Source of the DNA: a virus
DNA: 64,000 bases
IMG/VR virus record: IMGVR_UViG_3300047440_000809
Location: 32,001 to 96,000 of that record
Reading direction: 5' to 3' (one strand)
Part shown: piece after piece, positions 1 through 64,000 of the stretch
Position numbering within the stretch: the first letter of the stretch is position 1
Layout: each line of letters opens with the position of its first letter
Program-made: the position numbers and the translations under genes
Notes under the pieces: model-generated
What the model saw: only the letters and a program-made list of their open reading frames with translations
Databases searched by the model: none
What the model was told of the DNA's origin: nothing

Positions 1-186
1 ACCACTGCGGCACGCGATGCCGAACAAGCTTCTCGGTCTGGGGACGTACCGGATGCTCGATTGGAACTTCGCGCTCGACCACGTCGAGGATGGAACGAGC
101 AAGCGCGTTCGGACCGGCCTCATCCCCGTAGTTGCGGATGACGTCGCCGATCAACACCATCAAGCGCGTGTCGTCACGCAGGTGCT

Positions 187-1102
187 TCACGCTCCACCTC
201 CCCACGCCGATGCCACGGCGTCGAGCACGTTCACGAGCTGCGCGCCGCACGCCGTCTTCGACAAGTAGACGCCGTTCGCTCCCTCCATGAGGCGCGCGAC
301 GAACCCATCTACGTCTCGCGCCACGGCGGCACCGATCCGCGCCAGCTCGTCCCCCGTCACGCCGACCGTGGCGAGCGCCGCGATCTTCTCGCCCTTGTCC
401 TTCACGACCTCGCTCGACGCCACCGCCGGGGACTCGCCGAACATGAAGGCGTCGCGCGGGACCTTGTTGATATCACGGTGTCCCCACGCCCCTTCGAACG
501 CCACCGCCAGCACTTCGAGGTCTTTGTCCGCCAGCTCGATCGTGTGGCAGGTGTCGCACGGATCGGTGTGCGCAGGCACGAGCTTGTCCGGCACGTGCAA
601 CGTCCAGGTGTGTGACGGCTGGAGGGTCACAACCATCTCCTGCACGGGGACGGCGATTCGAGCGCGGACCTTCTCCCATGCCGCGGGGTCGGGCGGCGCC
701 GGCGTACGAGTCGCCGTCGTCTTGCCCTCGAAGGGGGGCACGAGCGCGTGCACGCGGAGCCAGCGGACGGCGGTCTTGTTGGGGAGGCGCGACGCGAACG
801 CGTGGGCGATCGGCGCGACCCGCGCGTCGTAGGTCTCGGCGTGCCAGCGCAGGTAGGCGTTGGCGGCGGTCCGCTCGACCCGGTGGTTGAGCAGCGAGAG
901 ATCGGCCAGCCTCCCGCCTCGCCGGAGCCGGGCGACCGTCTGCACGTAGATCTTGGCCACGTGGGAGGCGACGCGGCCGCGGGCGATGAGCCCGACGAGG
1001 AAGGCGGCGGCGTCCGGGAAGTCGTCGATCGTCCGCGGGGGGAAGGTGTACGTCTGGCCGTTGGCGACCACGATAGAGGGGGATCCTGAGTACCTGGGCA
1101 TG
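187..1102 (-). CDS. Hypothetical protein (likely start MPRYSG at 1102)
   Basis: Long ORF; the upstream extension to 1200 runs into AT-rich intergenic DNA. Confidence 0.6.
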
Positions 1103-1176
1103 GGGGAAAGAATAGTACGGCTGAGCGGCGTATGTAAATAGGTACTACGTGCCTCCCGCGCGCGCAGGATCCAAGA

Positions 1177-1222
1177 ATTCTTATCCATTTTATTACACAC
1201 ACGTATTATATCGGATAAGAAT
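1177..1222. promoter_or_regulatory. Inverted repeat in divergent AT-rich intergenic region
   Basis: ATTCTTATCC (1177-1186) and GGATAAGAAT (1213-1222) between divergent operons. Confidence 0.5.
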
Positions 1223-1231
1223 ACTTACATC

Positions 1232-1495
1232 GTGCGCGCGCGCGAGGGGCAAAGAGTGATACAGGCGGAGCCGGTGGCCGAAGGCGACAAGGTAGTGGTG
1301 GCGCTCGGCACGGGCATCGGTCGGCTGGTTTACCCCTGCGTCGTGTCGAACGACCCCGTGCCCCACCCTGCCGGTGCCTTCTTCCGCGTGTCCCTCGACA
1401 TGTGCCCTCCGCGCCTGGAGGGGATCACCTGGGCTCGTGGATGGGAGGGTCTCGACGCGGACGCGTTCGTCGTCGCGGTGGCGCTCGGGTCGTGA
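1232..1495 (+). CDS. EGxxWxRGW-family protein 1
   Basis: C-terminus LEGITWARGWEGLDADAFVVAVALGS. Confidence 0.75.
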   Translation: MRAREGQRVIQAEPVAEGDKVVVALGTGIGRLVYPCVVSNDPVPHPAGAFFRVSLDMCPPRLEGITWARGWEGLDADAFVVAVALGS

Positions 1496-1902
1496 AGGTC
1501 AGTGTCAGCACCGCGACCATCACGAGGCCGTCGTCGCCGGCGATGTCCCCGCGCGCCCGGCTCAAGGACGGCGACCACGTCGTGCTGTTGTTTCTCGGGA
1601 GCGTCGTGGAGATCATCATCTCGACCACGCGCAGCGGTACGCGGGACGACGGGCGCTACTGGGCGTCGCCGGCGATGTCCCCACGCGCCCAGCTCAAGGA
1701 CGGCGACCACGTCGTGCTGGCGTTCCTCGGGAGCGTCATGGAGATCATCGTCTCGACCGAGCGCAGCGGTACGCGGGACGACGGGCGCTTCTGGGCGAAG
1801 CCAATCGTGTTCGCGGCGAACGAAGAGGGGATCGCGTGGGCTCGCGGGTGGCGGACGCCAGCGGCACGTGCGTTGAGGGCCTTCGTGGGGCTGACGACGT
1901 GA
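1492..1902 (+). CDS. EGxxWxRGW-family protein 2 with internal 44-aa duplication
   Basis: GTG overlaps previous stop; EEGIAWARGWRTPAARALRAFVGLTT. Confidence 0.75.
   Translation: MKVSVSTATITRPSSPAMSPRARLKDGDHVVLLFLGSVVEIIISTTRSGTRDDGRYWASPAMSPRAQLKDGDHVVLAFLGSVMEIIVSTERSGTRDDGRFWAKPIVFAANEEGIAWARGWRTPAARALRAFVGLTT
1534..1797 (+). repeat. 132-bp in-frame tandem duplication (2 copies)
   Basis: 1534-1665 and 1666-1797 near-identical (SPAMSPRA.LKDGDHVVL.FLGSV.EII.ST.RSGTRDDGR.WA). Confidence 0.9.
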
Positions 1903-1938
1903 TGGACGTGCGCGAGACCTCGTGATATCAGTAGAGTC

Positions 1939-2247
1939 GTGATATCGGCAATCGTGTGGGGCACTGCCGTCGTTGGCGTCGTAGAGGCGGCCTGGATCGT
2001 CCTGATGGCCCTGGCAGTGGTGCCGTTCAAGGTGTCCGTCGTGTTCAACGAGAAGGTGTGCCTGGGGCGAGTCTCCTCACGAGCCTGGCTACAGCCCAAG
2101 ACCGTGTTCATCAGGATCGTAAGCCCCGTGGTTGCGAACGATCGAGTCATCGGCGTGACTCGCGGCGCCTACGGCGTCACGTGGTGCTACGGATGGGAGG
2201 GGCGCGCGTCGCAGGCACTTCGAGCGTTGGTGGCGCTCACGTCGTGA
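1939..2247 (+). CDS. EGxxWxRGW-family protein 3
   Basis: AYGVTWCYGWEGRASQALRALVALTS. Confidence 0.7.
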   Translation: MISAIVWGTAVVGVVEAAWIVLMALAVVPFKVSVVFNEKVCLGRVSSRAWLQPKTVFIRIVSPVVANDRVIGVTRGAYGVTWCYGWEGRASQALRALVALTS

Positions 2248-2255
2248 GGAGCGTG

Positions 2256-2531
2256 ATGGCAAGCCTCCGGCAGACCTGGCGCGAGTGGCGCTGGAACCGC
2301 CGCTTCAGTGGAGCACCTGTGCTGTTTCGACACTCGTGTAGCGTGTGCAAAGCCGGTGCATACGTGGGCTTCATCCACAAGATGATTGACGGACAGGTAC
2401 TGCTCTCCGTCACGGTGGTGCCTGCGCAGACCTTCGACGTAGCTCTTGAAGATGAGGGCATATCGTGGACGCGCGCGATCGAAGGAGAAGCAGCTGACGC
2501 GTTTCGAGCGGCAGCGGTGTTGACGACGTGA
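2256..2531 (+). CDS. EGxxWxRGW-family protein 4
   Basis: GAGGAG RBS; EDEGISWTRAIEGEAADAFRAAAVLTT. Confidence 0.7.
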   Translation: MASLRQTWREWRWNRRFSGAPVLFRHSCSVCKAGAYVGFIHKMIDGQVLLSVTVVPAQTFDVALEDEGISWTRAIEGEAADAFRAAAVLTT

Positions 2532-2773
2532 GCGCCACCAACAAGAAGCTCCCGGTGAAGGCACTGGCGATCGTCGGCGACGCAGTCGTCAAGGGATGGC
2601 TGATCAGCCGCAACGGTGATGAATGGTACTGGCGCGACACCGATGGCGGTAACCTGTGGACGCGGAGCGAACGCGCCAAAATGTTAAACAGCGATCGTGG
2701 CATCTACTGGGCGCTAGGCTGGGACGGCGAAGAGGCCGACGCGTTCCGTGCGATGCGAGGGCTCGTGTCGTGA
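2528..2773 (+). CDS. EGxxWxRGW-family protein 5
   Basis: SDRGIYWALGWDGEEADAFRAMRGLVS. Confidence 0.7.
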   Translation: MSATNKKLPVKALAIVGDAVVKGWLISRNGDEWYWRDTDGGNLWTRSERAKMLNSDRGIYWALGWDGEEADAFRAMRGLVS

Positions 2774-2991
2774 CAGCCGGCGACAAGATCACCGCAGCGC
2801 TGGACGGGCGACTCGTTGCCGACGTCGCTTGGATTGTAGATGGTCACAAGTTCACGGGGCAGCTGCGTTATGCTGGTGAGATACGTGTGTTCGACGAAGC
2901 GGATGAAGGCATCACCTGGCTGCGCGGTTGGCGCATGGAGGATGAAGATGCAGTAAAAGCATTCCTCGCAGCGCAGGCGTTGACGTCATGA
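2770..2991 (+). CDS. EGxxWxRGW-family protein 6
   Basis: ADEGITWLRGWRMEDEDAVKAFLAAQALTS. Confidence 0.75.
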   Translation: MTAGDKITAALDGRLVADVAWIVDGHKFTGQLRYAGEIRVFDEADEGITWLRGWRMEDEDAVKAFLAAQALTS

Positions 2992-3479
2992 AGAAGCCGA
3001 CGAAGGGCAACAAGGTCACCGTGCTGATCCGAAGTCGCAGCCGCCTCCGTAAGGGCACGCTCGCGACACCGCTCGGTCATGACGGCTTCACCGCAAGTCT
3101 ACAGGGAGGCGGGTGGGCCACGTGCCTGGCGAAAGATGAAGGCTCGACGTGGGTGCGTGGTTGGCACGGGAATGAGAGCGTCGATGGAAAGGCGCTCCTT
3201 GCAGCGGCTGCGCTCACCGAGGTGAAGGCGCCAACCGGTGTGCGCTACTACGCTGTCGATGGCGTGCACGGCGACGACCCCAGCGCCGGGTTCTCCGATG
3301 TCTCGCCCGCCGAGGCGTCCACCCGAGCGTTCAAGACTTTGGGGGAGTTGAGGGCCGCCCTCCCAGCAGCTGGCGGCAGCCGCAAAATCGAGATCACGAT
3401 ATCGCGTGGTGGTGGCGTTGTGGACGGCGTCAAGCTTCACTGGCCTGACCGGGTCGTTGTGGTCCGAGGCGCCAAATGA
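2988..3479 (+). CDS. EGxxWxRGW-family protein 7 with C-terminal extension
   Basis: KDEGSTWVRGWHG...KALLAAAAL followed by an extra domain. Confidence 0.7.
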   Translation: MKKPTKGNKVTVLIRSRSRLRKGTLATPLGHDGFTASLQGGGWATCLAKDEGSTWVRGWHGNESVDGKALLAAAALTEVKAPTGVRYYAVDGVHGDDPSAGFSDVSPAEASTRAFKTLGELRAALPAAGGSRKIEITISRGGGVVDGVKLHWPDRVVVVRGAK

Positions 3480-3892
3480 AGAAGCTCAAGGTCGGGCAGC
3501 GCGTGACGGTGGTCGGCAAAGCCTCGGGCAAGATCGTGCACGCCACGTTTTACGGCGTGAGGCCGGCGCCGGACGGCGGCATGCGGATGGAGGTGCTGGT
3601 ACAGGTACTCGGCACGGTCGAAGTCCGTCGCGAATTCGAAAGCGAAGAGGGCATCACCTGGGCCCGCGGCTGGCGTGGCAAAGCGGTCGACGCCCTGCGC
3701 GCCTACATCGCGCTCAACGAGGTCCAATCTCCGCCTGACCTTGGCCTCTTCAGTGCCGGCGTCATCGGAAGCTTCATGCGCAAAACCTACGACAGATTCG
3801 TGGCGCTCTCGCCCGAGCAGCAGGCCGCGGTGGCAGCAGCCGGCGTCGCCGCGATCTCCGCGCTTGCCAAGCCCTTAGCTCGGAAGACTTGA
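3476..3892 (+). CDS. EGxxWxRGW-family protein 8
   Basis: LKVGQRVTVV N-terminus; SEEGITWARGWRGKAVDALRAYIAL. Confidence 0.75.
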   Translation: MKKLKVGQRVTVVGKASGKIVHATFYGVRPAPDGGMRMEVLVQVLGTVEVRREFESEEGITWARGWRGKAVDALRAYIALNEVQSPPDLGLFSAGVIGSFMRKTYDRFVALSPEQQAAVAAAGVAAISALAKPLARKT

Positions 3893-3926
3893 CATCCGTA
3901 ACGCGAGAACACACCATCTACCCACC

Positions 3927-4160
3927 GTGTCAAGCACCACCCACATCGGCACCGAGATTCGTCGGGTCCGACTGAGCCTCGACATGACGCTGGAGGAGTT
4001 CGGCGAGCGCGTCGGGATCGCGTGGCAGACGATCGCCGCGTACGAGACCGGACGTGCGACGCCTCCGTCCGATCGGCTGTTGCGCATCCTGCACGCGACT
4101 CGAAAGGCCAAGGAGCCGTTCCGGGTCGAGCGGATCGCGCGAGCGCTGGCTGCGGCGTGA
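3927..4160 (+). CDS. XRE/Cro-C1 helix-turn-helix regulator
   Basis: IRRVRLSLDMTLEEFGERVGIAWQTIAAYETGRATP; TTGACA -35 at 3889. Confidence 0.85.
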   Translation: MSSTTHIGTEIRRVRLSLDMTLEEFGERVGIAWQTIAAYETGRATPPSDRLLRILHATRKAKEPFRVERIARALAAA

Positions 4161-4420
4161 ACGAGGTCTGGAGCCACACCTCCTACGCGACCGGTGACGG
4201 CGTCGATGTTCCTGCGCTGGCGTTGCGCATCACGGTCAGACACGACGGCGTGCTTCTGCGAGCTGTGCTGACGTCCGCCACGGCGACCTCCTACCAACTT
4301 TGTGGGCGCCCGGCGGTCGTGTTCGCGCAGGCGCGCGCCGACGAAGGGATCACCTGGGCCCGCGGGTGGGATGGACCGGCCGTGGATGCGCTCGCCGCCT
4401 ACAGGGCGCTCGCGTCGTGA
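4157..4420 (+). CDS. EGxxWxRGW-family protein 9
   Basis: ADEGITWARGWDGPAVDALAAYRALAS. Confidence 0.75.
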   Translation: MNEVWSHTSYATGDGVDVPALALRITVRHDGVLLRAVLTSATATSYQLCGRPAVVFAQARADEGITWARGWDGPAVDALAAYRALAS

Positions 4421-4606
4421 GCCCGAAACCCCGCCGCAGCCGTGCCAAGCCACGCCGGCACCGGCTGCGCGCCCCCTACTACCGCCCGCGCCGGCCGCTC
4501 TTCTCGGTCACGACCATCGCGCGCACGCTCGACAAGGGGTTCGTGTACCTGACGGTCGCCCTGGAGCGTCTGCTGGCGTCCACAGGCACGTGATAGACTA
4601 GTCTGC

Positions 4607-4888
4607 GTGGCGGTCTGCGAGTTCCTGCGCTGCCCAGGCTGCGGGCACGACAAGAAGGCCGAGCAATTCGGGCTCACACCGAGGGGCAATTTCGACCCCG
4701 ACAACGCCTACCCGAACGAGCTGTCGCTGCGGCGCACCACAATCGGCGGACGCGGCCGCTGTTCGGTCGAGCGCTTCCCTGCGCCGCTCCCCTTCGCGCT
4801 CGGGATGCGCCAGATGCTCAAGTACCGACTCGCCCAGCTCGAAGCTGACATCCGCGCTGCGGGTGTTGAGCTGCCGGACGACGAGTGA
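4607..4888 (+). CDS. Small CxxC-containing protein
   Basis: CPGC motif, C-terminal helix. Confidence 0.55.
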   Translation: MAVCEFLRCPGCGHDKKAEQFGLTPRGNFDPDNAYPNELSLRRTTIGGRGRCSVERFPAPLPFALGMRQMLKYRLAQLEADIRAAGVELPDDE

Positions 4889-4901
4889 TAATTTATTGGC
4901 G

Positions 4902-5135
4902 GTGAAGAACTTCCCCTCGGGGCAGCCCATCGTAGTCGCTGTGCACGGCAGGGTGCTCCAGGCGAAGACGACGCGCGGCGGGCGAAGGCGTGTGCGCTAC
5001 AAGATCGTCAAGGGCCCTCCGGGGTTCTTCGGTCCGAAGTTCCTGACGCTGCGCGAAGAGGGCATCATCTGGGCGCGTGGGTGGGAAGGCGAAGCCGCCG
5101 ACGCCCTTCGAGTTGCTGTTGCGTTATCGACATGA
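4902..5135 (+). CDS. EGxxWxRGW-family protein 10
   Basis: REEGIIWARGWEGEAADALRVAVALST. Confidence 0.75.
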   Translation: MKNFPSGQPIVVAVHGRVLQAKTTRGGRRRVRYKIVKGPPGFFGPKFLTLREEGIIWARGWEGEAADALRVAVALST

Positions 5136-5431
5136 GGCTGCACATCGACCGCAACGCGCGTGTGACCGTCGTGCTGCGCGACACCGGCGAGATCGTGCAC
5201 GCATACGTGAAGAAGCCAGGCAAGGAGCTGAGGATCGTGTACGTGCGGGAGGGGACGATCACGTGGGCGCTGAATGTAAAGACCCAGCACTGGAATCCTG
5301 CGCGCCTGACCCCACGCGCCCTCGTTAACTACAACGTCCGACATCGCGACGAAGGCGTCGTCTGGGCGCGCGGCTGGGACGGGCCCGACGTGGATGCGCT
5401 GCGGGCGACCGTGGCGCTCACGACGCGCTGA
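5132..5431 (+). CDS. EGxxWxRGW-family protein 11
   Basis: RDEGVVWARGWDGPDVDALRATVALTTR; partial second copy REGTITW. Confidence 0.75.
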   Translation: MRLHIDRNARVTVVLRDTGEIVHAYVKKPGKELRIVYVREGTITWALNVKTQHWNPARLTPRALVNYNVRHRDEGVVWARGWDGPDVDALRATVALTTR

Positions 5432-5494
5432 GCGGAAGCCGCCGCCGGGACAGGGCTAGGTCGCCGAACCCCACCTGCCCTCGGCGGCGGATCC

Positions 5495-5833
5495 CTAATT
5501 CTTCGCCGGTGGTTCCTCGCGCTCTTCGATCGCCGACTGATCTAACCCCCAGAGCAGGACGGCTTCGAACACCGGCGTGAGGAACACGGCGAGCGCCTGC
5601 GTCGGGAAGAGCGACGGGATGTGATGGACGGTGAAGTTCACCGGGTTGAGCCCGAGCACCGCCAGGCCACTACCGATCCAGAACCCCGAGCACGCAGGGC
5701 AGCGCAGCAGCCGATCGAACCATCCACGCGCGCGGCTCCACAGCGGTTGCATGATGCTCGATCGAGCGACGAGCCAGTGGATGGACGCGCAGAGAATGCC
5801 GAGCACGAAGACCTGCACCGGATCGACCGTCAC
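5495..5833 (-). CDS. Membrane protein with CxxC (DUF1360-like)
   Basis: Three hydrophobic segments; LLRCPACSGFW. Confidence 0.55.
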   Translation of the reverse strand: MTVDPVQVFVLGILCASIHWLVARSSIMQPLWSRARGWFDRLLRCPACSGFWIGSGLAVLGLNPVNFTVHHIPSLFPTQALAVFLTPVFEAVLLWGLDQSAIEEREEPPAKN

Positions 5834-5990
5834 GACAGCCGCTCCGGCTCGACGTAGAACAGCCGCAACACAATCACCAGCGGCACGAACGGCGCGATGG
5901 CGAGCGTGTAGGCGACCCACTCCCTGCGGGGCATCGCGGGGTCGCGGCGCAGCCAGTCGTCGAGCGTGACGGTGATGGCCTTGCGGAGCT

Positions 5991-6356
5991 TCACGCTCGC
6001 CATTCTCCGCCGCGAAGCACGACATAAGCAGTGCGCATCGCCATTTCTGCCGCGACCATTGCTTCTTGCCGCGTCGAACACGTTCCAACGGCAGGCACAG
6101 GCCGCTTGTCTCCGTAGGAGGCGCCATGGCCGTACTTGTCCGTGATGTCCCACGACCAGTCGCCGGTCTCGCCAGCAGCAACGTGCGCGCGCAGATCGGC
6201 CACCTCGGCTACGTTACCGACCCACTTGCGGTGAACGCGGCCGTGGCCGCCACACTTTGGACAGCGCGCCTCGTCGTCGAACGGTGACGCATAGATGTGT
6301 GGTGGGTTGACTGCGTAGTCGTTGCCGCACGTGACGCATGTGACGTCGAATTTCAT
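5991..6356 (-). CDS. Zn-ribbon protein
   Basis: CVTC...CPKC. Confidence 0.5.
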   Translation of the reverse strand: MKFDVTCVTCGNDYAVNPPHIYASPFDDEARCPKCGGHGRVHRKWVGNVAEVADLRAHVAAGETGDWSWDITDKYGHGASYGDKRPVPAVGTCSTRQEAMVAAEMAMRTAYVVLRGGEWRA

Positions 6357-6573
6357 GACCGCGCACACGACTCGATGACGGGGAGCATCTCGCGCTCGGT
6401 GCCCATGCCGCCGCCGTATGCCCAGCTGTACCACGACGCCCAACGCAGCGCCGGGCGCCAGCCTCGCGCTCGGCTGCGCCAGCCCACGTTCGAATCGAGT
6501 GCGACAGTGCTGCGGATGTACCGGTGGCACAAGCGCAGCGCGCGCACGTCCTTCTTCGGTGTCGGCCCTCGCT

Positions 6574-6888
6574 TCACGGCTCGATTTCCTCACACGCGCA
6601 CGCGTCCATCTTCGTGGCCTTGAAGCCTTTCAGCCACGCCCGCCCGAAGCTCTCGCCGGCGGCCAGCGCCTCGGTCAGTGATTTGTACTTGCCGACGATC
6701 TTGTGCGCGTGGTCTTCGAGAATGTCAGCGCCGAGGGGGCTCTCTACGGCGCCAACAAACCATTCAGTGTCCGCGTCGGTGTACTTCAAGACCGTGACGA
6801 TGACGCGGCTGGTAGGACCCGTCACGACCACCGCGAGCTGGATGCCGGCTCTCCACTCAAACGGCTCGTCGAGGATAGGCGCGCTCAC
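6574..6888 (-). CDS. Hypothetical protein
   Basis: Overlapping start/stop in leftward operon. Confidence 0.5.
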   Translation of the reverse strand: MSAPILDEPFEWRAGIQLAVVVTGPTSRVIVTVLKYTDADTEWFVGAVESPLGADILEDHAHKIVGKYKSLTEALAAGESFGRAWLKGFKATKMDACACEEIEP

Positions 6889-7310
6889 GGCTTGATCCTG
6901 GACTCGAACTCGCTCGACGTGCGCACCGGCGTCCACTGCTCGCAGGTCGCCAGCATGTCCACCGGGATTCCCTGCGCCCGGCAGAACCCGTAGGAGCGCG
7001 GGTCGATCTTCAGGCTCTTGCGGCCCGCGAACTCGCGTGCGATCGGCGTCTCGAAGCACCCCGCGGCATCGGCCGTGAGCCCCTTCGCGAGGAGGTGGTT
7101 GCGCAGCTTCTTCTCGTCCTTCTCGAACGCGACGCAATGCAAGCACGGCCGTGCCTCCATCCCCGTGGCCAGCTCGATCGTGCCTGCGGCCGCACGGTCA
7201 CCGTCGCCACCCACGATGTCGATGCCCGTGAAGCAGGTCGTGTTGGCGAGCGCGCAGGCGATGCAGGGCTTCGGTGCGTGGTCGTCGTGACCGCAGGAAG
7301 GGCAGCTCAC
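6885..7310 (-). CDS. Cys-rich hypothetical protein
   Basis: CPSCGH..H...CIAC, CLHC, FC..C. Confidence 0.55.
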   Translation of the reverse strand: MSCPSCGHDDHAPKPCIACALANTTCFTGIDIVGGDGDRAAAGTIELATGMEARPCLHCVAFEKDEKKLRNHLLAKGLTADAAGCFETPIAREFAGRKSLKIDPRSYGFCRAQGIPVDMLATCEQWTPVRTSSEFESRIKP

Positions 7311-7394
7311 GACCGGGAATCTACCACCGGTCGACGCCAATGACTTAACAAAATGGATTGACGACGGGGCGGTCGTGCTTGAAGCTCTTCGTCC

Positions 7395-9596
7395 ATGGCC
7401 GTCGCACCACCGATGCTCAAAGCCCATCCGGACATGGCGAAGCTGAACAGCTTCTCCATGCCCTTCTTGGTTACGATCACGAAGCACCTTGTCCCACGCG
7501 GCGGCGAAGGGGTATCGGCGGTGGCAACGCAGCTGATGACCCGCGATCAGTTGCTCGACTACCAGGGCGTGAAGCTGCTGACGACCTTCGGCCCCGGCTA
7601 CTACCACTTCACCGTCGTGGACCCGGGCGGGCAGGGCGAGGACGAGTGGAAGGTGAAGCTCGGTACGGAAGCAGCAGCACAGGAGGGTCAGATGCCAGGT
7701 CCATTCGGTTCTCCAGCAGCGATGCCCACGGGCTCGGCGATGCCCAGTACACCGCTCGACTCCGACGTCAGGCAGATCGGCCCCGGCTGGTACTACAACG
7801 AGTCGATGGGGCTCCTCTACACGCCGTGGCGCGCGATGGTTCCGTGGAAGACCGGCGATCCGCTGCCGCAGCAGCCGACCTCGAACACGACGGCCACCGC
7901 GCCCGGCGGAGCGACGTGGGCCTACCCGGGGTGGAACGGCGGCGGGCCTTCGACTCCGTGGATGCCGGGCTGGGGCAACTTCCCCGCGGCCGAGGACTCC
8001 AAGATCGAAACGCTCAAGATGCAGCTCGAAGAGCAGAAGCGTCAGCTCGAAGCCGAGCAGCGTCGACGCGACGAGGACAAGCGTGATCGTGAGGCCGAGG
8101 CGATCCGCACCGAGATGCGCCGGCAGCAGGAGGAGACCAACAAGCGAATCGAGACGCTCATCGAGAAGCTCATGTCGAAGCCCGAGGGGCCATCGGCGCG
8201 CGAGCTGGCCTTGGAGCGGGAGGCCGCGGATGAGCGGCGCCGGCGCGAGGACATGGAGCGCGAGGAGCGTCGGGAGACGCAGCGCCGTGAAGAGGCGCGG
8301 CTCGCCGACGAGCGTCACCGCGAGGAGATGCGCGTGTTCCGCGAGGCGGCGGCCAACAAGCCGGACCCCATGATGAACTTGCTCACGCAGTTCTTGACCA
8401 CGTCGCAGGTCACGCAGGGCGAGAACGTGCGCATGATCCGCGAGTCGAGCCAGCAGGCCACCGCGGCGGCCGAGCGCGGCGCGACGCAGGTCTTGGAGCT
8501 GGCGCGCACCCAGCGCGATGGTGCGATCGATGGTGCCAAGCTGACCCTGGACATGATGAAGGACAACATGGGAGTCCAGAAGGACTTCTTCATGCAGATG
8601 ATCGAGATGAAGGGCAGCGACAACACGCCCTGGTGGGGTAGCATGATCCAGGAAGGGTTGAACCGGGTTGGCGCGGTCGGGGAGATGATGGCCGCTCGGC
8701 AACAGCAGCAACAGCAAGAGCCGCAGTACGTGCCGCCCCCGCCGCGCCAACAGCAACAGCAGTCGCGCGCGCAGACGGTGCCCGGCATCCCGGTCGCGCC
8801 CGCGATCCCGTCCGTCGGGCGCCCCGGCTTCATCGACACGGGGCTGCGCCCGCCGGGCGCCGAGCACGACGTCGAGAACGACGAGTGGCTGCTCCCGGGC
8901 GGGCACCGCGTGAAGAACTCGCTCGTGCAGCAGCGTGGGTGGAAGTTCGCCCTCGACGACCTGGCGAGGCGCGTGTCGCACGCGGCGCCGGTGATGGTGG
9001 TCCCTGCGCCGGCTCCCGCGGCCGACGTGCCGATGAACGGCGCCGGCAATGGCGTGGGTCATGCCCCTCCCGCGGCGGCAGCTCCACCAGCGGCAGCTCC
9101 GCGCGGGCGGCGAGCAGCGACAGCGAGTGCCAGGAAGCCCCCCAGGCGGCGAGCGCCCGCAGCTCCCCCGATGGCGCCGCCGGCAGACCCCAAGGGATAC
9201 ACCGGGGCGGAGGTCGCGGCAGCATCCATCCACGACGTGTTCGAGGCGACCAAGGTATCGCCCGACCCGCAGTTCTTCGGCGAGGTCTGGAACTACGTGC
9301 AGCAGATGCGCGCGAATCCGCCAACACCGGAGGCAGCAGTCAGCTACATCATGCAGGCGCGGTCGTACGTGCGCTCGCGGGGGAAGAACTCGCCGGCGAT
9401 GGAACTGCTCGACGCCGAGCACTTCGAGGTGCTCGTGATGCGGCTCTTCCCCGAGCTGCCCGAGGACTACCAGCACGCCGTCGTGGAGGGGCTGCGTGCG
9501 CAGTTGTCGGGCGGCGGCGGCGAGGAAGGTGGTGGCGAAGGCGGCGGGGAGGGTGAGGGCGAAGATGACGACGAAGGCGAGGAGGCACAACAATGA
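7395..9596 (+). CDS. Large coiled-coil, Pro/Gln-rich protein, function unknown
   Basis: 733-aa ORF with E/R-rich coiled coil and acidic tail. Confidence 0.75.
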   Translation: MAVAPPMLKAHPDMAKLNSFSMPFLVTITKHLVPRGGEGVSAVATQLMTRDQLLDYQGVKLLTTFGPGYYHFTVVDPGGQGEDEWKVKLGTEAAAQEGQMPGPFGSPAAMPTGSAMPSTPLDSDVRQIGPGWYYNESMGLLYTPWRAMVPWKTGDPLPQQPTSNTTATAPGGATWAYPGWNGGGPSTPWMPGWGNFPAAEDSKIETLKMQLEEQKRQLEAEQRRRDEDKRDREAEAIRTEMRRQQEETNKRIETLIEKLMSKPEGPSARELALEREAADERRRREDMEREERRETQRREEARLADERHREEMRVFREAAANKPDPMMNLLTQFLTTSQVTQGENVRMIRESSQQATAAAERGATQVLELARTQRDGAIDGAKLTLDMMKDNMGVQKDFFMQMIEMKGSDNTPWWGSMIQEGLNRVGAVGEMMAARQQQQQQEPQYVPPPPRQQQQQSRAQTVPGIPVAPAIPSVGRPGFIDTGLRPPGAEHDVENDEWLLPGGHRVKNSLVQQRGWKFALDDLARRVSHAAPVMVVPAPAPAADVPMNGAGNGVGHAPPAAAAPPAAAPRGRRAATASARKPPRRRAPAAPPMAPPADPKGYTGAEVAAASIHDVFEATKVSPDPQFFGEVWNYVQQMRANPPTPEAAVSYIMQARSYVRSRGKNSPAMELLDAEHFEVLVMRLFPELPEDYQHAVVEGLRAQLSGGGGEEGGGEGGGEGEGEDDDEGEEAQQ

Positions 9597-10147
9597 GCTT
9601 CGGCACGACGTTCATGGGTGAGGCGATTGCACACGAGAGTACGGATGCGGTCGACGACAGCGAAGAGTTGTTCAACGAGATGGAGTGGGTGCGCGAGATG
9701 TTCGCCGAGCACCCCGACGAGCTGACCACGGGACTGCACGTCAAAGCGCTGCTGGACAAGGTTCGCGCCGGCGCGGTTACCGTGACGGACGAAGACCGCG
9801 CGTGGCTGGAAGCGCTGGCGCCTGCGTACGACGCGCTGACGCAGGCGTGGGCCAGCGGTCAGTCTTTCCCGAAGCTGCGACTACCGGGAGGGCTGTTCGC
9901 CGGTCCTGATATCAGAGACGCCGGCCCGCTCTCGGGGTTTCCGAAGCCACCCTACCGTACGCGGCGTGATCCTCGGATCGAAGCCCATGCGGTGAACCAG
10001 GCGCGTGCAGCCGCGCGCTCCGTGCTACCAGGCATCGACATGCAGGTCGTGCTCAGTGGCATGGACGCCCTGCGCGTCACGGCCTACCGCGGGCTGCACG
10101 CGCTGTCGCAGAAGATCAGCGACCTCGCCAATCGCTTCGGCCCCTGA
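9593..10147 (+). CDS. Hypothetical protein
   Basis: ATGA overlap with upstream gene. Confidence 0.6.
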   Translation: MSFGTTFMGEAIAHESTDAVDDSEELFNEMEWVREMFAEHPDELTTGLHVKALLDKVRAGAVTVTDEDRAWLEALAPAYDALTQAWASGQSFPKLRLPGGLFAGPDIRDAGPLSGFPKPPYRTRRDPRIEAHAVNQARAAARSVLPGIDMQVVLSGMDALRVTAYRGLHALSQKISDLANRFGP

Positions 10148-10686
10148 TGTTCGAGAACCCGAAAGTCGTAGCGCGCGGGTCGATCATCGGCGGCCTCGTC
10201 AACACCGCTCTCGCCGCCCGCTGCTTCTTCGTGCACGAGTACGTCGTCGGAGGCTGGCTTGCGCTCCTGTCGCTGGCGATGGTCGGGCAGTTCTATCTGG
10301 CGGGGAGCCAGGAGAAGTGAGCGACGTCTGCGCGTGCGGCCCCGAGCGCGACACGAAGGACAAGGAGCTGGTCAGCAGGGGCGTGCCAGCCATGATGCTC
10401 TGGTTCTGTTGCGACTGCGGGAAGCCCCGGCCCGGGACGCCCGTCGCGCCCGGCGGCGAGATGTACAAGCCGGTCGATGGAAGCGCCACTCGAACGCCCT
10501 GACGCCGACGACATCCTCGTCGTGTGCGCGAACTGCGGCCACATCGAGGACTTCCACGCGGAGGAGAAGGAAGGGCAGGACCGCTGGTGCCTCGCGCTGA
10601 ACTGTCACGGCTGTCCCGGCTGGGCGCCGAAGTCGACGCGCGCCGCGATTTGACGACCAGCGGCGCCTGGGCGTACGCTCGTCTGC

Positions 10687-10896
10687 ATGGCACGACTCAG
10701 GCACCGTGGTCTCCGTAGGTTCATCTTCGGCGCCCCCAAGCGTCGCAAGCGGCGCGCCTCGGGCGTCGCTTCTCGCGCCAAGAACGCCCCCAAGCACTGC
10801 AAGGTGTCACTCGGCTCGTGCATGCGCGGGTCGGGCGGCCGGGCCAAGGCCAGCAAGTGCATGAAGGGCTACTGGCGCTGCATCAAGGGCGGCTGA
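10687..10896 (+). CDS. Small basic Cys-rich protein
   Basis: K/R-rich, four Cys. Confidence 0.55.
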   Translation: MARLRHRGLRRFIFGAPKRRKRRASGVASRAKNAPKHCKVSLGSCMRGSGGRAKASKCMKGYWRCIKGG

Positions 10897-10900
10897 CCGC

Positions 10901-11200
10901 GTGGCACGACGGCGGCGCGGCCTCGGCTCCGCAGGCGGTGACTGCGCCGTCTACGTGGGCACCAAGAACGACACGAACGGCAACCCGCGCCGCGGGTGGC
11001 TCGTCGATGTCGGCAGCACCACCGTGTTTGTGAACGAGGGCTACGTCGGGCGCGCCGCGCTCAAGAAGGCGTGCCCGAACGCCGTCGAGCGCTTCAGCCG
11101 CATCGAGATCACGCCGGGCGAGTACCGTTCGCTGCGGAAGCTGCCGAACGCGTGCTCGGGTGGGCAGGCACTGGACGGTGCTCGTCGTCGGAGGCGCTGA
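10901..11200 (+). CDS. Basic protein, poly-Arg at both ends
   Basis: MARRRRGLGS...NDTNGNPRR...LDGARRRRR. Confidence 0.6.
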   Translation: MARRRRGLGSAGGDCAVYVGTKNDTNGNPRRGWLVDVGSTTVFVNEGYVGRAALKKACPNAVERFSRIEITPGEYRSLRKLPNACSGGQALDGARRRRR

Positions 11201-12557
11201 TGCGCGTCCAGAAGCACGGCAGGATCGTAGACATCCCGGTGCGCGCCGGCACCGTGGTCAAGCTGCGCGAGAACCGATCCGGCAACGTGACGGGGCAGAA
11301 GGCGATCGTCGTCGGCGCGATGAAGCCGAACGACTTTTCGCGGGCCTACGGCAAGCAGATCTACGTCTGCACGGTCTACCGAGACGGCCCGAGCATCAGC
11401 GAGAAGGGCGCGGGCGACGTGTACCCTGTCGGACGCGCGAAGCGTGTTCCGAAGATGTGCAAGGAAGCGCTCGTGGACTACAAGAAGTCCTACGGGGATC
11501 GCTGATGGCGAAGAAGAGCTACAACGCAATGGCACAAGTCGTGTGCGCCATCCGTGGTGGCTCGCGAACATCGATCGGCTTGTCGACCATCCTCGACATC
11601 AAGGCGAAGACGAAGGCCGGCGCGGAGCGCATCGCGAAGAGGACATGGCGGTCGCGCGGCGAGCTTCCTGTGCCTGGCATGAAGTACAAGGCGAAGTGCG
11701 TGCTGCATCCGTCGGTCGAGGAAGCGTACTGATGGCCCGCCGCACCTACCGTCCGGGCTCGGGTATGCGTGAGATCGCCGCGCATCAGGTCCGGCGAGTT
11801 CGTCAGGCACTCGCGGCGGGGTTGTGCAAAGAAGCGGAGCTTCGTCTCGACAGCCTCGTGCACAGCCGAGCCAACCGCGAGCGTGTGGTCCGCTCGGGGA
11901 CGATCGCGCGGCTGCACGCGGCGGTTCGTCGTTGCCCTGTGGGGGGACGCTGATGGCACGCAAGTGTGACTGGCACTACGCCCCGAAGACGATCCTGACG
12001 ATGAAGGACGGCACGCGTCCCGTCGTGAGCGCACGCGTCTACCCTCCCGGGCAGCATCCGGCTGCATCGCCGATCGTGAAGACGGTGACGGCCGTGCAGC
12101 TCACTAACGATCGGGGCAATTCGCGCTGGTACGGCTTCGACGATGCGCGCATCGCGGCCAACCTGCGGCTCGTCGCGTGCGGGGGTTTCATCAACCCCCG
12201 GAACGAGATCGCGAAGGACTGGAAGCGCTGTGGGAAGATTTGCAACAACCTGTCTGGATCTCTCGCGGGGTCTCGACGCCGCCGCCGTCGATGAGCCGCA
12301 AGCGCTACTGCCACGCCGGCTACGACGACGAGGGCCGGGCGCTCTTCACCGAGCACGGCTCTGACGGCACCGAGATGCGCACCATCGTCGGGTCCCCCGA
12401 ATCCGGCAAGCCCATACCACCGGGGCGCGGGCTCGCGCTCGTCACGGCGGAGGCGGATGGCAGGCACGTGACCATGGAAGACGTCGTCATGCCGGGGCCG
12501 GCGCAGGTGGCGACCGAGAGCTACCGGCGCGGCTGGGACGCGACGTTCAAGAACTGA
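11200..12557 (+). CDS. Five translationally coupled small proteins, mostly basic (11200-11505, 11505-11732, 11732-11953, 11953-12294, 12291-12557)
   Basis: Successive TGATG/ATGA overlaps; 11953-12294 ends LSGSLAGSRRRRRR. Confidence 0.6.
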
Positions 12558-12846
12558 TGAGCGCCGCGTAGGCGAGGAGAGCGTCGACGTCGGGGCCCGA
12601 CCAGCCGCGTGCCCACACGATGCCCTCTTCGTGGACGAAGTCCCCGCTGGCCTGCCCGGTCGAGGCACTCCACCAAAACGTTCCGCCTCAAGTCAAGAAC
12701 TGAGTATCCAGAGCCAGCGGACCAGCACGCAGAAGCAGTACCCGAGCACGAGCACCAAGAAGACGATGAGCCCGCCCCACCCGATCTTCTCTTTGTCCGG
12801 GTTCATCAGTTGCTCGCCGCGTGAAGTTGTTTGACGACGAGGCTGC

Positions 12847-13275
12847 CTAGCGCATGTACGGCCCGTAGTTCCGCGCGAGGCAGAACTCGAACGCCGTCTT
12901 GCGTAGCTCGCGGGGGAGCTTCGCGGCCGTGACGATCCGCCCGGCCTCCTGCAAGCGCTTGATGGTCTGATAATTGGCCCCGCGTTCGCGCTTCGCCTCG
13001 GCGCGCTCGCGCTCGATCTTCTGCTTGCGCTCTTCGGCGGCCTTCGCGCGGACGGCCTTCTTGATCGCGTTCACGGCCGCACCGGTCCACCCGCGGCACC
13101 ACCCGTTGCTGTGGCCCTCGGCCGACAGGTAGTGCGATCCACCCGTACCGGCGGGTTTACCGTCCGTCCAGTCGAACGTGTGGCTGTCGATGTTCGTGAC
13201 GGTCGCGCGGATCGTGTTGATGGCGATCAAGACCTTGTCGCCCTTCTTGAGTGCTACCTTCGCTATCGTCTCCAT
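12847..13275 (-). CDS. EGxxWxRGW-family protein 12 (divergent)
   Basis: LKKGDKVLI N-terminus; AEGHSNGWCRGWTGAAVNAIKKAV. Confidence 0.6.
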   Translation of the reverse strand: METIAKVALKKGDKVLIAINTIRATVTNIDSHTFDWTDGKPAGTGGSHYLSAEGHSNGWCRGWTGAAVNAIKKAVRAKAAEERKQKIERERAEAKRERGANYQTIKRLQEAGRIVTAAKLPRELRKTAFEFCLARNYGPYMR

Positions 13276-13276
13276 C

Positions 13277-13798
13277 TCAGTTGCTCCCGGCGTGAAGTTG
13301 TTTGACAGCGTCGCGTACCAGCAGCTCCTCCGACAGCGTGGGGTCGAGACCCGACACGACCGGCTCGAACTCGTACTTCTTGTAGCCCAGCTCCTTGAGC
13401 GCCCCGCGCACGGCATCGAGCTTCATGCGCTGCGCGGGGGCGACCTTGGGCTCGGCAGCGTCCTCCTCCAGCTTCTCCATGAAGTGCCGCTGGACAGTGC
13501 GCCGGCGCTCGGCCACGTGCATCTCGTCGACTACCCTCCCGACGCGTGCCTCGCGCCCGTGCCAGACCCACGAGAAGAACCCGCGGACCGCGCCGTGCGG
13601 GATCACGAGCATCAGCCCGACCCCGAGCATCACGAGCGCCACGAGCGTGGAGCCGGTCTGCCCGAGCAGCGTGGCCGAGGCGCGGGAGATGAGCTGCCCG
13701 ATGAGACCGCACGTGCCGGCGAAGGCGTAGAAGAACGTGGCGGCGAGCAGCAAGAAGCCGATGAGGAGGCGCTTACGGGCGGGGTGGAGGTTCTTCAT
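13277..13798 (-). CDS. Membrane protein with RuvA C-terminal-like helical domain
   Basis: Two TM segments then DAVRGALKELGYKK...LSEELLVRDAVKQL. Confidence 0.55.
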   Translation of the reverse strand: MKNLHPARKRLLIGFLLLAATFFYAFAGTCGLIGQLISRASATLLGQTGSTLVALVMLGVGLMLVIPHGAVRGFFSWVWHGREARVGRVVDEMHVAERRRTVQRHFMEKLEEDAAEPKVAPAQRMKLDAVRGALKELGYKKYEFEPVVSGLDPTLSEELLVRDAVKQLHAGSN

Positions 13799-13803
13799 GG
13801 GGG

Positions 13804-13998
13804 TTACTCCTCGCAGTCTTGGTTGCAGTCTTCGCAGTTGGCGCGTTCCTGGTCACGATGGTCAGGACACACCTCGGCTACGTGGGCGGTAGTGTCATCG
13901 GTGCAGTTAGCAGCCATCCACGCTTGTGCCGTCTCGGGCGAGTAGAACTCGTCGGCGACGACCCCCTCCTCGTCCGTGAAAACACCGTATTCAGTCAC
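13804..13998 (-). CDS. Small acidic Cys-containing protein
   Basis: Directly downstream of a sigma54-like promoter. Confidence 0.5.
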   Translation of the reverse strand: MTEYGVFTDEEGVVADEFYSPETAQAWMAANCTDDTTAHVAEVCPDHRDQERANCEDCNQDCEE

Positions 13999-14011
13999 GT
14001 GCCAACACTAT

Positions 14012-14042
14012 ATCAACATCCGTGCCAACCCTCTTGATATCA
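14012..14042 (-). promoter_or_regulatory. sigma54-like promoter (imperfect -12) with TGATATCA box
   Basis: TGGCACGGATGTTGAT (14027-14012); TGATATCA at 14035-14042. Confidence 0.55.
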
Positions 14043-14264
14043 GCAGCCGCAGCTTCCTGGGCCACCGTGACGGCAATCGTGCTCCCACAGATGATGCAAT
14101 CCCGCCACACGAACAAGACTGTGCCCTTTTCGCCCCACTGGGCTCGGGGGTTGGAGGTCAGCGCGGCCAGCATCTTGGGGTTGCCGGCAATCACCTCGTG
14201 GTCTTCGGTCAGGTGCATGGTCGTGATATCGACAGGTCGTGTTATGTCTTTAGCAGCGCCCGCT

Positions 14265-14609
14265 TCATGGCTTCTTGTCCGTCGTGAGCGCGTGCGCGGC
14301 GATAGCAGCTCGGAAGGACTCCACGGCACCATTGACGACGTCGAGGGTAGGAGCGAGCTTGGCGTGCGGCAAAGACGTAACCGCGAGAGCACACGACGAA
14401 CAGATGGCCACCAAGGACCCCGCGGCGATGACCGTGCCCTGGGGTTCAACACGCAACTGCTGGGTAATCGACTGTCTGAAGTGGTCCTTGCACCGGTCCT
14501 GTTGGCAGAACGGACACACCGCAAAGAACGCCCGGTCGCACCGTGTTGAAGGCTCGCTGTGCGATCCCGGAATCTCCTCGTCACACACGCGCATCGTCCG
14601 TGTCGACAT
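14265..14609 (-). CDS. Zn-binding (B-box-like) protein
   Basis: C..C..CPFC....C..H...CSSC; ends FRAAIAAHAL; paralogue of 62471-62884. Confidence 0.55.
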   Translation of the reverse strand: MSTRTMRVCDEEIPGSHSEPSTRCDRAFFAVCPFCQQDRCKDHFRQSITQQLRVEPQGTVIAAGSLVAICSSCALAVTSLPHAKLAPTLDVVNGAVESFRAAIAAHALTTDKKP

Positions 14610-14950
14610 CACTTCACCCCCAACAGCGCTCGGGCCGCCAAGAACGCCGCGCGAGCTTCGGGTCCGTGGCCGCGCGTCCAGGTGACCATCTCGTCGTTCT
14701 CCCAGACGCCGCCGGTACGTGCACCGCACTTCCAGTAGATGCGGTTACCGCGATCCGTGTGCCACTGCGCCTCGTCGTTCGCGGTGACGGTAGCGCGCAA
14801 CAGCCGCAACGGGCGGTCGAGAACCCATCGACGCGGTTGCTTCTTGCGCGGCTTCGTGAACCCGTTGCGCCCGCGCTCGAACACCTGCGTCGCATCGGAG
14901 CCCGAGTCCACCACCGTGATGCCGAAGCCGATGCAGGGCAGCTCGCTCAT
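14609..14950 (-). CDS. EGxxWxRGW-family protein 13 (divergent)
   Basis: NDEMVTWTRGHGPEARAAFLAARALL. Confidence 0.65.
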   Translation of the reverse strand: MSELPCIGFGITVVDSGSDATQVFERGRNGFTKPRKKQPRRWVLDRPLRLLRATVTANDEAQWHTDRGNRIYWKCGARTGGVWENDEMVTWTRGHGPEARAAFLAARALLGVK

Positions 14951-15589
14951 CGCCTGATGGCCTCGCGGATCATCAAGCTCACGGCGTTGGCGGGCGTGCC
15001 GAGAGCGATTGCAGCTCGGATGGCGGGGAGGTGCTTGCTTAGCCTCGCAGCGAGCTTTTCAACGCGCATGCAGCTGTAATCGGGGTACGTGTAGTCGATT
15101 GCCCCGATCAGGTATTTGTCTTCGTGACGTACGTACCAGGAGAAGTCGCTGGACCTCTCGTAACGCACGAGTGGCATGCCAAGGGCCTCAGCAAGATCCT
15201 TGTGCTCGCCACCGATCTCAACAGCGTTGTCCCTGCCGCCGAGCACGTCGAACGCACGTTCTCGCGCCTCGGTGTACGCCTTACCAGCCGCTTGCTCAGC
15301 ATTCCACCGCGCGCGTGTCTCCGGCGATGCTGGATGCTTCGGGCGAAACCGCGGGCCTCCTCCAGTCTTCACCGCCGCACCACTCTCCAGCCCCCGGCGC
15401 CCACGTCGAGCACCACGGCGAGCCGGTGCATCCGGAGCGCGTACTGGAGCATCACCGCGAACTCCGCGACCAGCTCCTCCACGGCGGGCGTGAAGATGAA
15501 GCCGACGTGGCACACCCTCCCCACGAATGCCAGCGCGCGGAACTGCGTGCTCGGGGTGATCTCGATCGTCGGGTCGGTGGGGTTCGTGC

Positions 15590-15751
15590 TCACGTTCTCC
15601 TCCTCGCTGGTGGTTTCCACTGCTCGAACGCCGCGCTGACGTACTCGCGCAGGGTCATCCCCTGCCAGCTCGCGCGGCGGACCATCGCCATGTACTCCGG
15701 ACCGGAGAGCCGCACGATGAGGTAGCGCATGAGGCCGTCGAGCGTCTTCAT
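15590..15751 (-). CDS. Ribbon-helix-helix-like small protein
   Basis: YLIVRLSGPEYMAMVRRASWQGMTLREYVSAA. Confidence 0.5.
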   Translation of the reverse strand: MKTLDGLMRYLIVRLSGPEYMAMVRRASWQGMTLREYVSAAFEQWKPPARRRT

Positions 15752-16002
15752 GACGACACCAGCGCCATCGCGACGCGGAGCGCACGAACCGTTGTCGAGT
15801 TCTTGTGGTGCCACCCGTGGACCCACGTGACGCCCTCGGCTGCAAGAGCGGCGTACGCACTCGCACCGTACTTCCAGGTGGCGCCAGACAGACGCGCGGT
15901 GTAGTAGCGGAAGTTGGGACCCCCATCGTTGATTGCGTCGACGACACCGTAGAGGACGCGGCCGTCCGTGCTCAGGCTCGTGATCTTGTCGCCGACCTTC
16001 AC
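15748..16002 (-). CDS. EGxxWxRGW-family protein 14
   Basis: KVGDKIT N-terminus; AAEGVTWVHGWHHKNSTTVRALRVAMAL. Confidence 0.7.
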   Translation of the reverse strand: MKVGDKITSLSTDGRVLYGVVDAINDGGPNFRYYTARLSGATWKYGASAYAALAAEGVTWVHGWHHKNSTTVRALRVAMALVSS

Positions 16003-17655
16003 GTCCCCCACCCCTCTACGTGCAGCGGCACCCGCCATGGGATCTCGGCTACCATCCGGTCGCGCGCTTCGTATCGCACCATCACCGCGTCGTACCCGCG
16101 GTCCATCGTGACCCGAGCGGCCCGCGCGCCGCAGCGCCGCCAGTTGCACGTGGGGCAGTGGCAGGGGTTGGTCAGCGAGGATGCGGCGTCGTGCTCGGGG
16201 AGGCGGTTGATGATTCGACGAGACGTGATGACGTCGAGAGCGGCCGTGCGGGCGTTCGCTAACCCGTGGGCGAGCTTGAGCGTGGCAGCGCGGTAGTAGA
16301 GGTCGTGGATGGTCATGTGGCACCTCGGCAGACTGGACAGGGATCCACGGCGTGCCCGCGGAACGTCAGGACACGAATCTTGCCGTCCGGCGTGGTGATG
16401 CGCTTCGTGACCTCGGGGCCTTTCGGCGGCAGACCGAACGTTGCATTCCACCACAGGCAACCGCCGAGTAGGCATGCGGCGTTGCGCTTAGCCTCGACCA
16501 CCGGCAGACGATCGAACGCCCCTCTGACGTGCAACACGTGCCCAACAACGTCTCTCCAGCCGTCAGGCCACTGCACGGCGACGATGCGCCCACGGGCGAG
16601 CGCGACGGCGAGCGCGGGCGACCCGAGGTGGGTGAACATCACGGAGTCTGCTACGCCGACGATCACAGCGGCCTCACCGTCACGTAGGCGCTCGGCGGCG
16701 AGCGCAGCCCGGTGATGACATGCCAGCGGCCGTCCAGCTCGATGAGGTAACCGAACGGCGTCTCGGCTGGCAGCACCGTGTCGAGCTGGACGTGGACGTC
16801 CGGCCGGCGGCCGTTGTCGATATGGAGGACGACCCGGAGGATCTTCACGATGTGAATCCCGGGCAGCCGCACACGAACGTGCCAGATGGACCTGCGCTGT
16901 AGCGCGCGGTACAGCGCCGCCCACGATGGCGCGTCTTGAGGTGACGACACCGCAGACACTTCTTCTCGCGCGGCTTCACGACTTGGCCTTCAAACGAAAT
17001 CCCGCCTGTGCAGCCAGCAAGCCGAAGCGCCAGCCGTGGGTCTTCGAACAGAACGTGCCATCGCCGTTCGGACCGGGCTGTGTGTAGCGGTGCTTGCGGC
17101 TCACCACCTGACGGCGCCCGGCGTGCCCCGCGCGGCAGTCGGGGTCAGCACAGCGCCAATCCTCGGGCTCCCCTTTGAACTTCGTCGACTTGCAGGAGAA
17201 GGGCAGGTTGACGCCCTCATCGTAGTTCGACCGGCGAGCACCACAGATGCGCGGAGGCCGAGTTGCGTCTACGAAGTACGTCGTGTCGCAGACCCAACCG
17301 AGCTTCTTCTTGCAGTAGAGACAGTGGGCCATCAGACGCGCTCCAGTCGGCGGGCCCACCGCCGTGCGAACCGCCGGCGCTCTTCTGCGTTGACGTGTGT
17401 TCCTGGGTCAGTCGAAAGCCGTCGCAGCGACGTCGCGAGACACCCGCGGCGGCGGTAGCTGTAGCAGAGCGCCAACAGATTGCTAGCGGCCAACTCGGCC
17501 GCAGTGTGCCGCACGCCAGCGTGCGCGTTGACGCAAGCGTCGATCGGATCGACCGAGTTCTCGTACTTGCGTCGTGCACTGACAAGCTTCTGCGCCCAGG
17601 CGGGCCTTGGCTGCTTGGACTCCCAGAAGTCCAGATGCACTTGAGAAATCGTCAT
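15999..17655 (-). CDS. Run of about five small hypothetical, often Cys-containing ORFs
   Basis: Overlapping ORFs downstream of the leftward sigma54 promoter. Confidence 0.4.
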
Positions 17656-17668
17656 GCGCCAACAATAC

Positions 17669-17684
17669 AGCAACCTCCATGCCA
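17669..17684 (-). promoter_or_regulatory. sigma54 promoter, leftward
   Basis: TGGCATGGAGGTTGCT = GG-N10-GC. Confidence 0.7.
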
Positions 17685-17696
17685 CGCAAGCTTATC

Positions 17697-17776
17697 CTAT
17701 ATCAGCATCGCCACACACCCTCCTGATATCACTTCGCCACACCCTCTCCGCCACACCCGTGCTGATATCGCCACAG
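17697..17776. promoter_or_regulatory. Clustered TGATATCR boxes and GCCACAC repeats between divergent sigma54 promoters
   Basis: TGATATCA 17724, TGATATCG 17763, CTATATCA 17697; GCCACAC 17710, 17736, 17750; GCCACAG 17770. Confidence 0.6.
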
Positions 17777-17814
17777 CAATCCCGAGTTCTCACCACACAA
17801 AAAGAACTTGGCGA

Positions 17815-17830
17815 TGGCCCGCGCCTTGCT
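17815..17830 (+). promoter_or_regulatory. sigma54 promoter, rightward
   Basis: TGGCCCGCGCCTTGCT. Confidence 0.65.
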
Positions 17831-17879
17831 GTACTGTTGGCTCGTCGGGCGGCAGCAAACTTCAACCAGGGAGATAGAG

Positions 17880-19034
17880 ATGAACAACAGGATCATTCAC
17901 GCGGCGCTTTTCACCCCCACCCCCGAAGGCTTCTGGGGCCTCCCCACCCTGGGCTGGGGCAAGCCGGGCACCGGCAAGACCAAAGGCATCGGCGCCGCCG
18001 CCGCTGCGGCCAACCTCCCCTTCTACCGGCTGTCACCGGCCGAGGCAGGCGAGGGACAGTTCGGCGTGGTCCCGGTCCCGGGCGCGGACGGCTTCCTCCA
18101 CTACCCGGCGCCCGAGTGGGTGCAGAAGTTCAACACGGGCCGAGGCGGCGTGCTCTTCGTGGACGAGATCTCCACCGCCCCGCCGGCGCTCCAGGCGCCG
18201 CTTCTCGGGCTCGTGCAGCTCCGCGTGATCGGGGCGTACACCTTCGGGCCGCGGGTGCGCATCATCGCCGCCGCCAACGAGACCCAGGACGCCGCGGGCG
18301 GCTGGGACCTCGCTCCCGCGCTCGCCAACCGCTTCGGGCACTTCGACTTCGAGGGGCTCTCTTCCACCGACTGGGTCACGGGGCTCCTGGGGGGCTTCGC
18401 CAACACGGACGACACCCAGCACGTTGACGCCGAGGCCGAAGAGGCCCGCGTCATGCGCGAATGGCCGAGCGCCATCGCGATGGCCCGGGGGCTCGTCGCC
18501 GCGTTCATCAAGGTCCGCCCCGAGCTGCTGCACAAGCAGCCGTCGCGCGCCAGCAACAACACGAGTCGTGCGTGGCCGTCACACCGGTCGGTCGAGTACG
18601 CCACCCACGCCCTGGCGAGTGCCCGCGTGCACGGGCTCAACGAGGTCGACGCGGACGAGTTCGTGGGGGGCTTCGTGGGCCTCGCCTGGGTGACCGAGTT
18701 CGCCACCTTCCGCCAGAACCTCGACCTGCCCGACCCCGCCGAGCTGCTGGACGGCAAGGTGACGTTCGAGCACAAGTCCCGCCGCCTCGACCGCACGATG
18801 GCCGTGCTGTCCTCGATCGCCGCCCTGGTGGTGCCCGAGAACGCCACGAAGCGCAAGGAGCGGGGCAACGCCGCCTGGCGGATCATCGAGACCGTGGTCA
18901 AGGACTCGGCGGACGTGGCGATGCCTGCCGCCACCGCCCTGGCGCGGGCCCGGATGGTCGGCCCCGACTTCCCCGCCCACAAGGGGCCCCTGTCGAAGCT
19001 GTTCCCCACCATGAAAGAGGCGAAGGTCGCGTAG
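17880..19034 (+). CDS. MoxR-like AAA+ ATPase
   Basis: Walker A GKPGTGKT, Walker B LFVDE, ALANRF Arg finger; RBS GGGAGATAGAG-ATG. Confidence 0.85.
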   Translation: MNNRIIHAALFTPTPEGFWGLPTLGWGKPGTGKTKGIGAAAAAANLPFYRLSPAEAGEGQFGVVPVPGADGFLHYPAPEWVQKFNTGRGGVLFVDEISTAPPALQAPLLGLVQLRVIGAYTFGPRVRIIAAANETQDAAGGWDLAPALANRFGHFDFEGLSSTDWVTGLLGGFANTDDTQHVDAEAEEARVMREWPSAIAMARGLVAAFIKVRPELLHKQPSRASNNTSRAWPSHRSVEYATHALASARVHGLNEVDADEFVGGFVGLAWVTEFATFRQNLDLPDPAELLDGKVTFEHKSRRLDRTMAVLSSIAALVVPENATKRKERGNAAWRIIETVVKDSADVAMPAATALARARMVGPDFPAHKGPLSKLFPTMKEAKVA

Positions 19035-19042
19035 GCGGCTCC

Positions 19043-19070
19043 TGATATCAGGACTGGCATCAGACCTGCA
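19043..19070 (+). promoter_or_regulatory. TGATATCA box + sigma54 promoter
   Basis: TGATATCAGGAC-TGGCATCAGACCTGCA. Confidence 0.6.
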
Positions 19071-19074
19071 AAGG

Positions 19075-20457
19075 ATGGGGACCATGGCACTCGACGCACG
19101 AAGCAAGCTGGCAGCTGCAATCATCCGGGTGGTGGGCGTGGACCCCTACAACACCGACGCCAACAAGCGCGGGCTGGCTCCGTACTTCGGGGCCATCCTG
19201 CGCGGGTTGGTACGGCGCGAGGCCCCCGGGCTCGGCACCATCGGCGTGTCCAAGGTCGGGGTGCTCTACTGGGACCCCGCCTTCGTGGACAAGACCACCA
19301 CCGAGGAGCTGTCCGCGGGGCTCATCCACGAGGTCATGCACGTGGCGCTCAAGCACTGCCAGCGCTTCGAGGACATGGGCGTGGTCGCGGAGGCGACCTC
19401 GGACCAGGGTGCCAAGGCGTTCATCGCGAACATGGCGGCCGACCTCGCAATCAACCCGGACGTCGAGAAGATGGCGGCGCTGCCGAAGGGCGGTCTGTTC
19501 CCCAAGGACTTCGACCTGCCGGACGGGCTCGTGATGGAGGAGTATTACCGGCTGCTGCTCAAGCAGGCCGAGGAGCAACAGCAGCAGGATGGCGGCGGGG
19601 GACAGGGCGAAGAGGACGGTGAGGGCGAGGACGGTGAGGGACAAGGGCAAGGCAACAAGCAGGGCAAGCCCGCGGTCGGGAAGGGCTGGTGCGGATCGTG
19701 CGCCGGCCACCCGCTGCCCCAGGAGCCCGCGGCGCAGGGCAAGAAGGACGAGGAGGGACGCAGCGAGGCCGACATGGAGCGCTTCCGCAAGCAGAGCGCG
19801 GAGGCCGTGCGGGAGGCGGCGCAGAAGAACCGGGGGTTCGTGCCGGACTCGCTCAAGGTCTGGGCCGACCAGATCCTCTCGCCCCCGAAGATCCCGTGGC
19901 GGGAGAAGCTGGCGCGCATCGTGCGCGGGGCGGTCGCCTACAAGAGCGGCGCGGTGGACCTCACCTGGAAGCGCCCGAGCCGGCGGCAGGCAGGCGTGGG
20001 CTACGGCATCGGGCGGCCCATCGTGCCGGCGATGCACGCGCCCGTGCCGGACGTGGCGGTGGTCGTGGACACGAGCGGGAGTATGGGCGACAGCGACCTC
20101 GCGGCGGCCGCGTCCGAGCTGGGCGGCGTGCTCGACGCGGTAGGCGCCAAGGTCACGGTGGTCGCCTGTGACGCCGAGGTACACGGGCTCCGCGAGTGCA
20201 AGACCATCCACGAGGCGGTGGAGCTGTTCGTGGGCGGGGGCGGCACCTCGATGGAGCCGGCGATGCAGGCGCTCCTGGAGAAGCGGCCTCAGCCGAGCGT
20301 CGTCATCATCTGCACGGACGGACACATCGGGGACGGGTACTTGAAGCACGAGCCGCCCTACAAGGTGATCTGGTGCGTGGTCGGGGCGGGCGGCAACACG
20401 GAGCCGTGCCCCTACGGGGACGTGGTGGTCGTGGACGACAGCGCGGTGCAGTCATGA
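19075..20457 (+). CDS. Metallopeptidase-like + VWA-like protein (DUF2201-type)
   Basis: HEVMH zinc motif, Q/G/E linker, VWA MIDAS DTSGS, GGGGT, TDG. Confidence 0.85.
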   Translation: MGTMALDARSKLAAAIIRVVGVDPYNTDANKRGLAPYFGAILRGLVRREAPGLGTIGVSKVGVLYWDPAFVDKTTTEELSAGLIHEVMHVALKHCQRFEDMGVVAEATSDQGAKAFIANMAADLAINPDVEKMAALPKGGLFPKDFDLPDGLVMEEYYRLLLKQAEEQQQQDGGGGQGEEDGEGEDGEGQGQGNKQGKPAVGKGWCGSCAGHPLPQEPAAQGKKDEEGRSEADMERFRKQSAEAVREAAQKNRGFVPDSLKVWADQILSPPKIPWREKLARIVRGAVAYKSGAVDLTWKRPSRRQAGVGYGIGRPIVPAMHAPVPDVAVVVDTSGSMGDSDLAAAASELGGVLDAVGAKVTVVACDAEVHGLRECKTIHEAVELFVGGGGTSMEPAMQALLEKRPQPSVVIICTDGHIGDGYLKHEPPYKVIWCVVGAGGNTEPCPYGDVVVVDDSAVQS

Positions 20458-20948
20458 TCCGCGACGTCAACAACTCCGACCTCGACAAGGCACTCCGCCG
20501 CCTGCGGAATCGCCTGACGAAGCTGCCCGCCACCACCGACCGTCCCATTGCTCGCCGCAACGCCCGGCGCTCGGTGCTCTCGGCCATGAGCCTGCTGAGG
20601 GCGGCAGTCGATCGGCTCTACCCGGCCATCGTCGAGCGCAAGGAGGTCGTGCGGCTCAAGACCACGAAGGGCCGGCTCGACCGCATCCGGAAGGCGGGCT
20701 GGCGGGACGTCCCAGGCGACCCCGAGGATATCGCGCAGTACGCGGCGGCCGGGGTGCGCGTGCGGCGCATCGTCATCAAGGATCCGGTTGGTCCGCTTCA
20801 GCCCCGCGATTACGTAACTCGTACCTTCTGGTTCGTGCCCGGTTGGGCGGCGGCCATTGGGTCCGACAAGCATCGCGAGCTGGCCGAGGCCAAGCGGTCG
20901 CGGACGGCACAGCGTGCCGCCCTTGCGGCGGAGGCGCTCACCACGTAG
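20454..20948 (+). CDS. Basic hypothetical protein
   Basis: ATGA overlap; ends RAALAAEALTT. Confidence 0.55.
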   Translation: MIRDVNNSDLDKALRRLRNRLTKLPATTDRPIARRNARRSVLSAMSLLRAAVDRLYPAIVERKEVVRLKTTKGRLDRIRKAGWRDVPGDPEDIAQYAAAGVRVRRIVIKDPVGPLQPRDYVTRTFWFVPGWAAAIGSDKHRELAEAKRSRTAQRAALAAEALTT

Positions 20949-20952
20949 CTCG

Positions 20953-20987
20953 TGATATCAGGACTTGTACCTGGCATTCAGTTTGCT
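20953..20987 (+). promoter_or_regulatory. TGATATCA box + sigma54 promoter
   Basis: TGATATCAGGACT (identical to 19043-19055); TGGCATTCAGTTTGCT at 20972-20987. Confidence 0.7.
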
Positions 20988-21014
20988 AATCTGTTGGCAC
21001 GGAGGGAGATAGAG

Positions 21015-21932
21015 ATGAGCACAGCAAGAGTAACCGATTACGTCATCACCCCGGAGGCGGTCGAGACCGCCGGGTGCGTCACCTACTGGCGCGTGTCGGG
21101 CGACGTCAACATCGATGCGTTCACCAAGGCGTGGATCGACGCGGGCCTGGACGCGAAGTTCCTGCGCAAGGCGCCGGAGCCTGCGACCGCGCTGCGCCGT
21201 GCGGTCCTGGGCCTCGCTGATCGGAAGGCGGTCGGCGAGACGAAGGAAATCCGCACGCTCGTGCGTCCGCAGCAGGAGCCCCACTCCTGGGCGGTCGTCA
21301 CCGAGGTCGTGGAGAAGGGCGAGGCGCCACGGTACAGCACGCAAGTCATCGTCAGCTTCGTGGATGGTCACCCCCAGTTCGAGACGCTCACCCACAGCGA
21401 GGAGGACGCGTCGAACATCAGCGCTCGCGTCCTCCTCGCCTACAACAGCCAGCAGGGCTCGTTCGCCACGGAGGACATCACGGGCTGGCTGGTCAAGCTG
21501 GCGCGCCTCCAGGGCGCCATCACCCTGCGCGAGTCGGGCGGCGTCTACTTCATCCCCCGTCCGTCGATGGACTTCTGGACGAAGGCCGCCGACGTGGTCG
21601 AGGCGGTATCGGGCAAGGGCCATCAGGTCTTCCGCATCCCGGCCATGAAGAACTCAGAGGCCGTGGCCGCCATCGTGGACGCGATCCAGGCCGAGGCCGC
21701 CAAGGTCGCCGAGACGATGGAGGAGGAGCTGCTCGCGACCGGCGACGACCAGCTCGGCAAGCGCGCCGTCAAGACCCGGCAGACGGACGTCGAGGCGCTG
21801 CTCGGCAAGCTCGCCGACTACGAGACCCTGCTCGGTCTCCAGCTCGACGTGCGGGCGCGGGTCGAGGCGCTCCAGGCCAACCTCGCGGCGGCGGCCATGT
21901 TGGCGCTGCCGGGAGAGGCGGTGTCGTCGTGA
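21015..21932 (+). CDS. DUF6744/DUF3150-like mobile-element protein
   Basis: G..TYW N-terminus, LRESGGVYFIP, C-terminal coiled coil; same RBS as 17880. Confidence 0.6.
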   Translation: MSTARVTDYVITPEAVETAGCVTYWRVSGDVNIDAFTKAWIDAGLDAKFLRKAPEPATALRRAVLGLADRKAVGETKEIRTLVRPQQEPHSWAVVTEVVEKGEAPRYSTQVIVSFVDGHPQFETLTHSEEDASNISARVLLAYNSQQGSFATEDITGWLVKLARLQGAITLRESGGVYFIPRPSMDFWTKAADVVEAVSGKGHQVFRIPAMKNSEAVAAIVDAIQAEAAKVAETMEEELLATGDDQLGKRAVKTRQTDVEALLGKLADYETLLGLQLDVRARVEALQANLAAAAMLALPGEAVSS

Positions 21933-22393
21933 CCATCACCGCCGATACGACGACAGGCGAGCTGGAGAGAGTGTTTGCATACCTCCGGTGCCCCTTCCGC
22001 GTCATCCCGCGCCGTCTGAGCGGAGGCGGCTTCACCTTCATCATCCAGGTGCAGGTGCCGGGCGGTAGCGCCACGTTCTCCAACGCCTCGTTCGCGGCGG
22101 CGCTCGACAGCTCCATCGCTTTCATGACGTTGCAGAAGCACGAGCGGGTCGCCACAGCCACCGCTGACCCGGAGGGCGCGCGCGTCGGCCCGGCGCCGAT
22201 GCCCGATCCCACACGGGTTGGCTACGCGACCGCCCCCGCCCACTGCGCGGCGTGCGGGCACGGGGAGGACTCGGGCACGAGCTACAACCCGCTCGAACCG
22301 TGCATCAACTGCGGCGCCTCCACGCCGTGCACGTTGCCGAACGGCCACGAGGACGGCCAGCACAGGGTGCATGAGGAAGAGGCCGTACAGTGA
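21929..22393 (+). CDS. Hypothetical protein with CxxC pairs
   Basis: CAAC, CINC. Confidence 0.5.
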   Translation: MTITADTTTGELERVFAYLRCPFRVIPRRLSGGGFTFIIQVQVPGGSATFSNASFAAALDSSIAFMTLQKHERVATATADPEGARVGPAPMPDPTRVGYATAPAHCAACGHGEDSGTSYNPLEPCINCGASTPCTLPNGHEDGQHRVHEEEAVQ

Positions 22394-22580
22394 CCTTCAC
22401 CGGCGTCAAGACCTTCACGGGGACGACCTCGGGCGCGCGGGAGACACTCGGGGACAAGTTCAACCTCTGGCTGCGTCAGCACCGCGAGGTCGAGGTGGTC
22501 GAGACGCGCGTTCTCCAGTCGTCAGATAACGCGTACCATTGCTTGACGATCATATGCTTCTACAACACCAAGGAGTCGTC

Positions 22581-23246
22581 ATGAACTTCTTCAGGGACAC
22601 CTCGATCGGGTTCGGCGTCATGTTCACGCTCGTGCTCCTCTGCATGCTCGGCTGCGGGTCCGTGGATGCGCTGGCAGTGCCAGACGGCGGGGGCGAGGCA
22701 GCGGCGGGCAGCGGTGGCGCAGGCGGAGCGGCAGGGACGATGGGCATGGGCGGCTCGACGGGCGGCAGCATGGCCGGAGCCGGCGGGGGCGCCGCGGGCG
22801 CAAGTGGCGGAGCTACCGGTGCGGCAGGATCGGCCGGGCTGCCGCTCGGGGCTGCGTGCACGGCGAACAGCGCATGCAGCGCGCCGCACATCTGCGCGGC
22901 CGACGTCAACGGTGGGATGGCCTGCTGCGACGGGCACCCCGATGCCTGCAACGCGTGCGTGCAGGGCCACCTCCAGCCGGTAGCGGACGGCACGCTGTGC
23001 GGATCGGCGCCGCCGCCGGGGACCATCATCTGCACCGGCACGTACACGATGGCGCCGGGCAACATCGAAGTCTACCCGTCGATCAGCGCCAACGCGTGCA
23101 CGGGCGGAACGTGCGGCCCCGCGGTCCTGTCGTGCGCCAGCCAGGTCACGTGCCCGTCCGGACTGCACCCTGGATGCCGCGTGGACATCCTCTCCAGCGG
23201 CCCGGCCAAGATGGAAGGGGCGGGCTGCGGCTGCGCGATGTACTGA
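22581..23246 (+). CDS. Myxobacterial-type lipoprotein (Gly-rich linker, Cys-rich domain)
   Basis: Hydrophobic signal ending MLGC, GGAGG linker, many Cys. Confidence 0.7.
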   Translation: MNFFRDTSIGFGVMFTLVLLCMLGCGSVDALAVPDGGGEAAAGSGGAGGAAGTMGMGGSTGGSMAGAGGGAAGASGGATGAAGSAGLPLGAACTANSACSAPHICAADVNGGMACCDGHPDACNACVQGHLQPVADGTLCGSAPPPGTIICTGTYTMAPGNIEVYPSISANACTGGTCGPAVLSCASQVTCPSGLHPGCRVDILSSGPAKMEGAGCGCAMY

Positions 23247-23455
23247 AATGGGTCTTGGCAAGGACGATCAAGGGCGCCGGCGCCCGTGGCGCGAAGTCGT
23301 GCACATCGATGACCGTGACACACGCGGTGGTGGATCGTGCTGGTTCTTGACGCTCGCGTGTGGCCACTACAAGACGGTGTCGGTGCCGCTGGCGAGCAAT
23401 CCGTTCAGAGGGATACTGTGCCGGCCGCCTCGTGCCCCCTTCCGCGTCCGCTGTA

Positions 23456-24355
23456 TTAGCTGCCCGTCCGAAGCCGATACGCCAGCTCCACCGCCGGCCG
23501 CGCGTCCTCGATCCCATGGCCGCGCCCGGCGAGCGTCTCGCGGTATACGGTCGAGTGGAGATTCTCGAAGCCAATGAGCTGCGTGCGGTATCCGTCCATG
23601 TCGATGTAGCGTTCCGCCTCGCCGTTCGCTGCATCCTGCCCATCGATCGAGAGTAGCCACTCTACGTTTGCGCGTTCGAGCCGCAATACTCCCCTAGCGC
23701 GCGTTGCGGATCGCTGGACGTTCGCGATGGACTCGCCGGGGCCGAACAGCCACAGCAGAAGGTCGAGCATATGGATGCCGATGTTCGTGATGAGCCCACC
23801 GCTCTTCTCCTCAGCACCCTTCCAGCTTCGCGCGTACCAGCGGCCGCGCGGCGTGACGTAGTGGAGCTTCACCTGATCCGCACGGCGTGTACCAGGAAGA
23901 CGAAGGGACTGACGTAGCGCTTTTAGCTTCTCTGCATGTCGGAGCTGCAAGACAGTGAAGACGCGCCGCTGGTCTTCTGCGCCGAGCCCGAACGCTGTCT
24001 CCACGTCGCTGAGCGCATCCAGGTTCTTCGGGTCGAGCACGAGCGGCTTCTCGCAGATCACCCGAGCACCAGCGCGCAGCCCGAGGCGCACGTGCGTGTC
24101 GTGCAGGTGATTCGGTGAGCACACCGAAAGCCAGTCGATGCCGTTGCCCTCGCGCCGCAGCTTCTCCAGGTGACGCTCGAACCGCTCGGGCTCAGTGAAG
24201 AACTCCGTGTCGCGATCGAACCTGTCTAGCACCCCCACCGCATCGTGGAGGTCGAGCGCGGCCACGAGCTTGCCGCCGACGTCCTTGATGGCCTGTAGGT
24301 GGCGGGGGGCGACGAAGCCGGCGGCGCCGATGAGCGCGAAGCGCGGGGGGGTCAC
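23456..24355 (-). CDS. wbpB: Gfo/Idh/MocA oxidoreductase, WbpB-like UDP-GlcNAcA 3-dehydrogenase
   Basis: FALIGAAGFVAPRHL, CSPNHLH, ICEKPLV, SWKG.EEKSGGLITNIGIH. Confidence 0.8.
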   Translation of the reverse strand: MTPPRFALIGAAGFVAPRHLQAIKDVGGKLVAALDLHDAVGVLDRFDRDTEFFTEPERFERHLEKLRREGNGIDWLSVCSPNHLHDTHVRLGLRAGARVICEKPLVLDPKNLDALSDVETAFGLGAEDQRRVFTVLQLRHAEKLKALRQSLRLPGTRRADQVKLHYVTPRGRWYARSWKGAEEKSGGLITNIGIHMLDLLLWLFGPGESIANVQRSATRARGVLRLERANVEWLLSIDGQDAANGEAERYIDMDGYRTQLIGFENLHSTVYRETLAGRGHGIEDARPAVELAYRLRTGS

Positions 24356-24744
24356 GCCGGCACCGGAGGCGCCAGGAGCGCCTGCTCGCCCTTGAGCGCC
24401 AACGATGTCTCCTCGATCAGGTCGTCCTTGGCGCGAATGACCTCATCGGCTACCCCGGGGCGCCTCACGACGATGAACAGCTCGCGCCAGATGATCGTGA
24501 CCATCTCCGGGTCAGCGCACTTGGCGTACTCCCCGAGCCACCATGCCCCGTTACCGGTCGAGCGGCTGTACGGCTCGTGCCGCCTCCAGACCTTGCCGAT
24601 AACGGTGCCTGACGGGACGGTGCAGGAGTAGTCGTCGAGGTCTTCGAGGTGTTCGAGCGGGATCGTGGCTGTCTTCTCGTCCAGCTTGAGCCCGAGATCG
24701 ACGAGCTTCTGCTTCCACTTCTCCTCTTCCTTCGTCCAGTCCAT
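24352..24744 (-). CDS. Hypothetical protein
   Basis: ORF from MDWTKEEE; YSCTVPSGT..GKVWRR. Confidence 0.55.
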   Translation of the reverse strand: MDWTKEEEKWKQKLVDLGLKLDEKTATIPLEHLEDLDDYSCTVPSGTVIGKVWRRHEPYSRSTGNGAWWLGEYAKCADPEMVTIIWRELFIVVRRPGVADEVIRAKDDLIEETSLALKGEQALLAPPVPA

Positions 24745-24802
24745 GGCGCTCAGCCTATCCCATTGACGCTGTGCCAACAATACAGCATCATCGGTGACTG
24801 GC

Positions 24803-24952
24803 ATGGAGAAAAAGACGACGACGATCACCATTCGCCTCACCGTGGAGCTGAAGACTCAGATCTACGAGGCGATGGCACGCGAGCGTCGCAGCCTGACCAA
24901 CTTCGTCGTGTGTGCGCTAGAAGATCGAATCGCGGCCAAGAAGGACAGCTAG
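24803..24952 (+). CDS. Ribbon-helix-helix DNA-binding protein (not in ORF track)
   Basis: MEKKTTTITIRLTVELKTQIYEAMARERRSLTNFVVCALEDRI. Confidence 0.7.
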   Translation: MEKKTTTITIRLTVELKTQIYEAMARERRSLTNFVVCALEDRIAAKKDS

Positions 24953-26334
24953 TGAAGATCGTCGTCCTCGACTCCACCTCGATCCCTGGCGTCACACACG
25001 GCCCCGGGATGCCCGCCTACTTCAGCCGCCCTGCTATCGACTACCTCACGCAGCAACTCAAACACGAGGTCGTCATCGCCGACAGCTTCGACCCAGCGCT
25101 GTGCGCAGCCGCCGACGTGGTCTGGGCCGAGTGGATAACCGAGCCGGCGTACCAGGCGGCGGCCTCGGGTGTGTGCAAGCGGCTCGTGCTCCGCTGCAAG
25201 GGGTTCGACGCGCACGGCCCCCTCGACCAGCTCCGGTGGAACAACGTAGACGCGCTCGTGTACGAGAGCCCGCACGTGCGCCGGTTGGCCGAGGTGCGCT
25301 TCCCTGCGCTCGCCGACTTCAAGCCGGTGTTTGTCTTCCCGAGCGGCCTCGACCTCACGGCCATCCCGTTCAAGGAGCGCCAAGCGGGACCGGTCATCGC
25401 GTTCGTCGGACGCGCGGTGGCGGACAAGGGCTACCAGCTCGCGTACGAGTGGGCGCGCGAAAAGCCGCTGTTTCAGTTCCACATGACGTGCTCACTCGCC
25501 GAAGCGAACCCGCGCTTCATGGGCTACCTCGAACACGCGCGCCCACCGAACGTGACCTTGCACGGCACCGTGGACGATCCGGTGAAGTGGCTCCAGCAGA
25601 TTGACGCAAACTACTTCCTGTCGGCGTCCATCCAGGAGGCGCCGGGGTATGCGATTGCCGAGGCGATGGCGCTCGGGATCAAGCCGCTCATCCACGATGG
25701 CCCTGGGATCTCCGACCACTGGCCGCTCTACCTCACATGGCGGAGCTTCGACGATCTGAATCGGATGATGGCGCTACCCCACGACTCGGCGCTCTATCGG
25801 CAGATCGTCGATAACCAGTTCGACGCCTTCCAGCGCTCGAAGGAATTCGCGTCGGTGCTGCTCGATGCTCCTGCTCGCGACACCACCGCGGCCGTGAAGG
25901 TGGCGACGCAGCAGGCAGAGACCGTTACCACAGCGACAATCGAGCACGTGTTCGGCGCGATCCGCCGTGCGGTCGACAATCCCAACTATCCCATGGACGT
26001 GCTCGACGCCGGCGTCACCAGCTTCCGTGCACAGACCGAGTTGCACGGCGAATACGCGGAGCTGCGCTACGGCGCGGCACTCGGTGCGGCCATCGCGTTC
26101 TACAACCACAGCGATCTCGCCCGCGCTGAAGTGTGGGCGTGCCGTGCCCTCCTCGACTTCGCGCGGCCGGACGTGCTCGTCCTACTCGGGGAGATCGCGC
26201 TCGGCCGCGGAGATCGCCAGGGCGCCACCCAGTGGTTCAAGGCTGCGTGCGCAGTGGACGACGTGCCACATCCACATCGGAACGTGGGGCTGACCGAGCG
26301 CCGGCGGGAACGTCTGAAGGAAGCGCTGCGGTGA
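24952..26334 (+). CDS. GT-B (GT4-like) glycosyltransferase with C-terminal TPR
   Basis: FVGR....KG, SASIQEAPGYAIAEAMALG; TPR-like helices. Confidence 0.8.
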   Translation: MKIVVLDSTSIPGVTHGPGMPAYFSRPAIDYLTQQLKHEVVIADSFDPALCAAADVVWAEWITEPAYQAAASGVCKRLVLRCKGFDAHGPLDQLRWNNVDALVYESPHVRRLAEVRFPALADFKPVFVFPSGLDLTAIPFKERQAGPVIAFVGRAVADKGYQLAYEWAREKPLFQFHMTCSLAEANPRFMGYLEHARPPNVTLHGTVDDPVKWLQQIDANYFLSASIQEAPGYAIAEAMALGIKPLIHDGPGISDHWPLYLTWRSFDDLNRMMALPHDSALYRQIVDNQFDAFQRSKEFASVLLDAPARDTTAAVKVATQQAETVTTATIEHVFGAIRRAVDNPNYPMDVLDAGVTSFRAQTELHGEYAELRYGAALGAAIAFYNHSDLARAEVWACRALLDFARPDVLVLLGEIALGRGDRQGATQWFKAACAVDDVPHPHRNVGLTERRRERLKEALR

Positions 26335-26990
26335 ACCCCGCCATCCCCAAGGTCTTCCACCAGATCTGGATCGGGCCCAACCCGCTCCCCGACGAGTTCA
26401 GGCGCTACGCGCGCACGTGGCTCGAAAGCCATCCAGGCTGGGAGCTGGAGCTGCACACCGAAGCCACACTCAAGACGCGCTACCGACACATCATCTCGCA
26501 GTGTCGCGAGTACCGGCACGCCGCCAACATCTTCCGCTACGAGCTGATGCTCGAAACCGGCGGTGTCTATATCGACACGGACTTAGAGTGCCTGCGGAAC
26601 ATCGAAGAGCTGCTCGACGCCGACTTCGTGACGGCCGCTCAGCGAGACATCCTGTTCGGCCCTGATGCCATCAACAATGCCTTCTTCGCGTGCATCCCAC
26701 GGCATCCCGTCCTGCAACGGCTAGTCGCGGCGATTCCGGTGACCTACGAAGAGAACCTGCACGCGGGTGCCTTCGGAAAATCCCACTTCGGCCCGGCGCT
26801 ATTCACGCAGCATGTGATGCTCGGGTACGCGCGCAGCGTGGAAGACGTAATCATCCTCGACCGCAAGCTCTTCTACCCGTACGGCCCGCACGAGCTTGCT
26901 CGGCGCGACGAAGCCTTCCCCTATGCCTATGCCGTGCACCACTGGGCGTCGTCGAAGGGTCTCACCGGTAAGGGCATCCTCTCGCTGTGA
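26331..26990 (+). CDS. GT32/OCH1-like DXD glycosyltransferase
   Basis: IPKVFHQIWIG, RYELM...GGVYIDTD, AVHHW. Confidence 0.85.
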   Translation: MNPAIPKVFHQIWIGPNPLPDEFRRYARTWLESHPGWELELHTEATLKTRYRHIISQCREYRHAANIFRYELMLETGGVYIDTDLECLRNIEELLDADFVTAAQRDILFGPDAINNAFFACIPRHPVLQRLVAAIPVTYEENLHAGAFGKSHFGPALFTQHVMLGYARSVEDVIILDRKLFYPYGPHELARRDEAFPYAYAVHHWASSKGLTGKGILSL

Positions 26991-27985
26991 CCCTGCGCGT
27001 CCTCTACGTGTCAGCCTATCCCCTCCCCTATTCGGAGTCGTACACGCACACCGAGATTCGTTGGATGCAGGCGCAAGGAGTCGACGTGCGACTGTGGGCG
27101 AAGAGCAGGGCCAACGCCCCCGGGTATCCACTCGCCGCGCACGAGACAATCGGCGGTTCGGTCAGCACCGTCATCAACGAGTTCAAGCCCCACGTGATCC
27201 ACAGCCATCGCGTGGACTCGGCGCTTGCTGTCTGGCCCACCGCCGACATGCGCGGCATCCCGCTGACGATCCGCGGGCACAGCGTGGACTTCGCCGAGCG
27301 TGACTACCGAAAGCTCACCGGTGCGGCGCGCATCTGGCTCTTCCCCCACATGGCGGTGCTCTTCCCCGACCAGCCAAACGTCGAGGCGATGCCCGTGGCC
27401 TACGACTCCACCTTGTTCTACCCCGAAGAGCCGGACCCGCGGCGCTACGTGGTGCGCGCTGGGTTCTGCAACACGAACAAGGACGTCTCGGGGTTCATGG
27501 CTGTCGCGCAGCTGTGCCCGACGTTAGCGTTCGAGCTGATCGTGACCGGTCCATACCGCGAGTTCATCGAGGAGGTCGAGGCAGCGGCACCACCGAACGT
27601 GCGCATGCACAAGACCAAGACGAACGAGGAGGCGGCCGCGATCGTGCGCAAGGCGTGGGTCTGCCTCCGGAGCCACGACACGGGCGCGCACGCCTACGGG
27701 ATGCCCGTGTCGATCGCCGAGGCGATGGGCGCCGGACTGCCAGTCGTCGTGCGAGCGCGAGATCCCTACGGTACGGCGCGCTTCGGTCCGGAGGACTACG
27801 TGGGAACCGCGGGATGCCTCTACCAGACCCACGTCGAGGGGGCAAGGTTCGTACACGAGGCGGTCGGGTGGGCGCGTGCCCGGTGGGAAAAGGTCCGGAC
27901 GGAGACGGTCATGCAGGCCGCCCGGTACCGCGCAGACGTCGTGCTCCCCCGCATGCTCGATACCTGGCTCGACCTCGCAACTTGA
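26987..27985 (+). CDS. GT-B (GT4-like) glycosyltransferase
   Basis: YP..SESY...EI; YGMPVSIAEAMGAGLPVV. Confidence 0.75.
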   Translation: MTLRVLYVSAYPLPYSESYTHTEIRWMQAQGVDVRLWAKSRANAPGYPLAAHETIGGSVSTVINEFKPHVIHSHRVDSALAVWPTADMRGIPLTIRGHSVDFAERDYRKLTGAARIWLFPHMAVLFPDQPNVEAMPVAYDSTLFYPEEPDPRRYVVRAGFCNTNKDVSGFMAVAQLCPTLAFELIVTGPYREFIEEVEAAAPPNVRMHKTKTNEEAAAIVRKAWVCLRSHDTGAHAYGMPVSIAEAMGAGLPVVVRARDPYGTARFGPEDYVGTAGCLYQTHVEGARFVHEAVGWARARWEKVRTETVMQAARYRADVVLPRMLDTWLDLAT

Positions 27986-28102
27986 CGGACGGTCGCCCTT
28001 CGGTTTCAATCGATCTCACATAGGGGGGAGCAATCCCCTCGCCGCGACCTGAGTAACAGGCGCCTATCGCTGGGGATGGTCCCCGGTGACGGGCGCCTTT
28101 TT
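27982..28102 (+). promoter_or_regulatory. sigma70-like promoter, structured leader and terminator ahead of 28177
   Basis: TTGACG-17-TTCAAT; GGGGA-GCAA-TCCCC hairpin 28025-28038; AGGCGCC...GGCGCCT-TTTT 28058-28102. Confidence 0.5.
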
Positions 28103-28176
28103 GTTTTGGTCGTGGTCTCTGCTGCGATCGGGTCGCGGCCGAGCACGGGGGGCCCGCTCCCGAGGAGAACACACCA

Positions 28177-28674
28177 ATGGGAACCGCACAGAATTTCGGT
28201 CAGACGCACAAGAAGCTCTACTTCGACGTGACCTGGGGAACGACGGTGGGCGCGCAGGCGTTCGCCTGTACGGCATTCCGCACCGGCCTGACAGGCGACC
28301 GCTTCGGCGCGCTCATGAAGGCGATGCAGGCGTGCACGGGGGGCACACCGCAGTCGGTCATGGCGGAGAGCGAGTGCTCGGCCTGGTTCCAGTGTCTCCG
28401 CACCGCCACGGTCTCGGGCGGTGTCCACATCGGGTTCAACGTCTACTTCGCGGCTCCCACGGTCGGGAAGATCACCACCGGGCAGCTCCCGGCGACGGGA
28501 CACTTCGCGGCGCTGCCGGCGGATCTCGTCGGGATGGTCGCGGGCCAGAGCGCCGTGTTCGGGACGGTGGGGACCGCGCGGAACTTCTCGGTCGTCGTCG
28601 CGAAGCAGCAGGCGACGACCGCGGCCGTCTCGGGCGTGCTCTACGTCCAGCGGCAGCACTCGATCGAGGTCTGA
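28177..28674 (+). CDS. Beta-rich protein, candidate virion protein
   Basis: Strong RBS GAGGAG; alternating beta-strand pattern. Confidence 0.6.
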   Translation: MGTAQNFGQTHKKLYFDVTWGTTVGAQAFACTAFRTGLTGDRFGALMKAMQACTGGTPQSVMAESECSAWFQCLRTATVSGGVHIGFNVYFAAPTVGKITTGQLPATGHFAALPADLVGMVAGQSAVFGTVGTARNFSVVVAKQQATTAAVSGVLYVQRQHSIEV

Positions 28675-28705
28675 TCCAGCATAAAGCTGGTAGACTCCGG
28701 GGCGG

Positions 28706-30031
28706 ATGACACATCCGATTCTCGAAGTCGTCGACCTCGACAAGCTCCGTCCGTTAGACCTTCCAGCGCCGATCCGCCTCGTCTTTCTGTCCCCAAAGCG
28801 AGGCGGACCGGCGCTGAGTGCTATCCGCGAGGCCCTCTCCAAGAAGGGACAACTGCGGTTCTCCGCGACGGCAACGCGGACATTCGTCGATGTCACGTCC
28901 GAAGAGCCAGAAGCGCCGCTGATCGCCCTGGACACGATCGTGCGCGACGACGCCGCGGGCTTGGAGCGCATGCTGTTCAGCGTGATCCCGCACGTCGACG
29001 AGATCGTGCTTGGCGTGGATGGCCGCAGCGACAAGGAGACGCTGAAGGTCGCCCAGCAGTATGCGGACTGCGTGTACGTGTTCGAGGCCATCGACATCGG
29101 CATGAGGCCCGAAGACTGGGCGCCGACCGCCGCGAACCCCCGGGGGAAGATCGACTTCGCCGCTGCACGGAACATCGGGCGGAGCCGCGTGCAAGCCCCG
29201 TGGGCGCTCGTGCTCGATAGCGACGAGTACCTGATCGCCGAGGACTTCCGGGACGCCGTCAAGAACGCCAGGCCATCGCAGGGGGCGTTCTTCATCAACG
29301 TGGTCATGGCGGACACCGGCGTTCGGCAGTTCGTGAGCCGTGACCACCAGAGGCTCGCGCGGACGGGCTACGTGTGGTCGGGCGCGAAGGACAATCAGCT
29401 AGACTGCAAGGGCAGCGAATCACCCGCAGCGCTTCCGGTAGAGATCCTGCACGACACACGGCTCCGCGCCGACCAGGACCAACGAGACGCGCAGCGCGAG
29501 GCGGCCACGGAGGACTTGGTTGCGCGGGCCGAGCGTGGCGACCTCAACGCGCTCTTTCACCTTGCGAAGCACCGCATCGGCGGCTCGACGGCCATCGAAG
29601 AGGCCGTGCGTCTGACGGAGGATTTTCGGCTGCGTGTGGAGCCGAACTCGCCAATCGCGTTTCAGCGCCAGTGGGTCGCGCTCGGCCTCGCCTTCCGGTT
29701 CTACAACGAGGACAACCACCACGAGGCGAATCGCTGGGCGTGCCGCGTTCTGCTTGATGGTCCGTCGATCGCCGCCTTCTGCCTTCTCGGCGACGTGGCC
29801 GAATGCGAAGGGGACCTCGAACGAGCGTGCAACTGGTACGAGGCGGCGTGCGCCGTGATCGACACGCGCGGCATCACGTGGCCTGGCTTCTCAGAGCTGC
29901 GGTGGGGTCGCCTGGTCGCTCTTCGGTTCGTCCTTGCCGAGGGCAAGAAGCTCGCGCTCAACGCCGCGGGGCCGGACAGTCCTCACGGCGCTTCAACATC
30001 CACAGGCCCGACAGCAGAAACTTCAGGCTGA
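28706..30031 (+). CDS. GT2-like glycosyltransferase with C-terminal TPR
   Basis: VDEIVLGVDGRSD, DFAAARN, LVLDSDE. Confidence 0.8.
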   Translation: MTHPILEVVDLDKLRPLDLPAPIRLVFLSPKRGGPALSAIREALSKKGQLRFSATATRTFVDVTSEEPEAPLIALDTIVRDDAAGLERMLFSVIPHVDEIVLGVDGRSDKETLKVAQQYADCVYVFEAIDIGMRPEDWAPTAANPRGKIDFAAARNIGRSRVQAPWALVLDSDEYLIAEDFRDAVKNARPSQGAFFINVVMADTGVRQFVSRDHQRLARTGYVWSGAKDNQLDCKGSESPAALPVEILHDTRLRADQDQRDAQREAATEDLVARAERGDLNALFHLAKHRIGGSTAIEEAVRLTEDFRLRVEPNSPIAFQRQWVALGLAFRFYNEDNHHEANRWACRVLLDGPSIAAFCLLGDVAECEGDLERACNWYEAACAVIDTRGITWPGFSELRWGRLVALRFVLAEGKKLALNAAGPDSPHGASTSTGPTAETSG

Positions 30032-30187
30032 GCAGGAAGCCGCCCAGCCAGATCGTGTCGACACCGATCACCGCTGCCGCATCGTCGATAGGCGCGTCGT
30101 AGATGTCTACGAAGTCGCTTGCGTAGCCCTTTACGCGTTCCCAGTTCGATGGTGCCGGCGCGGGGGGCGCCACAGGCGTCTGGCCGA

Positions 30188-30946
30188 TCATGCGGCCTTT
30201 TTCTTGTCGCCACCCTTGAGCATCACGACGAGCACGAGACCGAGCGCGACGGCGCCACCGATCATCAGGTACGACTGCTTCACGCGGCCCACGCCGGGGA
30301 GCTTGACGGACTTGCCACCGCCGCGGACCTTGTCAGCCACGTTCTGGACGGCATCGGCGGCCGCGTCCTGTGCCGGTTGCAGGTCGGTCACACCGGGTGG
30401 CGGTCCTTGATCGGCGGCAGCGGCCTGCGCGTCAGCGCCAGGGTCCGCGGGGGCCTCGCCGGACTTGCTGAACCGGGAGAGCAGGTTCTGCATCACCGCC
30501 ATGAAAACGGGGATGGCTGCTGCCACGACCGCCGGGGCGATGCCGAGCTGCACGTTCTCGTAGTAGCCGAGCATCGCCGCGTCCGAGCCGGCGAAGAGTG
30601 CCAAGATCGGCCCGTGCGGGAGCTGATGGTTGAGCGTGTGCTTCGTCCAGGACTTCGCCTCGGCAAGCTCCTGGGCGTTGGGCGTCTTCGACTTGCGCTT
30701 GTCCCACGCGAGCTTCACCGCGCGGCGGTGTTCGAGCCTGAGCACGAGACCTTTAATCGGTCGTGCTGCCTGGTGCGCTAGCCACTGCGTGGGCTTGATG
30801 AGCGTCCACTCGACAGGGAAGTAGGCCGCCTTCCCGACGACCTTCGCGCCCTTCTTGATGCCGTGGCCGGTGGCCTGTACGCCGCTCTTGATCCCTCGCC
30901 CGACAGACCGGATCGAGAACCCGAGCGGCGAGTTCGAGACGATCAC
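30188..30946 (-). CDS. Putative virion membrane protein
   Basis: C-terminal TM + KKK; SPLGF, MLGY, QLGI motifs. Confidence 0.6.
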   Translation of the reverse strand: MIVSNSPLGFSIRSVGRGIKSGVQATGHGIKKGAKVVGKAAYFPVEWTLIKPTQWLAHQAARPIKGLVLRLEHRRAVKLAWDKRKSKTPNAQELAEAKSWTKHTLNHQLPHGPILALFAGSDAAMLGYYENVQLGIAPAVVAAAIPVFMAVMQNLLSRFSKSGEAPADPGADAQAAAADQGPPPGVTDLQPAQDAAADAVQNVADKVRGGGKSVKLPGVGRVKQSYLMIGGAVALGLVLVVMLKGGDKKKAA

Positions 30947-31044
30947 CGGTTACCGCAGCTTGAAGCCGATGAAGATGCTCGCGCCCGCGAGGAGCGCGCC
31001 GAACAGAATCTTGCCGTAGTCGCCTTGCATGGGTCGGAACCTTT

Positions 31045-31644
31045 CTAGTCGCCCGAGGACGACTTCTTCTTTTTCTTGTGCAGGAGGACGTACCCGCCGA
31101 TCCCGGCCGCCGCGACGATGCCGCCGATCAGCAGCCAGTGCTGCTTCTTCGGGCCCGGGACTTCCTGCCCCTCGGAGGCCGCCGACGCGTCCTGCGTGGG
31201 GCCGAGGTCGGCCGCGGGCGAGCCGGGCGCCACGGACGCCTGGGGGATCTGCGAGGGCATCGGGTTCAGGATTGCCTGTTGCTGCGTCAGCTGCGCTTGC
31301 GCCTGCGCGGCCTGCGCTGCCGCTGCCGCCTGCTGCGACGCCATGAGCTGTTGCTGAAGCATCTGGAGACGCGCCGCCGCCCGAGCGTCGTGTCCTGCGC
31401 GCCGCTGGAGGTCGAAGCGCTCGCGATCGTAGGCGCGCTGTGCGTCCCGCGCGCGGTTGATCGCGGCGAAGTCGATGACCGGACGGTAGATGGTGCGGAC
31501 CGGGCCGGGCGTGTAGACCGTCCGCGGCTGCGCGTAGACCGGACGGGGAGGTGCGAAGGCGGGGCGCATGGGAATTGGTGCGCGATAGGCCGGGGGGCGA
31601 TACGCCGAGCGCCAGGGTTGTGGTTGCGGGGTGGCTCCAATCAT
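31045..31644 (-). CDS. Putative virion membrane protein (Pro/Gln-rich)
   Basis: C-terminal TM followed by KKKKK. Confidence 0.6.
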   Translation of the reverse strand: MIGATPQPQPWRSAYRPPAYRAPIPMRPAFAPPRPVYAQPRTVYTPGPVRTIYRPVIDFAAINRARDAQRAYDRERFDLQRRAGHDARAAARLQMLQQQLMASQQAAAAAQAAQAQAQLTQQQAILNPMPSQIPQASVAPGSPAADLGPTQDASAASEGQEVPGPKKQHWLLIGGIVAAAGIGGYVLLHKKKKKSSSGD

Positions 31645-31655
31645 CGGAAGGTCTC

Positions 31656-32003
31656 CTACTTTTTGAGCATGAAGAGGACGACGAGCGCCGCGCCGCCGAT
31701 CAGCGCGAGGGGAAGCAGGTTGCCCTTCTTGACGGGGGCCATCGTCGCGGTGCCGTCGTCGTTCGCGACCTCATCACCCGTGGCGGGCGGTCCGGGCGGC
31801 ATCTGGCCCGGCTGAGGCTGCGTGAACTGCTGGGCGTAATTGGCGTACGAGCCTGCACGGCCGCCGTATGCCTGACCAGCGGCAATCGCAGCCTGCTGCA
31901 CCCTCGGATTCTGGATCGCCTTCGCGATGGCCCGGGTGCCGACGACGTGGGCGTGCACGATCGCGCGGAACGGGTTGAAGCCGAGCGACGAATTGACGAT
32001 CAC
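31656..32003 (-). CDS. Putative virion membrane protein
   Basis: IVNSSLGF N-terminus like 30946; C-terminal TM + KK. Confidence 0.6.
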   Translation of the reverse strand: MIVNSSLGFNPFRAIVHAHVVGTRAIAKAIQNPRVQQAAIAAGQAYGGRAGSYANYAQQFTQPQPGQMPPGPPATGDEVANDDGTATMAPVKKGNLLPLALIGGAALVVLFMLKK

Positions 32004-32087
32004 GAAGACTATCCTACGGGCGACACGGCACACCCGTCAAATCGCCCGATTTGCCTCGGTCGCACTCGCCGTGGCATTCTGTACTTC

Positions 32088-32669
32088 GTGCTCCGCGACG
32101 CAACGGCACCGATGCTTCGTGCTCACCGCGTCGGCACGCTCGATGACCGCGTGAAGCTGCTCACGCGGATGGTGTGGCTAGGCGCGCAGGCGGTAGACCC
32201 CCGGGAACCTCCCGTCGGGGGGCTACGTGATCCGAAGATGCGCGAGATCGGCCTGCGCGCCACGCAGAGCTGTCCCGAGCGGAACGACATGTGCGAACTG
32301 GAAGCGATCTACACGTTCGTGACGATGACCGCGCCGGACGGTCACCCAAACGTGCGCTACACCGGCGACATCGCGCTCAAGGACACGTACCAGACGGCGT
32401 ACCGGACCTTGCAGTATCGCGGCGGCGACTGTGACGACCACGCCGTGCTCAGCGCCGTGCTCGCGATGGAGAACGGCTTCCAGACGCGCTTCCGGATCAC
32501 GTCGAACACCGGCGCGAGCTGGGACCACATCTACTGCATGGCGGGCTACCCGAAGAACGGCCCCACGCGCTGGATCGCGCTCGACACCACGCTCGGCCCG
32601 CGGCGCTTCGCAAAGCAGCCGCCCGAGGCCAAGCATCGCGATTTCAACGTCAGCGAAGTCACACGATGA
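32088..32669 (+). CDS. Transglutaminase-fold cysteine protease
   Basis: Catalytic-triad motifs GDCDD, WDHIY, WIALDTT. Confidence 0.8.
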   Translation: MLRDATAPMLRAHRVGTLDDRVKLLTRMVWLGAQAVDPREPPVGGLRDPKMREIGLRATQSCPERNDMCELEAIYTFVTMTAPDGHPNVRYTGDIALKDTYQTAYRTLQYRGGDCDDHAVLSAVLAMENGFQTRFRITSNTGASWDHIYCMAGYPKNGPTRWIALDTTLGPRRFAKQPPEAKHRDFNVSEVTR

Positions 32670-32878
32670 GTCGTGCCGGTGACACGACAGCGCTTTCGCT
32701 CCCGGACGGTGGCGTCATGGAGATCCCGTTGCCCGGGAGCAAGGGGCGCTTCGCCGTGCGTGCACCTTCGCTGCTCGGGCAAGACGGCAGCTCGCGCCTT
32801 CCGATCGTCATTGGCATCGTGGTCGGCGTCGCTGTCGGTGTCGCGGCAACCGCCTGGTACATGAGCCGGCGGCGCTGA
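32666..32878 (+). CDS. Small membrane protein
   Basis: C-terminal TM + RRR. Confidence 0.6.
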   Translation: MSRAGDTTALSLPDGGVMEIPLPGSKGRFAVRAPSLLGQDGSSRLPIVIGIVVGVAVGVAATAWYMSRRR

Positions 32879-33115
32879 TGCTCGGCGGACGGCCAGCACC
32901 TCCCGCGCGGCCACGGGAAGGGTTCGAGGTGTTCTGGATGCGGTTAGGACGTATCGTCATGAAGCAGTGCCAGCAGAAGGCCCACTGCGACGTCGTCATC
33001 ACGCTCAAGGACGGATCGGTGCAGCTCGTGCGCGTGAACGAGTCGTTCCTACCGACCACGCTGCCCGACGTCTGAGATTTGCCGGGTCGGCGGGCCCGGT
33101 GTTAGCCTGGTATCC

Positions 33116-33976
33116 GTGCTCGCGCAGGACGCACCGACGCAGTCGCTCTTTCCTCATCGCAAGCAGTGCGAGTGGATCGACCAGGGTCATGGGCTGTCCG
33201 CGCGCGTCTGTGACGATGGCGAAGTGCTCATGTGGCACGACGCCGAGACGCGCGAGACCTGGATTCACGGCGAAACCCCGCCGAATAAGTGGCAGGTCTT
33301 TTTCCGCCGTCACCACAACTTCAACGGCTTCGGAGCGACGGAAGCGGCGGTCGGCGTGTGCCCTCCCCGACCGCATATCGCGCCGCGCCCGTCCTCGACC
33401 ATTCAGCGCCTGCAAGCGGCAATCGTCGGGCTCGGGAAACGCGTCGGCGACACCATGCTGCGCATCGCCTCGGACGGGCTCGTCGGTCCCCACACCGTCA
33501 AGGCGACCAATCGCGCGCTCTACATGTACGCCGGGGGCGGCGCAGCGCCGGCGCAGTTCACGACGGGCGCGCTCACGCACGCCCAAGTCGTGGCATTCGC
33601 GCCGCAGCTCACTTCGATCGTGCAGCGTGCGCCCTACCCCGAGTCGCTGCACTCGACCAACGCCGCGACCTATTCTCCACCACCGCCAACCGCGCCGGCC
33701 TTGCCGTCGCAAGGAGCCTCGACGATGCCGTACTACCAGCCGGGACCCGCGTACTACCCGCCTCCGCCACCGCCGGGCTACGGGCCTGCCTACTACGGAC
33801 CCCAGCGAGTCGGGCGTGGTGGGCTCCCCACGGACCAGGCGTCGGTCGACGTGCGTGCCTTCATCCCGGCGCAGTACGAACACGTGCGGATCAATCCGGG
33901 CACGGTCGCGACGGTGATCGGCCTCGTCGTGATCGTGGCGCTGGTGTTGGACCGGAAGAAAAAGAAGGGAGACTGA
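33116..33976 (+). CDS. Membrane-anchored protein with peptidoglycan-binding-like motif
   Basis: IQRLQAAI...DGLVGPHTVKA; Pro/Tyr linker; C-terminal TM + RKKK. Confidence 0.6.
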   Translation: MLAQDAPTQSLFPHRKQCEWIDQGHGLSARVCDDGEVLMWHDAETRETWIHGETPPNKWQVFFRRHHNFNGFGATEAAVGVCPPRPHIAPRPSSTIQRLQAAIVGLGKRVGDTMLRIASDGLVGPHTVKATNRALYMYAGGGAAPAQFTTGALTHAQVVAFAPQLTSIVQRAPYPESLHSTNAATYSPPPPTAPALPSQGASTMPYYQPGPAYYPPPPPPGYGPAYYGPQRVGRGGLPTDQASVDVRAFIPAQYEHVRINPGTVATVIGLVVIVALVLDRKKKKGD

Positions 33977-33978
33977 CC

Positions 33979-34455
33979 ATGAGCCTCGTTGTCGTTCCGA
34001 CCAGCACGGGGTATCCGACGGGGGGCTACAGCCTTCCCGAGCGTGTGTCGTTCGCGATCTCGGATACGGACGGGACTGGCGGGACCATCTACATCAACGG
34101 TCAGGGGGTCAAGAACGGTGACGTCGCGGGCGCGTATGACCTCAAAGACATCTTCGTGTCGGCCGGTCTGCTATTCAGCTCCACCCCGCTGCTCGGACCG
34201 TTTCGTCTTCTGAAGCCCGGATCGAGCCTCCTGGACGTGCAGAACCAGCTGCTCAAGGGGCTCAGCTTCAGCTTCTACGGTGTCACCGCCAACGCGCCCG
34301 CGCCGCTGAACCTGCGCTTCGGAACACTGAACGCGATCGGCGGCCAGCCGGACAGCATCCCCTTCCTGGAGATCATCGCGCCGAACGGCGGCGAGGGATA
34401 CACCGGCGACACCTGGCGCATCGACATCAACCTCCGCCACTCGATCACGAACTAG
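33979..34455 (+). CDS. Beta-rich candidate virion protein
   Basis: ATG just after upstream stop; beta-strand character. Confidence 0.55.
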   Translation: MSLVVVPTSTGYPTGGYSLPERVSFAISDTDGTGGTIYINGQGVKNGDVAGAYDLKDIFVSAGLLFSSTPLLGPFRLLKPGSSLLDVQNQLLKGLSFSFYGVTANAPAPLNLRFGTLNAIGGQPDSIPFLEIIAPNGGEGYTGDTWRIDINLRHSITN

Positions 34456-34461
34456 GCGGCC

Positions 34462-34692
34462 ATGGCCCGGCGGATCAAGGGCAGCTTCTGCGAGCGCGTG
34501 ATGCTCCCCAAGAGCGCATTCGACCGTAAGAGCTTTCGGTGGAAGCGGAGCGGCCGTTCGTGGGTGCTGACGGGCTGTCGACGCAGGCACTTCAAGGGCG
34601 GCCGCTGCGACAACGGGCTGCGTGCACACGTGGTACTCGTGAAGTCGAACGGGTCGTGCCCGATGGGCGGTCGTGCGGTCCGGAAGGGTTGA
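34462..34692 (+). CDS. Small basic Cys-rich protein
   Basis: FDRKSFRW...VLTGC. Confidence 0.55.
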   Translation: MARRIKGSFCERVMLPKSAFDRKSFRWKRSGRSWVLTGCRRRHFKGGRCDNGLRAHVVLVKSNGSCPMGGRAVRKG

Positions 34693-34878
34693 CGTGGATA
34701 AGCCGGATCGCGAAATCACGTGCCGCTGCGGCGGGAGCATCTGCTTCTGGGATCGCGATAGGCGCGTCGCCCATACGGTTCCGCTTTGCGCCTGGTACGA
34801 GGCCGCAGTGGAAACTGCGGGAGGACAGCGCGATCCAGGGGTGATCATCGAGACCGATGCAGGGCGGTACGTGCGAGG

Positions 34879-35130
34879 ATGATCGTCCAGCCGTGCGGGC
34901 TGCCCCGCGAGACCGTCGCGCGCATGCAGTGGGAGGCCGGGCTACCGCCCCACGTGATTCAGGAGACGCTCACCCAGCGCCCCCTCGGTAGCTTCTCCAC
35001 CGACGCCCGCCAGGCGATCACCGTGTCGCCCGACTACTTCGTGCGTTGGTACACCCTCAAGTCAATCGGGCTTGGAGTCGCGGTCGGGATCATCGGGTAC
35101 CTGCTTGGGCGTGCGACGGCGAAGCGCTGA
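34879..35130 (+). CDS. Small membrane protein
   Basis: RPLGSF; C-terminal TM. Confidence 0.55.
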   Translation: MIVQPCGLPRETVARMQWEAGLPPHVIQETLTQRPLGSFSTDARQAITVSPDYFVRWYTLKSIGLGVAVGIIGYLLGRATAKR

Positions 35131-35281
35131 CCGCAGCCACTTCAGCATGTCGATGAGGCCGTTGATCCGGATGATTACCGCCGCCTCGACGAGGCGCACG
35201 TCGGCCAGCTCCTTCTTCAGCGCTTCGACTTCGACCAGCAGCGCTGCGTAGCGCGGGTCTTCCTTCGCGTCGGGCACACGG

Positions 35282-35509
35282 TCAGTGTACTCGGCGCTGT
35301 CGCAACACGAACATGAGCCCACCGACGAGCATGAACACGCCGGCGTTCACGACGGCTGCCGCGGTGTCCTTCGTCGCATCGTGCTCACCGTCCATCGCCT
35401 TGCGCGCGAGTACGCCGGCGATGAAACCCGCGACGCTGCCGATGCTCACGGGAATCATGAAGTCGGAGAGACGCACGGGCTGTGCGTCGGCGAGGAGGTA
35501 GCGACTCAC
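35282..35509 (-). CDS. Small two-TM membrane protein
   Basis: Two Gly-rich hydrophobic helices. Confidence 0.5.
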   Translation of the reverse strand: MSRYLLADAQPVRLSDFMIPVSIGSVAGFIAGVLARKAMDGEHDATKDTAAAVVNAGVFMLVGGLMFVLRQRRVH

Positions 35510-35530
35510 GCGTTCCACTCTAACGCCAAT

Positions 35531-35660
35531 TTGACAGCACCCCAAACTCGCCCGCATACTGGCCTCCACATAGCGGTTCTCTCACCGGAACCGCCACTCT
35601 GAGCGAACCAGAGCAACTGGGCGCTTTCCGTCGGACCTCCCGACAGGAAGCGCCCTTTTT
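35531..35660 (+). promoter_or_regulatory. sigma70-like promoter, structured leader and terminator ahead of the capsid operon
   Basis: TTGACA-18-CATACT; hairpins GCGGTTC/GAACCGC and CTCTG/CAGAG; GGGCGC...GCGCCC-TTTTT 35619-35660. Confidence 0.55.
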
Positions 35661-35685
35661 CTATTTCAACCACAGGAGCCAAAAG

Positions 35686-36336
35686 ATGCTGACCCCATCA
35701 GGACCAGGCGGACGCGGCTCCATCCCTGCGCTCGTGATGCGCACGGGTCTCATCCAGCCGGTGTCGCCCGATAACGCCCGGCGTGATATCAGCGCGCGGC
35801 ACGTCGACAACGTGACGACCTACGTGACGGGGCAGCTGCCCTACACGCCGCCCGGTCTCCCCGCCTCGATGCCGCCGATCGTGCCCGTGCCGGCACCGCC
35901 GTCCAACGCCACGAGCGCCGTCGCGGCCACCGTCGTGGCGACGCCGCCGCGCCCGCTGCCGAACGCACCCGCCGCGCTCCCGGGCCCCGGACACTCGGGG
36001 CTGCACCACTGGCATCACGCCCAACGGCGCATGCACCCGATGGTCGCCGAGATCCAGCGGCTCCACCCGCACGCGAACATCCACGGCTCCTCGGAGCCCG
36101 AGCTGGGTGAGTTCGGCGGCTTCCCGCTCGCGAAGTTCGAGATCGCCGCGAGCGTCCCGGCCATCACCGCCCAGAGCGCGGCGATCAACCTCCGCCTCGC
36201 CGCCCGCGCGCTCTACGAGCGCGGTCTCGGCGCCCTGCCCGCCCAGCTGGTGGGCGGTCCGCTCGCGGCGCTCATGCAGGGCGGCGCCGTCGAGCTGCAT
36301 TTTCAGAATGGGGTCGTCGTGAGGGCGACGCCCTGA
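35686..36336 (+). CDS. Pro-rich putative structural protein
   Basis: AGGAG RBS; first gene of the capsid-region operon. Confidence 0.6.
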   Translation: MLTPSGPGGRGSIPALVMRTGLIQPVSPDNARRDISARHVDNVTTYVTGQLPYTPPGLPASMPPIVPVPAPPSNATSAVAATVVATPPRPLPNAPAALPGPGHSGLHHWHHAQRRMHPMVAEIQRLHPHANIHGSSEPELGEFGGFPLAKFEIAASVPAITAQSAAINLRLAARALYERGLGALPAQLVGGPLAALMQGGAVELHFQNGVVVRATP

Positions 36337-36380
36337 AGCAGTAGCACCCAACCCTCGATGACCCCACCAAGGAGAGACAC

Positions 36381-36488
36381 ATGAAGAGACACTGCCGGTA
36401 CGGCGTGAACAAGCGCACCCACCGCTGCCTGAAGTCGAAGCGGTCCCACCCGCTCTCCGGGCACCGCCGGCGTCGGCGGCGGCGGTAA
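36381..36488 (+). CDS. 35-aa protamine-like peptide (not in ORF track)
   Basis: AAGGAG RBS; MKRHCRYGVNKRTHRCLKSKRSHPLSGHRRRRRRR. Confidence 0.6.
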   Translation: MKRHCRYGVNKRTHRCLKSKRSHPLSGHRRRRRRR

Positions 36489-36545
36489 CGAGGGGGAAGC
36501 GAAACAAAACCGTCAACCCTCACGCAGCAAGAAAGAAGACTTCCA

Positions 36546-37061
36546 ATGGCTCGTCACAGATTTCGTGGCTTCGGAGAAGGCGACAGCCACGCTGCCATCG
36601 CAGGACCGCTGATCGGCGGTGGTGCGACGCAGATCGGCATCATGCTGGCGCACCTTCACGCCAGAAAGAACCCCGCAGCGCTCCGGCACGCTGGTGTGCA
36701 CGGCGCGGTGGTGGGGTTGCTCGTGGGCGGTGGCTTGGCCATGACGAAGTCCTATCGTCAGACCGGCTACTCGGCTCTCGCGACGGTCGCCATCATGACC
36801 ATCCCTCGCATCCTGGAGGGATTCATGGGCCTCGGCCACCGCGAAGAGACGGCCGCGATGCACGGCCTCGGCATCATCACGCCGCAGGCGCTCCAGGGCG
36901 CGGGTGAAGAGCCCGTCGTGCAGCTCCTCGACTCCAACGAGATGAACGGCGCCCTCGGCGTTCACGTCGCTGAGGAGTTGCACGGAGCGGGCGGCAACGC
37001 GAGCGAGTACGTGGAGATGATGGGTTCTGGCTTCGGCCACAACTTCCTCCAGGCCGCCTGA
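36546..37061 (+). CDS. Gly-rich membrane-associated structural protein
   Basis: Hydrophobic helices; repeated [MLF]xG motifs; directly upstream of candidate MCP. Confidence 0.6.
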   Translation: MARHRFRGFGEGDSHAAIAGPLIGGGATQIGIMLAHLHARKNPAALRHAGVHGAVVGLLVGGGLAMTKSYRQTGYSALATVAIMTIPRILEGFMGLGHREETAAMHGLGIITPQALQGAGEEPVVQLLDSNEMNGALGVHVAEELHGAGGNASEYVEMMGSGFGHNFLQAA

Positions 37062-37064
37062 TCG

Positions 37065-37100
37065 AAGCGGCGCTCGGGGGCTACCTCGGGCGCCGCTTTT
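37065..37100 (+). terminator. Rho-independent terminator-like hairpin
   Basis: AAGCGGCGC...GCGCCGCTT-TT. Confidence 0.55.
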
Positions 37101-37221
37101 CAACCCTCTGCACGTCGGCATTCTCCCGCACCGACGTGGGTGACAACGCGGGGAACACACCATTCAGCTTCGAGACCACACCGGCCCAGCCGACCCTCGG
37201 GGCAGAAACGAGACAGCTACC

Positions 37222-38010
37222 ATGTCGAATCCCGGCACCCTGACCGTTCGCGTCCGCGGCGTTCCGTTCCCGATCGAGTTCGCGGACTGGACCCACGACC
37301 GCCTCTACCACACCGTCGAGTTCGAAGGGACCGACGCCCAGATCATCCAGACGTTCATCGGAGCGGCTGGCTCTCCGATCCCGGGCGGGCAGCGCGTCCT
37401 GACGATCGTCGACACCAACATCCCGCGCTCGGGTGACACCGGGTTGCAGGAGGGTTGGGAGATGCTGATCTACAGCATCCAGATCCAGGTCACGCGCGAG
37501 ATGGCGCGGAACGCGGCTCAGCAGAGCTTCGCTCTCCAGGACCAGACCAACGTCGGGGGGATGACCCAGTTCTCCCGGAACGTGCACCTCGGCGGGTACG
37601 ACCCGACCAACACGGCCGGCGGCGTGCTGTTCGACTTCATGCGGAAGACCTACCACCGCTTCCAGGTGAACCAGAAGGTTCAGTCCGAGGGGCCGGTGGA
37701 GAAGTACCCGCAGGGGTCGGGCATCTCGGTGTTCGGCACCACCACCAACCTGGAGAACGCCAACAACGGTCTCCCGTCGCCCCGCGACCAGTCGGCGTTC
37801 GTCCTGCCGATCTGGCTGCGGCCGAACATCGCCTACGTGGGCATCCTCGCCCCCCAGGCGGCGCTCGGCATCGGCGGCGCCTCGGCGGCGGTGGGCCCGC
37901 CCTTCGCGACGGTCGAGGGGTACTTCGACTGGTCGGGCATCCCGGCGACGAACCTCGGGTTCGACGTGCGGGAGACCCTGGAGGGTCTGCTGAAGCGCCC
38001 GGTCGTCTGA
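37222..38010 (+). CDS. Candidate major capsid protein (single jelly-roll type)
   Basis: 262 aa, beta-rich, strongly GC3-biased codons, own terminator, surrounded by membrane/structural genes; fold not confirmed. Confidence 0.55.
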   Translation: MSNPGTLTVRVRGVPFPIEFADWTHDRLYHTVEFEGTDAQIIQTFIGAAGSPIPGGQRVLTIVDTNIPRSGDTGLQEGWEMLIYSIQIQVTREMARNAAQQSFALQDQTNVGGMTQFSRNVHLGGYDPTNTAGGVLFDFMRKTYHRFQVNQKVQSEGPVEKYPQGSGISVFGTTTNLENANNGLPSPRDQSAFVLPIWLRPNIAYVGILAPQAALGIGGASAAVGPPFATVEGYFDWSGIPATNLGFDVRETLEGLLKRPVV

Positions 38011-38035
38011 TCGACGCAGCAACCAACTAGCAAGA

Positions 38036-38068
38036 GGGCGCGGTGGCTTCGGCTGCCGCGCCCTTTTT
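38036..38068 (+). terminator. Rho-independent terminator
   Basis: GGGCGCGGTGGC-TTCG-GCTGCCGCGCCC-TTTTT. Confidence 0.8.
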
Positions 38069-38132
38069 CTTTGCTCCGACGGCGCACGCCGCGGATTTGC
38101 CTTCCACCCCCACCCCGTCCTATCATCTCCTC

Positions 38133-38624
38133 ATGAGTCTTTCTCCCGGCCTCGAAGCGATGCTCAGTCAGCTCGGCCCGTATCTCAAGGGCTTCATGGA
38201 CAAGATCGAGCCGCTGCTGAACCAGCCGGTCGTTCGCGTGCCGTACTCGCTGACGCTCGCGGAGAGCACCGTGATCCCGCCGGGTCAGCAGGGCTTCGTT
38301 CTCTCGAACAACGACTTCAACAACAACCTGGAGTGGCCGATCGAGATCCACAACGTGAAGTTCTCGCAGGACGTCGCGCACAGCTTCCGCGACTGGCGCG
38401 TGAACTTCCAGGACCAGATCGTCAACCAGCCGATGCAGAAGGCGAACAGCGGCTCGATGGTCGCCGAGCTGGTCGAGGACAACACAGGCATGTGGCAGTG
38501 GCAGTACCCGTGGGTCGTGCGCCCGAAAGGCGGTGCGATTCTCATCGTCGCCACCAACCTCGACACCGTCAACCCCATCACGGTCGACCTGAGCCTCAAC
38601 GGCTACCTGATGATCCCGCGCTGA
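38133..38624 (+). CDS. Candidate second jelly-roll capsid protein
   Basis: 163 aa beta-rich; ends VDLSLNGYLMIPR, reminiscent of the 37222 C-terminus. Confidence 0.5.
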   Translation: MSLSPGLEAMLSQLGPYLKGFMDKIEPLLNQPVVRVPYSLTLAESTVIPPGQQGFVLSNNDFNNNLEWPIEIHNVKFSQDVAHSFRDWRVNFQDQIVNQPMQKANSGSMVAELVEDNTGMWQWQYPWVVRPKGGAILIVATNLDTVNPITVDLSLNGYLMIPR

Positions 38625-38637
38625 GCCTACGCTGACC

Positions 38638-39117
38638 ATGCGCAGCTTCGGCCAGATGCTCGGTCGCGGCCACGGTGGTGGCGGCGCAGACCTGGGCAAC
38701 CCGAGCCCCGGGATCATCCCCGGCGTTCGCACGACGCCCAACGTCTACGAGCCGGCGCCGAATGCGGAGCCCGTCGGTGCCGACACCGGTGCGCCGCCGC
38801 GCACGCAGTTCTTCAGCAGGCTCGTGGTACCGGCCTCGACCACCAAGGACAACGCCACGCTGCTCGTCCTGGGAACCCCCGAAAACCGCGTCGCGCTCAT
38901 CACGGCGCCGGCGGTGGGCTTCACGGTCTACATTGGCGACTCGGGTGTCTCGCCCGACAACGGCGCGCCGCTCACCCCCGGTGTCCCCTACGAGGCCATC
39001 CTGCCGGGGCTCCAGCCGCTCTACGCTGTGACGGACGCGCCTGTGTACCTTCGTGTGGGCGTGCAGGTCGCGATCGTGCTGGCGGCAGAGCGACAGCGGA
39101 AAACGGACGGCCTGTGA
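38638..39117 (+). CDS. Beta-rich candidate virion (penton/spike-like) protein
   Basis: NRVALIT...TVYIGDSGVSPDNGAPL. Confidence 0.5.
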   Translation: MRSFGQMLGRGHGGGGADLGNPSPGIIPGVRTTPNVYEPAPNAEPVGADTGAPPRTQFFSRLVVPASTTKDNATLLVLGTPENRVALITAPAVGFTVYIGDSGVSPDNGAPLTPGVPYEAILPGLQPLYAVTDAPVYLRVGVQVAIVLAAERQRKTDGL

Positions 39118-39118
39118 A

Positions 39119-39688
39119 GTGCTGCCCCTTGCGGTGGTCGCGCTCACCGGGCTCGTCATCGCCGCAGTCGGCCTGACGCACGGCCCGAACCTCAGTCACG
39201 TCGCCGCCGGTCTCGGGCTGCCGCTCCTGTACGTGCAGCAGGCGGCCAAGTGGGCGCGCCGGCGCGGGCTGCCGCTCGAATGGGTGCTGTCGACCATCCT
39301 CGTGGAGAGCGGCGGCAAGCCGAACGTGCGTGGTGACGCTGACGGCCGCTCGGTGGGGCTCATGCAGGTGAACGTCATGACGCCAGCGCACGTGCGAGAC
39401 GGCGTAACAGTCGCCTTGATGCTCGACCCGGCCAAGAACATCGAGTGGGGCACCAAGTACCTGAAGCAGTTCCGCGACGACGTACTGACGGCGCTCGGGG
39501 GGCGCAACCCGCCTATCCCCCTCGACCAGATCGTGCGTCTCGCCTACAAGGGCCCCACGACGGTGGAGGACGCGCTTAGACGTGGGCAGAACCCAGCAAA
39601 CATCTCGTGGGCACCGGAGGCGCTAGCGCGGTGGAGGAACGCTCTGGCACGCGTCAGCGCTTTGACCCGCGGCCGATTGACGGCGTAG
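39119..39688 (+). CDS. Membrane-anchored lytic transglycosylase (SLT domain)
   Basis: ILVESGG, GLMQV, NIEWGTKYL, AY; N-terminal TM. Confidence 0.85.
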   Translation: MLPLAVVALTGLVIAAVGLTHGPNLSHVAAGLGLPLLYVQQAAKWARRRGLPLEWVLSTILVESGGKPNVRGDADGRSVGLMQVNVMTPAHVRDGVTVALMLDPAKNIEWGTKYLKQFRDDVLTALGGRNPPIPLDQIVRLAYKGPTTVEDALRRGQNPANISWAPEALARWRNALARVSALTRGRLTA

Positions 39689-39697
39689 GATGAAGGC

Positions 39698-40183
39698 ATG
39701 AAGGGCATCCTCGGCTTCCTGCTCGCGGTCGGCGCGGTCGGTGGAGGCGTGTTCTTGATGCGTGGCGGGAAGCTGCCGGGGTTGTCGGGCGCACGTGGGC
39801 GCCGGCGCCGCACGCAGCTGCGGGGCGAACACGAGATAGGTGAGCTGAAGCTCTATATCGACAACGAAGGTGATCTGTACCGGCAGCAGACGACGCCGAT
39901 CATGAAGAACCTCGCCACGAAGCTGGCGAAGGGCATCTACGACCGCGCGAAGGCGGAGAAGCTGTGGATGTACCTCGTCGAGAGCGGCGCCAAGAAGTAC
40001 GAGCAAGAGTTCGGCAGCCAGTTCACCTCCGAGCGCTCCGGCGTGCCGTGGCACAAGATGTTCTCGATGGCTGACCGCAAGACCGTCGCCAAAGAGTTGA
40101 ACGACGATTTTCTCGCCGCCTGGAAGGATGGTCAGTACGACCACCTCCTCCCCAAGAAGTACGCGCGCGCGCCCGGCCGCTGA
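39698..40183 (+). CDS. N-terminal TM, LSG-polyArg linker, helical phage-type domain
   Basis: GLSGARGRRRRTQLRG then ELKLYIDNEGDLY. Confidence 0.65.
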   Translation: MKGILGFLLAVGAVGGGVFLMRGGKLPGLSGARGRRRRTQLRGEHEIGELKLYIDNEGDLYRQQTTPIMKNLATKLAKGIYDRAKAEKLWMYLVESGAKKYEQEFGSQFTSERSGVPWHKMFSMADRKTVAKELNDDFLAAWKDGQYDHLLPKKYARAPGR

Positions 40184-40222
40184 GTTTTGACCCCCAGGCA
40201 CCCTCGGGTGTAGCCTAATCCC

Positions 40223-40684
40223 ATGCTCAGCCGCCTGTACGTGGTGCAGATGCCCGAGGAGACCCCGACGACTCCCCTCGACATCTTGGTGCAGTCGGCT
40301 CCCGGATCGGTCGACGCGCCCGCGCTCCCCGGCGAGGGGAAGTATTACGAGTGGCGCGGGCGGCCACTGCGCCTCGAATCGCTAGCGGCAGACGGCGTCG
40401 CGGGCGGCTTCGTGCCGCGCCTGCGCCTCGGGTTCGAGGTGTCGATCACGGCGTACGTGGGGGCGGTATCGGCGAACCTCCCCGGCGTGCAGCTCTCGGA
40501 GTCGCTCGCGGGAGACCTCTCGTCCACGGACAGCGGCCCGTCGATCTCGATCCCGCTGCTCTCCGACCCGGGCGGCGAGCCCGCGATCCGGTTGGTGGGA
40601 AGCGCCGACACCGCGGGGCTCTTCTACCTCGTGTCGCTCCAGTGCCCCGAGGCGAAGGAAGACAACGCGCCGCGGGGGAGCTGA
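40223..40684 (+). CDS. Hypothetical (candidate virion) protein
   Basis: TAGCCT -10 just upstream of ATG. Confidence 0.55.
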   Translation: MLSRLYVVQMPEETPTTPLDILVQSAPGSVDAPALPGEGKYYEWRGRPLRLESLAADGVAGGFVPRLRLGFEVSITAYVGAVSANLPGVQLSESLAGDLSSTDSGPSISIPLLSDPGGEPAIRLVGSADTAGLFYLVSLQCPEAKEDNAPRGS

Positions 40685-40836
40685 CGCATGAAGCTCTGCT
40701 GGGCGGTCGAGCAAGTGCGTGGAGGAAGGTGGAAGCGCACCGTGCGCATGCCGACGAAGGCGTTGGCCGATACCACGGCACGGAGCCTCGAACGCAAGTG
40801 GGGTTCAACCACGCGCGTGAAGAACGTGTGCAAGCG

Positions 40837-41295
40837 ATGATCTCCCGCTCCAACCTCGGCGCCGGCCACGCGCTCGTTTACGTCGCGCCGGACGACAACC
40901 CGAACTCCGGGGGTGGGCCCATCCGCCGCGCCCCCGGCTCGAACGTCGTCTACGCACACGCCGGCAGCCGCGTGGAGCGCTCGCCGCTCCTGGTCGTGAA
41001 CGAGGCGGAGCCCGGCGCGGGCTGGCCCGAAGACCTCTCCGCCACGCGCATGTTCCTGCCCGACGGGCGCCTCGTGCCGCAGACCTCCGCCGTCGTGGAC
41101 ATGTTCCGCGGCGCCGGCGAGCCCGCCACCGTGGTCTACGCGCGGCCGCCCGTTACCGGGCTGCGAGCGCTCGTGCCGGCAATCGGCATGTTCGCGGGCG
41201 CGGCCGCCGGCTACAAGTTCTCGACGCGCCGCCCGGGGTGGGGCACGCTCGGCGGTGCAGTCGTGGGGGGCATCCTCGGGCTGATCTTCAGGTAG
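40837..41295 (+). CDS. Membrane protein
   Basis: SNLGAG N-terminus; two C-terminal Gly-rich TM helices. Confidence 0.55.
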   Translation: MISRSNLGAGHALVYVAPDDNPNSGGGPIRRAPGSNVVYAHAGSRVERSPLLVVNEAEPGAGWPEDLSATRMFLPDGRLVPQTSAVVDMFRGAGEPATVVYARPPVTGLRALVPAIGMFAGAAAGYKFSTRRPGWGTLGGAVVGGILGLIFR

Positions 41296-41308
41296 GAGCC
41301 ACGCGCCC

Positions 41309-41968
41309 GTGATCGACAAGGACGGCCGGCGCCTCATCGCGATTCGCAACGGCCTCGGCCGCACGACGACGGCGCCCGAGGACGCGCAGCTCCTAGCGCG
41401 GATGCAGACGAACCGGCAGGCGCGCGCCGTGCTCGGCGTCGTAGCGCAGTACCTGCGCCGGGGCTACGAGGTCGCGCAGACCGTGCCGTCCTTCATCTCG
41501 CCGATCGACGGGACCAAGCTGGCGGCAGAGGCGATGCGAGGCAATCTCGACTCCGATAACCGCTGGTCACAGAAGGTCTACGCCGCCATTCCGGACGACG
41601 ACGCCCCGATCAGCGACTTGAACCGCAAGAAGGTCACGATCGCCCTGACGCAGGCGCGTGGCACGCTTGCGCTCGTGAGCAGCAGCGCTGAGGACTTGAA
41701 TCGCGGCCTGTTCGGCTCGCTCTCGGATCTGCTCGCGGAGCACTTGTTGCCCTCATGGGCCCAGCCGAACCCGAAGGCCCGCGACCTCGCGCTCAAGATC
41801 GGCATCGGTGTGGCCGTGCTCGTGGGGCTTATCGTCGCCGGCAAGCTCGTACACACCATCGTCCTCGGCCGATCGACGGCGCTCGGTGAGGCCGAGGCCG
41901 CTGTGATGGCGCTCGCGAACGCACAGCGGCGAAAACACCATGCCCGGTCCGTGATCTCCGTGTCGTAG
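41309..41968 (+). CDS. Membrane protein
   Basis: NGLGR motif; TM near C-terminus. Confidence 0.6.
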   Translation: MIDKDGRRLIAIRNGLGRTTTAPEDAQLLARMQTNRQARAVLGVVAQYLRRGYEVAQTVPSFISPIDGTKLAAEAMRGNLDSDNRWSQKVYAAIPDDDAPISDLNRKKVTIALTQARGTLALVSSSAEDLNRGLFGSLSDLLAEHLLPSWAQPNPKARDLALKIGIGVAVLVGLIVAGKLVHTIVLGRSTALGEAEAAVMALANAQRRKHHARSVISVS

Positions 41969-42010
41969 GCGGTTTTGGGCCTCACACGTCCCTCGGTGTA
42001 AGATGCTGGG

Positions 42011-42187
42011 ATGCAGTCTGGCCAGCCGAAGTCGAACGTAGGAACCTGGGCCGCCGTGCTTGGTGGTGTGGCCGTGCTCGGCGGTGTCGCGGCGGCTGCG
42101 CTCGGTGCCGGCGGCAGGAAGCCCGCACCGAAGTTCGGCGGAGCGCGCCGCCCCATCGCGAAGAAGCCGTGCGGCTGTGGCCGGTGA
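42011..42187 (+). CDS. Small membrane protein ending PCGCGR (not in ORF track)
   Basis: TAAGAT -10 six nt upstream; TM then KFGGARR. Confidence 0.5.
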   Translation: MQSGQPKSNVGTWAAVLGGVAVLGGVAAAALGAGGRKPAPKFGGARRPIAKKPCGCGR

Positions 42188-42192
42188 CGTGA

Positions 42193-44277
42193 ATGGGCGA
42201 CGGACCACTGCCGGGCTCCGAGGGTGGCTACGCGGGCCCTACCGTACCGGGTGGCGGTAGCGGGTCACAGGGGGCTCAGGGCACGCAAGGTGCCCAAGGC
42301 GCTCAGGGAAGCGGCGGACAAGGCGCTCAGGGCCCGCAAGGAGCTACCGGCGTCCAAGGGTCGCAGGGCGCGCAAGGATTCCAGGGCGGTGGGTTTCAAG
42401 GGGCGCAGGGCGCCACCGGCGTGCAGGGGTTCCAAGGTGCCCAGGGCTTCCAGGGCGGGGGCTTCCAAGGCGCGCAGGGCTCCACGGGCACGCAAGGTCC
42501 CGGTGGTGGCGCACAGGGCGCGCAGGGTGCGACCGGCACGCAAGGGTTCCAAGGCGCGCAGGGGTTCCAGGGTGGTGGTTTTCAGGGGGCGCAGGGCTTC
42601 CAGGGCGCTGACGGCACGCAGGGGTTCCAAGGCGCGACTGGTGCGGGTGCTCAGGGAGCGCAAGGCGCACAGGGAGCGGACGGCACTGCGGGTGCTCAGG
42701 GAGCACAAGGTGCAGCGGGTGTCGACGGTGCTCAAGGTGCCCAGGGCGCGACGGGAAACACCGGCGCCACCGGCGCGACGGGCGCGCAAGGATTCCAGGG
42801 TGCCACCGGAACGACCGGGACGCAGGGGTTCCAAGGCGCAACTGGGGTAACAGGCGCACAGGGTTCGCAGGGCGCGTCGGGCGCCGACGGTGCACAAGGA
42901 GCACAAGGTGCAACCGGTGTGACGGGAGCCCAGGGTGCACAAGGCTCGACGGGCGTGACCGGTGCGCAAGGAGCCCAAGGGGCTTCCGGTGTCGACGGAG
43001 CGCAGGGTGCACAAGGAGCCACCGGTGTGACCGGCGCTCAAGGAGCCACCGGCACCACTGGCGCTCAAGGAGCGCAAGGCGCTCAAGGCGCAACGGGAGT
43101 GACTGGAGCGCAGGGCGCACAGGGCGCGACCGGCACCGGCACGCAAGGCGCACAAGGTGGAACTGGAGCGCAAGGTGGCACGGGCGCTCAGGGCTTCCAG
43201 GGTGGTTCGGGTGGAGGTGGTGCGAGCACGCTGGGATTCTTCGCGCTCGGCAACACCACGCAGAACACCTCCACGACGCTCGCCGGCAGCGCCATTTCGT
43301 TCAACGTCGCCGGCGGCGTGTCGATGGGCTTCTCGAACTCGTCCATCCAGGTCTCGTCGCCACCTGTGTCGTCGCTGTCGGGCGTGAGCGGGATCGGCTT
43401 CACCACCAACGGCAGCACGATCTCCGTCGGCGGTCCACAGGTTACTGACTTCGAGCCGGAGCCACTGCTCGCCACGACGTCATGGGCGCCGGGCGCGGGG
43501 TCCTGGTACGTCGAGCCCTTCGCGGTACCGAACGCCTTCAGCGGACAGCTCATAAACGCTGTCGCGAGCTTCGCCAACGTGGGCTCTGCCGGGATCTTCG
43601 CACCGGTCGCGTCGTCTCGAATCAACTCGGGAAGCCGATCCGCGAGCTGCATCTTCAACATGTCCGCTGCGGTGTACTCGCGTGGTGCTGGAGGCAATAG
43701 CACCCGGATCGAATCGGTGTGGTCGAACTCATTCTCGTTCGGTGGGGCGTGCTCGCTGTCTGCGGCAACGGCCGGCGCCACCACCATCACGGTCACCTAC
43801 GCCGGCACGCTGTCCTACATCACCCAGATGAACTCGGGGGGCTACACGACCACGTCGTTCTCCGAGTCGGGGTCACGTACAAGCGCCGCCTCCACGATGT
43901 CCACATCGGCCGTCACCAGCGCGCTCACCGACATCTACAACCTGCTCTCGGGCCCGACGCTCGTGCCGATCCCGTTCAACACCACGCTCAACCCCGGCAA
44001 CTACTACTTCGCCTTTGCGTTCAACACCAGCTCGACGTCAGCAGGGACCGACGGGCAGGTTCTCGCCATGTCGGCATTCGTGGGCATCAGCGCCCCGAAT
44101 CAGTTTGCGACGAGAAACCTCGGAAAGTCTGTGAGCACATCGAACCAACCGATCTTCGCGGGAGCGGGCGTGTTCTCTGTGTCATCGGCGTCCCCACCCG
44201 TGTCCATGGCCTTTGTCGATTTGCGCTCGTACGCCGCCGCGAAGGTCTACTTCAACGTGCAGGCTTCTACGATTTGA
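42193..44277 (+). CDS. Collagen-like fibre/spike protein 1
   Basis: About 300 residues of Gly-X-Y ([12 protein letters not shown]), Ser/Thr-rich C-terminal head. Confidence 0.85.
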
Positions 44278-44288
44278 CGGACTGATCG

Positions 44289-45236
44289 GTGTCCTTCGTC
44301 GTAGTTCAGATCGTCCAGGCGAAGGTCGGTGCAACGGCATCGTCGGTGGCGGTGTCGGCTTTCGTGACGAAGGGCAACGTCCTGGTCGCCTACGCGAATG
44401 GCGACAGCGTCGTATCTATCGCCTTCTCCGATTCACTGAACGGCTCCTGGGGAGCCAACTTAGATTCGTTCTCGAATCCACACGAAGGATCGTCCAACTA
44501 CATCCACGCGACTGGCAGACTTGCCGGTACGACGCTCGGAGGAGCGCTTCGACTGACGGCCACGTACGGCGCCTCCACGGGAGCCGGCTCTGTCACGCTC
44601 ATGGAGTTCGCGAACGTCGGAGCGACAGACGGGCACACGGGGCAGGCCCAGCTCAGCTTCGACGGTACTCCGACAGATGCAGTCACGTCTGGCACCGTAT
44701 CGCCCACGAAGTTTCCGTCAGTCGTCATCGCCCCCGCTGCATGCAACCAGGCAACCGAGGGCGGTGGGACCGTATCAAGAGTTGCCGGAACAGGATTCAC
44801 GCAGCAGTTCGACGGCACGGACAACCTGGGTACGCGTGTCGAGACGAAGCGGACGCTCGCCGCGGGCGCTGTGGGGGGCACGTGGACTGCATCGGGCACT
44901 GGGGCGAACAACAACGACTACGACTCATTCGTCATCGTCCTGAACGAGATTCCGACGATCACGGTGCAGCCGGCCACACAGCGCGTCCGTGAAGGACTGA
45001 CTGCGACGTTCAACATCACAGCGACGGCTGCGGCGGGCTCGCTCCACTACCAGTGGAAGCAGAACGGTTCAAACGTCGGCACGGATAGCAGCTCCTACAC
45101 GACGCCTGCCAACACGATCGCCAACAACCTCGACGCGTACACCTGCGTGGTCACCGACGACAACGGTAGCGCAACAAGCCAGACCGCATATCTGTTAGTC
45201 TACGAGGTACCCGGGATTGCCTGGGTGCGTGCATGA
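44289..45236 (+). CDS. Beta-rich surface protein with C-terminal Ig-like domain
   Basis: PTITVQP...LHYQWKQNG...YTCVVTD. Confidence 0.7.
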   Translation: MSFVVVQIVQAKVGATASSVAVSAFVTKGNVLVAYANGDSVVSIAFSDSLNGSWGANLDSFSNPHEGSSNYIHATGRLAGTTLGGALRLTATYGASTGAGSVTLMEFANVGATDGHTGQAQLSFDGTPTDAVTSGTVSPTKFPSVVIAPAACNQATEGGGTVSRVAGTGFTQQFDGTDNLGTRVETKRTLAAGAVGGTWTASGTGANNNDYDSFVIVLNEIPTITVQPATQRVREGLTATFNITATAAAGSLHYQWKQNGSNVGTDSSSYTTPANTIANNLDAYTCVVTDDNGSATSQTAYLLVYEVPGIAWVRA

Positions 45237-45964
45237 AACCCGAACTCGTCGTACAGGACTTAGGCGGTGCGCACAACGCCGACCTCGACGCCACGAGAGC
45301 GCGGCTCATTCGTGGAGGGTCGTGGAAGAACCAGCGCATCGTCGTGATCCTACCGTCGGCCGACCTCATACCGGCGCGCGTCGCGCTCTCGCACTGGAAT
45401 CTCGCGTTCCCGCCGAACAATGGCGTCGTCAGGATTCTCGCGCAGGGGATGGAGGTCGGCGACGCCTACACGCGCGCGGTCGAGGGCGTTCTGGGCGATC
45501 CGAACTTGTCCCAGTGGGAGTACATCCTCACGATCGAGCATGACAACTGCCCGCCACCCGACGGCGTCATCAAGCTCGTCGAGCGCATGGAGGAGCACCC
45601 CGAGCTGTCGTGTGTCGGCGGGCTCTACTTCACGAAGGGGCCGGGCGGCATCGCACAGATTTGGGGCGACGCGTCCGACCCGATGGTCAACTTCAGGCCA
45701 CAGCTACCGGACACGAGCGGTGGGCTGGTCGAGTGCCACGGCACGGGCATGGGCTTCAACCTGTGGCGCCTGTCGATGTTCAAGGACTCGAAGCTGCGAA
45801 GGCCGTGGTTCAAGACGCAGACGAAGGATGGCGTCGCGACGCAAGACCTGTACGCATGGAGCGACTTTAGGAAGAACGGGTACCGCTGCGCCGTCGACTG
45901 CTCCGTCAAGGTCGGCCACTTCGACTTCAAGGGGGACTTCGGGATCCCCGAGTTCATGTGGTAG
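45233..45964 (+). CDS. GT2-like glycosyltransferase
   Basis: YILTIEHD, GGLYF.K, GTGMGF.L, QDLY...GY..AVD.SVKVGH. Confidence 0.65.
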   Translation: MKPELVVQDLGGAHNADLDATRARLIRGGSWKNQRIVVILPSADLIPARVALSHWNLAFPPNNGVVRILAQGMEVGDAYTRAVEGVLGDPNLSQWEYILTIEHDNCPPPDGVIKLVERMEEHPELSCVGGLYFTKGPGGIAQIWGDASDPMVNFRPQLPDTSGGLVECHGTGMGFNLWRLSMFKDSKLRRPWFKTQTKDGVATQDLYAWSDFRKNGYRCAVDCSVKVGHFDFKGDFGIPEFMW

Positions 45965-45980
45965 GAGAGAGGAGAAGCGC

Positions 45981-46538
45981 ATGACCGCCGCGAACGTCGC
46001 ACCCCCGGCCGCTGCACTCGCCAAGCCGCTGAAGCTCGACCTCGGCTGTGGCATCAGGAAGGTGTCGCCCGACTTCACCGGCGTGGACATTCACAAGTTC
46101 GACGGCGTCGACGTGGAGTGTGATCTCGCCAAGCAGTGGCCGTGGGAGGACAACAGCGTCGAGGAGGTGCACTGCTCGCATCTGATCGAGCACCTTGGAC
46201 CCGAGGATCGCATCCACTTCGTCAACGAGCTGTATCGCGTGTTGAAGCCTGGTGGAAAGGCCAACATCGCCTGCCCGGACTACTCCTCGGGGCGTGCCTA
46301 CGGCGACCTCACGCACAAGTGGCCGCCGATCTCGTCCTTCTGGTTCTACTACCTGTCGGCCGACTGGCGTTCGACAAACGCGCCGCACAACGACAAGTAC
46401 ACCTGCAACTTCTCGGTGACCGGCGGCTACATCCTCCGCCAGGATGTCATCGTCCGGAACCAGCAGTACCAGGAGTTCGCGATCAACAACTTCAAGGACG
46501 TCTGCCAGGACATCACGGCCATCTTCACGAAGCTGTAG
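45981..46538 (+). CDS. SAM-dependent methyltransferase (class I)
   Basis: LDLGCG, WPWEDNSV, HLIEHL, LYRVLKPGG. Confidence 0.85.
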   Translation: MTAANVAPPAAALAKPLKLDLGCGIRKVSPDFTGVDIHKFDGVDVECDLAKQWPWEDNSVEEVHCSHLIEHLGPEDRIHFVNELYRVLKPGGKANIACPDYSSGRAYGDLTHKWPPISSFWFYYLSADWRSTNAPHNDKYTCNFSVTGGYILRQDVIVRNQQYQEFAINNFKDVCQDITAIFTKL

Positions 46539-46595
46539 GGGGACGATCTCGGCGGATTTGGGGGCGTCACTCCCCCCGGTGTAAGATGGCACGAC

Positions 46596-47918
46596 ATGGG
46601 TGATGGACCTCTGCCCGGCGCCGAAGGCGGTGGCTTCCTAGGACCCACCGCGGTGCCGAGCGGCGGCGCGCAGGGCACGCAGGGCCCACAGGGCGCGCAA
46701 GGTTCGAGCGGAGGCCCACAGGGGGCTCAGGGCAGGCAAGGCGCACAAGGGTCGCAGGGGGCGCAGGGCGCGCGTGGCGTCCAGGGGTCACAGGGGTCGA
46801 CGGGGGCCGGGACGCAAGGGGCTCAGGGCGACACCGGCGCGCAGGGGGCCCAGGGTGCCTCTGCCGGTAGCACGCTCGCGGCGCTCTACACGTTCGGGCT
46901 CGGCGACGTCCCCACCGTCGACAACCGGCTCGTGGGGGCCATCTCGAACATCTACTTCGACACCGACGGCCGCGTGGTCATCGAGACCAACACCGGCCAC
47001 GAGGGGAACACCGATCCATTCGTGCGGCTCATTCACGACGTCCTCGCCCAGGGCGAGCAGACCTTCAACAACCAGGAGATCCACTACCTCCCTGCCGCGG
47101 GGTTGAACGGGCTCGCGGCCACGACGCCGACGGGGTTCCGCACCGACTACGACCTCGTGGACTCGGGCGGCTCGACGTTCCACTTCGCGCACGAGCGCTA
47201 CGAGAGTGGCAACGTGGTCATGGGCAACCCGTTCACACCTGACCCGTTCCCCGTGCCATCAGGCGCGCCGTACATCGCGCACGAGGTCTACCTGCTTCAG
47301 CCCGACGGCTCGACGGAGACGCTGCACCAGTGGAATGCTCTCGGCACGTACACGCAGAACGCCTACGTGCCGAACGGCGGCGTGCCAGAGACGCTCGCTA
47401 CCATCATGACGCTCATGCACGCGAACGCGGGAGGCGGCGTGCTCCAGGTCGGCAGCGGCGTCGGATGGACCGTCAACTGGACGTCGGGGACGCTGCCCGT
47501 GCTCGGACGGCTGAACGTAATCCTCGACAACAACGGCTTCCTGACGGAGGAGGCCCATTGGCTCTTCCAGGCGCAGCGGTCCGGCGCTGGCGTCGTCGAC
47601 ATCGCACGGATGGACCCCAACCTGGGCATCGACAGCCTCCTCGGGTTGTTCACGTTCAGCAGTGACGGAACCGCCGCGAGCGCTGCCGCAGCCGGAGCCG
47701 CCAAGATGATCTACAACGACACGCGGAAGACGGCACAGCTCAGCGTCGACACCGGTGGCTATGTTGATCTCTTGACCGGATCTGCTGTCGCCAACGGCGG
47801 TGTGACAGTGACTTTCGGCGCCGCCACAGCGCCGGCAGGCAGCAGCGCAACGCCTACTCGGTGGCTCAGCGTGCCGGACGGCGCCGGTGGTACCTTCACA
47901 ATGGCCAGCTTCAGTTGA
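46596..47918 (+). CDS. Collagen-like fibre/spike protein 2
   Basis: N-terminus near-identical to 42193; short GAQ collagen; unrelated C-terminal domain. Confidence 0.8.
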   Translation: MGDGPLPGAEGGGFLGPTAVPSGGAQGTQGPQGAQGSSGGPQGAQGRQGAQGSQGAQGARGVQGSQGSTGAGTQGAQGDTGAQGAQGASAGSTLAALYTFGLGDVPTVDNRLVGAISNIYFDTDGRVVIETNTGHEGNTDPFVRLIHDVLAQGEQTFNNQEIHYLPAAGLNGLAATTPTGFRTDYDLVDSGGSTFHFAHERYESGNVVMGNPFTPDPFPVPSGAPYIAHEVYLLQPDGSTETLHQWNALGTYTQNAYVPNGGVPETLATIMTLMHANAGGGVLQVGSGVGWTVNWTSGTLPVLGRLNVILDNNGFLTEEAHWLFQAQRSGAGVVDIARMDPNLGIDSLLGLFTFSSDGTAASAAAAGAAKMIYNDTRKTAQLSVDTGGYVDLLTGSAVANGGVTVTFGAATAPAGSSATPTRWLSVPDGAGGTFTMASFS

Positions 47919-47932
47919 AAGGACTTGCCTCC

Positions 47933-48259
47933 ATGCTTCCAGGACCGACGAGCGGAATGACCGAACAGCAAGCCGAGGCGACGCTCCGCACGACTGCCGA
48001 GATGACCGAAGACGAGATCGAGTTTCGTGCCACGCACGAGAGTGACGTCGCCGTCATGAGCATGCGCCAGACGCGTGAGGTGCTGTTGCTCAAGGCCAGA
48101 GGCGCCAACAAGGACATCCCTGCGGATACGCCCGGTATGCTGACGGACGAAGAGATCGAGCTGAAGAGAGGGCACACCAAGGACTTCATCGCCCTCCGCC
48201 TGCGGGCCAATCGTGACCTCGCGAAGCTGAAGTTGAGACAGGCAGGTAAGGGCGGCTAG
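47933..48259 (+). CDS. Small protein with repeated [M/L]T[E/D]xxxE motif
   Basis: MTEQQAE / MTEDEIE / LTDEEIE. Confidence 0.5.
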   Translation: MLPGPTSGMTEQQAEATLRTTAEMTEDEIEFRATHESDVAVMSMRQTREVLLLKARGANKDIPADTPGMLTDEEIELKRGHTKDFIALRLRANRDLAKLKLRQAGKGG

Positions 48260-48540
48260 ACGCCTTCGAGCAGCTCGCGGATCGCCGCCTCGGCCAGCGC
48301 ACCCACGTGCCTGCGGATGTGACCGCGGCTCATCACCACCGTGGTGGGCGTGGCCTTGATGTTGAGGGTCGTGGCCAGCTCTTGGACGCGTTGGCCGCCC
48401 CGCGCGAGGTCGTAGACGCCGATGGGAAAGCGCCGGCGGAAGGCGGCGGCTATGCGCTGGAATCGCGGGATGTACTCCGAACAGGCGGGGCATCCCGCCT
48501 GACCGAAGACGAAGACGCCGACGGGAGCCGGGCGGGACAT
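48256..48540 (-). CDS. Thioredoxin-like protein
   Basis: GCPAC active site; IKATPT cis-Pro motif. Confidence 0.75.
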   Translation of the reverse strand: MSRPAPVGVFVFGQAGCPACSEYIPRFQRIAAAFRRRFPIGVYDLARGGQRVQELATTLNIKATPTTVVMSRGHIRRHVGALAEAAIRELLEGV

Positions 48541-48545
48541 GGGGA

Positions 48546-48845
48546 TCAGCGGCGGGGGAAGCAACGATTGCGGAATGTGTCGTCGGCGTGCTGAAGTGCC
48601 TGATCGAACTGCGTCAACGTAGCGCCGCCAGCGCGGCCGGCGCCGCCAGCGTCACGATGCGCCCAGGCGGCGCCGTTGTCCCAGCGTGCTTGCTTCAGGG
48701 CCTCGTACGCAACGGCACAGCGCCCTTCCTGCGCCGCGAGCAGCCCACTCTGTGCGCGCGCGATGCCGCTCTCGACATGACGATCTCTGCGCTGCGAGTG
48801 CGCCGCTGCGCTCGACCCGAGCCCACCGCGCCGGCGCCGCTTCAC
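48546..48845 (-). CDS. Basic protein with RRRRGGLG N-terminus
   Basis: KRRRRGGLGSS. Confidence 0.55.
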   Translation of the reverse strand: MKRRRRGGLGSSAAAHSQRRDRHVESGIARAQSGLLAAQEGRCAVAYEALKQARWDNGAAWAHRDAGGAGRAGGATLTQFDQALQHADDTFRNRCFPRR

Positions 48846-49141
48846 CGCGACATCCCCTTGCACATCTGGAAGTTGCGCAGCGCCGAGTTCACCAGGCGGC
48901 CGCCGAAGTACCAGAGACCTACCGCAGCGGCCGCACCCAGGAAGCCCGTGCCGACGCGCTTCTGCCCGAACTTGTAGATCGAGAAGACGCCTGCCCCGAG
49001 GCCCCCGAGCGCGGCCATGCCTCCCGTGATGACCAGTGGCTTGACCTGCATGGCGCAGAGCAGGTCACCTGTGGACGGGGGCGGGATCGCCGGTCCAACG
49101 TCGCCCGGGTCTGCACCGCTGATCGTGAACACGGTCTCCAT
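48842..49141 (-). CDS. Two-TM membrane protein
   Basis: Two Gly-rich hydrophobic helices. Confidence 0.55.
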   Translation of the reverse strand: METVFTISGADPGDVGPAIPPPSTGDLLCAMQVKPLVITGGMAALGGLGAGVFSIYKFGQKRVGTGFLGAAAAVGLWYFGGRLVNSALRNFQMCKGMSR

Positions 49142-49390
49142 GCACAGATAGTACCGCGGGGGCGCGGCCCCTGTCGAATCAGCGCCCGCCGTCGGGGAGG
49201 TGCTCGTCGGTCAGCGGAGGCGGCGTCGTGGGGTCGTTGCAGTTCTCGATGTTCGCGCACGGCTTGACCGGTGTGTTGTGGCTGTAACAGCCCGTGGCGA
49301 CAGTGGCGAGGAGAAACAGCAGCGTGAACTGGCGCATGCCAACAGCCTACCACTTTTGACTTCGCCCCGTGCAGCGGTACCATCGAAGGC

Positions 49391-49975
49391 ATGAAGAACC
49401 TCTGGAACAGCAAGGCCGCGCACGTGCTCATCCTGGTCGCTTCGGTCGCTGTCGGTGCGCTGCTGTCGCTCCAGCACGATCACCCGGCGTTCCATGCACA
49501 CCTCATCGCGAACGCGCTCGTCGCGGTCTACGCGCTGGAGAAGATCCTCACGGACAAGCCCACCACGGTGGCCGGCGCAGTCAAGGACGTGCTCGACAAG
49601 GCGCCTCCAGCGGCCGTGCTCCTGCTTGCCATGCTGCTGCCGCTCTCGGGTTGCCCGAAGCCGGTCCCGGGCCCGAACACGCCTGACGCGGCTGACGCGG
49701 CCGCAGGGCCCACGGCCGGTGGAGCCTTCAGCGCGTGCACCACGGACGCCATCAAGACTACCGCCCAGGGACTGCTCGGGAAGGTCGCCAACGCGCTCGC
49801 CACGGGCGACTACGTGACACAGCTCGCCCAGCTCGGAATCGACTTCGGCACGGCCGAGGTCAAGTGCGCCGTGCAGCTCGCCGTCGATTCGCTGCACCGG
49901 AAGGCGTCGGCCGACCCACTCGCCGGAACGCAGCTGTCGCACGGGAACGCCTGGCTCAAGATGCAGGGCCTGTGA
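49391..49975 (+). CDS. Membrane protein (holin/spanin-like possible)
   Basis: Hydrophobic helices, internal LSGC lipobox-like motif. Confidence 0.5.
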   Translation: MKNLWNSKAAHVLILVASVAVGALLSLQHDHPAFHAHLIANALVAVYALEKILTDKPTTVAGAVKDVLDKAPPAAVLLLAMLLPLSGCPKPVPGPNTPDAADAAAGPTAGGAFSACTTDAIKTTAQGLLGKVANALATGDYVTQLAQLGIDFGTAEVKCAVQLAVDSLHRKASADPLAGTQLSHGNAWLKMQGL

Positions 49976-50670
49976 TGCAGATCGGGGTCGTCAACAAGTC
50001 GTCGACGCTCAGCGCGACCGCCCTGGCGTTCATCGTTGACGCCTGGGATCGCCAGGCCAAGGAGTTCGCCGACGACTGGGGCGTGCCCTACACCCCAGTC
50101 GTCCTCTACGACACCGAGAACGGCCTGCCGACCGACACGGGCGAGGTGCGCCTCCTGACCATCCAGGACGTGCTCGACGCGCCAGACGCACTGGGGTACC
50201 ACGACGACGTACTGGGCGTCATCTTCGCGCGCATCCTCGCCGATAACAACGCCGAGGCGGGGCCGCACGAGGTCTGCGAGGAGGAAGGCGACCCCACGTG
50301 CGACCTCTGGATGCCGATGGGTGACGGCCGCGAGGTGGCGAAAGAGAGCTGTGATCCGGTAGAGGGCGACAGCTACGACCAGGAGGCCACGGTCGGCGAC
50401 GAGACCCGCCAGGTGCCCGTCTCGAACTACGTGCTGCCGTCCTGGTTCGACCCGAACGGCAAGGCGCCGTACGACAAGAAGGGGCTGCTCAAAGCGCCGC
50501 TGACCATGACCCCCGGCGGGTACATGATCGTGCGCGACGCGGCGGGCGATGTGGAGGACGTGTTCGCACAGAACCGCCGTGTGGAGCCCGGGGGCGAGGA
50601 AGGCCGACTGATGGCGGAGCGGAAGAAGGCGCGGCCGGACTCGCGCCTGGCACGCCGGCTACGTGGTTAG
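49975..50670 (+). CDS. Putative metallopeptidase-like protein
   Basis: ALGYH, HEVCE..GDP, ESCDPVEG, VSNYVLPSWF. Confidence 0.55.
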   Translation: MQIGVVNKSSTLSATALAFIVDAWDRQAKEFADDWGVPYTPVVLYDTENGLPTDTGEVRLLTIQDVLDAPDALGYHDDVLGVIFARILADNNAEAGPHEVCEEEGDPTCDLWMPMGDGREVAKESCDPVEGDSYDQEATVGDETRQVPVSNYVLPSWFDPNGKAPYDKKGLLKAPLTMTPGGYMIVRDAAGDVEDVFAQNRRVEPGGEEGRLMAERKKARPDSRLARRLRG

Positions 50671-51080
50671 GGCGACCTTCAGTTCGCCTGCATCCGCCCC
50701 ACCGCCAGCAGGTACTCCTCGATCGACAGCTTCTTGAACGTCTCGCACGGAGGGTGCGTGTGAAAGAGCTGTGGCGGGGTCTCCGTCGCGATCACGCTCT
50801 GCTTGCAGAAGGGGCATTCGAACTGGACGCCTTCGCCGGTCTTTACCCGTTCCACACCGACGATTGTACCGCCGTCACGCCGAGCCCCGAAGTGCGCGGG
50901 TGAACACCCCGGGGATGTTCACGTGTTCGTAGATCCAGTCGAGGCACGCGTCCTCCAGCTCCTTGGCTGACCACGTGCCCATCCCGATCGTGGCGAGCAC
51001 CTCGGCGATCCCCGTCCACTCGCCACCAGAGCCTCGCAGGCCCGCGGCGTAGGCGACGACGTGCTCGGGGATCGGCGCGC

Positions 51081-51254
51081 TCATGGGGTCTTGCGCCTGT
51101 TCTTTCCCGAGGCCGCACCGCCCTTGCGTCCGGCCGCGCGGGCTTCTTCCGCGTCGAACTCGTGTGCGGTGCCCTTCACGTGCGCCGCCTTGCCACCCTT
51201 CGAGCTGATCTCGCGGCGGCGCTCGGGCGTCAGCGCACCGAACCCACGCGGCAT
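51081..51254 (-). CDS. KGG-motif general stress protein (not in ORF track)
   Basis: RGFGALTPERRREISSKGG...AHEFDAEEARAAGRKGG. Confidence 0.8.
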   Translation of the reverse strand: MPRGFGALTPERRREISSKGGKAAHVKGTAHEFDAEEARAAGRKGGAASGKNRRKTP

Positions 51255-51540
51255 CAGAGGGCCACCATCATCACTTCGACGACGGCCACGTCGCCATCGA
51301 GCGCCTTGTACTCGACGGCCACGTAGTCCTTCTCGGCGCCGTCCTCGTCGTTGTCCTCGACCTTGAGGTGTTCGAGCGCGCGCTTGCGCAGGCGGGCGAT
51401 GACAGCGAACGCCTGGCGAACCTCCTCGGGGTTGTCGATGGGGATGCGCATCTCGGCGTGCTGCACGAAGTTCTCGTTGCTGATCTCGCGCACGGTGATT
51501 TCAGGCATGACGAGAAGCTTGCCAGCTTGTTGGCAGGTGG

Positions 51541-51996
51541 TCAACGGCGGAAGCGCCGGCTGCCGGTGTACGTCGTCACTGTCGTCGTCCGCGTTGTGCC
51601 GGGGAGATTGCCGAGGGTCTTCTCGAAGTCCTGGATGATCTTTTCGGCATTGCCCATGAGGGCGTCGAACGACTTCTTGAACTCCGCCGACTCATTCTGC
51701 TCGGCGGTTTTGTGCATGCTGATCCCGTGACCCGGCGCGAGCGCCTCGGCGGCGTGCATGGCACGGAGAGCGCGACGATGCGGCGGCCACCATCGGTGCA
51801 GGATCCCGCAGGACCACACGACGCCTTCATCCTCTGCGTGCAACACGAACGTGGGGCCACCGACACGACCGTAGCCGAGCACGTAGCCTGCGAAGGCGAA
51901 CCGGCCAGCGTCGAGGTGTTTGACGACGACTCCGAACCACGTGCGCGCGTCGGTGAACAAGGCAGTGATGCGCGTGCCGATCGGCGGGAGAGCCAT
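51541..51996 (-). CDS. EGxxWxRGW-family protein 15
   Basis: PIGTRITA N-terminus; EDEGVVWSCG...ALRAMHAAEAL. Confidence 0.65.
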   Translation of the reverse strand: MALPPIGTRITALFTDARTWFGVVVKHLDAGRFAFAGYVLGYGRVGGPTFVLHAEDEGVVWSCGILHRWWPPHRRALRAMHAAEALAPGHGISMHKTAEQNESAEFKKSFDALMGNAEKIIQDFEKTLGNLPGTTRTTTVTTYTGSRRFRR

Positions 51997-52361
51997 CAGC
52001 GCTTCGTGCCTGTAGAGAAGCCGCCGATAAAGGGGACGCCGCCGCTGACCATGGAGCCGACGTAAGACGTCATCGGGTTCGGATACATGCTTGCAGTCAC
52101 GGCAGAACCAGGGCTCTGTGTGGCAGGAGCCGACACGATCAGCGCATACGCGGCCTGCGCCGCCTTCGCCTCGTCAGAGCCGAGCAGGTGATGCCCACGC
52201 AGCCACATGGCGCCCTCGTCTTCGTGCTTCAGCAGCGAGCCACCGAAGTCGATCGTGGAGAAGCCTTGCCGGTTCACCGTCTCGACGACTTCGAGAACCA
52301 CGCTGTTCGGCAAGATCCGTGTGATCGGATCGTCGACGGTTACGCGCTTGGGCGCGCTCAC
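51996..52361 (-). CDS. EGxxWxRGW-family protein 16
   Basis: EDEGAMWLRGHH...EAKAAQAAYAL. Confidence 0.65.
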   Translation of the reverse strand: MSAPKRVTVDDPITRILPNSVVLEVVETVNRQGFSTIDFGGSLLKHEDEGAMWLRGHHLLGSDEAKAAQAAYALIVSAPATQSPGSAVTASMYPNPMTSYVGSMVSGGVPFIGGFSTGTKR

Positions 52362-53593
52362 AGCGTCACCGTCCGGGGCCCGCGGGCTACGTCCTGGCAG
52401 TCGACGATCGCCTGGGCGTGCTCGGCCAAGTACGCATAGTCGACATCGGTGTGGGCCGTCACGATGACCACGCAGTCGTACTCGGCCACGGCGTCGAACT
52501 CCACGCTTGTCATCCCCGCGAACTGGAACACGCGATGGTCGTAGTAGCGCACGTGTGCATGCTGCTTCCGTAGCAACTCCAGAATCGTCAGTGCCGGCGA
52601 CTCGCGCACGTCGTCGACGTCGGGCTTGTAGGCGACACCCATAAGCAGCACCTTGGAACCGTTCAGGGGCTTGCGTCGTGCATTCAAGACCTCCGCCACG
52701 CGCGACACCACGAACGCGGGCATCTCCCGATTGACCTCGTCGGCGAGCGCGATGAAGCGCGACGTGTAGTGGAGCGTCTTGAGCTTCCACGCCAGGTAGA
52801 GCGGGTCGACCGGGATGCAGTGGCCCCCGAGCCCTGGGCCCGGGTAGAAGGGCATGAACCCGTAGGGCTTGGTGGCGGCCGCACGGATGACCTCCCAGAC
52901 GTTGAGCCCGAGGCGATGGCACATGAGAGCCGTCTCGTTGACGAGCCCGATGTTCACGGCGCGGAACGTGTTCTCCAGGAGCTTGACCATCTCGGCCGCG
53001 TCGGTGGACGACATCGGCACCACGTAGTCGACGAATGTCGCGTAGAGCTTGATGGCCATCGTCATACTTGCCGGCGACGCTCCCCCGAGCACCTTGGGCG
53101 TGTTCCGCACGCCGTAGGTCTTGTTGCCTGGGTCGGTGCGCTCGGGCGAGAAGGCCACGAAGACGTCGCGGTCGAGAACGAACCCAGCGGCTTCGAGCTT
53201 GGGCACGAGCACCTCGCGCGTGAAGCCGGGGAAGGTGGTGCTCTCCAGGACAACGAGGCAGGGCGCGCGCATGTGGGCGACGACCGTGTCGAGCGCGGCG
53301 ATGATGTAGGAGTTGTCCGGGTCGCGCGTCTTGGACAGCGGCGTAGGCACGCAGATGATGATGGCGTCCGCGTCGGCGAGGATGGCCGGATCGGTGCTCG
53401 CTTGAACCATGCCGCTGCCGGCGCTCAAGTCGACGCCCGGGATGTACGAGCGTCCGTAGTTGATCTCGTCGACCTTATCCCGGTCCGTGTCGAGCACGAG
53501 CGTGGTGTGCCCTGCGTTTGCAATCTCGACGGCCAGCGGGAGCCCCACGTAGCCCGCACCGATGACCACGACCGTGGCGACGTCGTTGGTCAT
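52358..53593 (-). CDS. wbpA: UDP-N-acetylglucosamine 6-dehydrogenase (WbpA-like)
   Basis: IGAGYVGLPLA, CVPTPL, ESTTFPG, SPER.DPG, KLLENTFRAVNI, GGHCIPVDP, AYKPDVDDVRESP. Confidence 0.85.
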   Translation of the reverse strand: MTNDVATVVVIGAGYVGLPLAVEIANAGHTTLVLDTDRDKVDEINYGRSYIPGVDLSAGSGMVQASTDPAILADADAIIICVPTPLSKTRDPDNSYIIAALDTVVAHMRAPCLVVLESTTFPGFTREVLVPKLEAAGFVLDRDVFVAFSPERTDPGNKTYGVRNTPKVLGGASPASMTMAIKLYATFVDYVVPMSSTDAAEMVKLLENTFRAVNIGLVNETALMCHRLGLNVWEVIRAAATKPYGFMPFYPGPGLGGHCIPVDPLYLAWKLKTLHYTSRFIALADEVNREMPAFVVSRVAEVLNARRKPLNGSKVLLMGVAYKPDVDDVRESPALTILELLRKQHAHVRYYDHRVFQFAGMTSVEFDAVAEYDCVVIVTAHTDVDYAYLAEHAQAIVDCQDVARGPRTVTL

Positions 53594-53862
53594 CTGGTCA
53601 CGAGCGCTCGCGCGACCAGTAACGCCTGGACGGCTTCGGAGGCATCGTCGTGCCAGCCGCGCGTCCACGTGATGCCCTCGTCATCGACAAGGACGGTCTC
53701 GCTGTAGACGGCGCCGTTGTACCACCGGAAGATCGTGCCGGATCGAATCGGATTTCTCGTGGCCCACCCGTCTACGGTAGCCCGATGCACGTGCCCCGCG
53801 GCGCTCACGACGGTGACGTACGGCCAGTCCGTGCGCTCGTACGTCACCGCCGCGGTTGACAT
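53590..53862 (-). CDS. EGxxWxRGW-family protein 17
   Basis: DDEGITWTRGWHDDASEAVQALLVARAL. Confidence 0.75.
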   Translation of the reverse strand: MSTAAVTYERTDWPYVTVVSAAGHVHRATVDGWATRNPIRSGTIFRWYNGAVYSETVLVDDEGITWTRGWHDDASEAVQALLVARALVTR

Positions 53863-54009
53863 CAGCTCAGCGCCCCAGCAGCCGCCGGTTGTGGTTGGGG
53901 CAGTAGCTCCCGCACAGCCCGCCGGCCTTGACGTGGGTTCGAACGCGGAAGCGGCCGGGGGGAATCGTGTCCCAGGTCTCTCGTGCCTTTCGGATCGTGG
54001 TGCTGACTC

Positions 54010-54264
54010 TCATGTCGGTTCTCCTTGTTGGGTGTTGGTTTCGAGTAAGGTGTTCGCGATGATCAGCGCACGCAGCTCCTCACTATCCTTGCCGTGGAAG
54101 CCCCGAATCCAGTACATGCCTTCGTCGTCGGGGCTCAGGCGCCAGCCGCCGGGGAACGCCTCTATCACACCGTCCTTGTCGATCGCGCGTACGCGCCCGC
54201 GCGCTATGAACATACCGTCCAGCAGCACCGTGATGTCATCGCCGACGATGAGGGGCGTGCTCAC
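54010..54264 (-). CDS. EGxxWxRGW-family protein 18
   Basis: LIVGDDITV; DDEGMYWIRGFHGKDSEELRALIIANTL. Confidence 0.7.
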   Translation of the reverse strand: MSTPLIVGDDITVLLDGMFIARGRVRAIDKDGVIEAFPGGWRLSPDDEGMYWIRGFHGKDSEELRALIIANTLLETNTQQGEPT

Positions 54265-54509
54265 GCAGCCCCTCCTACCAGCGCGTGCGCGGCGAGCAAT
54301 GCTCTGGCCTCGGGTGCGTCAGGCTCGTGGTGATCGCGAATCCAGTGCGTGCCTTCGTCGCGCAGCACGAGTTCGCCGTACGTGCCGGTGCCGCCCCGCC
54401 AACGGAAGCATCCAGGTTCGTGCCACTGGTACACGTTCGCTCGACGCAAGTGCCCACCTACAACAATCGTGATGGCGTTGCCGAGCCGGAGTTGTCGCCG
54501 GCTCCTCAC
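54261..54509 (-). CDS. EGxxWxRGW-family protein 19
   Basis: LRLGNAITI; RDEGTHWIRDHHEPDAPEARALLAAHAL. Confidence 0.7.
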   Translation of the reverse strand: MRSRRQLRLGNAITIVVGGHLRRANVYQWHEPGCFRWRGGTGTYGELVLRDEGTHWIRDHHEPDAPEARALLAAHALVGGAA

Positions 54510-54940
54510 TTCCCTGCTCCGTGGAACGTGTCGCTGCGCCCCTGGTAGACATCGGCCAGCGCGGTGAACCCCGCTTCGCGCTTCACCGACTCCGCCTCGG
54601 ACATGCCCAGCCCACGTCGAATGAAGTGACGGGCGAGCCCGGCCTTCGACATCTCGCGACGGGCAGCGCCAATCACCAGCAGCGCGATTGTGGCGGCGTC
54701 GAGGCTGAGCCCGGCGAGCCCGCTGGAGATGACGTTCTCGGTCTCTTCGAGGTGATTCGCCTGCGCCGCGGTGGCGCCGAGCCCCCGGCGGATGTGGAAG
54801 CGCGCCAGCTCGGCGACGTTGCCCTGGGCGTTCGTGGTGGCCTGGTCGCACAGCGCCTGGGCGACGTCGCGTTCGAGACGCAGCCCCGTAAGGACGGAAC
54901 CACCCTTGATGCCCTTGTCGCGGCGCCGGGCGGCGGTCAC
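54506..54940 (-). CDS. Tandem ribbon-helix-helix-like regulator
   Basis: Two copies of GL.L...LAR..IRRGLG. Confidence 0.55.
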   Translation of the reverse strand: MTAARRRDKGIKGGSVLTGLRLERDVAQALCDQATTNAQGNVAELARFHIRRGLGATAAQANHLEETENVISSGLAGLSLDAATIALLVIGAARREMSKAGLARHFIRRGLGMSEAESVKREAGFTALADVYQGRSDTFHGAGK

Positions 54941-55263
54941 GGCAAGAGCACACGCGCCAGGAAGATGAGCACCAGCCCGAGGACGTTCTTGGTGATGCGG
55001 TAGCTCACGAACAGCGCCGGGGGGAACCAGAGCGGCGCCAGGACGATCCGCCAGGGCGTGGCAACGAGATGTGCAGCACGGAGGAGGATCAAGACGGCCA
55101 AGACGAGCAACCAGACACCGGCGTAGCGGTCGCAGCGATGTCCGGCGGCGAGAACGCGGGCTCTGCCAGCGTCGATGGAGGACGGGCTCGCTGAGGGCTG
55201 TTTTTCCACCGTGAGAATCGTGCCCCAATCCCGTAGTGGCCGCCATCCTGAACATTCGCTCAG

Positions 55264-55281
55264 TCTTAGCAATTGCTAAGA
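55264..55281. promoter_or_regulatory. Perfect 18-bp palindrome in divergent control region
   Basis: TCTTAGCAATTGCTAAGA in AT-rich DNA. Confidence 0.6.
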
Positions 55282-55326
55282 TTTATCTTGCGCAAAACAT
55301 ATATTCTGCGCTAGGGTGTCCCCAAG

Positions 55327-57626
55327 ATGAGCCAGAAAACGAAGCCGGTCAAGAGGGGCGGAAACGATACGGCCTCGGGCGGCCCACCCAGCGCCGACCA
55401 CGTCTACGGTATCAAGCGCGATCGGGGCCGCACAGGCTTCGGCAGCGGTCTTGTCCCGCCCGCTGCCGTCAAGCTCACCAAGGCCCAGCTCGACGAGCTG
55501 AAGCGCCTGGCGAACGGACCGCAGCACTCGTACGGGAAGGGACGCGTGCGCGTCCACAACAACCTGCGCCGCCACGGGCTCGCGATGATCGGGCACTCCG
55601 ACGGCTTCATGTGTTGGATCACGCAGGCGGGGCGGGACTTCCTCGCGAAGGCGGCGCGATGAGCTGCCCCGCGACGTTCATGACTCGGAAGGGCACGGCG
55701 CTTCGTTGTCAGTCCTCAGCGACTGGAGGTGCCGAGCACGCTCCCGCGCCTTACTTTCCACACGCCAGGCACTACGCCCACTCCGCCGAACACGCCGGCA
55801 CGGTCGCGTGGGACGGGCTGTGGGGCTATGAGGACCCCCAGCTCCACACGCACGTCGCGACGCTCTGCACGGCCGCGTGCACGCCAGAGAAGCACATCGG
55901 CGGTGCAACGGCACCGGGGCTAGACCCTCCGGCTGATCGTGCCCGCCAGCTCCTACGCGACACCATCGACGTCGAGGACAAGGCCGTGGTCGAGGGCGCC
56001 GCCATGCTCGCCGCCGGGCACGGCGTACGGTTCGTCTTCACGGTGCGGAACGGTGTGCACGTGGACGTGCGGGCGGAGCGCGTCGACTACGACGCGAAGG
56101 GAAGGATTCGATGAAGACCATCTACAAGTACGCAGCACCGATCGACGACGATCTGACCATCATGATGCCCGCAGCCGCCGAGGTGCTCTGCGTGCAGCTA
56201 CAAGGTGCCGGTCCGCAAATCTGGGCGCTGGTCGACCCGAGCGCGCCTCACGAGTTGCGGCGCTTTCACTGGCGTGGCACCGGGCATCCCGCCGATGGGC
56301 TCGGCCGCTACGTCGGCACGGTGCAGGGGGCAGGCGGCGCGCTCATCTTCCATCTGTTCGAGAGGAGAATCGGATGACCTCGCCCTCCAAATACTTTGCG
56401 CCGCAGGCGCCGGTGTCCGAAGACGAAGACGTCACCATCGAAGCACTCCAGCGCGCTGGCATCGTCAGCAGCGCCCCGACGCTTGCCAAGCCCGCTGGCA
56501 GCTCCCCCGCCCTGCGCATCGCCTGCCCGGTGTGCGCCGCGCCGCCCGGCGCCTACTGCATGAAGGGGCACGGCAAGATCCAGGTGATCGCCCACAAGCG
56601 TCGACGCGAGATGGAGGAGGCAACCCGTGGCACGTAAGGCCCCGAAGCTCCCCGTCTTCGGCGCAACAGCCAAGCCGGGGCTCGTCGTCATCGTCGGTGG
56701 CGCCGGCTACAACTTCGGCTGCGGGACCTGCGGACGGCGCTGGGATATGCCCTATGGTGGCTACGCCGTGGGCTTCGTGAAGGCGGCTGCGAATACGCAC
56801 ACCTGGCGATGCGCTCGGCTGACCCCGCAGGAGCGCCGCAAGCAGAACGCTCGGGATGAGCGTCGGTGGGCAAAGACGCCGCCCAAGAACGCAACGGTCT
56901 ACAACATGCCTGACCACCCGGGGCTACGCGAATGACGAAGCATCTCGACGTCGCCGGCACCACGTACAACGACATCGTCACCTGGCGCTGGGAGCGCTCG
57001 CGCATGCGCTGGGTGTCGACCCTGAGCGACGGCACTGAGCTGGTGGTTGCGCTCCAGCGCTTCGGCCGACGGTCGTTCTGGAACCCGTCGGTCAACGGCA
57101 AGGCGCTACCGAACAACGGGTTCCACGATCCCGAGGCGGCACAGCACGCCGCATTCGTAGCGTGGCAGACCCGCGTTCCGGTGAAGCTTGCCGACATCGC
57201 TTCCAAGATCCGCGCGCACCTCAAACGGTTCGAGGCCGACCCCAAGATCAACACCAAGCGCCGTGGCCTATCTCGCTACTACGGTGCAGGCGCACACGCC
57301 AGCGGCGCTCGTGTCGGCATGCGGTACATCGCGTTCCAGGGCGTTACCTACGTGTCCAAGGCCGACGCACTTCGATACCTGGCGTGGCTCGACGCAGGCA
57401 ACGTGGGTCGGCACTTCGAGGCGCTGCGCGAATGACCTCTCGCAGGCGTCCGAAGCTTCCCCACGGCTACTGCCCGCGCTGCTTTCGGTGGATCGCGCTC
57501 GTCGTTCCCGCAGGCGGTGACGGGTCAATCCTGGTCTTCCGCACGCACGTGGGGAAGGTCGCACCGCCGGTAACGCTTCCGAGGAGGTGTGACGGGTCGC
57601 GCATGGAAGGGACACCGACGCGATGA
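55327..57626 (+). CDS. Operon of seven small phage-type hypothetical proteins (55327, 55659, 56111, 56374, 56627, 56932, 57432)
   Basis: Successive overlapping starts/stops; several CxxC motifs. Confidence 0.55.
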
Positions 57627-57676
57627 GCTGGTTCAACTACAGCAAGCCCCAGAGGACGCAATGATGAAAGGACCAC

Positions 57677-58615
57677 ATGAAAGCTAAGAAGACCGATCGT
57701 ACTGCTGCACGCACACTGGACACGGCTGTCGAAGCTCTTGGGAACCAACCCTCGAAAGCGACTGTGCGCCGTGCGCTTGGAAAGCCCATAGACGGTCCGC
57801 CCACAGCGGGCCGTCCCGGTGCGGGGGGAAAGACACGTGAGCGCACCACGATCCAGATCGCGCTACCACGTTTTGGCGTCGTGCCGCTGTACGTAACAGG
57901 TCAGCTCGGCTCACCGTTGATCATGCATCGGTGGGGCAAGAAGGCGATCCGCGAGATGTTGGGAAAGCACATGGGGCACGACATCCCGCAGGCTGACAAG
58001 CAGCCGTTCGAGGACTTCGTGGACACGCTCTATCGTGAGCCGAAGACGGGCGAGATGGCTGTGCGCTCGGTCATGTTCAAGGCTGCGATGCTCGCCGCGC
58101 TTCGTGAAACGCCGGGCGTGACACGCGCTGATGCTATCACCGGCATTTCGATTCTCGGCGAGCTTTCTCCCATCTATGGGCAACCGACCAACCGATTGGA
58201 CCCAGTGAAGATCGGTCCGTGGGATGCACGGGTATCCGATCTCCGCTTCCGTGGCGAATACGCCGACTGGCTGGCCGTGCTCACGTTCCGTTACAACACG
58301 GCGGCGATTTCACTGACCGCGATTCACAACCTGCTGGCGACCGCAGGTGCACTCTATGGCGTCGGCGAGTGGCGCCCGACGCGCAACGGTGTGAACGGGC
58401 TTTTCTCTGTTGTTGAGAAGACCGAAGCCGAGAAGCTGATGAAGCGGCTCGGGCGCTGGAAGGTGGCTAATTTAACACCGGAAAATACCGGTACGATGGC
58501 GATTCTGGAAGAGTACGGTCTCGATGCCGCCACACTGGCCAAGCTCAAGACTGCCCCTCGATCCACAGTCGACCCCGCGAACGGGGGCGCAAACGGCACG
58601 AGCATTCACCCGTGA
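57677..58615 (+). CDS. Stand-alone RAMP/Cas7-like protein
   Basis: VTG..GSPLIMH first strand, FKAAM helix, DLRFRGEYADW.A.L, Gly-rich loop AG..YGVGEWRP.RNGVNGLF. Confidence 0.7.
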   Translation: MKAKKTDRTAARTLDTAVEALGNQPSKATVRRALGKPIDGPPTAGRPGAGGKTRERTTIQIALPRFGVVPLYVTGQLGSPLIMHRWGKKAIREMLGKHMGHDIPQADKQPFEDFVDTLYREPKTGEMAVRSVMFKAAMLAALRETPGVTRADAITGISILGELSPIYGQPTNRLDPVKIGPWDARVSDLRFRGEYADWLAVLTFRYNTAAISLTAIHNLLATAGALYGVGEWRPTRNGVNGLFSVVEKTEAEKLMKRLGRWKVANLTPENTGTMAILEEYGLDAATLAKLKTAPRSTVDPANGGANGTSIHP

Positions 58616-59112
58616 GGGGCACCGAGCTGCTGGTGGCAAAGAAGTACCGCTGGAAATCTGGGTTCCGGCTGCGCGGCAACCCTGCACTTGTCGGACAACG
58701 CATCGAGCAGATCACGCAGCGAAGAGGCCGCTGCACCCGGGAGGACATCTACACAGACGCGCGGCAACGCGCGTCGCCCTTCCGTGCAGATCTGTATTCG
58801 AAGACGACCGATGCCATGATTCGCGAATGGCGATTGGAAAAAGCGAGTGAGATCCTCCGCGCAATTCAAGTGGTGGAGATCGAAATGGTCGGAGGTGCCG
58901 AGACAGAAGTTGCAGCCCCACTTGTGTCGTTCATCCCTGAACGCGAGTACATGTTGACGACGCGCGTACTACACGACGTCGACCTGAGAAAGGAGCGGTT
59001 GGCGCAGATTGTTCGCGAGCTGGAGACATTTCGCTACAAGTTGCACGGCTTCAAGCTGCTCGTGGCGATGATCGATCGTGTGATTGCACGGGCGAAGAAG
59101 CTGAAGAAGTAG
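58612..59112 (+). CDS. Putative partner of the RAMP-like gene
   Basis: GTGA overlap; YRWK.G...VG..IEQI...AR..ASPF...WRLEKA..ILRAI.V...EL..FRYK. Confidence 0.7.
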   Translation: MRGTELLVAKKYRWKSGFRLRGNPALVGQRIEQITQRRGRCTREDIYTDARQRASPFRADLYSKTTDAMIREWRLEKASEILRAIQVVEIEMVGGAETEVAAPLVSFIPEREYMLTTRVLHDVDLRKERLAQIVRELETFRYKLHGFKLLVAMIDRVIARAKKLKK

Positions 59113-59118
59113 TTCTGT

Positions 59119-59401
59119 GGCAGGCAGGGATCGGCGTCCAAGGAACGGCATTGTGCTGTGCAGGTATAAAGCGGACCGGTTCGATTCGGCAGGCACGGCA
59201 GAATCCGGATCGATCGCATCGGGTGCAATCGGGAATGGAAGAGGTAGTTCACATGGAGCGGCAGGCAGGTTCCGGCACGGTCGTCACCTGTGTGCGTTCG
59301 TAGTAGGGAAGAGTGCGGGATGGAGCGGCAGGCTTGGCAGTGCAGTGTTCGTACATGGCGCGGATCGGTGGCTGATCAGGTACGGTCCGGTTTTGGCCGG
59401 A
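59119..59401 (+). ncRNA. Array of four 67-72 nt units made of GG-NNN pentamers; candidate guide-RNA array
   Basis: GGCAGGC at 59119, 59188, 59260, 59327 and GGCCGGA at 59395; 5-nt GG periodicity inside units. Confidence 0.65.
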
Positions 59402-59476
59402 TAAATCACGCGGGGCGTCCAGCGCGACATCTGGGCGCAACTTTCATCGAAGAGAACCGCAAATGAGACCCAACAG

Positions 59477-60196
59477 ATGACCGCCCTCCAACGCAAGCGC
59501 AAGAAGCGTGCGGTCCTCCAGACCGACGACCTGAAGCGCATCAGGCAAGCCGCCAAGGAGATCGGCCCGCGCGAGCACGCCCTCATCGAGTGGCTCTACA
59601 CGAACGGTGCCCGCGCCTCCGAGCCCGGTCTCGCCCGCCTCGATGACCTCGACCTCCACAACGGCACCGTGATGCTCACGCACCTCAAGGGCGGGCTCGC
59701 CGCGGAGCCGGTGCCGCTGTCGAAGACGTGCCTCGCGGCGCTCAAGAAGTGGCTGCCCCTCCACGCGAACGGCAAGTCGGCGGCCGCCATCCACTACGTG
59801 TTCCCCGGCGAGCGCCCCATCGCCTGCTACCCCTGCGGCGGCACGAAGGTCGTCGTCGAGAAGCGGCGCAAGGGCCCCGGCGGGCTGCCGCTCACCACGT
59901 CCGTCCCCTGTCCCCACTGCCACGCGACCGGGACCCGCTGGGGCATCACGCGGCACGAGGTTAGACGGATCATCTCGACCGTGTTCACGCACGCCGGCAT
60001 CCCCAAGGAGTTTCACTTCGCCCACGTGCTCCGGCACTCGGCCGTCACGCACATGCTCGACGACGGCGCGTCCCCCGCTGCCATCCAGGAGCGCGTGGGG
60101 CACAAGGCACTAGCCACGACGTTCGGGTACGTGCACACGACCAAGAAGGCGCGCGCGATGGTGTCCAAGACGTTCGACGAGGAGGACGAGACGTGA
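59477..60196 (+). CDS. Tyrosine recombinase/integrase with Zn-ribbon insertion
   Basis: GARASE (R), HVLRH, VGH, TTFGY; CYPC...CPHC insert. Confidence 0.9.
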   Translation: MTALQRKRKKRAVLQTDDLKRIRQAAKEIGPREHALIEWLYTNGARASEPGLARLDDLDLHNGTVMLTHLKGGLAAEPVPLSKTCLAALKKWLPLHANGKSAAAIHYVFPGERPIACYPCGGTKVVVEKRRKGPGGLPLTTSVPCPHCHATGTRWGITRHEVRRIISTVFTHAGIPKEFHFAHVLRHSAVTHMLDDGASPAAIQERVGHKALATTFGYVHTTKKARAMVSKTFDEEDET

Positions 60197-60413
60197 CGAC
60201 CGAGACTGCGACTGTTCCCTGCGAGACCTGCGGCACGCCGACACCGATGCTCGGCACCAAGCGCTGCACCAACTGCTGGGAGGTCGAGAAGCGCCTGCTC
60301 GAATACCTACGCAGCATCAATGGACGCAAGTTCGTACGCAAGTGCTACGCGCGGCGCCGGGTAGCACCGGGCGTGCGGGCAAACATCGACAACCCGGAAG
60401 AGGGAGACTGAAC

Positions 60414-60704
60414 ATGGACGACGGTGAGTTTGGATACGTGGTTCTCTGGGTGCTGCTCTCGGTGCTCGTCGGCGTATGGGCAGGGAGGCGAGGGCGCAGC
60501 GGTGGACGGTGGGTGCTTCTCAGCCTGCTGATCTCGCCGGCGGTGACGGCCGTATGCATCTTGTGCTTCGGGAACCTCGCCGCGAGAACCTGCCCGGCGT
60601 GTGCCGAGGATGTCAGAAAAGAGGCGACCGTCTGCAAGCACTGTCACAGACCGCTGCCGGTCGAGGCGCTCAACGACGCCGCCCAGAGGTTCTTAGGGCG
60701 ATGA
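60414..60704 (+). CDS. Membrane protein with Zn ribbon
   Basis: Two TM + CPACAE...VCKHC. Confidence 0.65.
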   Translation: MDDGEFGYVVLWVLLSVLVGVWAGRRGRSGGRWVLLSLLISPAVTAVCILCFGNLAARTCPACAEDVRKEATVCKHCHRPLPVEALNDAAQRFLGR

Positions 60705-60942
60705 GCAAACGCATCGCGTATACAGCCGTCAACCGTGTACCTGACGATGCCTCGGAATGGGTCGTGGCTGTTGCCACCGAGGGCACGCGTGGCATGGTCC
60801 CGTCGCCCGAGTACGGCTGCTTCGACAACATCGGTAGCGCCTCTACGGTAGCGCGGCGGCTCAATGAACAACTCGGGCTAACACCGCTAACGGCCATGAA
60901 GATCCTCATGGATTGCATGCGTGACACAGGCGAGGAGTCCTG

Positions 60943-61293
60943 ATGGGCGTCACCGGGCACAAGCCGCTGGCTGAGATCAAGTATCAGCCGCTCAAATTCT
61001 CTACGGAGCGGTTCAAGGTGGAGTGCCCGGTTTGCGGCGCGTCCATTCACTACGTGCAGTTCGCGCCAGTGCATCCGTCGGGGCACTGGGAAGAATTCGT
61101 GGTGTACAAGTGCCGCGCCAACTACGCCTACACAGAGCGCGAGGGGCTTCACATCGTAGGCGAGTGCCCGACGGTCCGACCGTTCTGCTTGCACTGCAAG
61201 GAACGGCGTACGACCGAAGAGTCGCGCTTCTGTAGTGATCGATGCGGCCGCGCGTGGGCCGATGAAGAAATGTCTAAGGGTGCCGCTCGATGA
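60943..61293 (+). CDS. Cys-rich Zn-binding protein
   Basis: CPVC, CLHC, FCSDRC. Confidence 0.55.
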   Translation: MGVTGHKPLAEIKYQPLKFSTERFKVECPVCGASIHYVQFAPVHPSGHWEEFVVYKCRANYAYTEREGLHIVGECPTVRPFCLHCKERRTTEESRFCSDRCGRAWADEEMSKGAAR

Positions 61294-61622
61294 GCCGTCG
61301 GCAGTGCGCGAAGTGCCCGTGGCGCAAGGACGTCGATCCGAACGACATCCCGAACGGCTACTGCGCGACCAAGCACGCCAACCTGAAGAACACCATCGCG
61401 CACCCGGACGTCATCAACGTCGGCATGCTCAGGATGATGGCCTGCCACGAGAGCAAGCCCGGAAAGGAGGTCGCCTGCGTGGGCTGGCTCGCGAACCAGC
61501 TCGGGCCCGGCAACAACATCGGCCTGCGCATCAAGGCGATGCGCGACCGCACGTTGACTGACTTCGAGCTGGTGGGCGAGCAGCACGAGACGTTCGAGGA
61601 CACACTGCCGGAGGGACGCTGA
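61290..61622 (+). CDS. DUF6283-like protein
   Basis: CAKCPWRKD...MACHES.....CVGWL. Confidence 0.6.
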   Translation: MSRRQCAKCPWRKDVDPNDIPNGYCATKHANLKNTIAHPDVINVGMLRMMACHESKPGKEVACVGWLANQLGPGNNIGLRIKAMRDRTLTDFELVGEQHETFEDTLPEGR

Positions 61623-62470
61623 TGTTGAGCGCCAACCAGCGCCGCAACCTGGAGCGCATCCTGACCGACCTCAAGGAGGTGCAGGCGGACATGCACATCA
61701 CGGACGCGTACACCCGCACGGTTGTACCGCAGCTAGAAGACGCCGAAGGCTACGTGGGCGAGGCCATCGGTGCTGTCGGGATGGCGCTCGGGAGGCTCGT
61801 ACCGTAATGCCACGCTTCCTTCGTCGCCTCTGGCTGCGGCTCACCTACCTGCCCGTGCCCTGCGAGAGCTGCAACGGCACGGGCATCTGCGCCACGCTCC
61901 AGGCCGGTAGGCCCCCGAGCCGCCCCCACTCCTGCTGTGGTGACTGCGGGCGCAAGTACGTCACGCAGGCGGACGTGCCGCCGGGATTCTGTGACAGCCC
62001 GGACGAGCGCCCGATCATCGGCGACGGCATCATGTGGCGGAGGCCGTGGTCGAAGCAGCAGGTGTTGAGGCCGGACCGATGAAGACCATCATCATCACTG
62101 TCGCGGGGTTTGCCGCCACCGCGAACATCGTCGTCCTCATCGACTACTTCCGACTTCGCCTCAAGCGCAACGCCAGCTGCGATACGTGCGCGCAGCTGGC
62201 GGCGGAGGCGCTGGCGGGAGACGTCGTAGACGGTATACGCATGCCAGAGCCGAACGATCCGAGGTGGGCACCGGTAGACATCATAGTCATGCTCCAATCG
62301 GGAAAAGAATCAAAGATGAAAGCCATTGCCTTAGGCGATGTGCGCGTGTGCCTGGGCAACGATCCGACCGTGTTCTTCGGCAACGGTCCTGGAGTAAACG
62401 GTGGTGGCTACGCAGCACGCGTGGTCCGCGCCTATCGACAGCGCCTCGCCGACAATGCCCGAGGTACCTC

Positions 62471-62884
62471 ATGAGCAAGCGCGAGGCGGTTCTGTGTGAC
62501 AAGGCGACGGCGGGGTCTGAGCGGTTCGTCGGGGACGGCAAGCCGAACGTCAAAACACCGGGGAAGAAGTGCCCGAACATGGCCATCGGGCAGTGCCCGA
62601 TCTGTGACGACGACATCTGTGTGGCGCACGCGCTGCACCCGAAGGGCGGACTGGCGATCACGCTGAAGCTCACCGGGGTCAACACGAGCACGAACCCACC
62701 GCTGGACAAGACCATGGCGGATAATCACTGCGCGCTGCCCGTCTGCTTCGAATGTGGTGTGAAGATCAGCGGCTATACCTACTTCGAAGATGCCGCCCGC
62801 GACGTCATCGAGATGACTGCGACGAACCTTCGAGCCGCACTGGCGGCTCGGGCGCTCAAGCTGGCAGAGTCGGAGAAGCCGTAA
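62471..62884 (+). CDS. Zn-binding (B-box-like) protein
   Basis: C..C..CPIC...IC..H...CFEC; ends LRAALAARAL. Confidence 0.55.
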   Translation: MSKREAVLCDKATAGSERFVGDGKPNVKTPGKKCPNMAIGQCPICDDDICVAHALHPKGGLAITLKLTGVNTSTNPPLDKTMADNHCALPVCFECGVKISGYTYFEDAARDVIEMTATNLRAALAARALKLAESEKP

Positions 62885-63512
62885 TCCGCGCGTACGCCTG
62901 AAGCGCCGCGAGGTCACCCTGGAAGTAGTCCGCGTCGCACTCGCCCACGCCGGGGCACGCGTACTCGGGGCCCGTCTCGCCGCCGTCGGTCCACTGCCAG
63001 ATCGACCACGTGTCCCACGGTGCCGGCACCACGGGCTCGGCGCCCGAGGCGTTGTACCGCGGCAGCCACAGGTCGGGCTTCACCACGTCGGCTGGCCACG
63101 CCGGAGACCCGATCTGCTTCCACACTCGGTTTGACCAGTATAGGATCGGCTTCCGGTCCTTGTACGTCTGGGCGATCTCGTGCATCCACATCGCGATCCA
63201 GTCGATGTTGGGCGGCGTCTTCCCCTCGACGTCGAGCGCGAGCCGCTCGTTGTTGCGCAGAGGCCCCACGGCGTCGAGGAGGCGTTCTGCCTGGTGGGTG
63301 GGATCGCCCTCGGTCGCGTAGTGGAAGTAGATGCCCAGCTCGAATGGCTGCTGCCGGAAGCCGTCCCGGTGGGAGCGCAGCGTGGGGTCAACGCTCAGGT
63401 TGCCCTGCGTGGCCTTGATCCCCATGAAGGTGACGCCGGCGTCTTGGATGAGCCCCCAGTCCCTGACCGGGTGGAAGTGGTTGACGTCTATGCCGCGAGC
63501 ACGATCAGCCAT
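62856..63512 (-). CDS. GH25 muramidase (endolysin)
   Basis: GIDVNH, KATQG, LDVE, LWLPRY, IWQWT, CDADYF. Confidence 0.85.
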   Translation of the reverse strand: MADRARGIDVNHFHPVRDWGLIQDAGVTFMGIKATQGNLSVDPTLRSHRDGFRQQPFELGIYFHYATEGDPTHQAERLLDAVGPLRNNERLALDVEGKTPPNIDWIAMWMHEIAQTYKDRKPILYWSNRVWKQIGSPAWPADVVKPDLWLPRYNASGAEPVVPAPWDTWSIWQWTDGGETGPEYACPGVGECDADYFQGDLAALQAYARITASPTLPA

Positions 63513-63596
63513 GACGAAAGTCTCCGGCCGGACGGGGTGTGGCGTCAAATCCACAGGTGGGGTGTGATAACTTGTTGGCACCTGGGGGTGGCGTGG

Positions 63597-63644
63597 TGAT
63601 ATAGCCACATGGTGTCCTGATATCAGCATGGCATGGGGGGTGCA
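63597..63644 (+). promoter_or_regulatory. TGATAT(A/C)R boxes + sigma54 promoter
   Basis: TGATATAG 63597, TGATATCA 63618, TGGCATGGGGGGTGCA 63629-63644. Confidence 0.6.
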
Positions 63645-63670
63645 TTCTCTAGAGAGCAAGGAGACGCGCC

Positions 63671-64000
63671 ATGACAAAGACCACCAAGCGAACCGACATT
63701 CACCGCCCCGGGGCCATCATCCCCGCCGACTACTCGTGCTGGGGGTTCTTCGACTTCGGCGGCGCCAACGAGCCGCCGTGGGGCACCGAGATCCTGTCCT
63801 CGCCTGCCGTCCACGCGGCCGGCTACGCGCGCAGCGGTGACGACATCAAGGGCAACTGCCACGTCTGCGGCGCGCGCTTCCGCTTCGGTGCGCTCTTCCA
63901 GCACACCCCGACCGGCAAGTTCATCATCTTCGGCCACGACTGCGCGAGCAAGTACGAGATGCTCGCCGACTTCGCGGCCGCCGAGGAGACTCGGGAGATG
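63671..64000 (+). CDS. Hypothetical protein, truncated by window end
   Basis: AAGGAG RBS; MTKTTKRTDIHRPGAIIPADY... Confidence 0.6.
   Translation, partial: MTKTTKRTDIHRPGAIIPADYSCWGFFDFGGANEPPWGTEILSSPAVHAAGYARSGDDIKGNCHVCGARFRFGALFQHTPTGKFIIFGHDCASKYEMLADFAAAEETREM

Follow-up and report, generated by a model that had tools for sequence, protein, structure and literature searches.

Candidate virion module of a large, probably tailless bacterial virus with a predicted single jelly-roll capsid protein

What kind of particle is encoded by a large virus in whose genome no terminase, portal or tail gene is seen? The question is raised by IMG/VR record IMGVR_UViG_3300047440_000809, from which we analyzed a window of 64,000 nucleotides (bases 32001-96000 of the record; coordinates are window positions unless called genome positions). 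Large phage genomes are assumed to require HK97, portal and terminase machinery. A first-pass annotation of the sequence assigned positions 28177-49141 to the morphogenesis module of an uncharacterized, tailless, membrane-containing virus with a genome of at least 64 kb, large for such viruses; the full contig of the record is, indeed, 104,563 bp long (104.5 kb) and about 86% complete. Circular assemblies of relatives measure 89 and 94.5 kb, the relatives overall span 89-121 kb, and viruses of a sister clade 70-87 kb. Here, we report a computational analysis from which we conclude, with fair but far from full confidence, that the 28-49 kb region of the window encodes the virion of a non-tailed bacterial virus of large genome size (about 90-120 kb), with a jelly-roll shell that is probably lined by a membrane. 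The gene content, conservation, predicted folds and absence of tailed-phage genes on which this conclusion draws are direct observations.

The lineage is widespread in soil and freshwater, and our literature search found no paper on it. The comparisons below cover five near-clade records (G000, G001, G002, G003 and G005, that is, the contig itself and four near-complete relatives, two of them at least 99% complete), among which G002 is a complete relative, G003 a circular assembly and G005 99% complete, along with eight sister-clade records, two of which are complete. The contig encodes a lytic transglycosylase (SLT) and a GH25 endolysin/muramidase, lysis genes that point to a peptidoglycan-bearing, bacterial host. 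The virus also carries a large complement of sugar-nucleotide and glycosyltransferase genes.

The candidate major capsid protein (37222..38010, +) consists of 262 aa and has at least 185 homologs, at 59-92% identity and in 108 clusters at 50% identity. Its AlphaFold2 model is an all-beta jelly roll (pLDDT 74, with residues 160-195 poorly modeled) composed of one barrel with insertions, which aligns only to single barrels. PM2 P2 is similar in length to this protein; judging from the model, a second barrel is unlikely. Like a major capsid gene, it is the best conserved in the genome (81.5%; the next reaches 59% and the DNA polymerase 66%), displays the strongest codon bias and has a strong terminator directly behind it (see below). 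The best structural matches of the jelly-roll candidates in this region are capsid proteins of the tailless, membrane-containing viruses SPV1, HHIV-2, HCIV-1, PRD1, STIV and P23-77; Foldseek searches against PDB and BFVD produced no match at E<=1e-3, and comparison with solved capsid proteins and Pfam families, even with a broad profile, revealed no sequence-level link. The shell is most likely built of the 262-aa single jelly-roll protein.

The genes around it form an apparent operon. It is preceded by a sigma-70-like promoter (35531..35560, +; TTGACA-18-CATACT, 10/12 matches, a consensus match only) and closed, directly 3' of the capsid gene, by a strong intrinsic terminator (38032..38067, +) with a 16-pair stem, 10 GC pairs and a T-rich tail. 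The first gene encodes a 216-aa Pro-rich protein (35686..36336, +) with relatives at 50-61% identity and no match in Pfam or PHROG. It is followed by a 35-aa protamine-like peptide (36381..36488, +) with two Cys and seven consecutive Arg at the C-terminus, a candidate core peptide for DNA condensation. Eight near-clade loci encode a peptide of 29-41 aa in the same position, with 41-53% K+R and two Cys each, and the motif MxK(R)HCR(F/Y)GV...CLK is common to most of these. Between the peptide and the capsid gene lies a 171-aa Gly-rich transmembrane (TM) protein (36546..37061, +), 62-69% identical to its near relatives; sister-clade genomes, too, have an equivalent gene ahead of their capsid genes.

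Beyond the terminator, a 163-aa protein (38133..38624, +) with 110 homologs at 45-85% identity is modeled by AlphaFold2 as an all-beta jelly roll (pLDDT 87) with an N-terminal helix. The start at 38133 is preferred because a longer GTG start, at 38043, falls inside the terminator stem. The adjacent beta-rich ORFs of 262 and 163 aa had been likened in size to the paired single jelly-roll major capsid proteins of Sphaerolipoviridae/P23-77-type viruses. Both are real plus-strand genes with jelly-roll models and capsid protein matches. If both were major capsid proteins, they would form heterodimers and pseudo-hexameric capsomers, like VP16/VP17 of P23-77 or VP7/VP4 of HCIV-1. We consider this unlikely: the top structural match of the 163-aa protein is the penton protein VP9, which alone among the matches extends into the N-terminal helix, and the combination of helix and barrel agrees with the published VP9 architecture (HHIV-2/HCIV-1). 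Furthermore, the strong terminator stands between the two genes, implying that the second is expressed less; hhalign detects no relation between the two families (probability 0.3%); and conservation is about 81% for the first gene vs 56% for the second. The genome holds a single member of the 262-aa family, whereas the sister clade has three tandem paralogs of the capsid gene, which share a C-terminal G-x-x-K/R-R-P-V motif and the same membrane-protein context; these extra capsid-like genes belong to the 262-aa family and not to the 163-aa family. By its model, the 163-aa protein looks like a penton (vertex) protein, and the case for a second major capsid protein is not clear. The architecture appears closer to that of SPV1, with one capsid protein and a penton.

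The first-pass annotation counted about a dozen small TM proteins with basic tails, and we find approximately 14 membrane proteins within 29958-49141, most of them tail-anchored with K/R-rich ends. These proteins are suggestive of an internal lipid membrane. Upstream of the capsid operon, the minus strand encodes a 77-aa protein (29958..30191; basic C-terminus and a single TM segment, predicted at residue 38), a 252-aa tail-anchored protein with a KKK end (30188..30946; kept in G002 and G003), a 199-aa Pro-rich tail-anchored protein with a KKKKK end (31045..31644), a 125-aa tail-anchored protein (31656..32033) and a 95-aa protein with two TM segments (35282..35569; kept in G002, G003 and G005). 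The plus strand contributes a 70-aa tail-anchored protein with an RRR end (32666..32878), a 286-aa tail-anchored protein with a KKKK end (33116..33976), kept in all relatives although without a Pfam or PHROG match, and a small C-terminally anchored protein (34786..35130; 57-59% identity in G002 and G003). Downstream, they are joined by a 161-aa protein that combines a basic stretch with a TM segment near its N-terminus (39698..40183, +; 53-58% in G002 and G003, at a different genome position there), a 152-aa protein that ends in a hydrophobic anchor (40837..41295, +; relatives 40-58% identical), a 219-aa membrane protein (41309..41968, +), a 58-aa membrane protein with a basic tail (42011..42187, +) and a 99-aa membrane protein (48842..49141, -; kept in G002 and G003). 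A minus-strand ORF at 40950-41129 is spurious and is replaced by the gene for the 152-aa protein.

The membrane-anchored SLT noted at first pass is present at 39053..39688 (+), with a Pfam SLT match (E 1.1e-10), an N-terminal TM segment and counterparts in all relatives. Likewise, Pfam searches bear out the presence of collagen proteins, originally proposed to be spikes: a 694-aa collagen-like fiber with a beta-rich C-terminal domain (42193..44277, +; Pfam Collagen E 1.1e-29) and a second one of 440 aa (46596..47918, +). Between them lies a 315-aa protein with an Ig-like domain (44289..45236, +), for which weak Pfam Ig_3 and Ig_2 matches and phrog_3995 (E 1.6e-14) cover the same residues. A candidate maturation or cross-linking enzyme is the transglutaminase-like (papain-fold) protein at 31551..32669 (+; a Pfam Transglut_core match to residues 243-345 passes the cut-off at E 3.6e-6), of which only the C-terminal ~200 aa are conserved, at 44-63% in all relatives, and the true start of which is probably near 32050. 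The module further includes a 165-aa beta-rich, possible virion protein (28177..28674, +; GC3 0.91, strong codon bias, 31-39% in G002 and G003, no Pfam match), a 441-aa GT2-like glycosyltransferase (28706..30031, +; Pfam Glycos_transf_2 E 2.9e-4, narrowly missing the cut-off; relatives 45-52%), two conserved proteins without Pfam or PHROG matches, of 159 aa (38638..39117, +; 37-63% identical in 6 relatives) and 153 aa (40223..40684, +; GC3 0.92, strong codon bias), and a possibly thioredoxin-like protein of 102 aa that contains a CPAC motif (48256..48564, -; 45-52% in G002, G003 and G005).

How would DNA enter such a shell? No FtsK or HerA gene had been noticed near the capsid genes. A HerA-family ATPase (600 aa from the likely start; Pfam DUF87 E 2.5e-7, over the cut-off) is, in fact, encoded on the contig outside the window, at genome positions 27664-29466, about 2.3-4.1 kb before the window and some 41 kb upstream of the capsid gene; in substance the observation holds, given that the ATPase is not conserved in the lineage and occurs in phages with a terminase, too. 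As in Sphaerolipoviridae or PRD1-type viruses, this enzyme might pump DNA into a preformed, membrane-lined jelly-roll shell, its two C-terminal winged-helix domains recognizing viral DNA. Consistent with such a function, it has Walker A (GGGKS) and Walker B (VDEAH) motifs, retrieves solved HerA proteins in profile searches (E 4e-12 to 3e-5, with TrwB and VirB4 found weakly), matches phrog_2666 ("head and packaging"; E 4e-11, and E 1.6e-17 for the syntenic G002 homolog) and has close homologs on contigs that carry the capsid gene, for example, those of 107,832, 99,953 and 84,839 bp. Against it, profile HMMs detect the ATPase in G000 and G002 only, and not in G003 or G005, and DUF87 is absent from all eight sister-clade records. 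The gene resides in a variable 15-kb region, beside a giant collagen gene, that is missing from G003, and no match to Pox_A32 or FtsK_SpoIIIE exceeds the cut-off. The HerA-type family is large (>4,000 members), with a relative encoded in 156 IMG/VR stretches. Five IMG/VR records of unrelated phages with such a relative were tested; none has the capsid gene and three have Terminase_6N, so that in these three the relative is not the packaging enzyme. Missing from two relatives and the sister clade and also found in terminase-carrying phages, the ATPase is probably not the packaging motor, and a motor role seems to us quite unlikely.

The virus could, finally, be a tailed phage (Caudoviricetes) with head, portal, terminase and tail genes beyond HMM detection. 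In that case, the jelly rolls would serve as decoration, as cement or in receptor binding, and the tail fibers would be made of the collagen proteins. Tailed phages do use jelly rolls as cement or receptor-binding proteins, and the weaker structural matches include the cement proteins of Pam1 and KHP40. Tailed phages typically have a replication module like that of the contig (PolA, Dda-like and SNF2 helicases, Sak4, primase), related clusters bear automatic Uroviricota labels, and PHROG "tail fiber" and "tail protein" matches are present. The "tail fiber" matches, though, are limited to the collagen repeats, to which those of the 694-aa protein are confined, and the Ig domain; the scans revealed neither a tape measure nor a tube or baseplate; and one would not expect a decoration protein to surpass all other genes of a genome in conservation or to occur as a tandem triplicate. 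The first-pass annotation saw no terminase, portal or tail gene; Pfam and PHROG scans of all sizeable ORFs in the 104,563-bp record detect none of these either, nor an HK97 capsid gene. Large terminase subunits rank among the most easily detected phage proteins, but six-frame scans with Terminase_6N and TerL_ATPase found nothing over the cut-off in the five near-clade records, the sole weak match, in G005, being an SF2 helicase; Terminase_6N is also absent from all eight sister-clade records. Scans for Phage_capsid and Phage_portal were negative in the five near-clade records (with one Pfam family per protein, so a very divergent form is possible), whereas the Terminase_6N, Phage_capsid and Phage_portal searches do match in control genomes. 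PHROG and Pfam scans of those ORFs that only the complete relative G002 has likewise yielded no tailed-phage genes. The fold and the tailed-phage genes had been set as tests beforehand: both candidates are predicted jelly rolls, and no HK97 capsid, portal or terminase was detected in the contig or its complete relatives. On this evidence, a tailed phage is quite unlikely.

A non-tailed virus with a jelly-roll shell is best compared with three known groups. The tailless prokaryotic dsDNA viruses named here have genomes of 16-31 kb in the single jelly-roll group and <20 kb in the double jelly-roll group (PMC8812541; ICTV profiles). The Tectiviridae (PRD1), Corticoviridae (PM2) and Turriviridae (STIV) of the Bamfordvirae combine a double jelly-roll capsid protein with an A32-type ATPase and <20 kb of DNA, unlike the one-barrel model and the lack of Pox_A32 or FtsK matches here. 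Helvetiavirae/Singelaviria (Sphaerolipoviridae, Simuloviridae and Matshushitaviridae: SH1, HHIV-2, HCIV-1, P23-77 and IN93) build their shells from two paralogous major capsid proteins, and their morphogenesis module includes a conserved FtsK/HerA packaging ATPase; our virus has one capsid-family member, no conserved ATPase, a genome 3-6 times larger and no detected sequence similarity to them. The Portogloboviridae (SPV1) are most alike in having one single jelly-roll capsid protein, a jelly-roll penton and no packaging ATPase, features that are here predicted from the genes. The host of SPV1 is a hyperthermophilic archaeon (Sulfolobales), and its genome measures about 20 kb. It shares no sequence similarity with the present virus, which differs in its bacterial lysis genes (SLT, GH25), 90-120 kb genome, large replication module and sugar-nucleotide/glycosyltransferase set.

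The capsid and penton roles, membrane, taillessness and assembly route that we infer, all by computation, can be combined into a model. The operon, driven by its own promoter and closed by the terminator, would supply the Pro-rich protein, the Arg-rich peptide, the Gly-rich membrane protein and the shell protein, whereas the genes past the terminator, for the 163-aa protein, the SLT and several membrane proteins, would be read at a lower level. The 163-aa protein would most likely fill the fivefold vertices with its helix toward the membrane; the tail-anchored Lys/Arg proteins may shape an internal lipid vesicle with an inner face positively charged toward the DNA; the collagen-like fibers could be spikes, probably glycosylated by the many viral glycosyltransferases; and the SLT may serve passage through the cell wall. 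In the absence of a packaging ATPase conserved across the lineage, basic peptides would most likely condense the genome, which would be enclosed as the particle assembles rather than pumped into a preformed shell. Genome enclosure during assembly was reportedly proposed for SPV1; we know of no precedent for enclosing 100 kb without a motor. In its fullest form, which we put forward as a tentative possibility, the model describes a deep, undescribed lineage of bacterial viruses with a 90-120 kb genome, protamine-like condensation, a membrane, a single jelly-roll shell and no motor. Such viruses would be bacterial equivalents of the archaeal portogloboviruses, with genomes five times as large, and the sister-clade triplicate would represent an independent route from homo- to hetero-hexameric capsomers.

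If this is correct, the lineage would be several times larger in genome size than any described tailless phage, and jelly-roll viruses of 70-120 kb would break the small-genome rule for tailless viruses, with databases misfiling the whole lineage as tailed phages. The single jelly-roll viruses would gain bacterial members close to their proposed root, and the problem posed would be how 100 kb of DNA is enclosed without a recognizable motor. The single-copy and triplicated capsid genes of the sister clades would then amount to a natural experiment on the evolution of multi-protein capsomers.

We consider it fairly probable that the region at 28-49 kb of the window is the virion module of a large, non-tailed virus with jelly-roll capsid proteins, which is known from computation alone. 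The record that contains this region, with the window at positions 32001-96000, is 104,563 bp long, is classed as linear and is estimated to be 86% complete; the window has a G+C content of about 66% and contains no tRNA genes. Because such high G+C yields many spurious ORFs, genes were called by third-position G+C, and some calls were mended by conservation in relatives. In particular, the plus-strand genes at 38638-39117 and 40837-41295 are conserved in relatives and are real, and the minus-strand ORFs overlapping them are spurious. Seven IMG/VR relatives range in size from 89 to 121 kb, and two of these, G002 (94,503 bp) and G003 (89,081 bp), carry an exact 127-bp direct repeat at their ends, the length that the largest k-mer of an assembler would leave on a circle. 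The label "direct terminal repeats" of these two records probably denotes circular assembly rather than true genome ends and, given that such exact repeats are typical of circular assemblies, both are probably complete.

The genes for a 262-aa protein (37222-38010) and a 163-aa protein (38133-38624) are adjacent, as the first-pass annotation stated. The former has at least 185 homologues (59-92% identity) and the latter 110 (45-85%), on contigs as long as 150 kb; none bears a functional name in any source. Neither protein matched Pfam or PHROGs, the 262-aa protein found no match by tblastn in phage GenBank records, both families (the 262-aa family with narrow and broad profiles) retrieved nothing from all PDB sequences, and a Pfam scan of 33 members of the broad 262-aa alignment gave no meaningful match. 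The AlphaFold2 model of the 262-aa protein, based on a 43-sequence alignment, is all-beta (pLDDT 74, pTM 0.75). At E<=1e-3, Foldseek found no match in PDB for the 262-aa and 163-aa models or in BFVD for the 262-aa model; the weak matches of the latter are nearly all jelly-roll capsid proteins. The best structural match is SPV1, followed by HCIV-1 VP7 (6.7), HHIV-2 VP9 (6.6), P23-77 VP17 (6.2-6.3) and SH1 (6.1), and by single barrels of D13, PBCV-1 and PRD1; these fold matches are only moderate in strength.

Among the genes shared with three fully fetched relatives, the 262-aa gene stands far above the rest in conservation, with a mean identity of 81.5%, compared to 59% for the next gene and 66% for the DNA polymerase, and its codon bias (GC3 0.94) is the strongest. 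The gene comes last in an operon that has a sigma-70-like promoter (35531-35560) at its head and, at its end, the terminator at 38032-38067, which no other in the region exceeds in strength. The remaining products of this operon are a Pro-rich protein of 216 aa, a 35-aa peptide and a Gly-rich membrane protein. When 1.84 billion representatives were searched with a profile, 108 clusters emerged, with proteins about 200-270 aa long. A distant subgroup of this family (20-25% identical) comes from eight IMG/VR contigs of 30-87 kb, here called the sister clade, two of which are complete (69.5 kb and 80.6 kb, the larger with terminal repeats). The capsid-type gene is single-copy in the clade of the window and is present as two or three tandem paralogues in the sister clade. 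In two sister-clade contigs that we inspected, L110 (7998-10158) and L112 (7989-10181), three paralogues of 230-248 aa each all end in a G-x-x-K/R-R-P-V motif; they are preceded, as in the clade of the window, by tail-anchored membrane proteins and a Gly-rich membrane protein, and are followed by two larger conserved proteins, of about 400 and 336 aa. Multi-protein jelly-roll capsids have tandem paralogous jelly-roll genes, so the paralogues support a shell role independently of the fold search. Conservation, codon bias, operon position, paralogues and predicted fold together point to the 262-aa protein as the likely major capsid protein.

For the 163-aa protein, the start at 38133 chosen in the first-pass annotation is preferred because the alternative GTG at 38043 falls inside the 16-pair stem of the terminator at 38032-38067. 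The model of this protein is better than that of the 262-aa protein (pLDDT 87) and consists of a helix (residues 5-29) followed by an eight-strand barrel. In HCIV-1 VP9, an N-terminal helix of about 34 residues rests on the membrane and is joined to a single barrel, and the HHIV-2 penton protein is disordered over its first 40 residues (PMC6414509); from its modeled range, 39-173, we take 6h82_b to be the latter protein. The adjacent pair had been proposed to be two major capsid proteins. Both are indeed predicted jelly rolls, but the likeness of the modeled helix-plus-barrel to penton proteins makes the 163-aa protein more like a vertex protein than like another major capsid protein. The joint complex prediction for the two proteins scored 0.00, which counts neither for nor against binding. 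Comparison of the 262-, 163-, 159- and 153-aa families with hhalign detected no relation among them, and the 163-aa profile had no match in the sister clade.

The other virion-type genes noted at first pass are also present. Among the products of the module are about 14 membrane proteins, in most of which runs of Lys or Arg follow a C-terminal anchor; others are a membrane-anchored SLT (Pfam E 1.1e-10), two collagen-like proteins, an Ig-domain protein, a transglutaminase-like protein and glycosyltransferases. The transglutaminase-core (papain-like) protein (31551-32669) is conserved throughout the near clade and may act as a protease in maturation or as a cross-linking enzyme; the N-terminal half as annotated lies over a membrane-protein gene on the minus strand and probably goes untranslated. 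The 35-aa peptide (36381-36488) contains two Cys and ends in a run of seven Arg. Similar peptides of 29-41 aa, with 41-53% Lys+Arg and two Cys, are encoded at the equivalent position in eight near-clade loci, most of which share its N-terminal motif. Such features are typical of core peptides that condense DNA, a role for which the 35-aa peptide is a candidate.

Elsewhere in the genome, a scattered nucleotide-sugar pathway (23456-24355, 24649-27985 and 52358-53668 in the window, and L004:5002-6734) comprises a GFO/IDH/MocA oxidoreductase, a UDP-sugar dehydrogenase, a DegT aminotransferase and a hexapeptide acyltransferase, together with at least six glycosyltransferases, which suggests heavy glycosylation of virion fibers or of the host surface. 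Before the window lies a gene for a collagen-like protein of 2,191 aa, very large for a phage fiber (record positions 20248-26823, or 3248-9823 of the upstream stretch L003; Pfam Collagen E 1.9e-55), which adjoins a 709-aa glycosyltransferase/methyltransferase fusion. A tyrosine recombinase (59477-60196; Pfam Phage_integrase E 1e-24) is very strongly codon-biased (GC3 0.94) and about 41% identical in the three relatives fetched in full; it may serve to resolve multimers of the genome or to integrate it, and among the sister-clade records one is classed as a provirus. The SLT and a GH25 endolysin (62856-63677) point to a peptidoglycan-bearing bacterial host. The sole match among 185,579 species genomes, a 107.8-kb contig spanning the whole virus and binned with a Vicinamibacterales metagenome-assembled genome, is a weak hint of a host in Acidobacteriota.

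No packaging ATPase had been visible near the capsid genes, and a search of the flanking sequence revealed one candidate, a HerA-family ATPase encoded on the minus strand 2.3-4.3 kb before the window (record positions 27664-29727; L003:10664-12727). It scores above the cut-off for Pfam DUF87, matches phrog_2666 ("head and packaging"), contains Walker A (GGGKS) and Walker B (VDEAH) motifs, and its profile retrieves HerA proteins of solved structure (E 4e-12). Downstream of the ATPase domain are a coiled coil and two winged-helix matches, both weak. Nevertheless, that this protein is the packaging motor after all seems unlikely, and four results argue against it. By profile HMM, it is present in this genome and G002 but not in the near-clade relatives G003 and G005, and DUF87 is absent from all eight sister-clade records. 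The gene lies in a variable 15-kb region, beside the 2,191-aa collagen-like gene, that is missing from G003. The ATPase family, with more than 4,000 proteins and relatives encoded by 156 IMG/VR stretches, is far larger than the capsid family. Finally, among five ATPase-bearing records tested, none had the capsid gene and three had Terminase_6N. On this distribution and co-occurrence, we reject a lineage-wide packaging role for the ATPase. Some viral contigs with relatives of it are terminase-bearing phages of 68-204 kb, and the role of this HerA plus winged-helix family in phages appears to be unstudied.

A second set of genes, at 17808-21932, encodes a MoxR-type AAA+ ATPase (408 aa), a DUF2201 metallopeptidase/VWA protein (460 aa) and a DUF6744 protein (326 aa). 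Its very strong codon bias (GC3 0.89-0.94) suggests strong expression, and four near relatives have the MoxR ATPase at about 60% identity. Four of the five near-clade records carry the trio, which G004 and the sister clade lack; tailed phages commonly carry these genes, and the DUF6744 clusters are mostly labeled as tailed phages. It is possibly involved in host takeover or counter-defense. Pox_A32 and FtsK_SpoIIIE gave nothing above cut-off in 12 records. Taken together, the distribution of the HerA-family ATPase, these negative searches and the limited spread of the trio indicate, at the sequence level, a lineage without a recognizable conserved packaging enzyme; in this respect the initial statement stands, notwithstanding the ATPase upstream.

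The initial statement that terminase, portal and tail genes are missing extends beyond the window. Pfam and PHROG scans detected no terminase, portal, HK97 capsid, tape measure or tube protein in the full record (essentially every ORF of at least 200 aa, with one 225-aa ORF, at record positions 976-1653, left out) or in the ORFs unique to the complete G002. Six-frame scans for Terminase_6N, TerL_ATPase, Phage_capsid and Phage_portal, which gave matches in control genomes, were negative in five near-clade records, and Terminase_6N is absent from the eight sister-clade records. The PHROG "tail fiber" matches arise from collagen repeats and the Ig domain, and a weak TerL match in G005 is an SF2 helicase. 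DUF6744 is rejected as a hidden capsid protein since it belongs to the near-clade-only trio common in tailed phages. A conserved 733-aa protein (7395-9596; 30-35% identity in the three fully fetched relatives, over a short stretch only in G002) is rejected as a portal, terminase or tape measure, having no P-loop and no family match and being coiled-coil and low-complexity; with its long charged coiled coil, Gln/Pro-rich stretches, basic patch and acidic Gly/Glu tail, it could be a scaffold or core protein. Nothing that was tested identifies the virus as a tailed phage, and a cryptic tailed phage is distinctly improbable.

A full-text literature search found no description of such a lineage. 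The closest architecture to the jelly-roll virion module is that of SPV1, which combines one capsid protein and one penton, both jelly rolls, and lacks an ATPase. With the sphaerolipovirus group the module shares neighboring genes for jelly-roll proteins, a large set of membrane proteins and a probable penton whose helix would face the membrane, but the ATPase that serves as a criterion of that group has no lineage-wide counterpart here. The genome is 3-6 times larger and the host is bacterial, and the module has no sequence similarity to either; the virus belongs to neither group. SPV1 likewise has no packaging enzyme, and the conserved Arg-rich peptide and the basic membrane-protein tails fit a model in which the DNA would be condensed and enclosed as the particle assembles, a process that, at 100 kb, would to our knowledge be without precedent.

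Follow-up and report, generated by a model that had tools for sequence, protein, structure and literature searches.

We identified, in a 64,000-nt stretch of a virus record from IMG/VR (hereafter the window; the record has 104,563 nt and 66% GC), a locus that belongs to VIPR (Viral Interference Programmable Repeat), a kind of system first set out in preprints of 2026 (bioRxiv 10.64898/2026.04.26.720920; 10.64898/2026.04.26.720927). The system as such is already known and this locus is a further member of it; the reading that we favour, with a probability of about 0.6, is that it is a VIPR system with an atypical, diverged staggered array of which at least the first unit (U1; Table 1) is still usable as a guide. 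Membership of the locus rests on protein homology, fold, the residues that contact the GG of the repeat, gene order, the arrays of relatives, and the periodicity and delimiters of the array itself; the VIPR family as published is delimited chiefly by Vipr phylogeny (bioRxiv 10.64898/2026.04.26.720920). VIPR is a recently described form of RNA-guided DNA silencing with a gapped code and has been suggested to be ancestral to the RAMP proteins of CRISPR, and divergent members help to define how flexible its code can be. To these the present locus contributes a long-form Vipr that comes with a different accessory protein and belongs to an uncultured, GC-rich virus of ~105 kb.

Table 1. Features of the VIPR locus, in window coordinates
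Feature	Coordinates	Strand	Description
vipr	57677-58615	+	312-aa Vipr-family RAMP protein, by homology and fold; core at residues ~62-250
vipr extensions			Clade-specific; N-terminal (1-60) basic, low-confidence; C-terminal (250-295) helical
vap-like accessory gene	58612-59112	+	166 aa; GTG start
U1	59119-59187	+	GGCA plus 13 pentamers in strict register
U2	59188-59259	+	72 nt; 10 in-phase pentamers, register slip, tail-like motif at end
U3	59260-59326	+	67 nt; GG pentamers at both ends, interior GG-free; out of register
U4	59327-59401	+	Last unit; terminal short hairpin TCCGG-N6-CCGGA, without a T-run

The sequence-only reading of this DNA had proposed a RAMP-like protein and a resemblance to VIPR; both proposals were borne out. 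The vipr translation contains the motifs SPLIMH (with H84) and GVGEWRP..NG.NG.F on which the first of them was based. A Vipr profile of 13 sequences matches the PDB entry 36pp_D, 'SUSP1 Vipr protein', with an E-value of 2.5e-8, and a direct hhalign comparison of the Vipr of SUSP2 with that of the window gave a probability of 96.3% (E 1.6e-9). Ten columns are invariant in the joint alignment that includes SUSP2 Vipr, and one bridging relative matches Vipr homologues of actinophages as well as those of SUSP/Felix-like phages. The long start of vipr is supported because residues 20-60 are kept in relatives. The product matches phrog_4652, and the Pfam RAMP model has no sequence-level match to it. 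The family is a large one: at E<=1e-3 it comprises 1857 representative clusters (50% identity), and IMG/VR gave 477 matches.

Structure prediction followed by Foldseek, which had been suggested as a check, returned a Cas7-like fold. The AF2 model of the window protein (pLDDT 73) has Csm3/Cas7 proteins for all of its best matches in both Foldseek (E 1e-5) and VIA-align, with 153-158 aligned residues; the VIA-align match has Z 10.3 and rmsd 3.6 over 153 residues, within Vipr residues 64-249. The protein thus modelled is a RAMP fold with a single RRM core and GVGEWRP as its G-loop; a thumb may be assigned from the column in which R192 of the window is aligned with R138 of SUSP. The RRM core, glycine-rich loop and thumb hairpin are shared with Cas7/Csm3 proteins of types III-A, VII, III-E and I-C (Z 8-10 over ~150 residues). 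Cas7 is known to polymerise along guide RNA in steps of fixed length, and SUSP1 Vipr has been shown to do so too. One step covers 5 nt in Vipr, three of these bases being flipped, and 6 nt in Cas7, where one base is flipped; the guide is encoded in the genome in VIPR, whereas it is acquired in CRISPR.

In the cryo-EM structure of SUSP1 Vipr, residues H17, D177, R138 and W178 bind G1/G2 of the repeat and R179 lies nearby (bioRxiv 10.64898/2026.04.26.720927). The aligned columns place H84, R192, E231, W232 and R233 of the window protein at SUSP H17, R138, D177, W178 and R179, respectively, the D to E change being conservative, so that, in this alignment, the GG-contact residues are conserved in the window Vipr. 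Both Vipr and its partner retain all of the residues that are invariant in their families.

The accessory gene overlaps vipr by the sequence GTGA, in which the TGA stop of vipr (58613-58615) is entered from the GTG start at 58612, in agreement with the translational coupling proposed earlier. By tblastn, 24 of 81 related loci have a homologue of the partner placed immediately after vipr and before the array, and close homologues (71-85% identity) occur on contigs of the same size as those of close vipr homologues. The protein matches phrog_15946, and an Atlas search returned viral hypothetical clusters only. Pfam searches with the protein and with its 21-member alignment gave no match, nor did sequence and profile searches of PDB. 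Its model has a pLDDT of 83; Foldseek gave nothing below E 0.29, the best rows being HTH proteins of the HigA/SinR type with a probability of 0.2, and a wide VIA-align search did not exceed Z 6, reached on the helical hairpin at the C-terminus, and gave no convincing fold match. An identity with the SUSP-type vap1 was ruled out, as the hhalign probability against SUSP2 vap1 is 0.07%.

The sequence-only reading had also stated that no cas1/2/3/5/6/8/10 gene and no repeat-spacer CRISPR is present. This holds for what was searched for in the 104.6-kb record: Cas1 and the Pfam RAMP model had no match and no CRISPR-like repeat was found. With neither a repeat-spacer array nor, within the scope of Cas1 and Pfam RAMP, a Cas1 or RAMP-model gene, class 1 CRISPR-Cas was rejected as an identity of the locus.

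The window locus resembles VIPR type II (SUSP1/SUSP2 and a Pseudomonas fulva prophage; PDB 36pp) in its succession of vipr, a small accessory gene and an intergenic array, an order also seen in SUSP2, where the intergenic array is ~360 nt long. It further shares with type II a homologous Vipr core, the same GG-contact residues, the periodicity of GG-led pentamers and a viral genome without cas genes (for the window, in the scope of Cas1 and Pfam RAMP). In contrast to the SUSP-type proteins of 195-202 aa, the window Vipr has 312 aa and carries extensions at both termini, and its accessory protein is unrelated to vap1. The units of the window array are split by GGCAGGC and have a short recurring tail-like motif where type II has an invariant 3' tail/pseudoknot; an upstream vrRNA is lacking; the pocket for position 3 of the repeat has Tyr in place of the Cys of SUSP1; adherence to the GGY rule is looser and the register irregular.

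A second point of comparison is provided by the staggered-array VIPRs (fig. S18, bioRxiv 10.64898/2026.04.26.720920) and by ~70 related loci from IMG/VR, mycobacteriophages and Gordonia phages, which share same-strand arrays delimited by GGCA/GGC. The Vipr proteins of these relatives are 33-43% identical to that of the window, and no relative above 43% was found in IMG/VR. A scan of genome contigs for the DNA of close relatives found none, two scans of metagenome contigs found a single distant 1.2-kb locus, and blastn against phages gave no match to the locus. Homologues do have 5-nt-periodic arrays next to them, a check that the sequence-only reading had suggested: in-phase runs of GG pentamers are present in ~70 of 80 IMG/VR homologue loci, nearly all of them on the same strand and just downstream. 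Most of the 80 loci have clean GGYNN arrays immediately after the partner gene; GGCAGGC separates the units, the phase stepping by 1 nt at the junction of GGCA and GGC. In 70 of 81 loci an array was picked up by an nhmmer profile of the units, which gave 253 matches on the plus strand and 1 on the minus strand. Delimiter spacing follows 4+5n in 126 of 180 cases (70%), and the units consist of 9-11 pentamers, 71-100% of which begin with GG, with Y at position 3.

The array of the window begins where it had been placed earlier, 6 nt past the TAG of the partner gene, which ends at 59112, with the first GGCAGGC at 59119. Four copies of this heptamer occur within ~210 nt (59119, 59188, 59260 and 59327), as compared with 11 in the remaining plus strand. 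The autocorrelation of GG peaks at lags 5, 10 and 15, the observed ratio being reached by none of 2000 dinucleotide shuffles, and CC is nearly missing from the plus strand of the array. An indel-tolerant parse into pentamers gave 53, against 28.9 +/- 3.9 in shuffles (z 6.2), and is the maximum of the window. U1 is the best-preserved candidate vrRNA: the spacing to the next delimiter is 69 nt, or 4+5x13, and of its 13 pentamers 6 begin with GG and 11 with G. Units that are in register with only 45-60% GG, half-GG and G-first like U1, are also found in three of the relatives (L012, L033 and L040).

Beyond U1 the array is less regular. Its delimiter spacings are 69, 72 and 67, the latter two out of register, so that register is lost in 2 of 3 spacings as against the 70% of spacings in which the relatives keep it. 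Its units are of 13 pentamers, against 9-11 in the relatives. Overall, 30 of 56 pentamer units (54%) begin with GG, and the third base is A in 28% of the GG units versus 8% in relatives. In an alignment of U1-U4 little is in common except the GGs and the delimiters. Copies of a 13-22 nt tail-like motif lie at 59103, 59238 and 59305; the one that closes U2 (59238-59259) reappears before U1 and U4, and U3 and U4 align colinearly with U1 and U2, which suggests a duplicated block of ~139 nt.

Several searches did not report the array. It has no in-phase GG run of five or more and no four tandem NNNGG units (the longest run is 3, and three tandem YNNGG units occur only once), and it thus fails the search criterion of the VIPR paper, at least four tandem YNNGG units. 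That criterion is a search threshold and the paper admits other or degenerate repeats, so the failure makes the array, though not the locus, less certain. The nhmmer profile of the relatives' units misses the array as well (its best match in the genome, at 59327-59343, covers 17 nt with E 9.9), and Tandem Repeats Finder does not report it. Rfam and tRNA searches gave no match, the region folds no better than its shuffles (z 0.11), a 95-aa ORF that spans the array has no homologue in 5.8 billion proteins, and neither a consensus terminator nor a sigma-70 promoter was found in 57000-60300. Two other GG-rich stretches, at 19.5 kb and 22.6 kb, were considered as arrays and rejected as Gly-rich coding sequence, and no second array was found elsewhere in the 104.6-kb record.

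These irregularities make it possible, at odds well short of even, that vipr and vap are intact and the array is a decaying remnant without working guides, the proteins being idle or using vrRNAs supplied in trans. Whereas ~70 of 81 relatives pass the regular-expression, in-phase and profile tests, the array fails them, and U2 and U3 are out of register. The GC3 of the cassette (0.69-0.71, against 0.83-0.94 in its flanks) is low, as would suit a module that was imported and is perhaps not being maintained, and solo vrRNAs used in trans are described in the third VIPR paper. Erosion is harder to reconcile with a GG periodicity that is still strong and strand-specific and with the even spacing of the four delimiters, with the strict register of U1 and the presence of its G-first signature in terminator-ended arrays of relatives, or with the retention of every family-invariant residue by Vipr and its partner; moreover, the record has no other array. 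A non-working array would make the locus a case of VIPR array decay.

The same irregularities might, rather more doubtfully, be native. We consider only tentatively that the subclade with Tyr227 in place of a small pocket residue, and with extensions at both termini, binds pentamers for which a leading G suffices, accepts a purine at position 3 and tolerates register slips, so that the array would be functional as it stands. In SUSP1 the pocket residue C173 sterically excludes purines at position 3 (bioRxiv 10.64898/2026.04.26.720927). Relatives that have clean GGY arrays carry V or I there. The window protein has Tyr, as do its relatives at 62-85%, and L064, with 31% GGA in its arrays, has Asn; the raised share of A at position 3 in the window and the predominance of G-first pentamers in U1 point in the same direction. 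The correlation, however, comes from only two atypical pockets, and L052 has a Val pocket and still 17% GGA. The idea is also partly not new, as NNNGG, YNNNG and NNNNG variants and frequent 'internal degeneracy' are listed in the VIPR paper (bioRxiv 10.64898/2026.04.26.720920). The earlier suggestion of a new variant is therefore upheld as to the relaxed third base and weakened as to novelty. A similarly speculative proposition is that this subclade, with its Tyr pocket, its extensions of ~60 aa at both ends and its non-vap1 partner, has an irregular guide format as its native one: G-first pentamers of which about half have GG, a purine permitted at position 3, register steps within units and a short tail-like motif between them. 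If so, the GGY/NN code would be broader than published, and so would the rules of targeting. Should the array work, recognition of the constant bases can loosen, perhaps through the change in the Tyr227 pocket, and such loosening, if true, bears on guide design and on the computational finding of arrays.

An endolysin and an integrase are among the neighbours of the locus. It is very improbable that the 364 nt from the partner gene to the integrase are an attachment or regulatory region of the integrase (attP arms, or binding sites of excisionase or integrase), whose repeats would be protein-binding sites and not guides. In favour of this, the gene immediately after the array, beginning at 59477, is that of a tyrosine integrase (Phage_integrase, E 1e-24), attP commonly adjoins int, and the region has short direct repeats; but its GG beat, scarce CC and GGCAGGC are those of the relatives' arrays that follow vipr and vap and that have other downstream neighbours (a methylase/ParB-like ORF in L058) or no annotated one, the array abuts the stop of the partner and not int, and ~75 nt (59402-59476) are left for int-proximal sites.

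For the favoured reading, a VIPR system with a diverged but partly usable array, we infer by homology with the characterised SUSP1 system how transcription, processing, filament formation, the skip rule, silencing and the choice of target might proceed. The vipr gene, the vap-like gene and the array would be transcribed together, and cleavage of the array close to or at its GGCAGGC delimiters would give RNAs of ~70 nt. Vipr protomers would polymerise along each RNA, one per pentamer, each sequestering the GG and one further base, and the last two bases would pair with double-stranded DNA, every third base of which is skipped. The sequence-only reading had proposed a GG-NNN unit whose variable bases read a gapped target; this does not agree with the published code, in which reading is confined to the two bases that follow GGY and the target is skipped by 1 nt (bioRxiv 10.64898/2026.04.26.720920). 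Transcription of the bound DNA would be silenced; a competing phage, satellite or prophage is the likely target.

Searches for such targets in the genome itself gave none above shuffled-guide controls at skips of 0, 1 or 2. Exact gapped patterns of U1 and U2 had 0 matches in IMG/VR; the clean guide of L060, used as a positive control, also had 0, so that the exact gapped test is insensitive. A local screen of 180 guides of relatives against a small database of 0.8 Mb showed no enrichment at a 1-nt skip; tests of this exact or small-database kind have too little sensitivity to weigh for or against a target.

The relatives include mycobacteriophage and Gordonia phage loci, and the phages Saal and UmaThurman carry arrays too. 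The arrays of these cultured actinobacteriophages, which offer tractable model systems, are either without annotation or annotated as genes.

This locus belongs to the VIPR (Viral Interference Programmable Repeat) systems, a kind already known from three 2026 preprints (including bioRxiv 10.64898/2026.04.26.720920 and 10.64898/2026.04.26.720927). These systems combine Vipr, a RAMP protein encoded by phages, with an accessory gene, vap, and with guide RNAs (vrRNAs) that target double-stranded DNA with every third base skipped and silence transcription. The vrRNAs are built of GGY/NN pentamers (bioRxiv 10.64898/2026.04.26.720920). Profile comparisons and a structural model identify the 312-aa protein of the window as a Vipr. 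A Pfam search with this protein found no family, its sole match in PHROGs is phrog_4652 (function unknown), and the single sequence matches the 'SUSP1 Vipr protein' (PDB 36pp) weakly, at E 0.18. The profile of 13 homologues matches the same entry at E 2.5e-8, hhalign comparison with the Vipr gene product of Escherichia phage SUSP2 gives 96% probability, and a bridging relative matches homologues both in actinophages and in SUSP/Felix-like phages. The AlphaFold model (pLDDT 73) matches exclusively Cas7-type RAMPs (Foldseek, E 1e-5; VIA-align of residues 64-249, Z 10.3, rmsd 3.6 over 153 residues). Both the RAMP/Cas7-like fold and the likeness to VIPR that the sequence-only reading had noted are thus borne out.

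The Vipr family comprises 1857 clusters at 50% identity with E<=1e-3, and the window protein falls into a small long-form subclade whose members have both the N- and the C-terminal extension in common. Alignment columns P80, H84, R192, W198, G224, G228, G230, W232, R233, and G241 are invariant, SUSP2 Vipr included. According to cryo-EM of SUSP1 Vipr, H17, R138, D177, W178, and R179 hold G1 and G2 of each repeat, and C173 is part of a pocket from which position-3 purines are excluded (bioRxiv 10.64898/2026.04.26.720927). Residues H17, R138, W178, and R179 correspond to H84, R192, W232, and R233 in the window protein, D177 corresponds to E231, and the counterpart of C173 is Tyr227.

The GTG start of the partner gene overlaps the vipr stop codon (GTGA), and the first GGCAGGC delimiter follows shortly after the partner's stop. 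Pfam and fold searches with the 166-aa partner found no family and no convincing fold match. Its close homologues (71-85% identity) are on contigs of the same size as those bearing close vipr homologues, and in 24 of 81 loci a more distant homologue separates vipr from the array. We treat the partner as a putative vap; six vap families have been described, with DNA interaction predicted for most (bioRxiv 10.64898/2026.04.26.720920). Because the partner is unrelated to SUSP2 vap1 and the arrays are of the staggered type, the locus is not a type II (SUSP1 clade) VIPR.

Features of the VIPR locus and its surroundings (window positions)
Feature	Position	Strand	Remarks
vipr ORF	57677-58615	+	312 aa; ATG start, AAAGGA just before
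Partner ORF	58612-59112	+	166 aa; GTG start; TAG stop ends at 59112
GGCAGGC delimiters	59119, 59188, 59260, 59327	+	
Short motif GAAGARGTAGTTC	59103-59115, 59238-59250; looser third copy 59305-59318		a copy directly ahead of three delimiters out of the four
Tyrosine integrase	59477-60196		239 aa; Phage_integrase, E 1e-24
UDP-glucose/GDP-mannose dehydrogenase	52358-53668	-	matches to three domains in Pfam (E 1e-34 to 1e-18); phrog_9148
GH25 endolysin	62856-63677	-	

An IMG/VR scan yielded 477 relatives, and 80 loci of these were retrieved for array analysis. With a simple in-phase detector, GG-pentamer runs of 7-24 units were found in about 70 of the 80 loci, nearly all on the same strand as the gene and a few hundred bases 3' of the vipr homologue. 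An nhmmer profile made from 30 units of 54 nt detected arrays in 70 of 81 loci (253 hits on the plus strand, one on the minus strand), so the expectation that homologues carry adjacent periodic arrays held. Their format is GGYNN, with units of 9-12 pentamers and a 4-nt GGCA step between them, seen as GGCAGGC (delimiter spacing 4+5n in 126/180); these stepped units match the published staggered arrays (bioRxiv 10.64898/2026.04.26.720920). Clean staggered GGYNN arrays also adjoin the vipr homologues of two cultured actinobacteriophages, Gordonia phage UmaThurman (NC_031249.1, L087:3063-3370) and Mycobacterium phage Saal (NC_023580.1, L086:2098-2341), which are tractable model systems. The UmaThurman array, with no accessory gene between, sits under the annotated 'hypothetical protein' gp40, which looks like a mis-annotation of the array; that of Saal, within the immunity/excise region, precedes gp51 and extends into the annotated start of this gene.

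The window array, four units (U1-U4) each opening with a delimiter, proved to be pentamer-periodic and non-coding, as proposed, but irregular. The autocorrelation of GG has maxima at lags 5, 10, and 15, with a ratio reached by 0 of 2000 dinucleotide shuffles; an indel-tolerant pentamer parse gives its top score in the window here (z 6.2 versus shuffles), CC is almost missing, and no protein homologue was found for a 95-aa ORF spanning the region. We consider it probable (about 0.6) that the array still functions as a guide at least in part, with U1 the foremost candidate. By delimiter spacing (69, 72, 67), U1 alone is in register, and its pattern (GG at the start of 6 and G at the start of 11 of 13 pentamers) matches three relatives' loci (L012, L033, and L040) with in-register units, terminators at the end, GG at 45-60%, and an initial G in about 90% of pentamers. 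The array departs from the typical form in its low share of GG-initial units (30 of 56 parsed) and in 10 units that are not 5 nt long. Erosion of the array, a less likely alternative in view of U1, would fit the lack in this array of any in-phase GG run of at least five or of four tandem NNNGG units, and the failure of the relatives' unit profile to find it (E 9.9). The U1+U2 block is colinear with U3+U4, an arrangement suggesting that a block of ~139 nt was duplicated long ago. In its first copy, the GAAGARGTAGTTC motif overlaps the partner ORF at its 3' end; the motif may signal processing, act as a tail element, or be a mere trace of this duplication.

Slightly less likely again is that the irregularity reflects a truly relaxed code in the window's Vipr subclade; as this reading is one version of the array being functional, the estimates overlap. 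GGA accounts for 28% of GG triplets in the window array versus 8% in relatives, so the relaxed third base noted earlier stands; the case for a new variant is weaker, as internal degeneracy is frequent and other repeats also occur in published VIPR systems (bioRxiv 10.64898/2026.04.26.720920). At the position-3 pocket, relatives with clean arrays have V or I, and the window protein has Tyr. One relative, L064, has Asn there (G-loop AGFTNGLGEWRQ); its long in-phase arrays (L064:6265-7345) start with GG in 96/110 pentamers, yet GGA reaches 31%. This second case is suggestive of a tie between pocket change and relaxed third base, but cases are few and the link is weakened by another relative, L052 (pocket Val, GGA 17%).

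A target search of the virus's own genome with the window guides gave no match above shuffled controls; self-targeting was absent in the VIPR survey too (bioRxiv 10.64898/2026.04.26.720920). Exact gapped U1 and U2 patterns had no match in IMG/VR, nor had a clean control guide (L060), so this search has little power. The best hit among 180 guides, L052:1539-1598 against candidate target L058:6691-6726, is not statistically secure: its score level of 0.9 was reached by no shuffled control, but also by one real guide under skip 2.

The window covers positions 32001-96000 of its IMG/VR virus record, which is 104,563 nt long, with an estimated completeness of 86%. GC3 of the vipr-vap-array cassette (57677-59476; GC 0.58-0.61) is 0.69-0.71, below the 0.83-0.94 of the flanking genes, which suggests that the cassette, beside the integrase gene, was acquired horizontally as a module. 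The integrase has an internal Cys-rich insertion (residues ~111-160) with weak, below cut-off matches to zinc-ribbon/DnaJ CXXCXGXG (E 1.5e-4). Elsewhere in the window, Tandem Repeats Finder detected periodic repeats of 9- to 72-nt, GGC/CAA-type units (42331-43133 and 46657-46796), which probably encode collagen-like Gly-X-Y repeats and may belong to fibre genes.

Follow-up and report, generated by a model that had tools for sequence, protein, structure and literature searches.

Gene content of the locus

At 57677-59401 of the window, by which we mean the whole 64,000-nt stretch of DNA analysed here, a gene for a 312-aa protein, a gene for a 166-aa protein and a periodic stretch follow one another on the same strand. 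We call them vipr, vap-like gene and vrRNA array after the system to which we assign them below, VIPR (Viral Interference Programmable Repeat). The virus genome from which the window comes is a single contig of 104,563 nt. The array begins 6 nt past the stop of the vap-like gene (59112) and ends short of a tyrosine recombinase gene whose start is at 59477; all of them lie on the + strand. The features and their coordinates are collected in Table 1.

Table 1. Features of the proposed VIPR locus and its 3' neighbour (positions in the window)
Feature	Position	Strand	Basis or remark
vipr, 312 aa	57677-58615	+	Stand-alone Cas7-like RAMP, as predicted by structure match and profile homology
vap-like accessory gene, 166 aa	58612-59112	+	Start overlaps vipr stop by 4 nt; from the list of open reading frames
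Putative vrRNA (guide) array, four staggered units	59119-59394	+	GG lag-5 periodicity, pentamer parse, position 3' of vap
Array units	59119-59187, 59188-59259, 59260-59326, 59327-59394	+	69, 72, 67 and 68 nt
Junction 1, GGCAGGC	59119-59125	+	GGCA unit of 4 nt, which shifts the phase by -1
Junction 2, GGCAGGC	59188-59194	+	Heptamer match
Junction 3, GGCAGGC	59260-59266	+	ATGGAGC directly before
Junction 4, GGCAGGC	59327-59333	+	ATGGAGC directly before
Short hairpin, TCCGG / 6-nt loop / CCGGA	59386-59401	+	Read from the sequence
Tyrosine recombinase, 239 aa	59477-60196	+	Begins 76 nt 3' of the array

The two genes upstream of the array differ in base composition from their surroundings. The GC content at third codon positions is 0.69 in vipr and 0.71 in the vap-like gene, against 0.94 in the recombinase gene and about 0.85 in the long open reading frames of the genome, and the vipr-vap module looks compositionally foreign or weakly adapted. 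A blastn search with 57600-60300 found no match among GenBank phages. DNA contigs from four soil or rhizosphere sequencing runs match the window identically wherever they cover 57600-59500 and so show no variation. Several studies of soil and rhizosphere contributed metagenomes with such identical contigs, and the virus thus appears to be widespread in soil. No RNA run was among those listed as containing this DNA.

A five-nucleotide GG periodicity delimited by GGCAGGC

The 283-nt stretch at 59119-59401 contains 43 GG dinucleotides, 15 of which have a partner at a lag of 5 nt, compared with 6.2±2.2 in dinucleotide-preserving shuffles (n=2000; z 3.9, P 0.0005). Pairs at lag 10 number 12 (z 2.6), while lags 2, 3 and 7 as well as GGG are depleted. 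When all 283-nt segments on both strands of the 104,563-nt genome are compared, the stretch ranks first for lag-5 GG, the genome mean being 1.9 pairs per segment (sd 1.9). At the 70-nt scale comparable local lag-5 counts are found elsewhere in the genome, and the signal stands out only across the whole array. The strand is rich in G (40%, with C at 21%).

The sequence-only reading of this DNA had described four units delimited by GGCAGGC, and this description held on every point that could be checked against the sequence. The four heptamers lie at the positions listed in Table 1, the related GGCCGGA at 59395 closes the fourth unit, and the unit lengths are as it gave them. The periodicity exceeds both of the controls that it had proposed, shuffled sequence and the rest of the genome. 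Its hand count of 30 GG starts in 49 pentamers is close to that of our automatic Viterbi parse, in which 28 of the 45 in-phase pentamers (62%) start with GG, and the 14-nt ATGGAGCGGCAGGC indeed occurs in exact copies at 59253 and 59320. It had also foreseen that standard repeat finders would miss the array, which proved correct for Tandem Repeats Finder, where nothing was reported at the array.

The heptamer GGCAGGC occurs 20 times on the + strand of the 104,563-nt genome. Four of these copies fall within 215 nt where 0.04 would be expected (Poisson P ~1e-7, or ~1e-4 after genome-wide correction). In terms of pentamers, GGCAGGC can be read as GGCAG, the last G of which also opens the next frame, so that consecutive units overlap by 1 nt. 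Between junctions each unit spans 13-14 pentamer equivalents, and the units have in common only a junction element of 7-14 nt.

Searches for other RNA elements were negative. ARAGORN found no tRNA or tmRNA; Rfam gave no relevant family, and no hammerhead, either in this part of the window or in four relatives; and a promoter and terminator scan found no consensus near the array. The short hairpin at the 3' end may tentatively be taken to mark where the array stops; it was not called by the terminator scan, and there is no U-tract after it. About 10 kb before the start of the window, at 22001-22303 of the virus record, lies another stretch, rich in GGG, with 22-23 GG pairs at lag 10 and almost none at lag 5.

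A stand-alone RAMP protein related to the Vipr of phage SUSP1

Sequence profile and predicted structure identify the product of the 312-aa gene as a RAMP-fold homologue of Vipr. It consists of a core of ~190 aa with clade-specific extensions of ~60 aa at the N-terminus and ~60 aa at the C-terminus, and its AF2 model has a pLDDT of 83.9. In a comparison of the model with the full PDB, all of the top 23 matches were CRISPR RAMPs; the best was Csm3 (9g9a_D; Z 10.8, rmsd 3.7 over 150 aa), and the top 19, which are Csm3, Cmr4 and Cas7 chains, had Z values from 10.8 to 8.0. Foldseek likewise returned a Cas7-type RAMP as best match (E 4e-6). The G-loop reads GVGEWRP...G..G.F.

Homology to the Vipr of Escherichia phage SUSP1 was detected by aligning the family profile with that protein in hhalign (probability 96.9%, E 2e-10, 163 columns), and one relative, locus L070, matches SUSP1 by tblastn. 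In SUSP1 each Vipr protomer takes up one pentamer; the first guanine is held by H17 and D177, the second by R138 and W178, and the pyrimidine at the third position occupies a narrow pocket to which C173 and R179 contribute, C173 lining the pocket so that purines are excluded (10.64898/2026.04.26.720927). Substitution of D177 or R138 by alanine abolishes silencing by SUSP1 Vipr (2026 VIPR preprints). The residues H84, R192, E231, W232 and R233 of the window protein align with H17, R138, D177, W178 and R179 of SUSP1, and they vary little or not at all among 56 sequences.

The only family match of the protein is phrog_4652; Pfam, NCBIfam and PADLOC gave none. When vipr, the vap-like gene and the recombinase gene were screened, none of the three matched a cas family in PADLOC or NCBIfam. 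A large protein collection holds 12 homologues of 37-85% identity. The two extensions (residues 1-60 and 250-312) are common to the homologues P0002-P0012, which are about 48-85% identical to the window protein, and are absent from P0013 (37% identical) and from the IMG/VR relatives, which have the ~190-aa core.

Weak but consistent homologues of the vap-like protein (19-34% identity) are encoded directly 3' of vipr in 24 IMG/VR loci; an IMG/VR search with this protein alone found no relative. It matches phrog_15946 and has no Pfam family. Its AF2 model (pLDDT 91) predicts an alpha/beta N-terminal part and a C-terminal helix of 43 residues; because of this long helix a fold search with the whole model gave only coiled-coil matches (Z at most 5), with no informative PDB match. 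No similarity to vap1 of SUSP1 was found (hhalign probability 0.1). The family motif SPLH..FEWDD..AA..YRL.QAR.LIR is strongly diverged in the window copy. The recombinase downstream carries, at residues ~111-153, a CxxC...CxxC zinc-ribbon-like insertion with a weak match to DnaJ_CXXCXGXG.

Vipr genes and GG arrays are linked in relatives

More distant relatives of Vipr are encoded at 477 IMG/VR loci, and we scanned 80 of these for arrays of GG pairs at lag 5. A + strand array lies within 1.5 kb downstream of vipr in 67 of the 80, and in three more it begins before the end of the vipr match; most of the remaining loci are cut by a contig end. Over the 80 loci, 94 arrays (25.8 kb) lie on the + strand and 9 (1.0 kb) on the - strand. 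A further locus scan retrieved one distant locus from metagenomes and none from genome contigs.

The arrays of the relatives are far cleaner than that of the window; in one of them (L071), for example, 48 of 61 GG have a partner at lag 5. The consensus of 2629 pentamers from 34 arrays of relatives has G at 94% in the first position, G at 85% in the second and a pyrimidine at 89% in the third, with positions 4 and 5 near-uniform. GGYAGGY junctions number 249 in 50 of the relatives' arrays, and 43 arrays have at least two. The dominant phase slip is GGC-A-GGC, that is, the same delimiter as in the window. Spacing between junctions is mostly 45-59 nt and equals 4 modulo 5 in 143 of about 200 cases, and the typical unit in the relatives examined has 9-11 pentamers. 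Long arrays of 0.75-1.2 kb were also seen (L023 4565-5312 and 5907-7143, L071 2829-3674, L077 5136-5898), and such very long or doubled arrays imply dozens of guides in some relatives.

Two of the relatives are cultured actinophages in which the order of the parts differs. Gordonia phage UmaThurman (NC_031249.1) has the order vipr, array, vap, with gp39 as Vipr, gp40 as the array and gp41 as the vap homologue; in Mycobacterium phage Donkeykong (NC_051648.1) the order is array, vipr, vap (gp48, gp49 and gp50). Both arrays, UmaThurman gp40 (L082 3571-3894) and Donkeykong gp48 (L081 2480-2866), consist of GGY-NN pentamers with GGCAGGC junctions and are annotated as 'hypothetical protein'; the comparison shows these annotated genes to be guide arrays. 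That gene and array order are permuted in these phages argues for a functional module.

Assignment to VIPR and comparison with known systems

[quoted passage not shown] The same preprint describes 'staggered arrays', whose consecutive vrRNAs overlap by 1 nt, each one starting where the previous one ends (legend to its fig. S18); by its text these are absent from the architectures confirmed by small-RNA sequencing (10.64898/2026.04.26.720920). The SUSP1 system has been used against the recombinase of a satellite, with a footprint down to six units (10.64898/2026.10.15.759431).

On the basis of the observed periodicity, the predicted RAMP fold, the homology to SUSP1 Vipr, in which the guanine contacts are kept, and the conserved link between gene and array, we identify 57677-59401 as a VIPR locus, with a probability of roughly 85%. 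The array is of the staggered type with a relaxed repeat, in which 62% of pentamers have GG and the third base is 'not G' rather than a pyrimidine. It is thus a new and unusually degenerate example of the published kind and not a new kind. With staggered VIPR arrays the window shares a lone Cas7-like Vipr, a small accessory gene and 5-nt units on the same strand, in which GG has fixed positions, positions 4-5 vary and the guides abut with a one-base overlap; further shared features are the viral element, a unit size inside the 9-16 repeats and the lack of a detectable self-target, which the preprint also reports for its systems (10.64898/2026.04.26.720920). It differs from published staggered arrays in being far more degenerate (38% GGY pentamers and no run of four or more units), in its third position, in its units of 13-14 pentamers compared with the 9-11 typical of the relatives, and in a Vipr of 312 aa with extensions at both ends as opposed to ~195 aa.

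The Type II VIPR of Escherichia phage SUSP1 (KT454805.2) has the same order of vipr, vap and downstream array as the window, and its Vipr has the same H, R and (D/E)WR guanine contacts. Its vrRNAs, however, are separate units of ~100 nt with individual leaders and conserved 3' tails that contain a pseudoknot, whereas the window has slip junctions and no tails; its vap1 is unrelated in sequence to the window vap; and the pocket residue is C in SUSP1 and Y in the window. The backbone of Class 1 CRISPR complexes (Cas7, Csm3 or Cmr4 on crRNA) resembles Vipr in its RAMP fold with G-loop and thumb, gives the best structural match, and like VIPR has each protomer bind a set number of guide nucleotides, with bases flipped out at regular intervals. 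In contrast to CRISPR, there is no repeat-spacer array and no adjacent cas gene here, the period is 5 and not 6, and a VIPR guide is, according to the preprints, a set of gapped dinucleotides and not a contiguous spacer. TRAP on trp leader RNA offers an analogy only: there too a protein oligomer reads a short motif every ~5 nt with variable spacers, but the fold is unrelated, the oligomer is a closed ring, the spacers carry no information and DNA is not recognized.

Following the mechanism proposed in the 2026 preprints, the array would be transcribed together with or after vipr and vap, and the transcript would be split at GGCA|GGC into four RNAs of ~67-72 nt, or 13-14 pentamer equivalents. 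Vipr protomers would then coat each RNA, one per pentamer, each flipping out and holding positions 1-3 (GG and the third base) and presenting positions 4-5. The presented dinucleotides would pair with double-stranded DNA read as NN-x-NN-x, the skipped base usually being the wobble position of a codon, and the bound filament would silence transcription of a rival mobile element. The sequence-only reading had likewise proposed a non-CRISPR array of four guides, each of about 12-13 pentamers and delimited at GGCA|GGC, and this proposal gains support from the Vipr homologue with its predicted RAMP fold and from the GGC-A-GGC delimiters of the relatives. For the window we infer that the array is transcribed, that its junctions are processed, that filaments assemble on so weak a repeat and that a target exists; cleavage at GGCA|GGC in particular, and the use of all four units as guides, are presumed.

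Under this identification, the VIPR class, known only since 2026, gains a locus from a large, high-GC soil virus. The general picture of VIPR stays as it was. The cultured phages UmaThurman and Donkeykong could serve bench study of staggered arrays.

Other readings of the array

The stretch might instead be a protein-coding gene, the 95-aa open reading frame at 59117-59404, to which we give almost no credence. The frame is open and the equivalent stretches of UmaThurman (gp40) and Donkeykong (gp48) are annotated as coding sequences, but these 'genes' are themselves GGY-NN arrays. Conservation of this frame as a protein in relatives had been named as a check by the sequence-only reading; among 5.8 billion proteins the 95-aa product has no homologue even at E 10, where vipr has its 12, and it matches no Pfam or PHROG family. 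The periodicity is 5 and not 3, and GC content by codon position is flat (0.61/0.62/0.57), compared with 0.85 at the third position in the genome. A DNA-level array of sites for the downstream tyrosine recombinase, such as attP arms or sites for the recombinase or a partition protein, is also very improbable. It would account for the recombinase gene starting only 76 nt away and for four evenly spaced heptamers, and a phasing of 5/10 bp would be compatible with a DNA-bending protein. Against it stand the strand asymmetry (G 40%, C 21%) together with the same-strand linkage to vipr, seen in ~70 of 80 loci independently of any recombinase, the presence of the same motif in arrays of up to 1.2 kb beside vipr, and the recombinase itself, in which no match to an arm-binding domain was found.

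Several further candidates were rejected. A CRISPR array would have direct repeats of ~23-50 nt with unique spacers, and here the shared element is only the 7-14 nt junction. A type III toxin-antitoxin RNA (ToxI-like) does not fit units that are alike only at their junctions, beside genes for a RAMP and a helical protein and with no PADLOC match. A G-quadruplex former, a protein sponge of the CsrA or TRAP type, a terminase or partition site and integron or attP sites were all dropped given the linkage of gene and array and the published preprints.

Search for targets

Candidate targets were sought with the gapped dinucleotides of the units; a natural target would be expected to match these at 80% or more under the one-base skip rule. 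In the virus's own genome the best site scores 17 of 24, which is at noise level under all four skip rules. Exact scans of IMG/VR with two 10-dinucleotide parts of unit 2 gave no match for one part and a single match for the other. This match (L084 1043-1071, 21 of 24) lies in an open reading frame of 142 aa of no known family, where it spells WYLIRARRDG; it was rejected as a target and is probably due to chance, since the contig is that of an AT-rich phage with a mismatched composition and the family is not a known one. The full 12-dinucleotide pattern of unit 2 has no exact match in 185,579 species genomes, and a target search in all retrieved loci gave nothing new. As to composition, the dinucleotides at positions 4-5 are fitted best by 'antisense to codon positions 1-2', with a gain of 10.3 bits over the dinucleotide background of the genome. 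This composition and the C bias at position 5 weakly suggest guides antisense to high-GC genes, as the skip rule predicts.

Decay or a relaxed repeat code

The window array is the weakest of 51 that we compared, with GG in 62% and GGY in 38% of pentamers as opposed to 66-92% and 43-89% in the others. Its third base is T in 42%, A in 27%, C in 24% and G in 7% of pentamers, and its fifth base is C in 49%. Internal phase slips are present in each of the four units, and they may reflect either decay, as the sequence-only reading had suggested, or part of a relaxed repeat code. The longest run of YNNGG or NNNGG has three units. As the published repeat search requires at least four tandem YNNGG units (10.64898/2026.04.26.720920), it would miss this array; that preprint also lists NNNGG, YNNNG and NNNNG variants and frequent internal degeneracy, and accepts degenerate arrays that were found otherwise (10.64898/2026.04.26.720920). 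The junctions, on the other hand, are intact at all 28 of their bases, while the interior G positions have G in 76%, so that under equal decay the chance of intact junctions would be 0.76^28, or ~5e-4. This argues for a tighter constraint on the junctions than on the interior, which speaks against purely neutral decay.

The locus could be a decaying relic, that is, a VIPR locus whose array is no longer a working guide set after mutations and small indels eroded the GG registers. We consider this rather unlikely. The lowest GG and GGY occupancy of the 51 arrays, slips inside every unit, the lack of any run of four or more units and the empty target searches all point in this direction, and the third-position GC of vipr and vap, low compared with that of the recombinase, is compatible with recent acquisition or weak selection. 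Yet vipr and vap are intact, all the guanine-contact residues are kept, the four junction heptamers are perfect, and metagenomes from several studies carry the identical sequence. Moreover, published systems work with footprints of six units (10.64898/2026.10.15.759431), and the internal degeneracy described in the preprint is itself frequent. As a possible but hardly probable alternative, the Vipr clade of the window may read GG followed by 'not G' (GGH), its pyrimidine-pocket residue having changed, and the array would then be a working one of the NNNGG type, which is among the published variants. The pocket-lining C173 of SUSP1 aligns with Y227 of the window clade. In 30 of the 32 rows listed for relatives V, I, C or T stands at this site and pyrimidines make up 79-100% of third bases; the exceptions are L064, with N (A 41% and Y 50% at position 3), and the window, with Y and the mixed third base given above. 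These are only two independent cases for a link between residue and third base, the mapping of the residue depends on a profile alignment at 23% identity, and a variant code leaves the 38% of pentamers without GG unexplained despite the conserved guanine contacts.

A more specific and decidedly speculative version, which we think improbable, is that this Tyr-pocket clade with its added N- and C-terminal domains assembles on a 'GG-not-G' repeat in which ~60% of pentamers have GG, the GGCAGGC junctions, as the only strictly kept element, serving as signals for nucleation or processing. In that case vrRNA arrays could work with far less periodicity than the published search rule requires, many of them would escape repeat-based detection, and the pocket residue would be a predictable switch of third-base specificity. 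The window array is among the most degenerate seen beside an intact Vipr and so provides a test case for the repeat regularity that Vipr filaments need, and it hints at a link between pocket residue and third-base specificity, in two cases only.

The array of L064 (5264-6401) is ~1.1 kb long, with A as a frequent third base (41%) and a junction that reads GGCAGCA and not GGCAGGC. The Vipr encoded beside it has a divergent G-loop segment, FTNGLGEWRQ.
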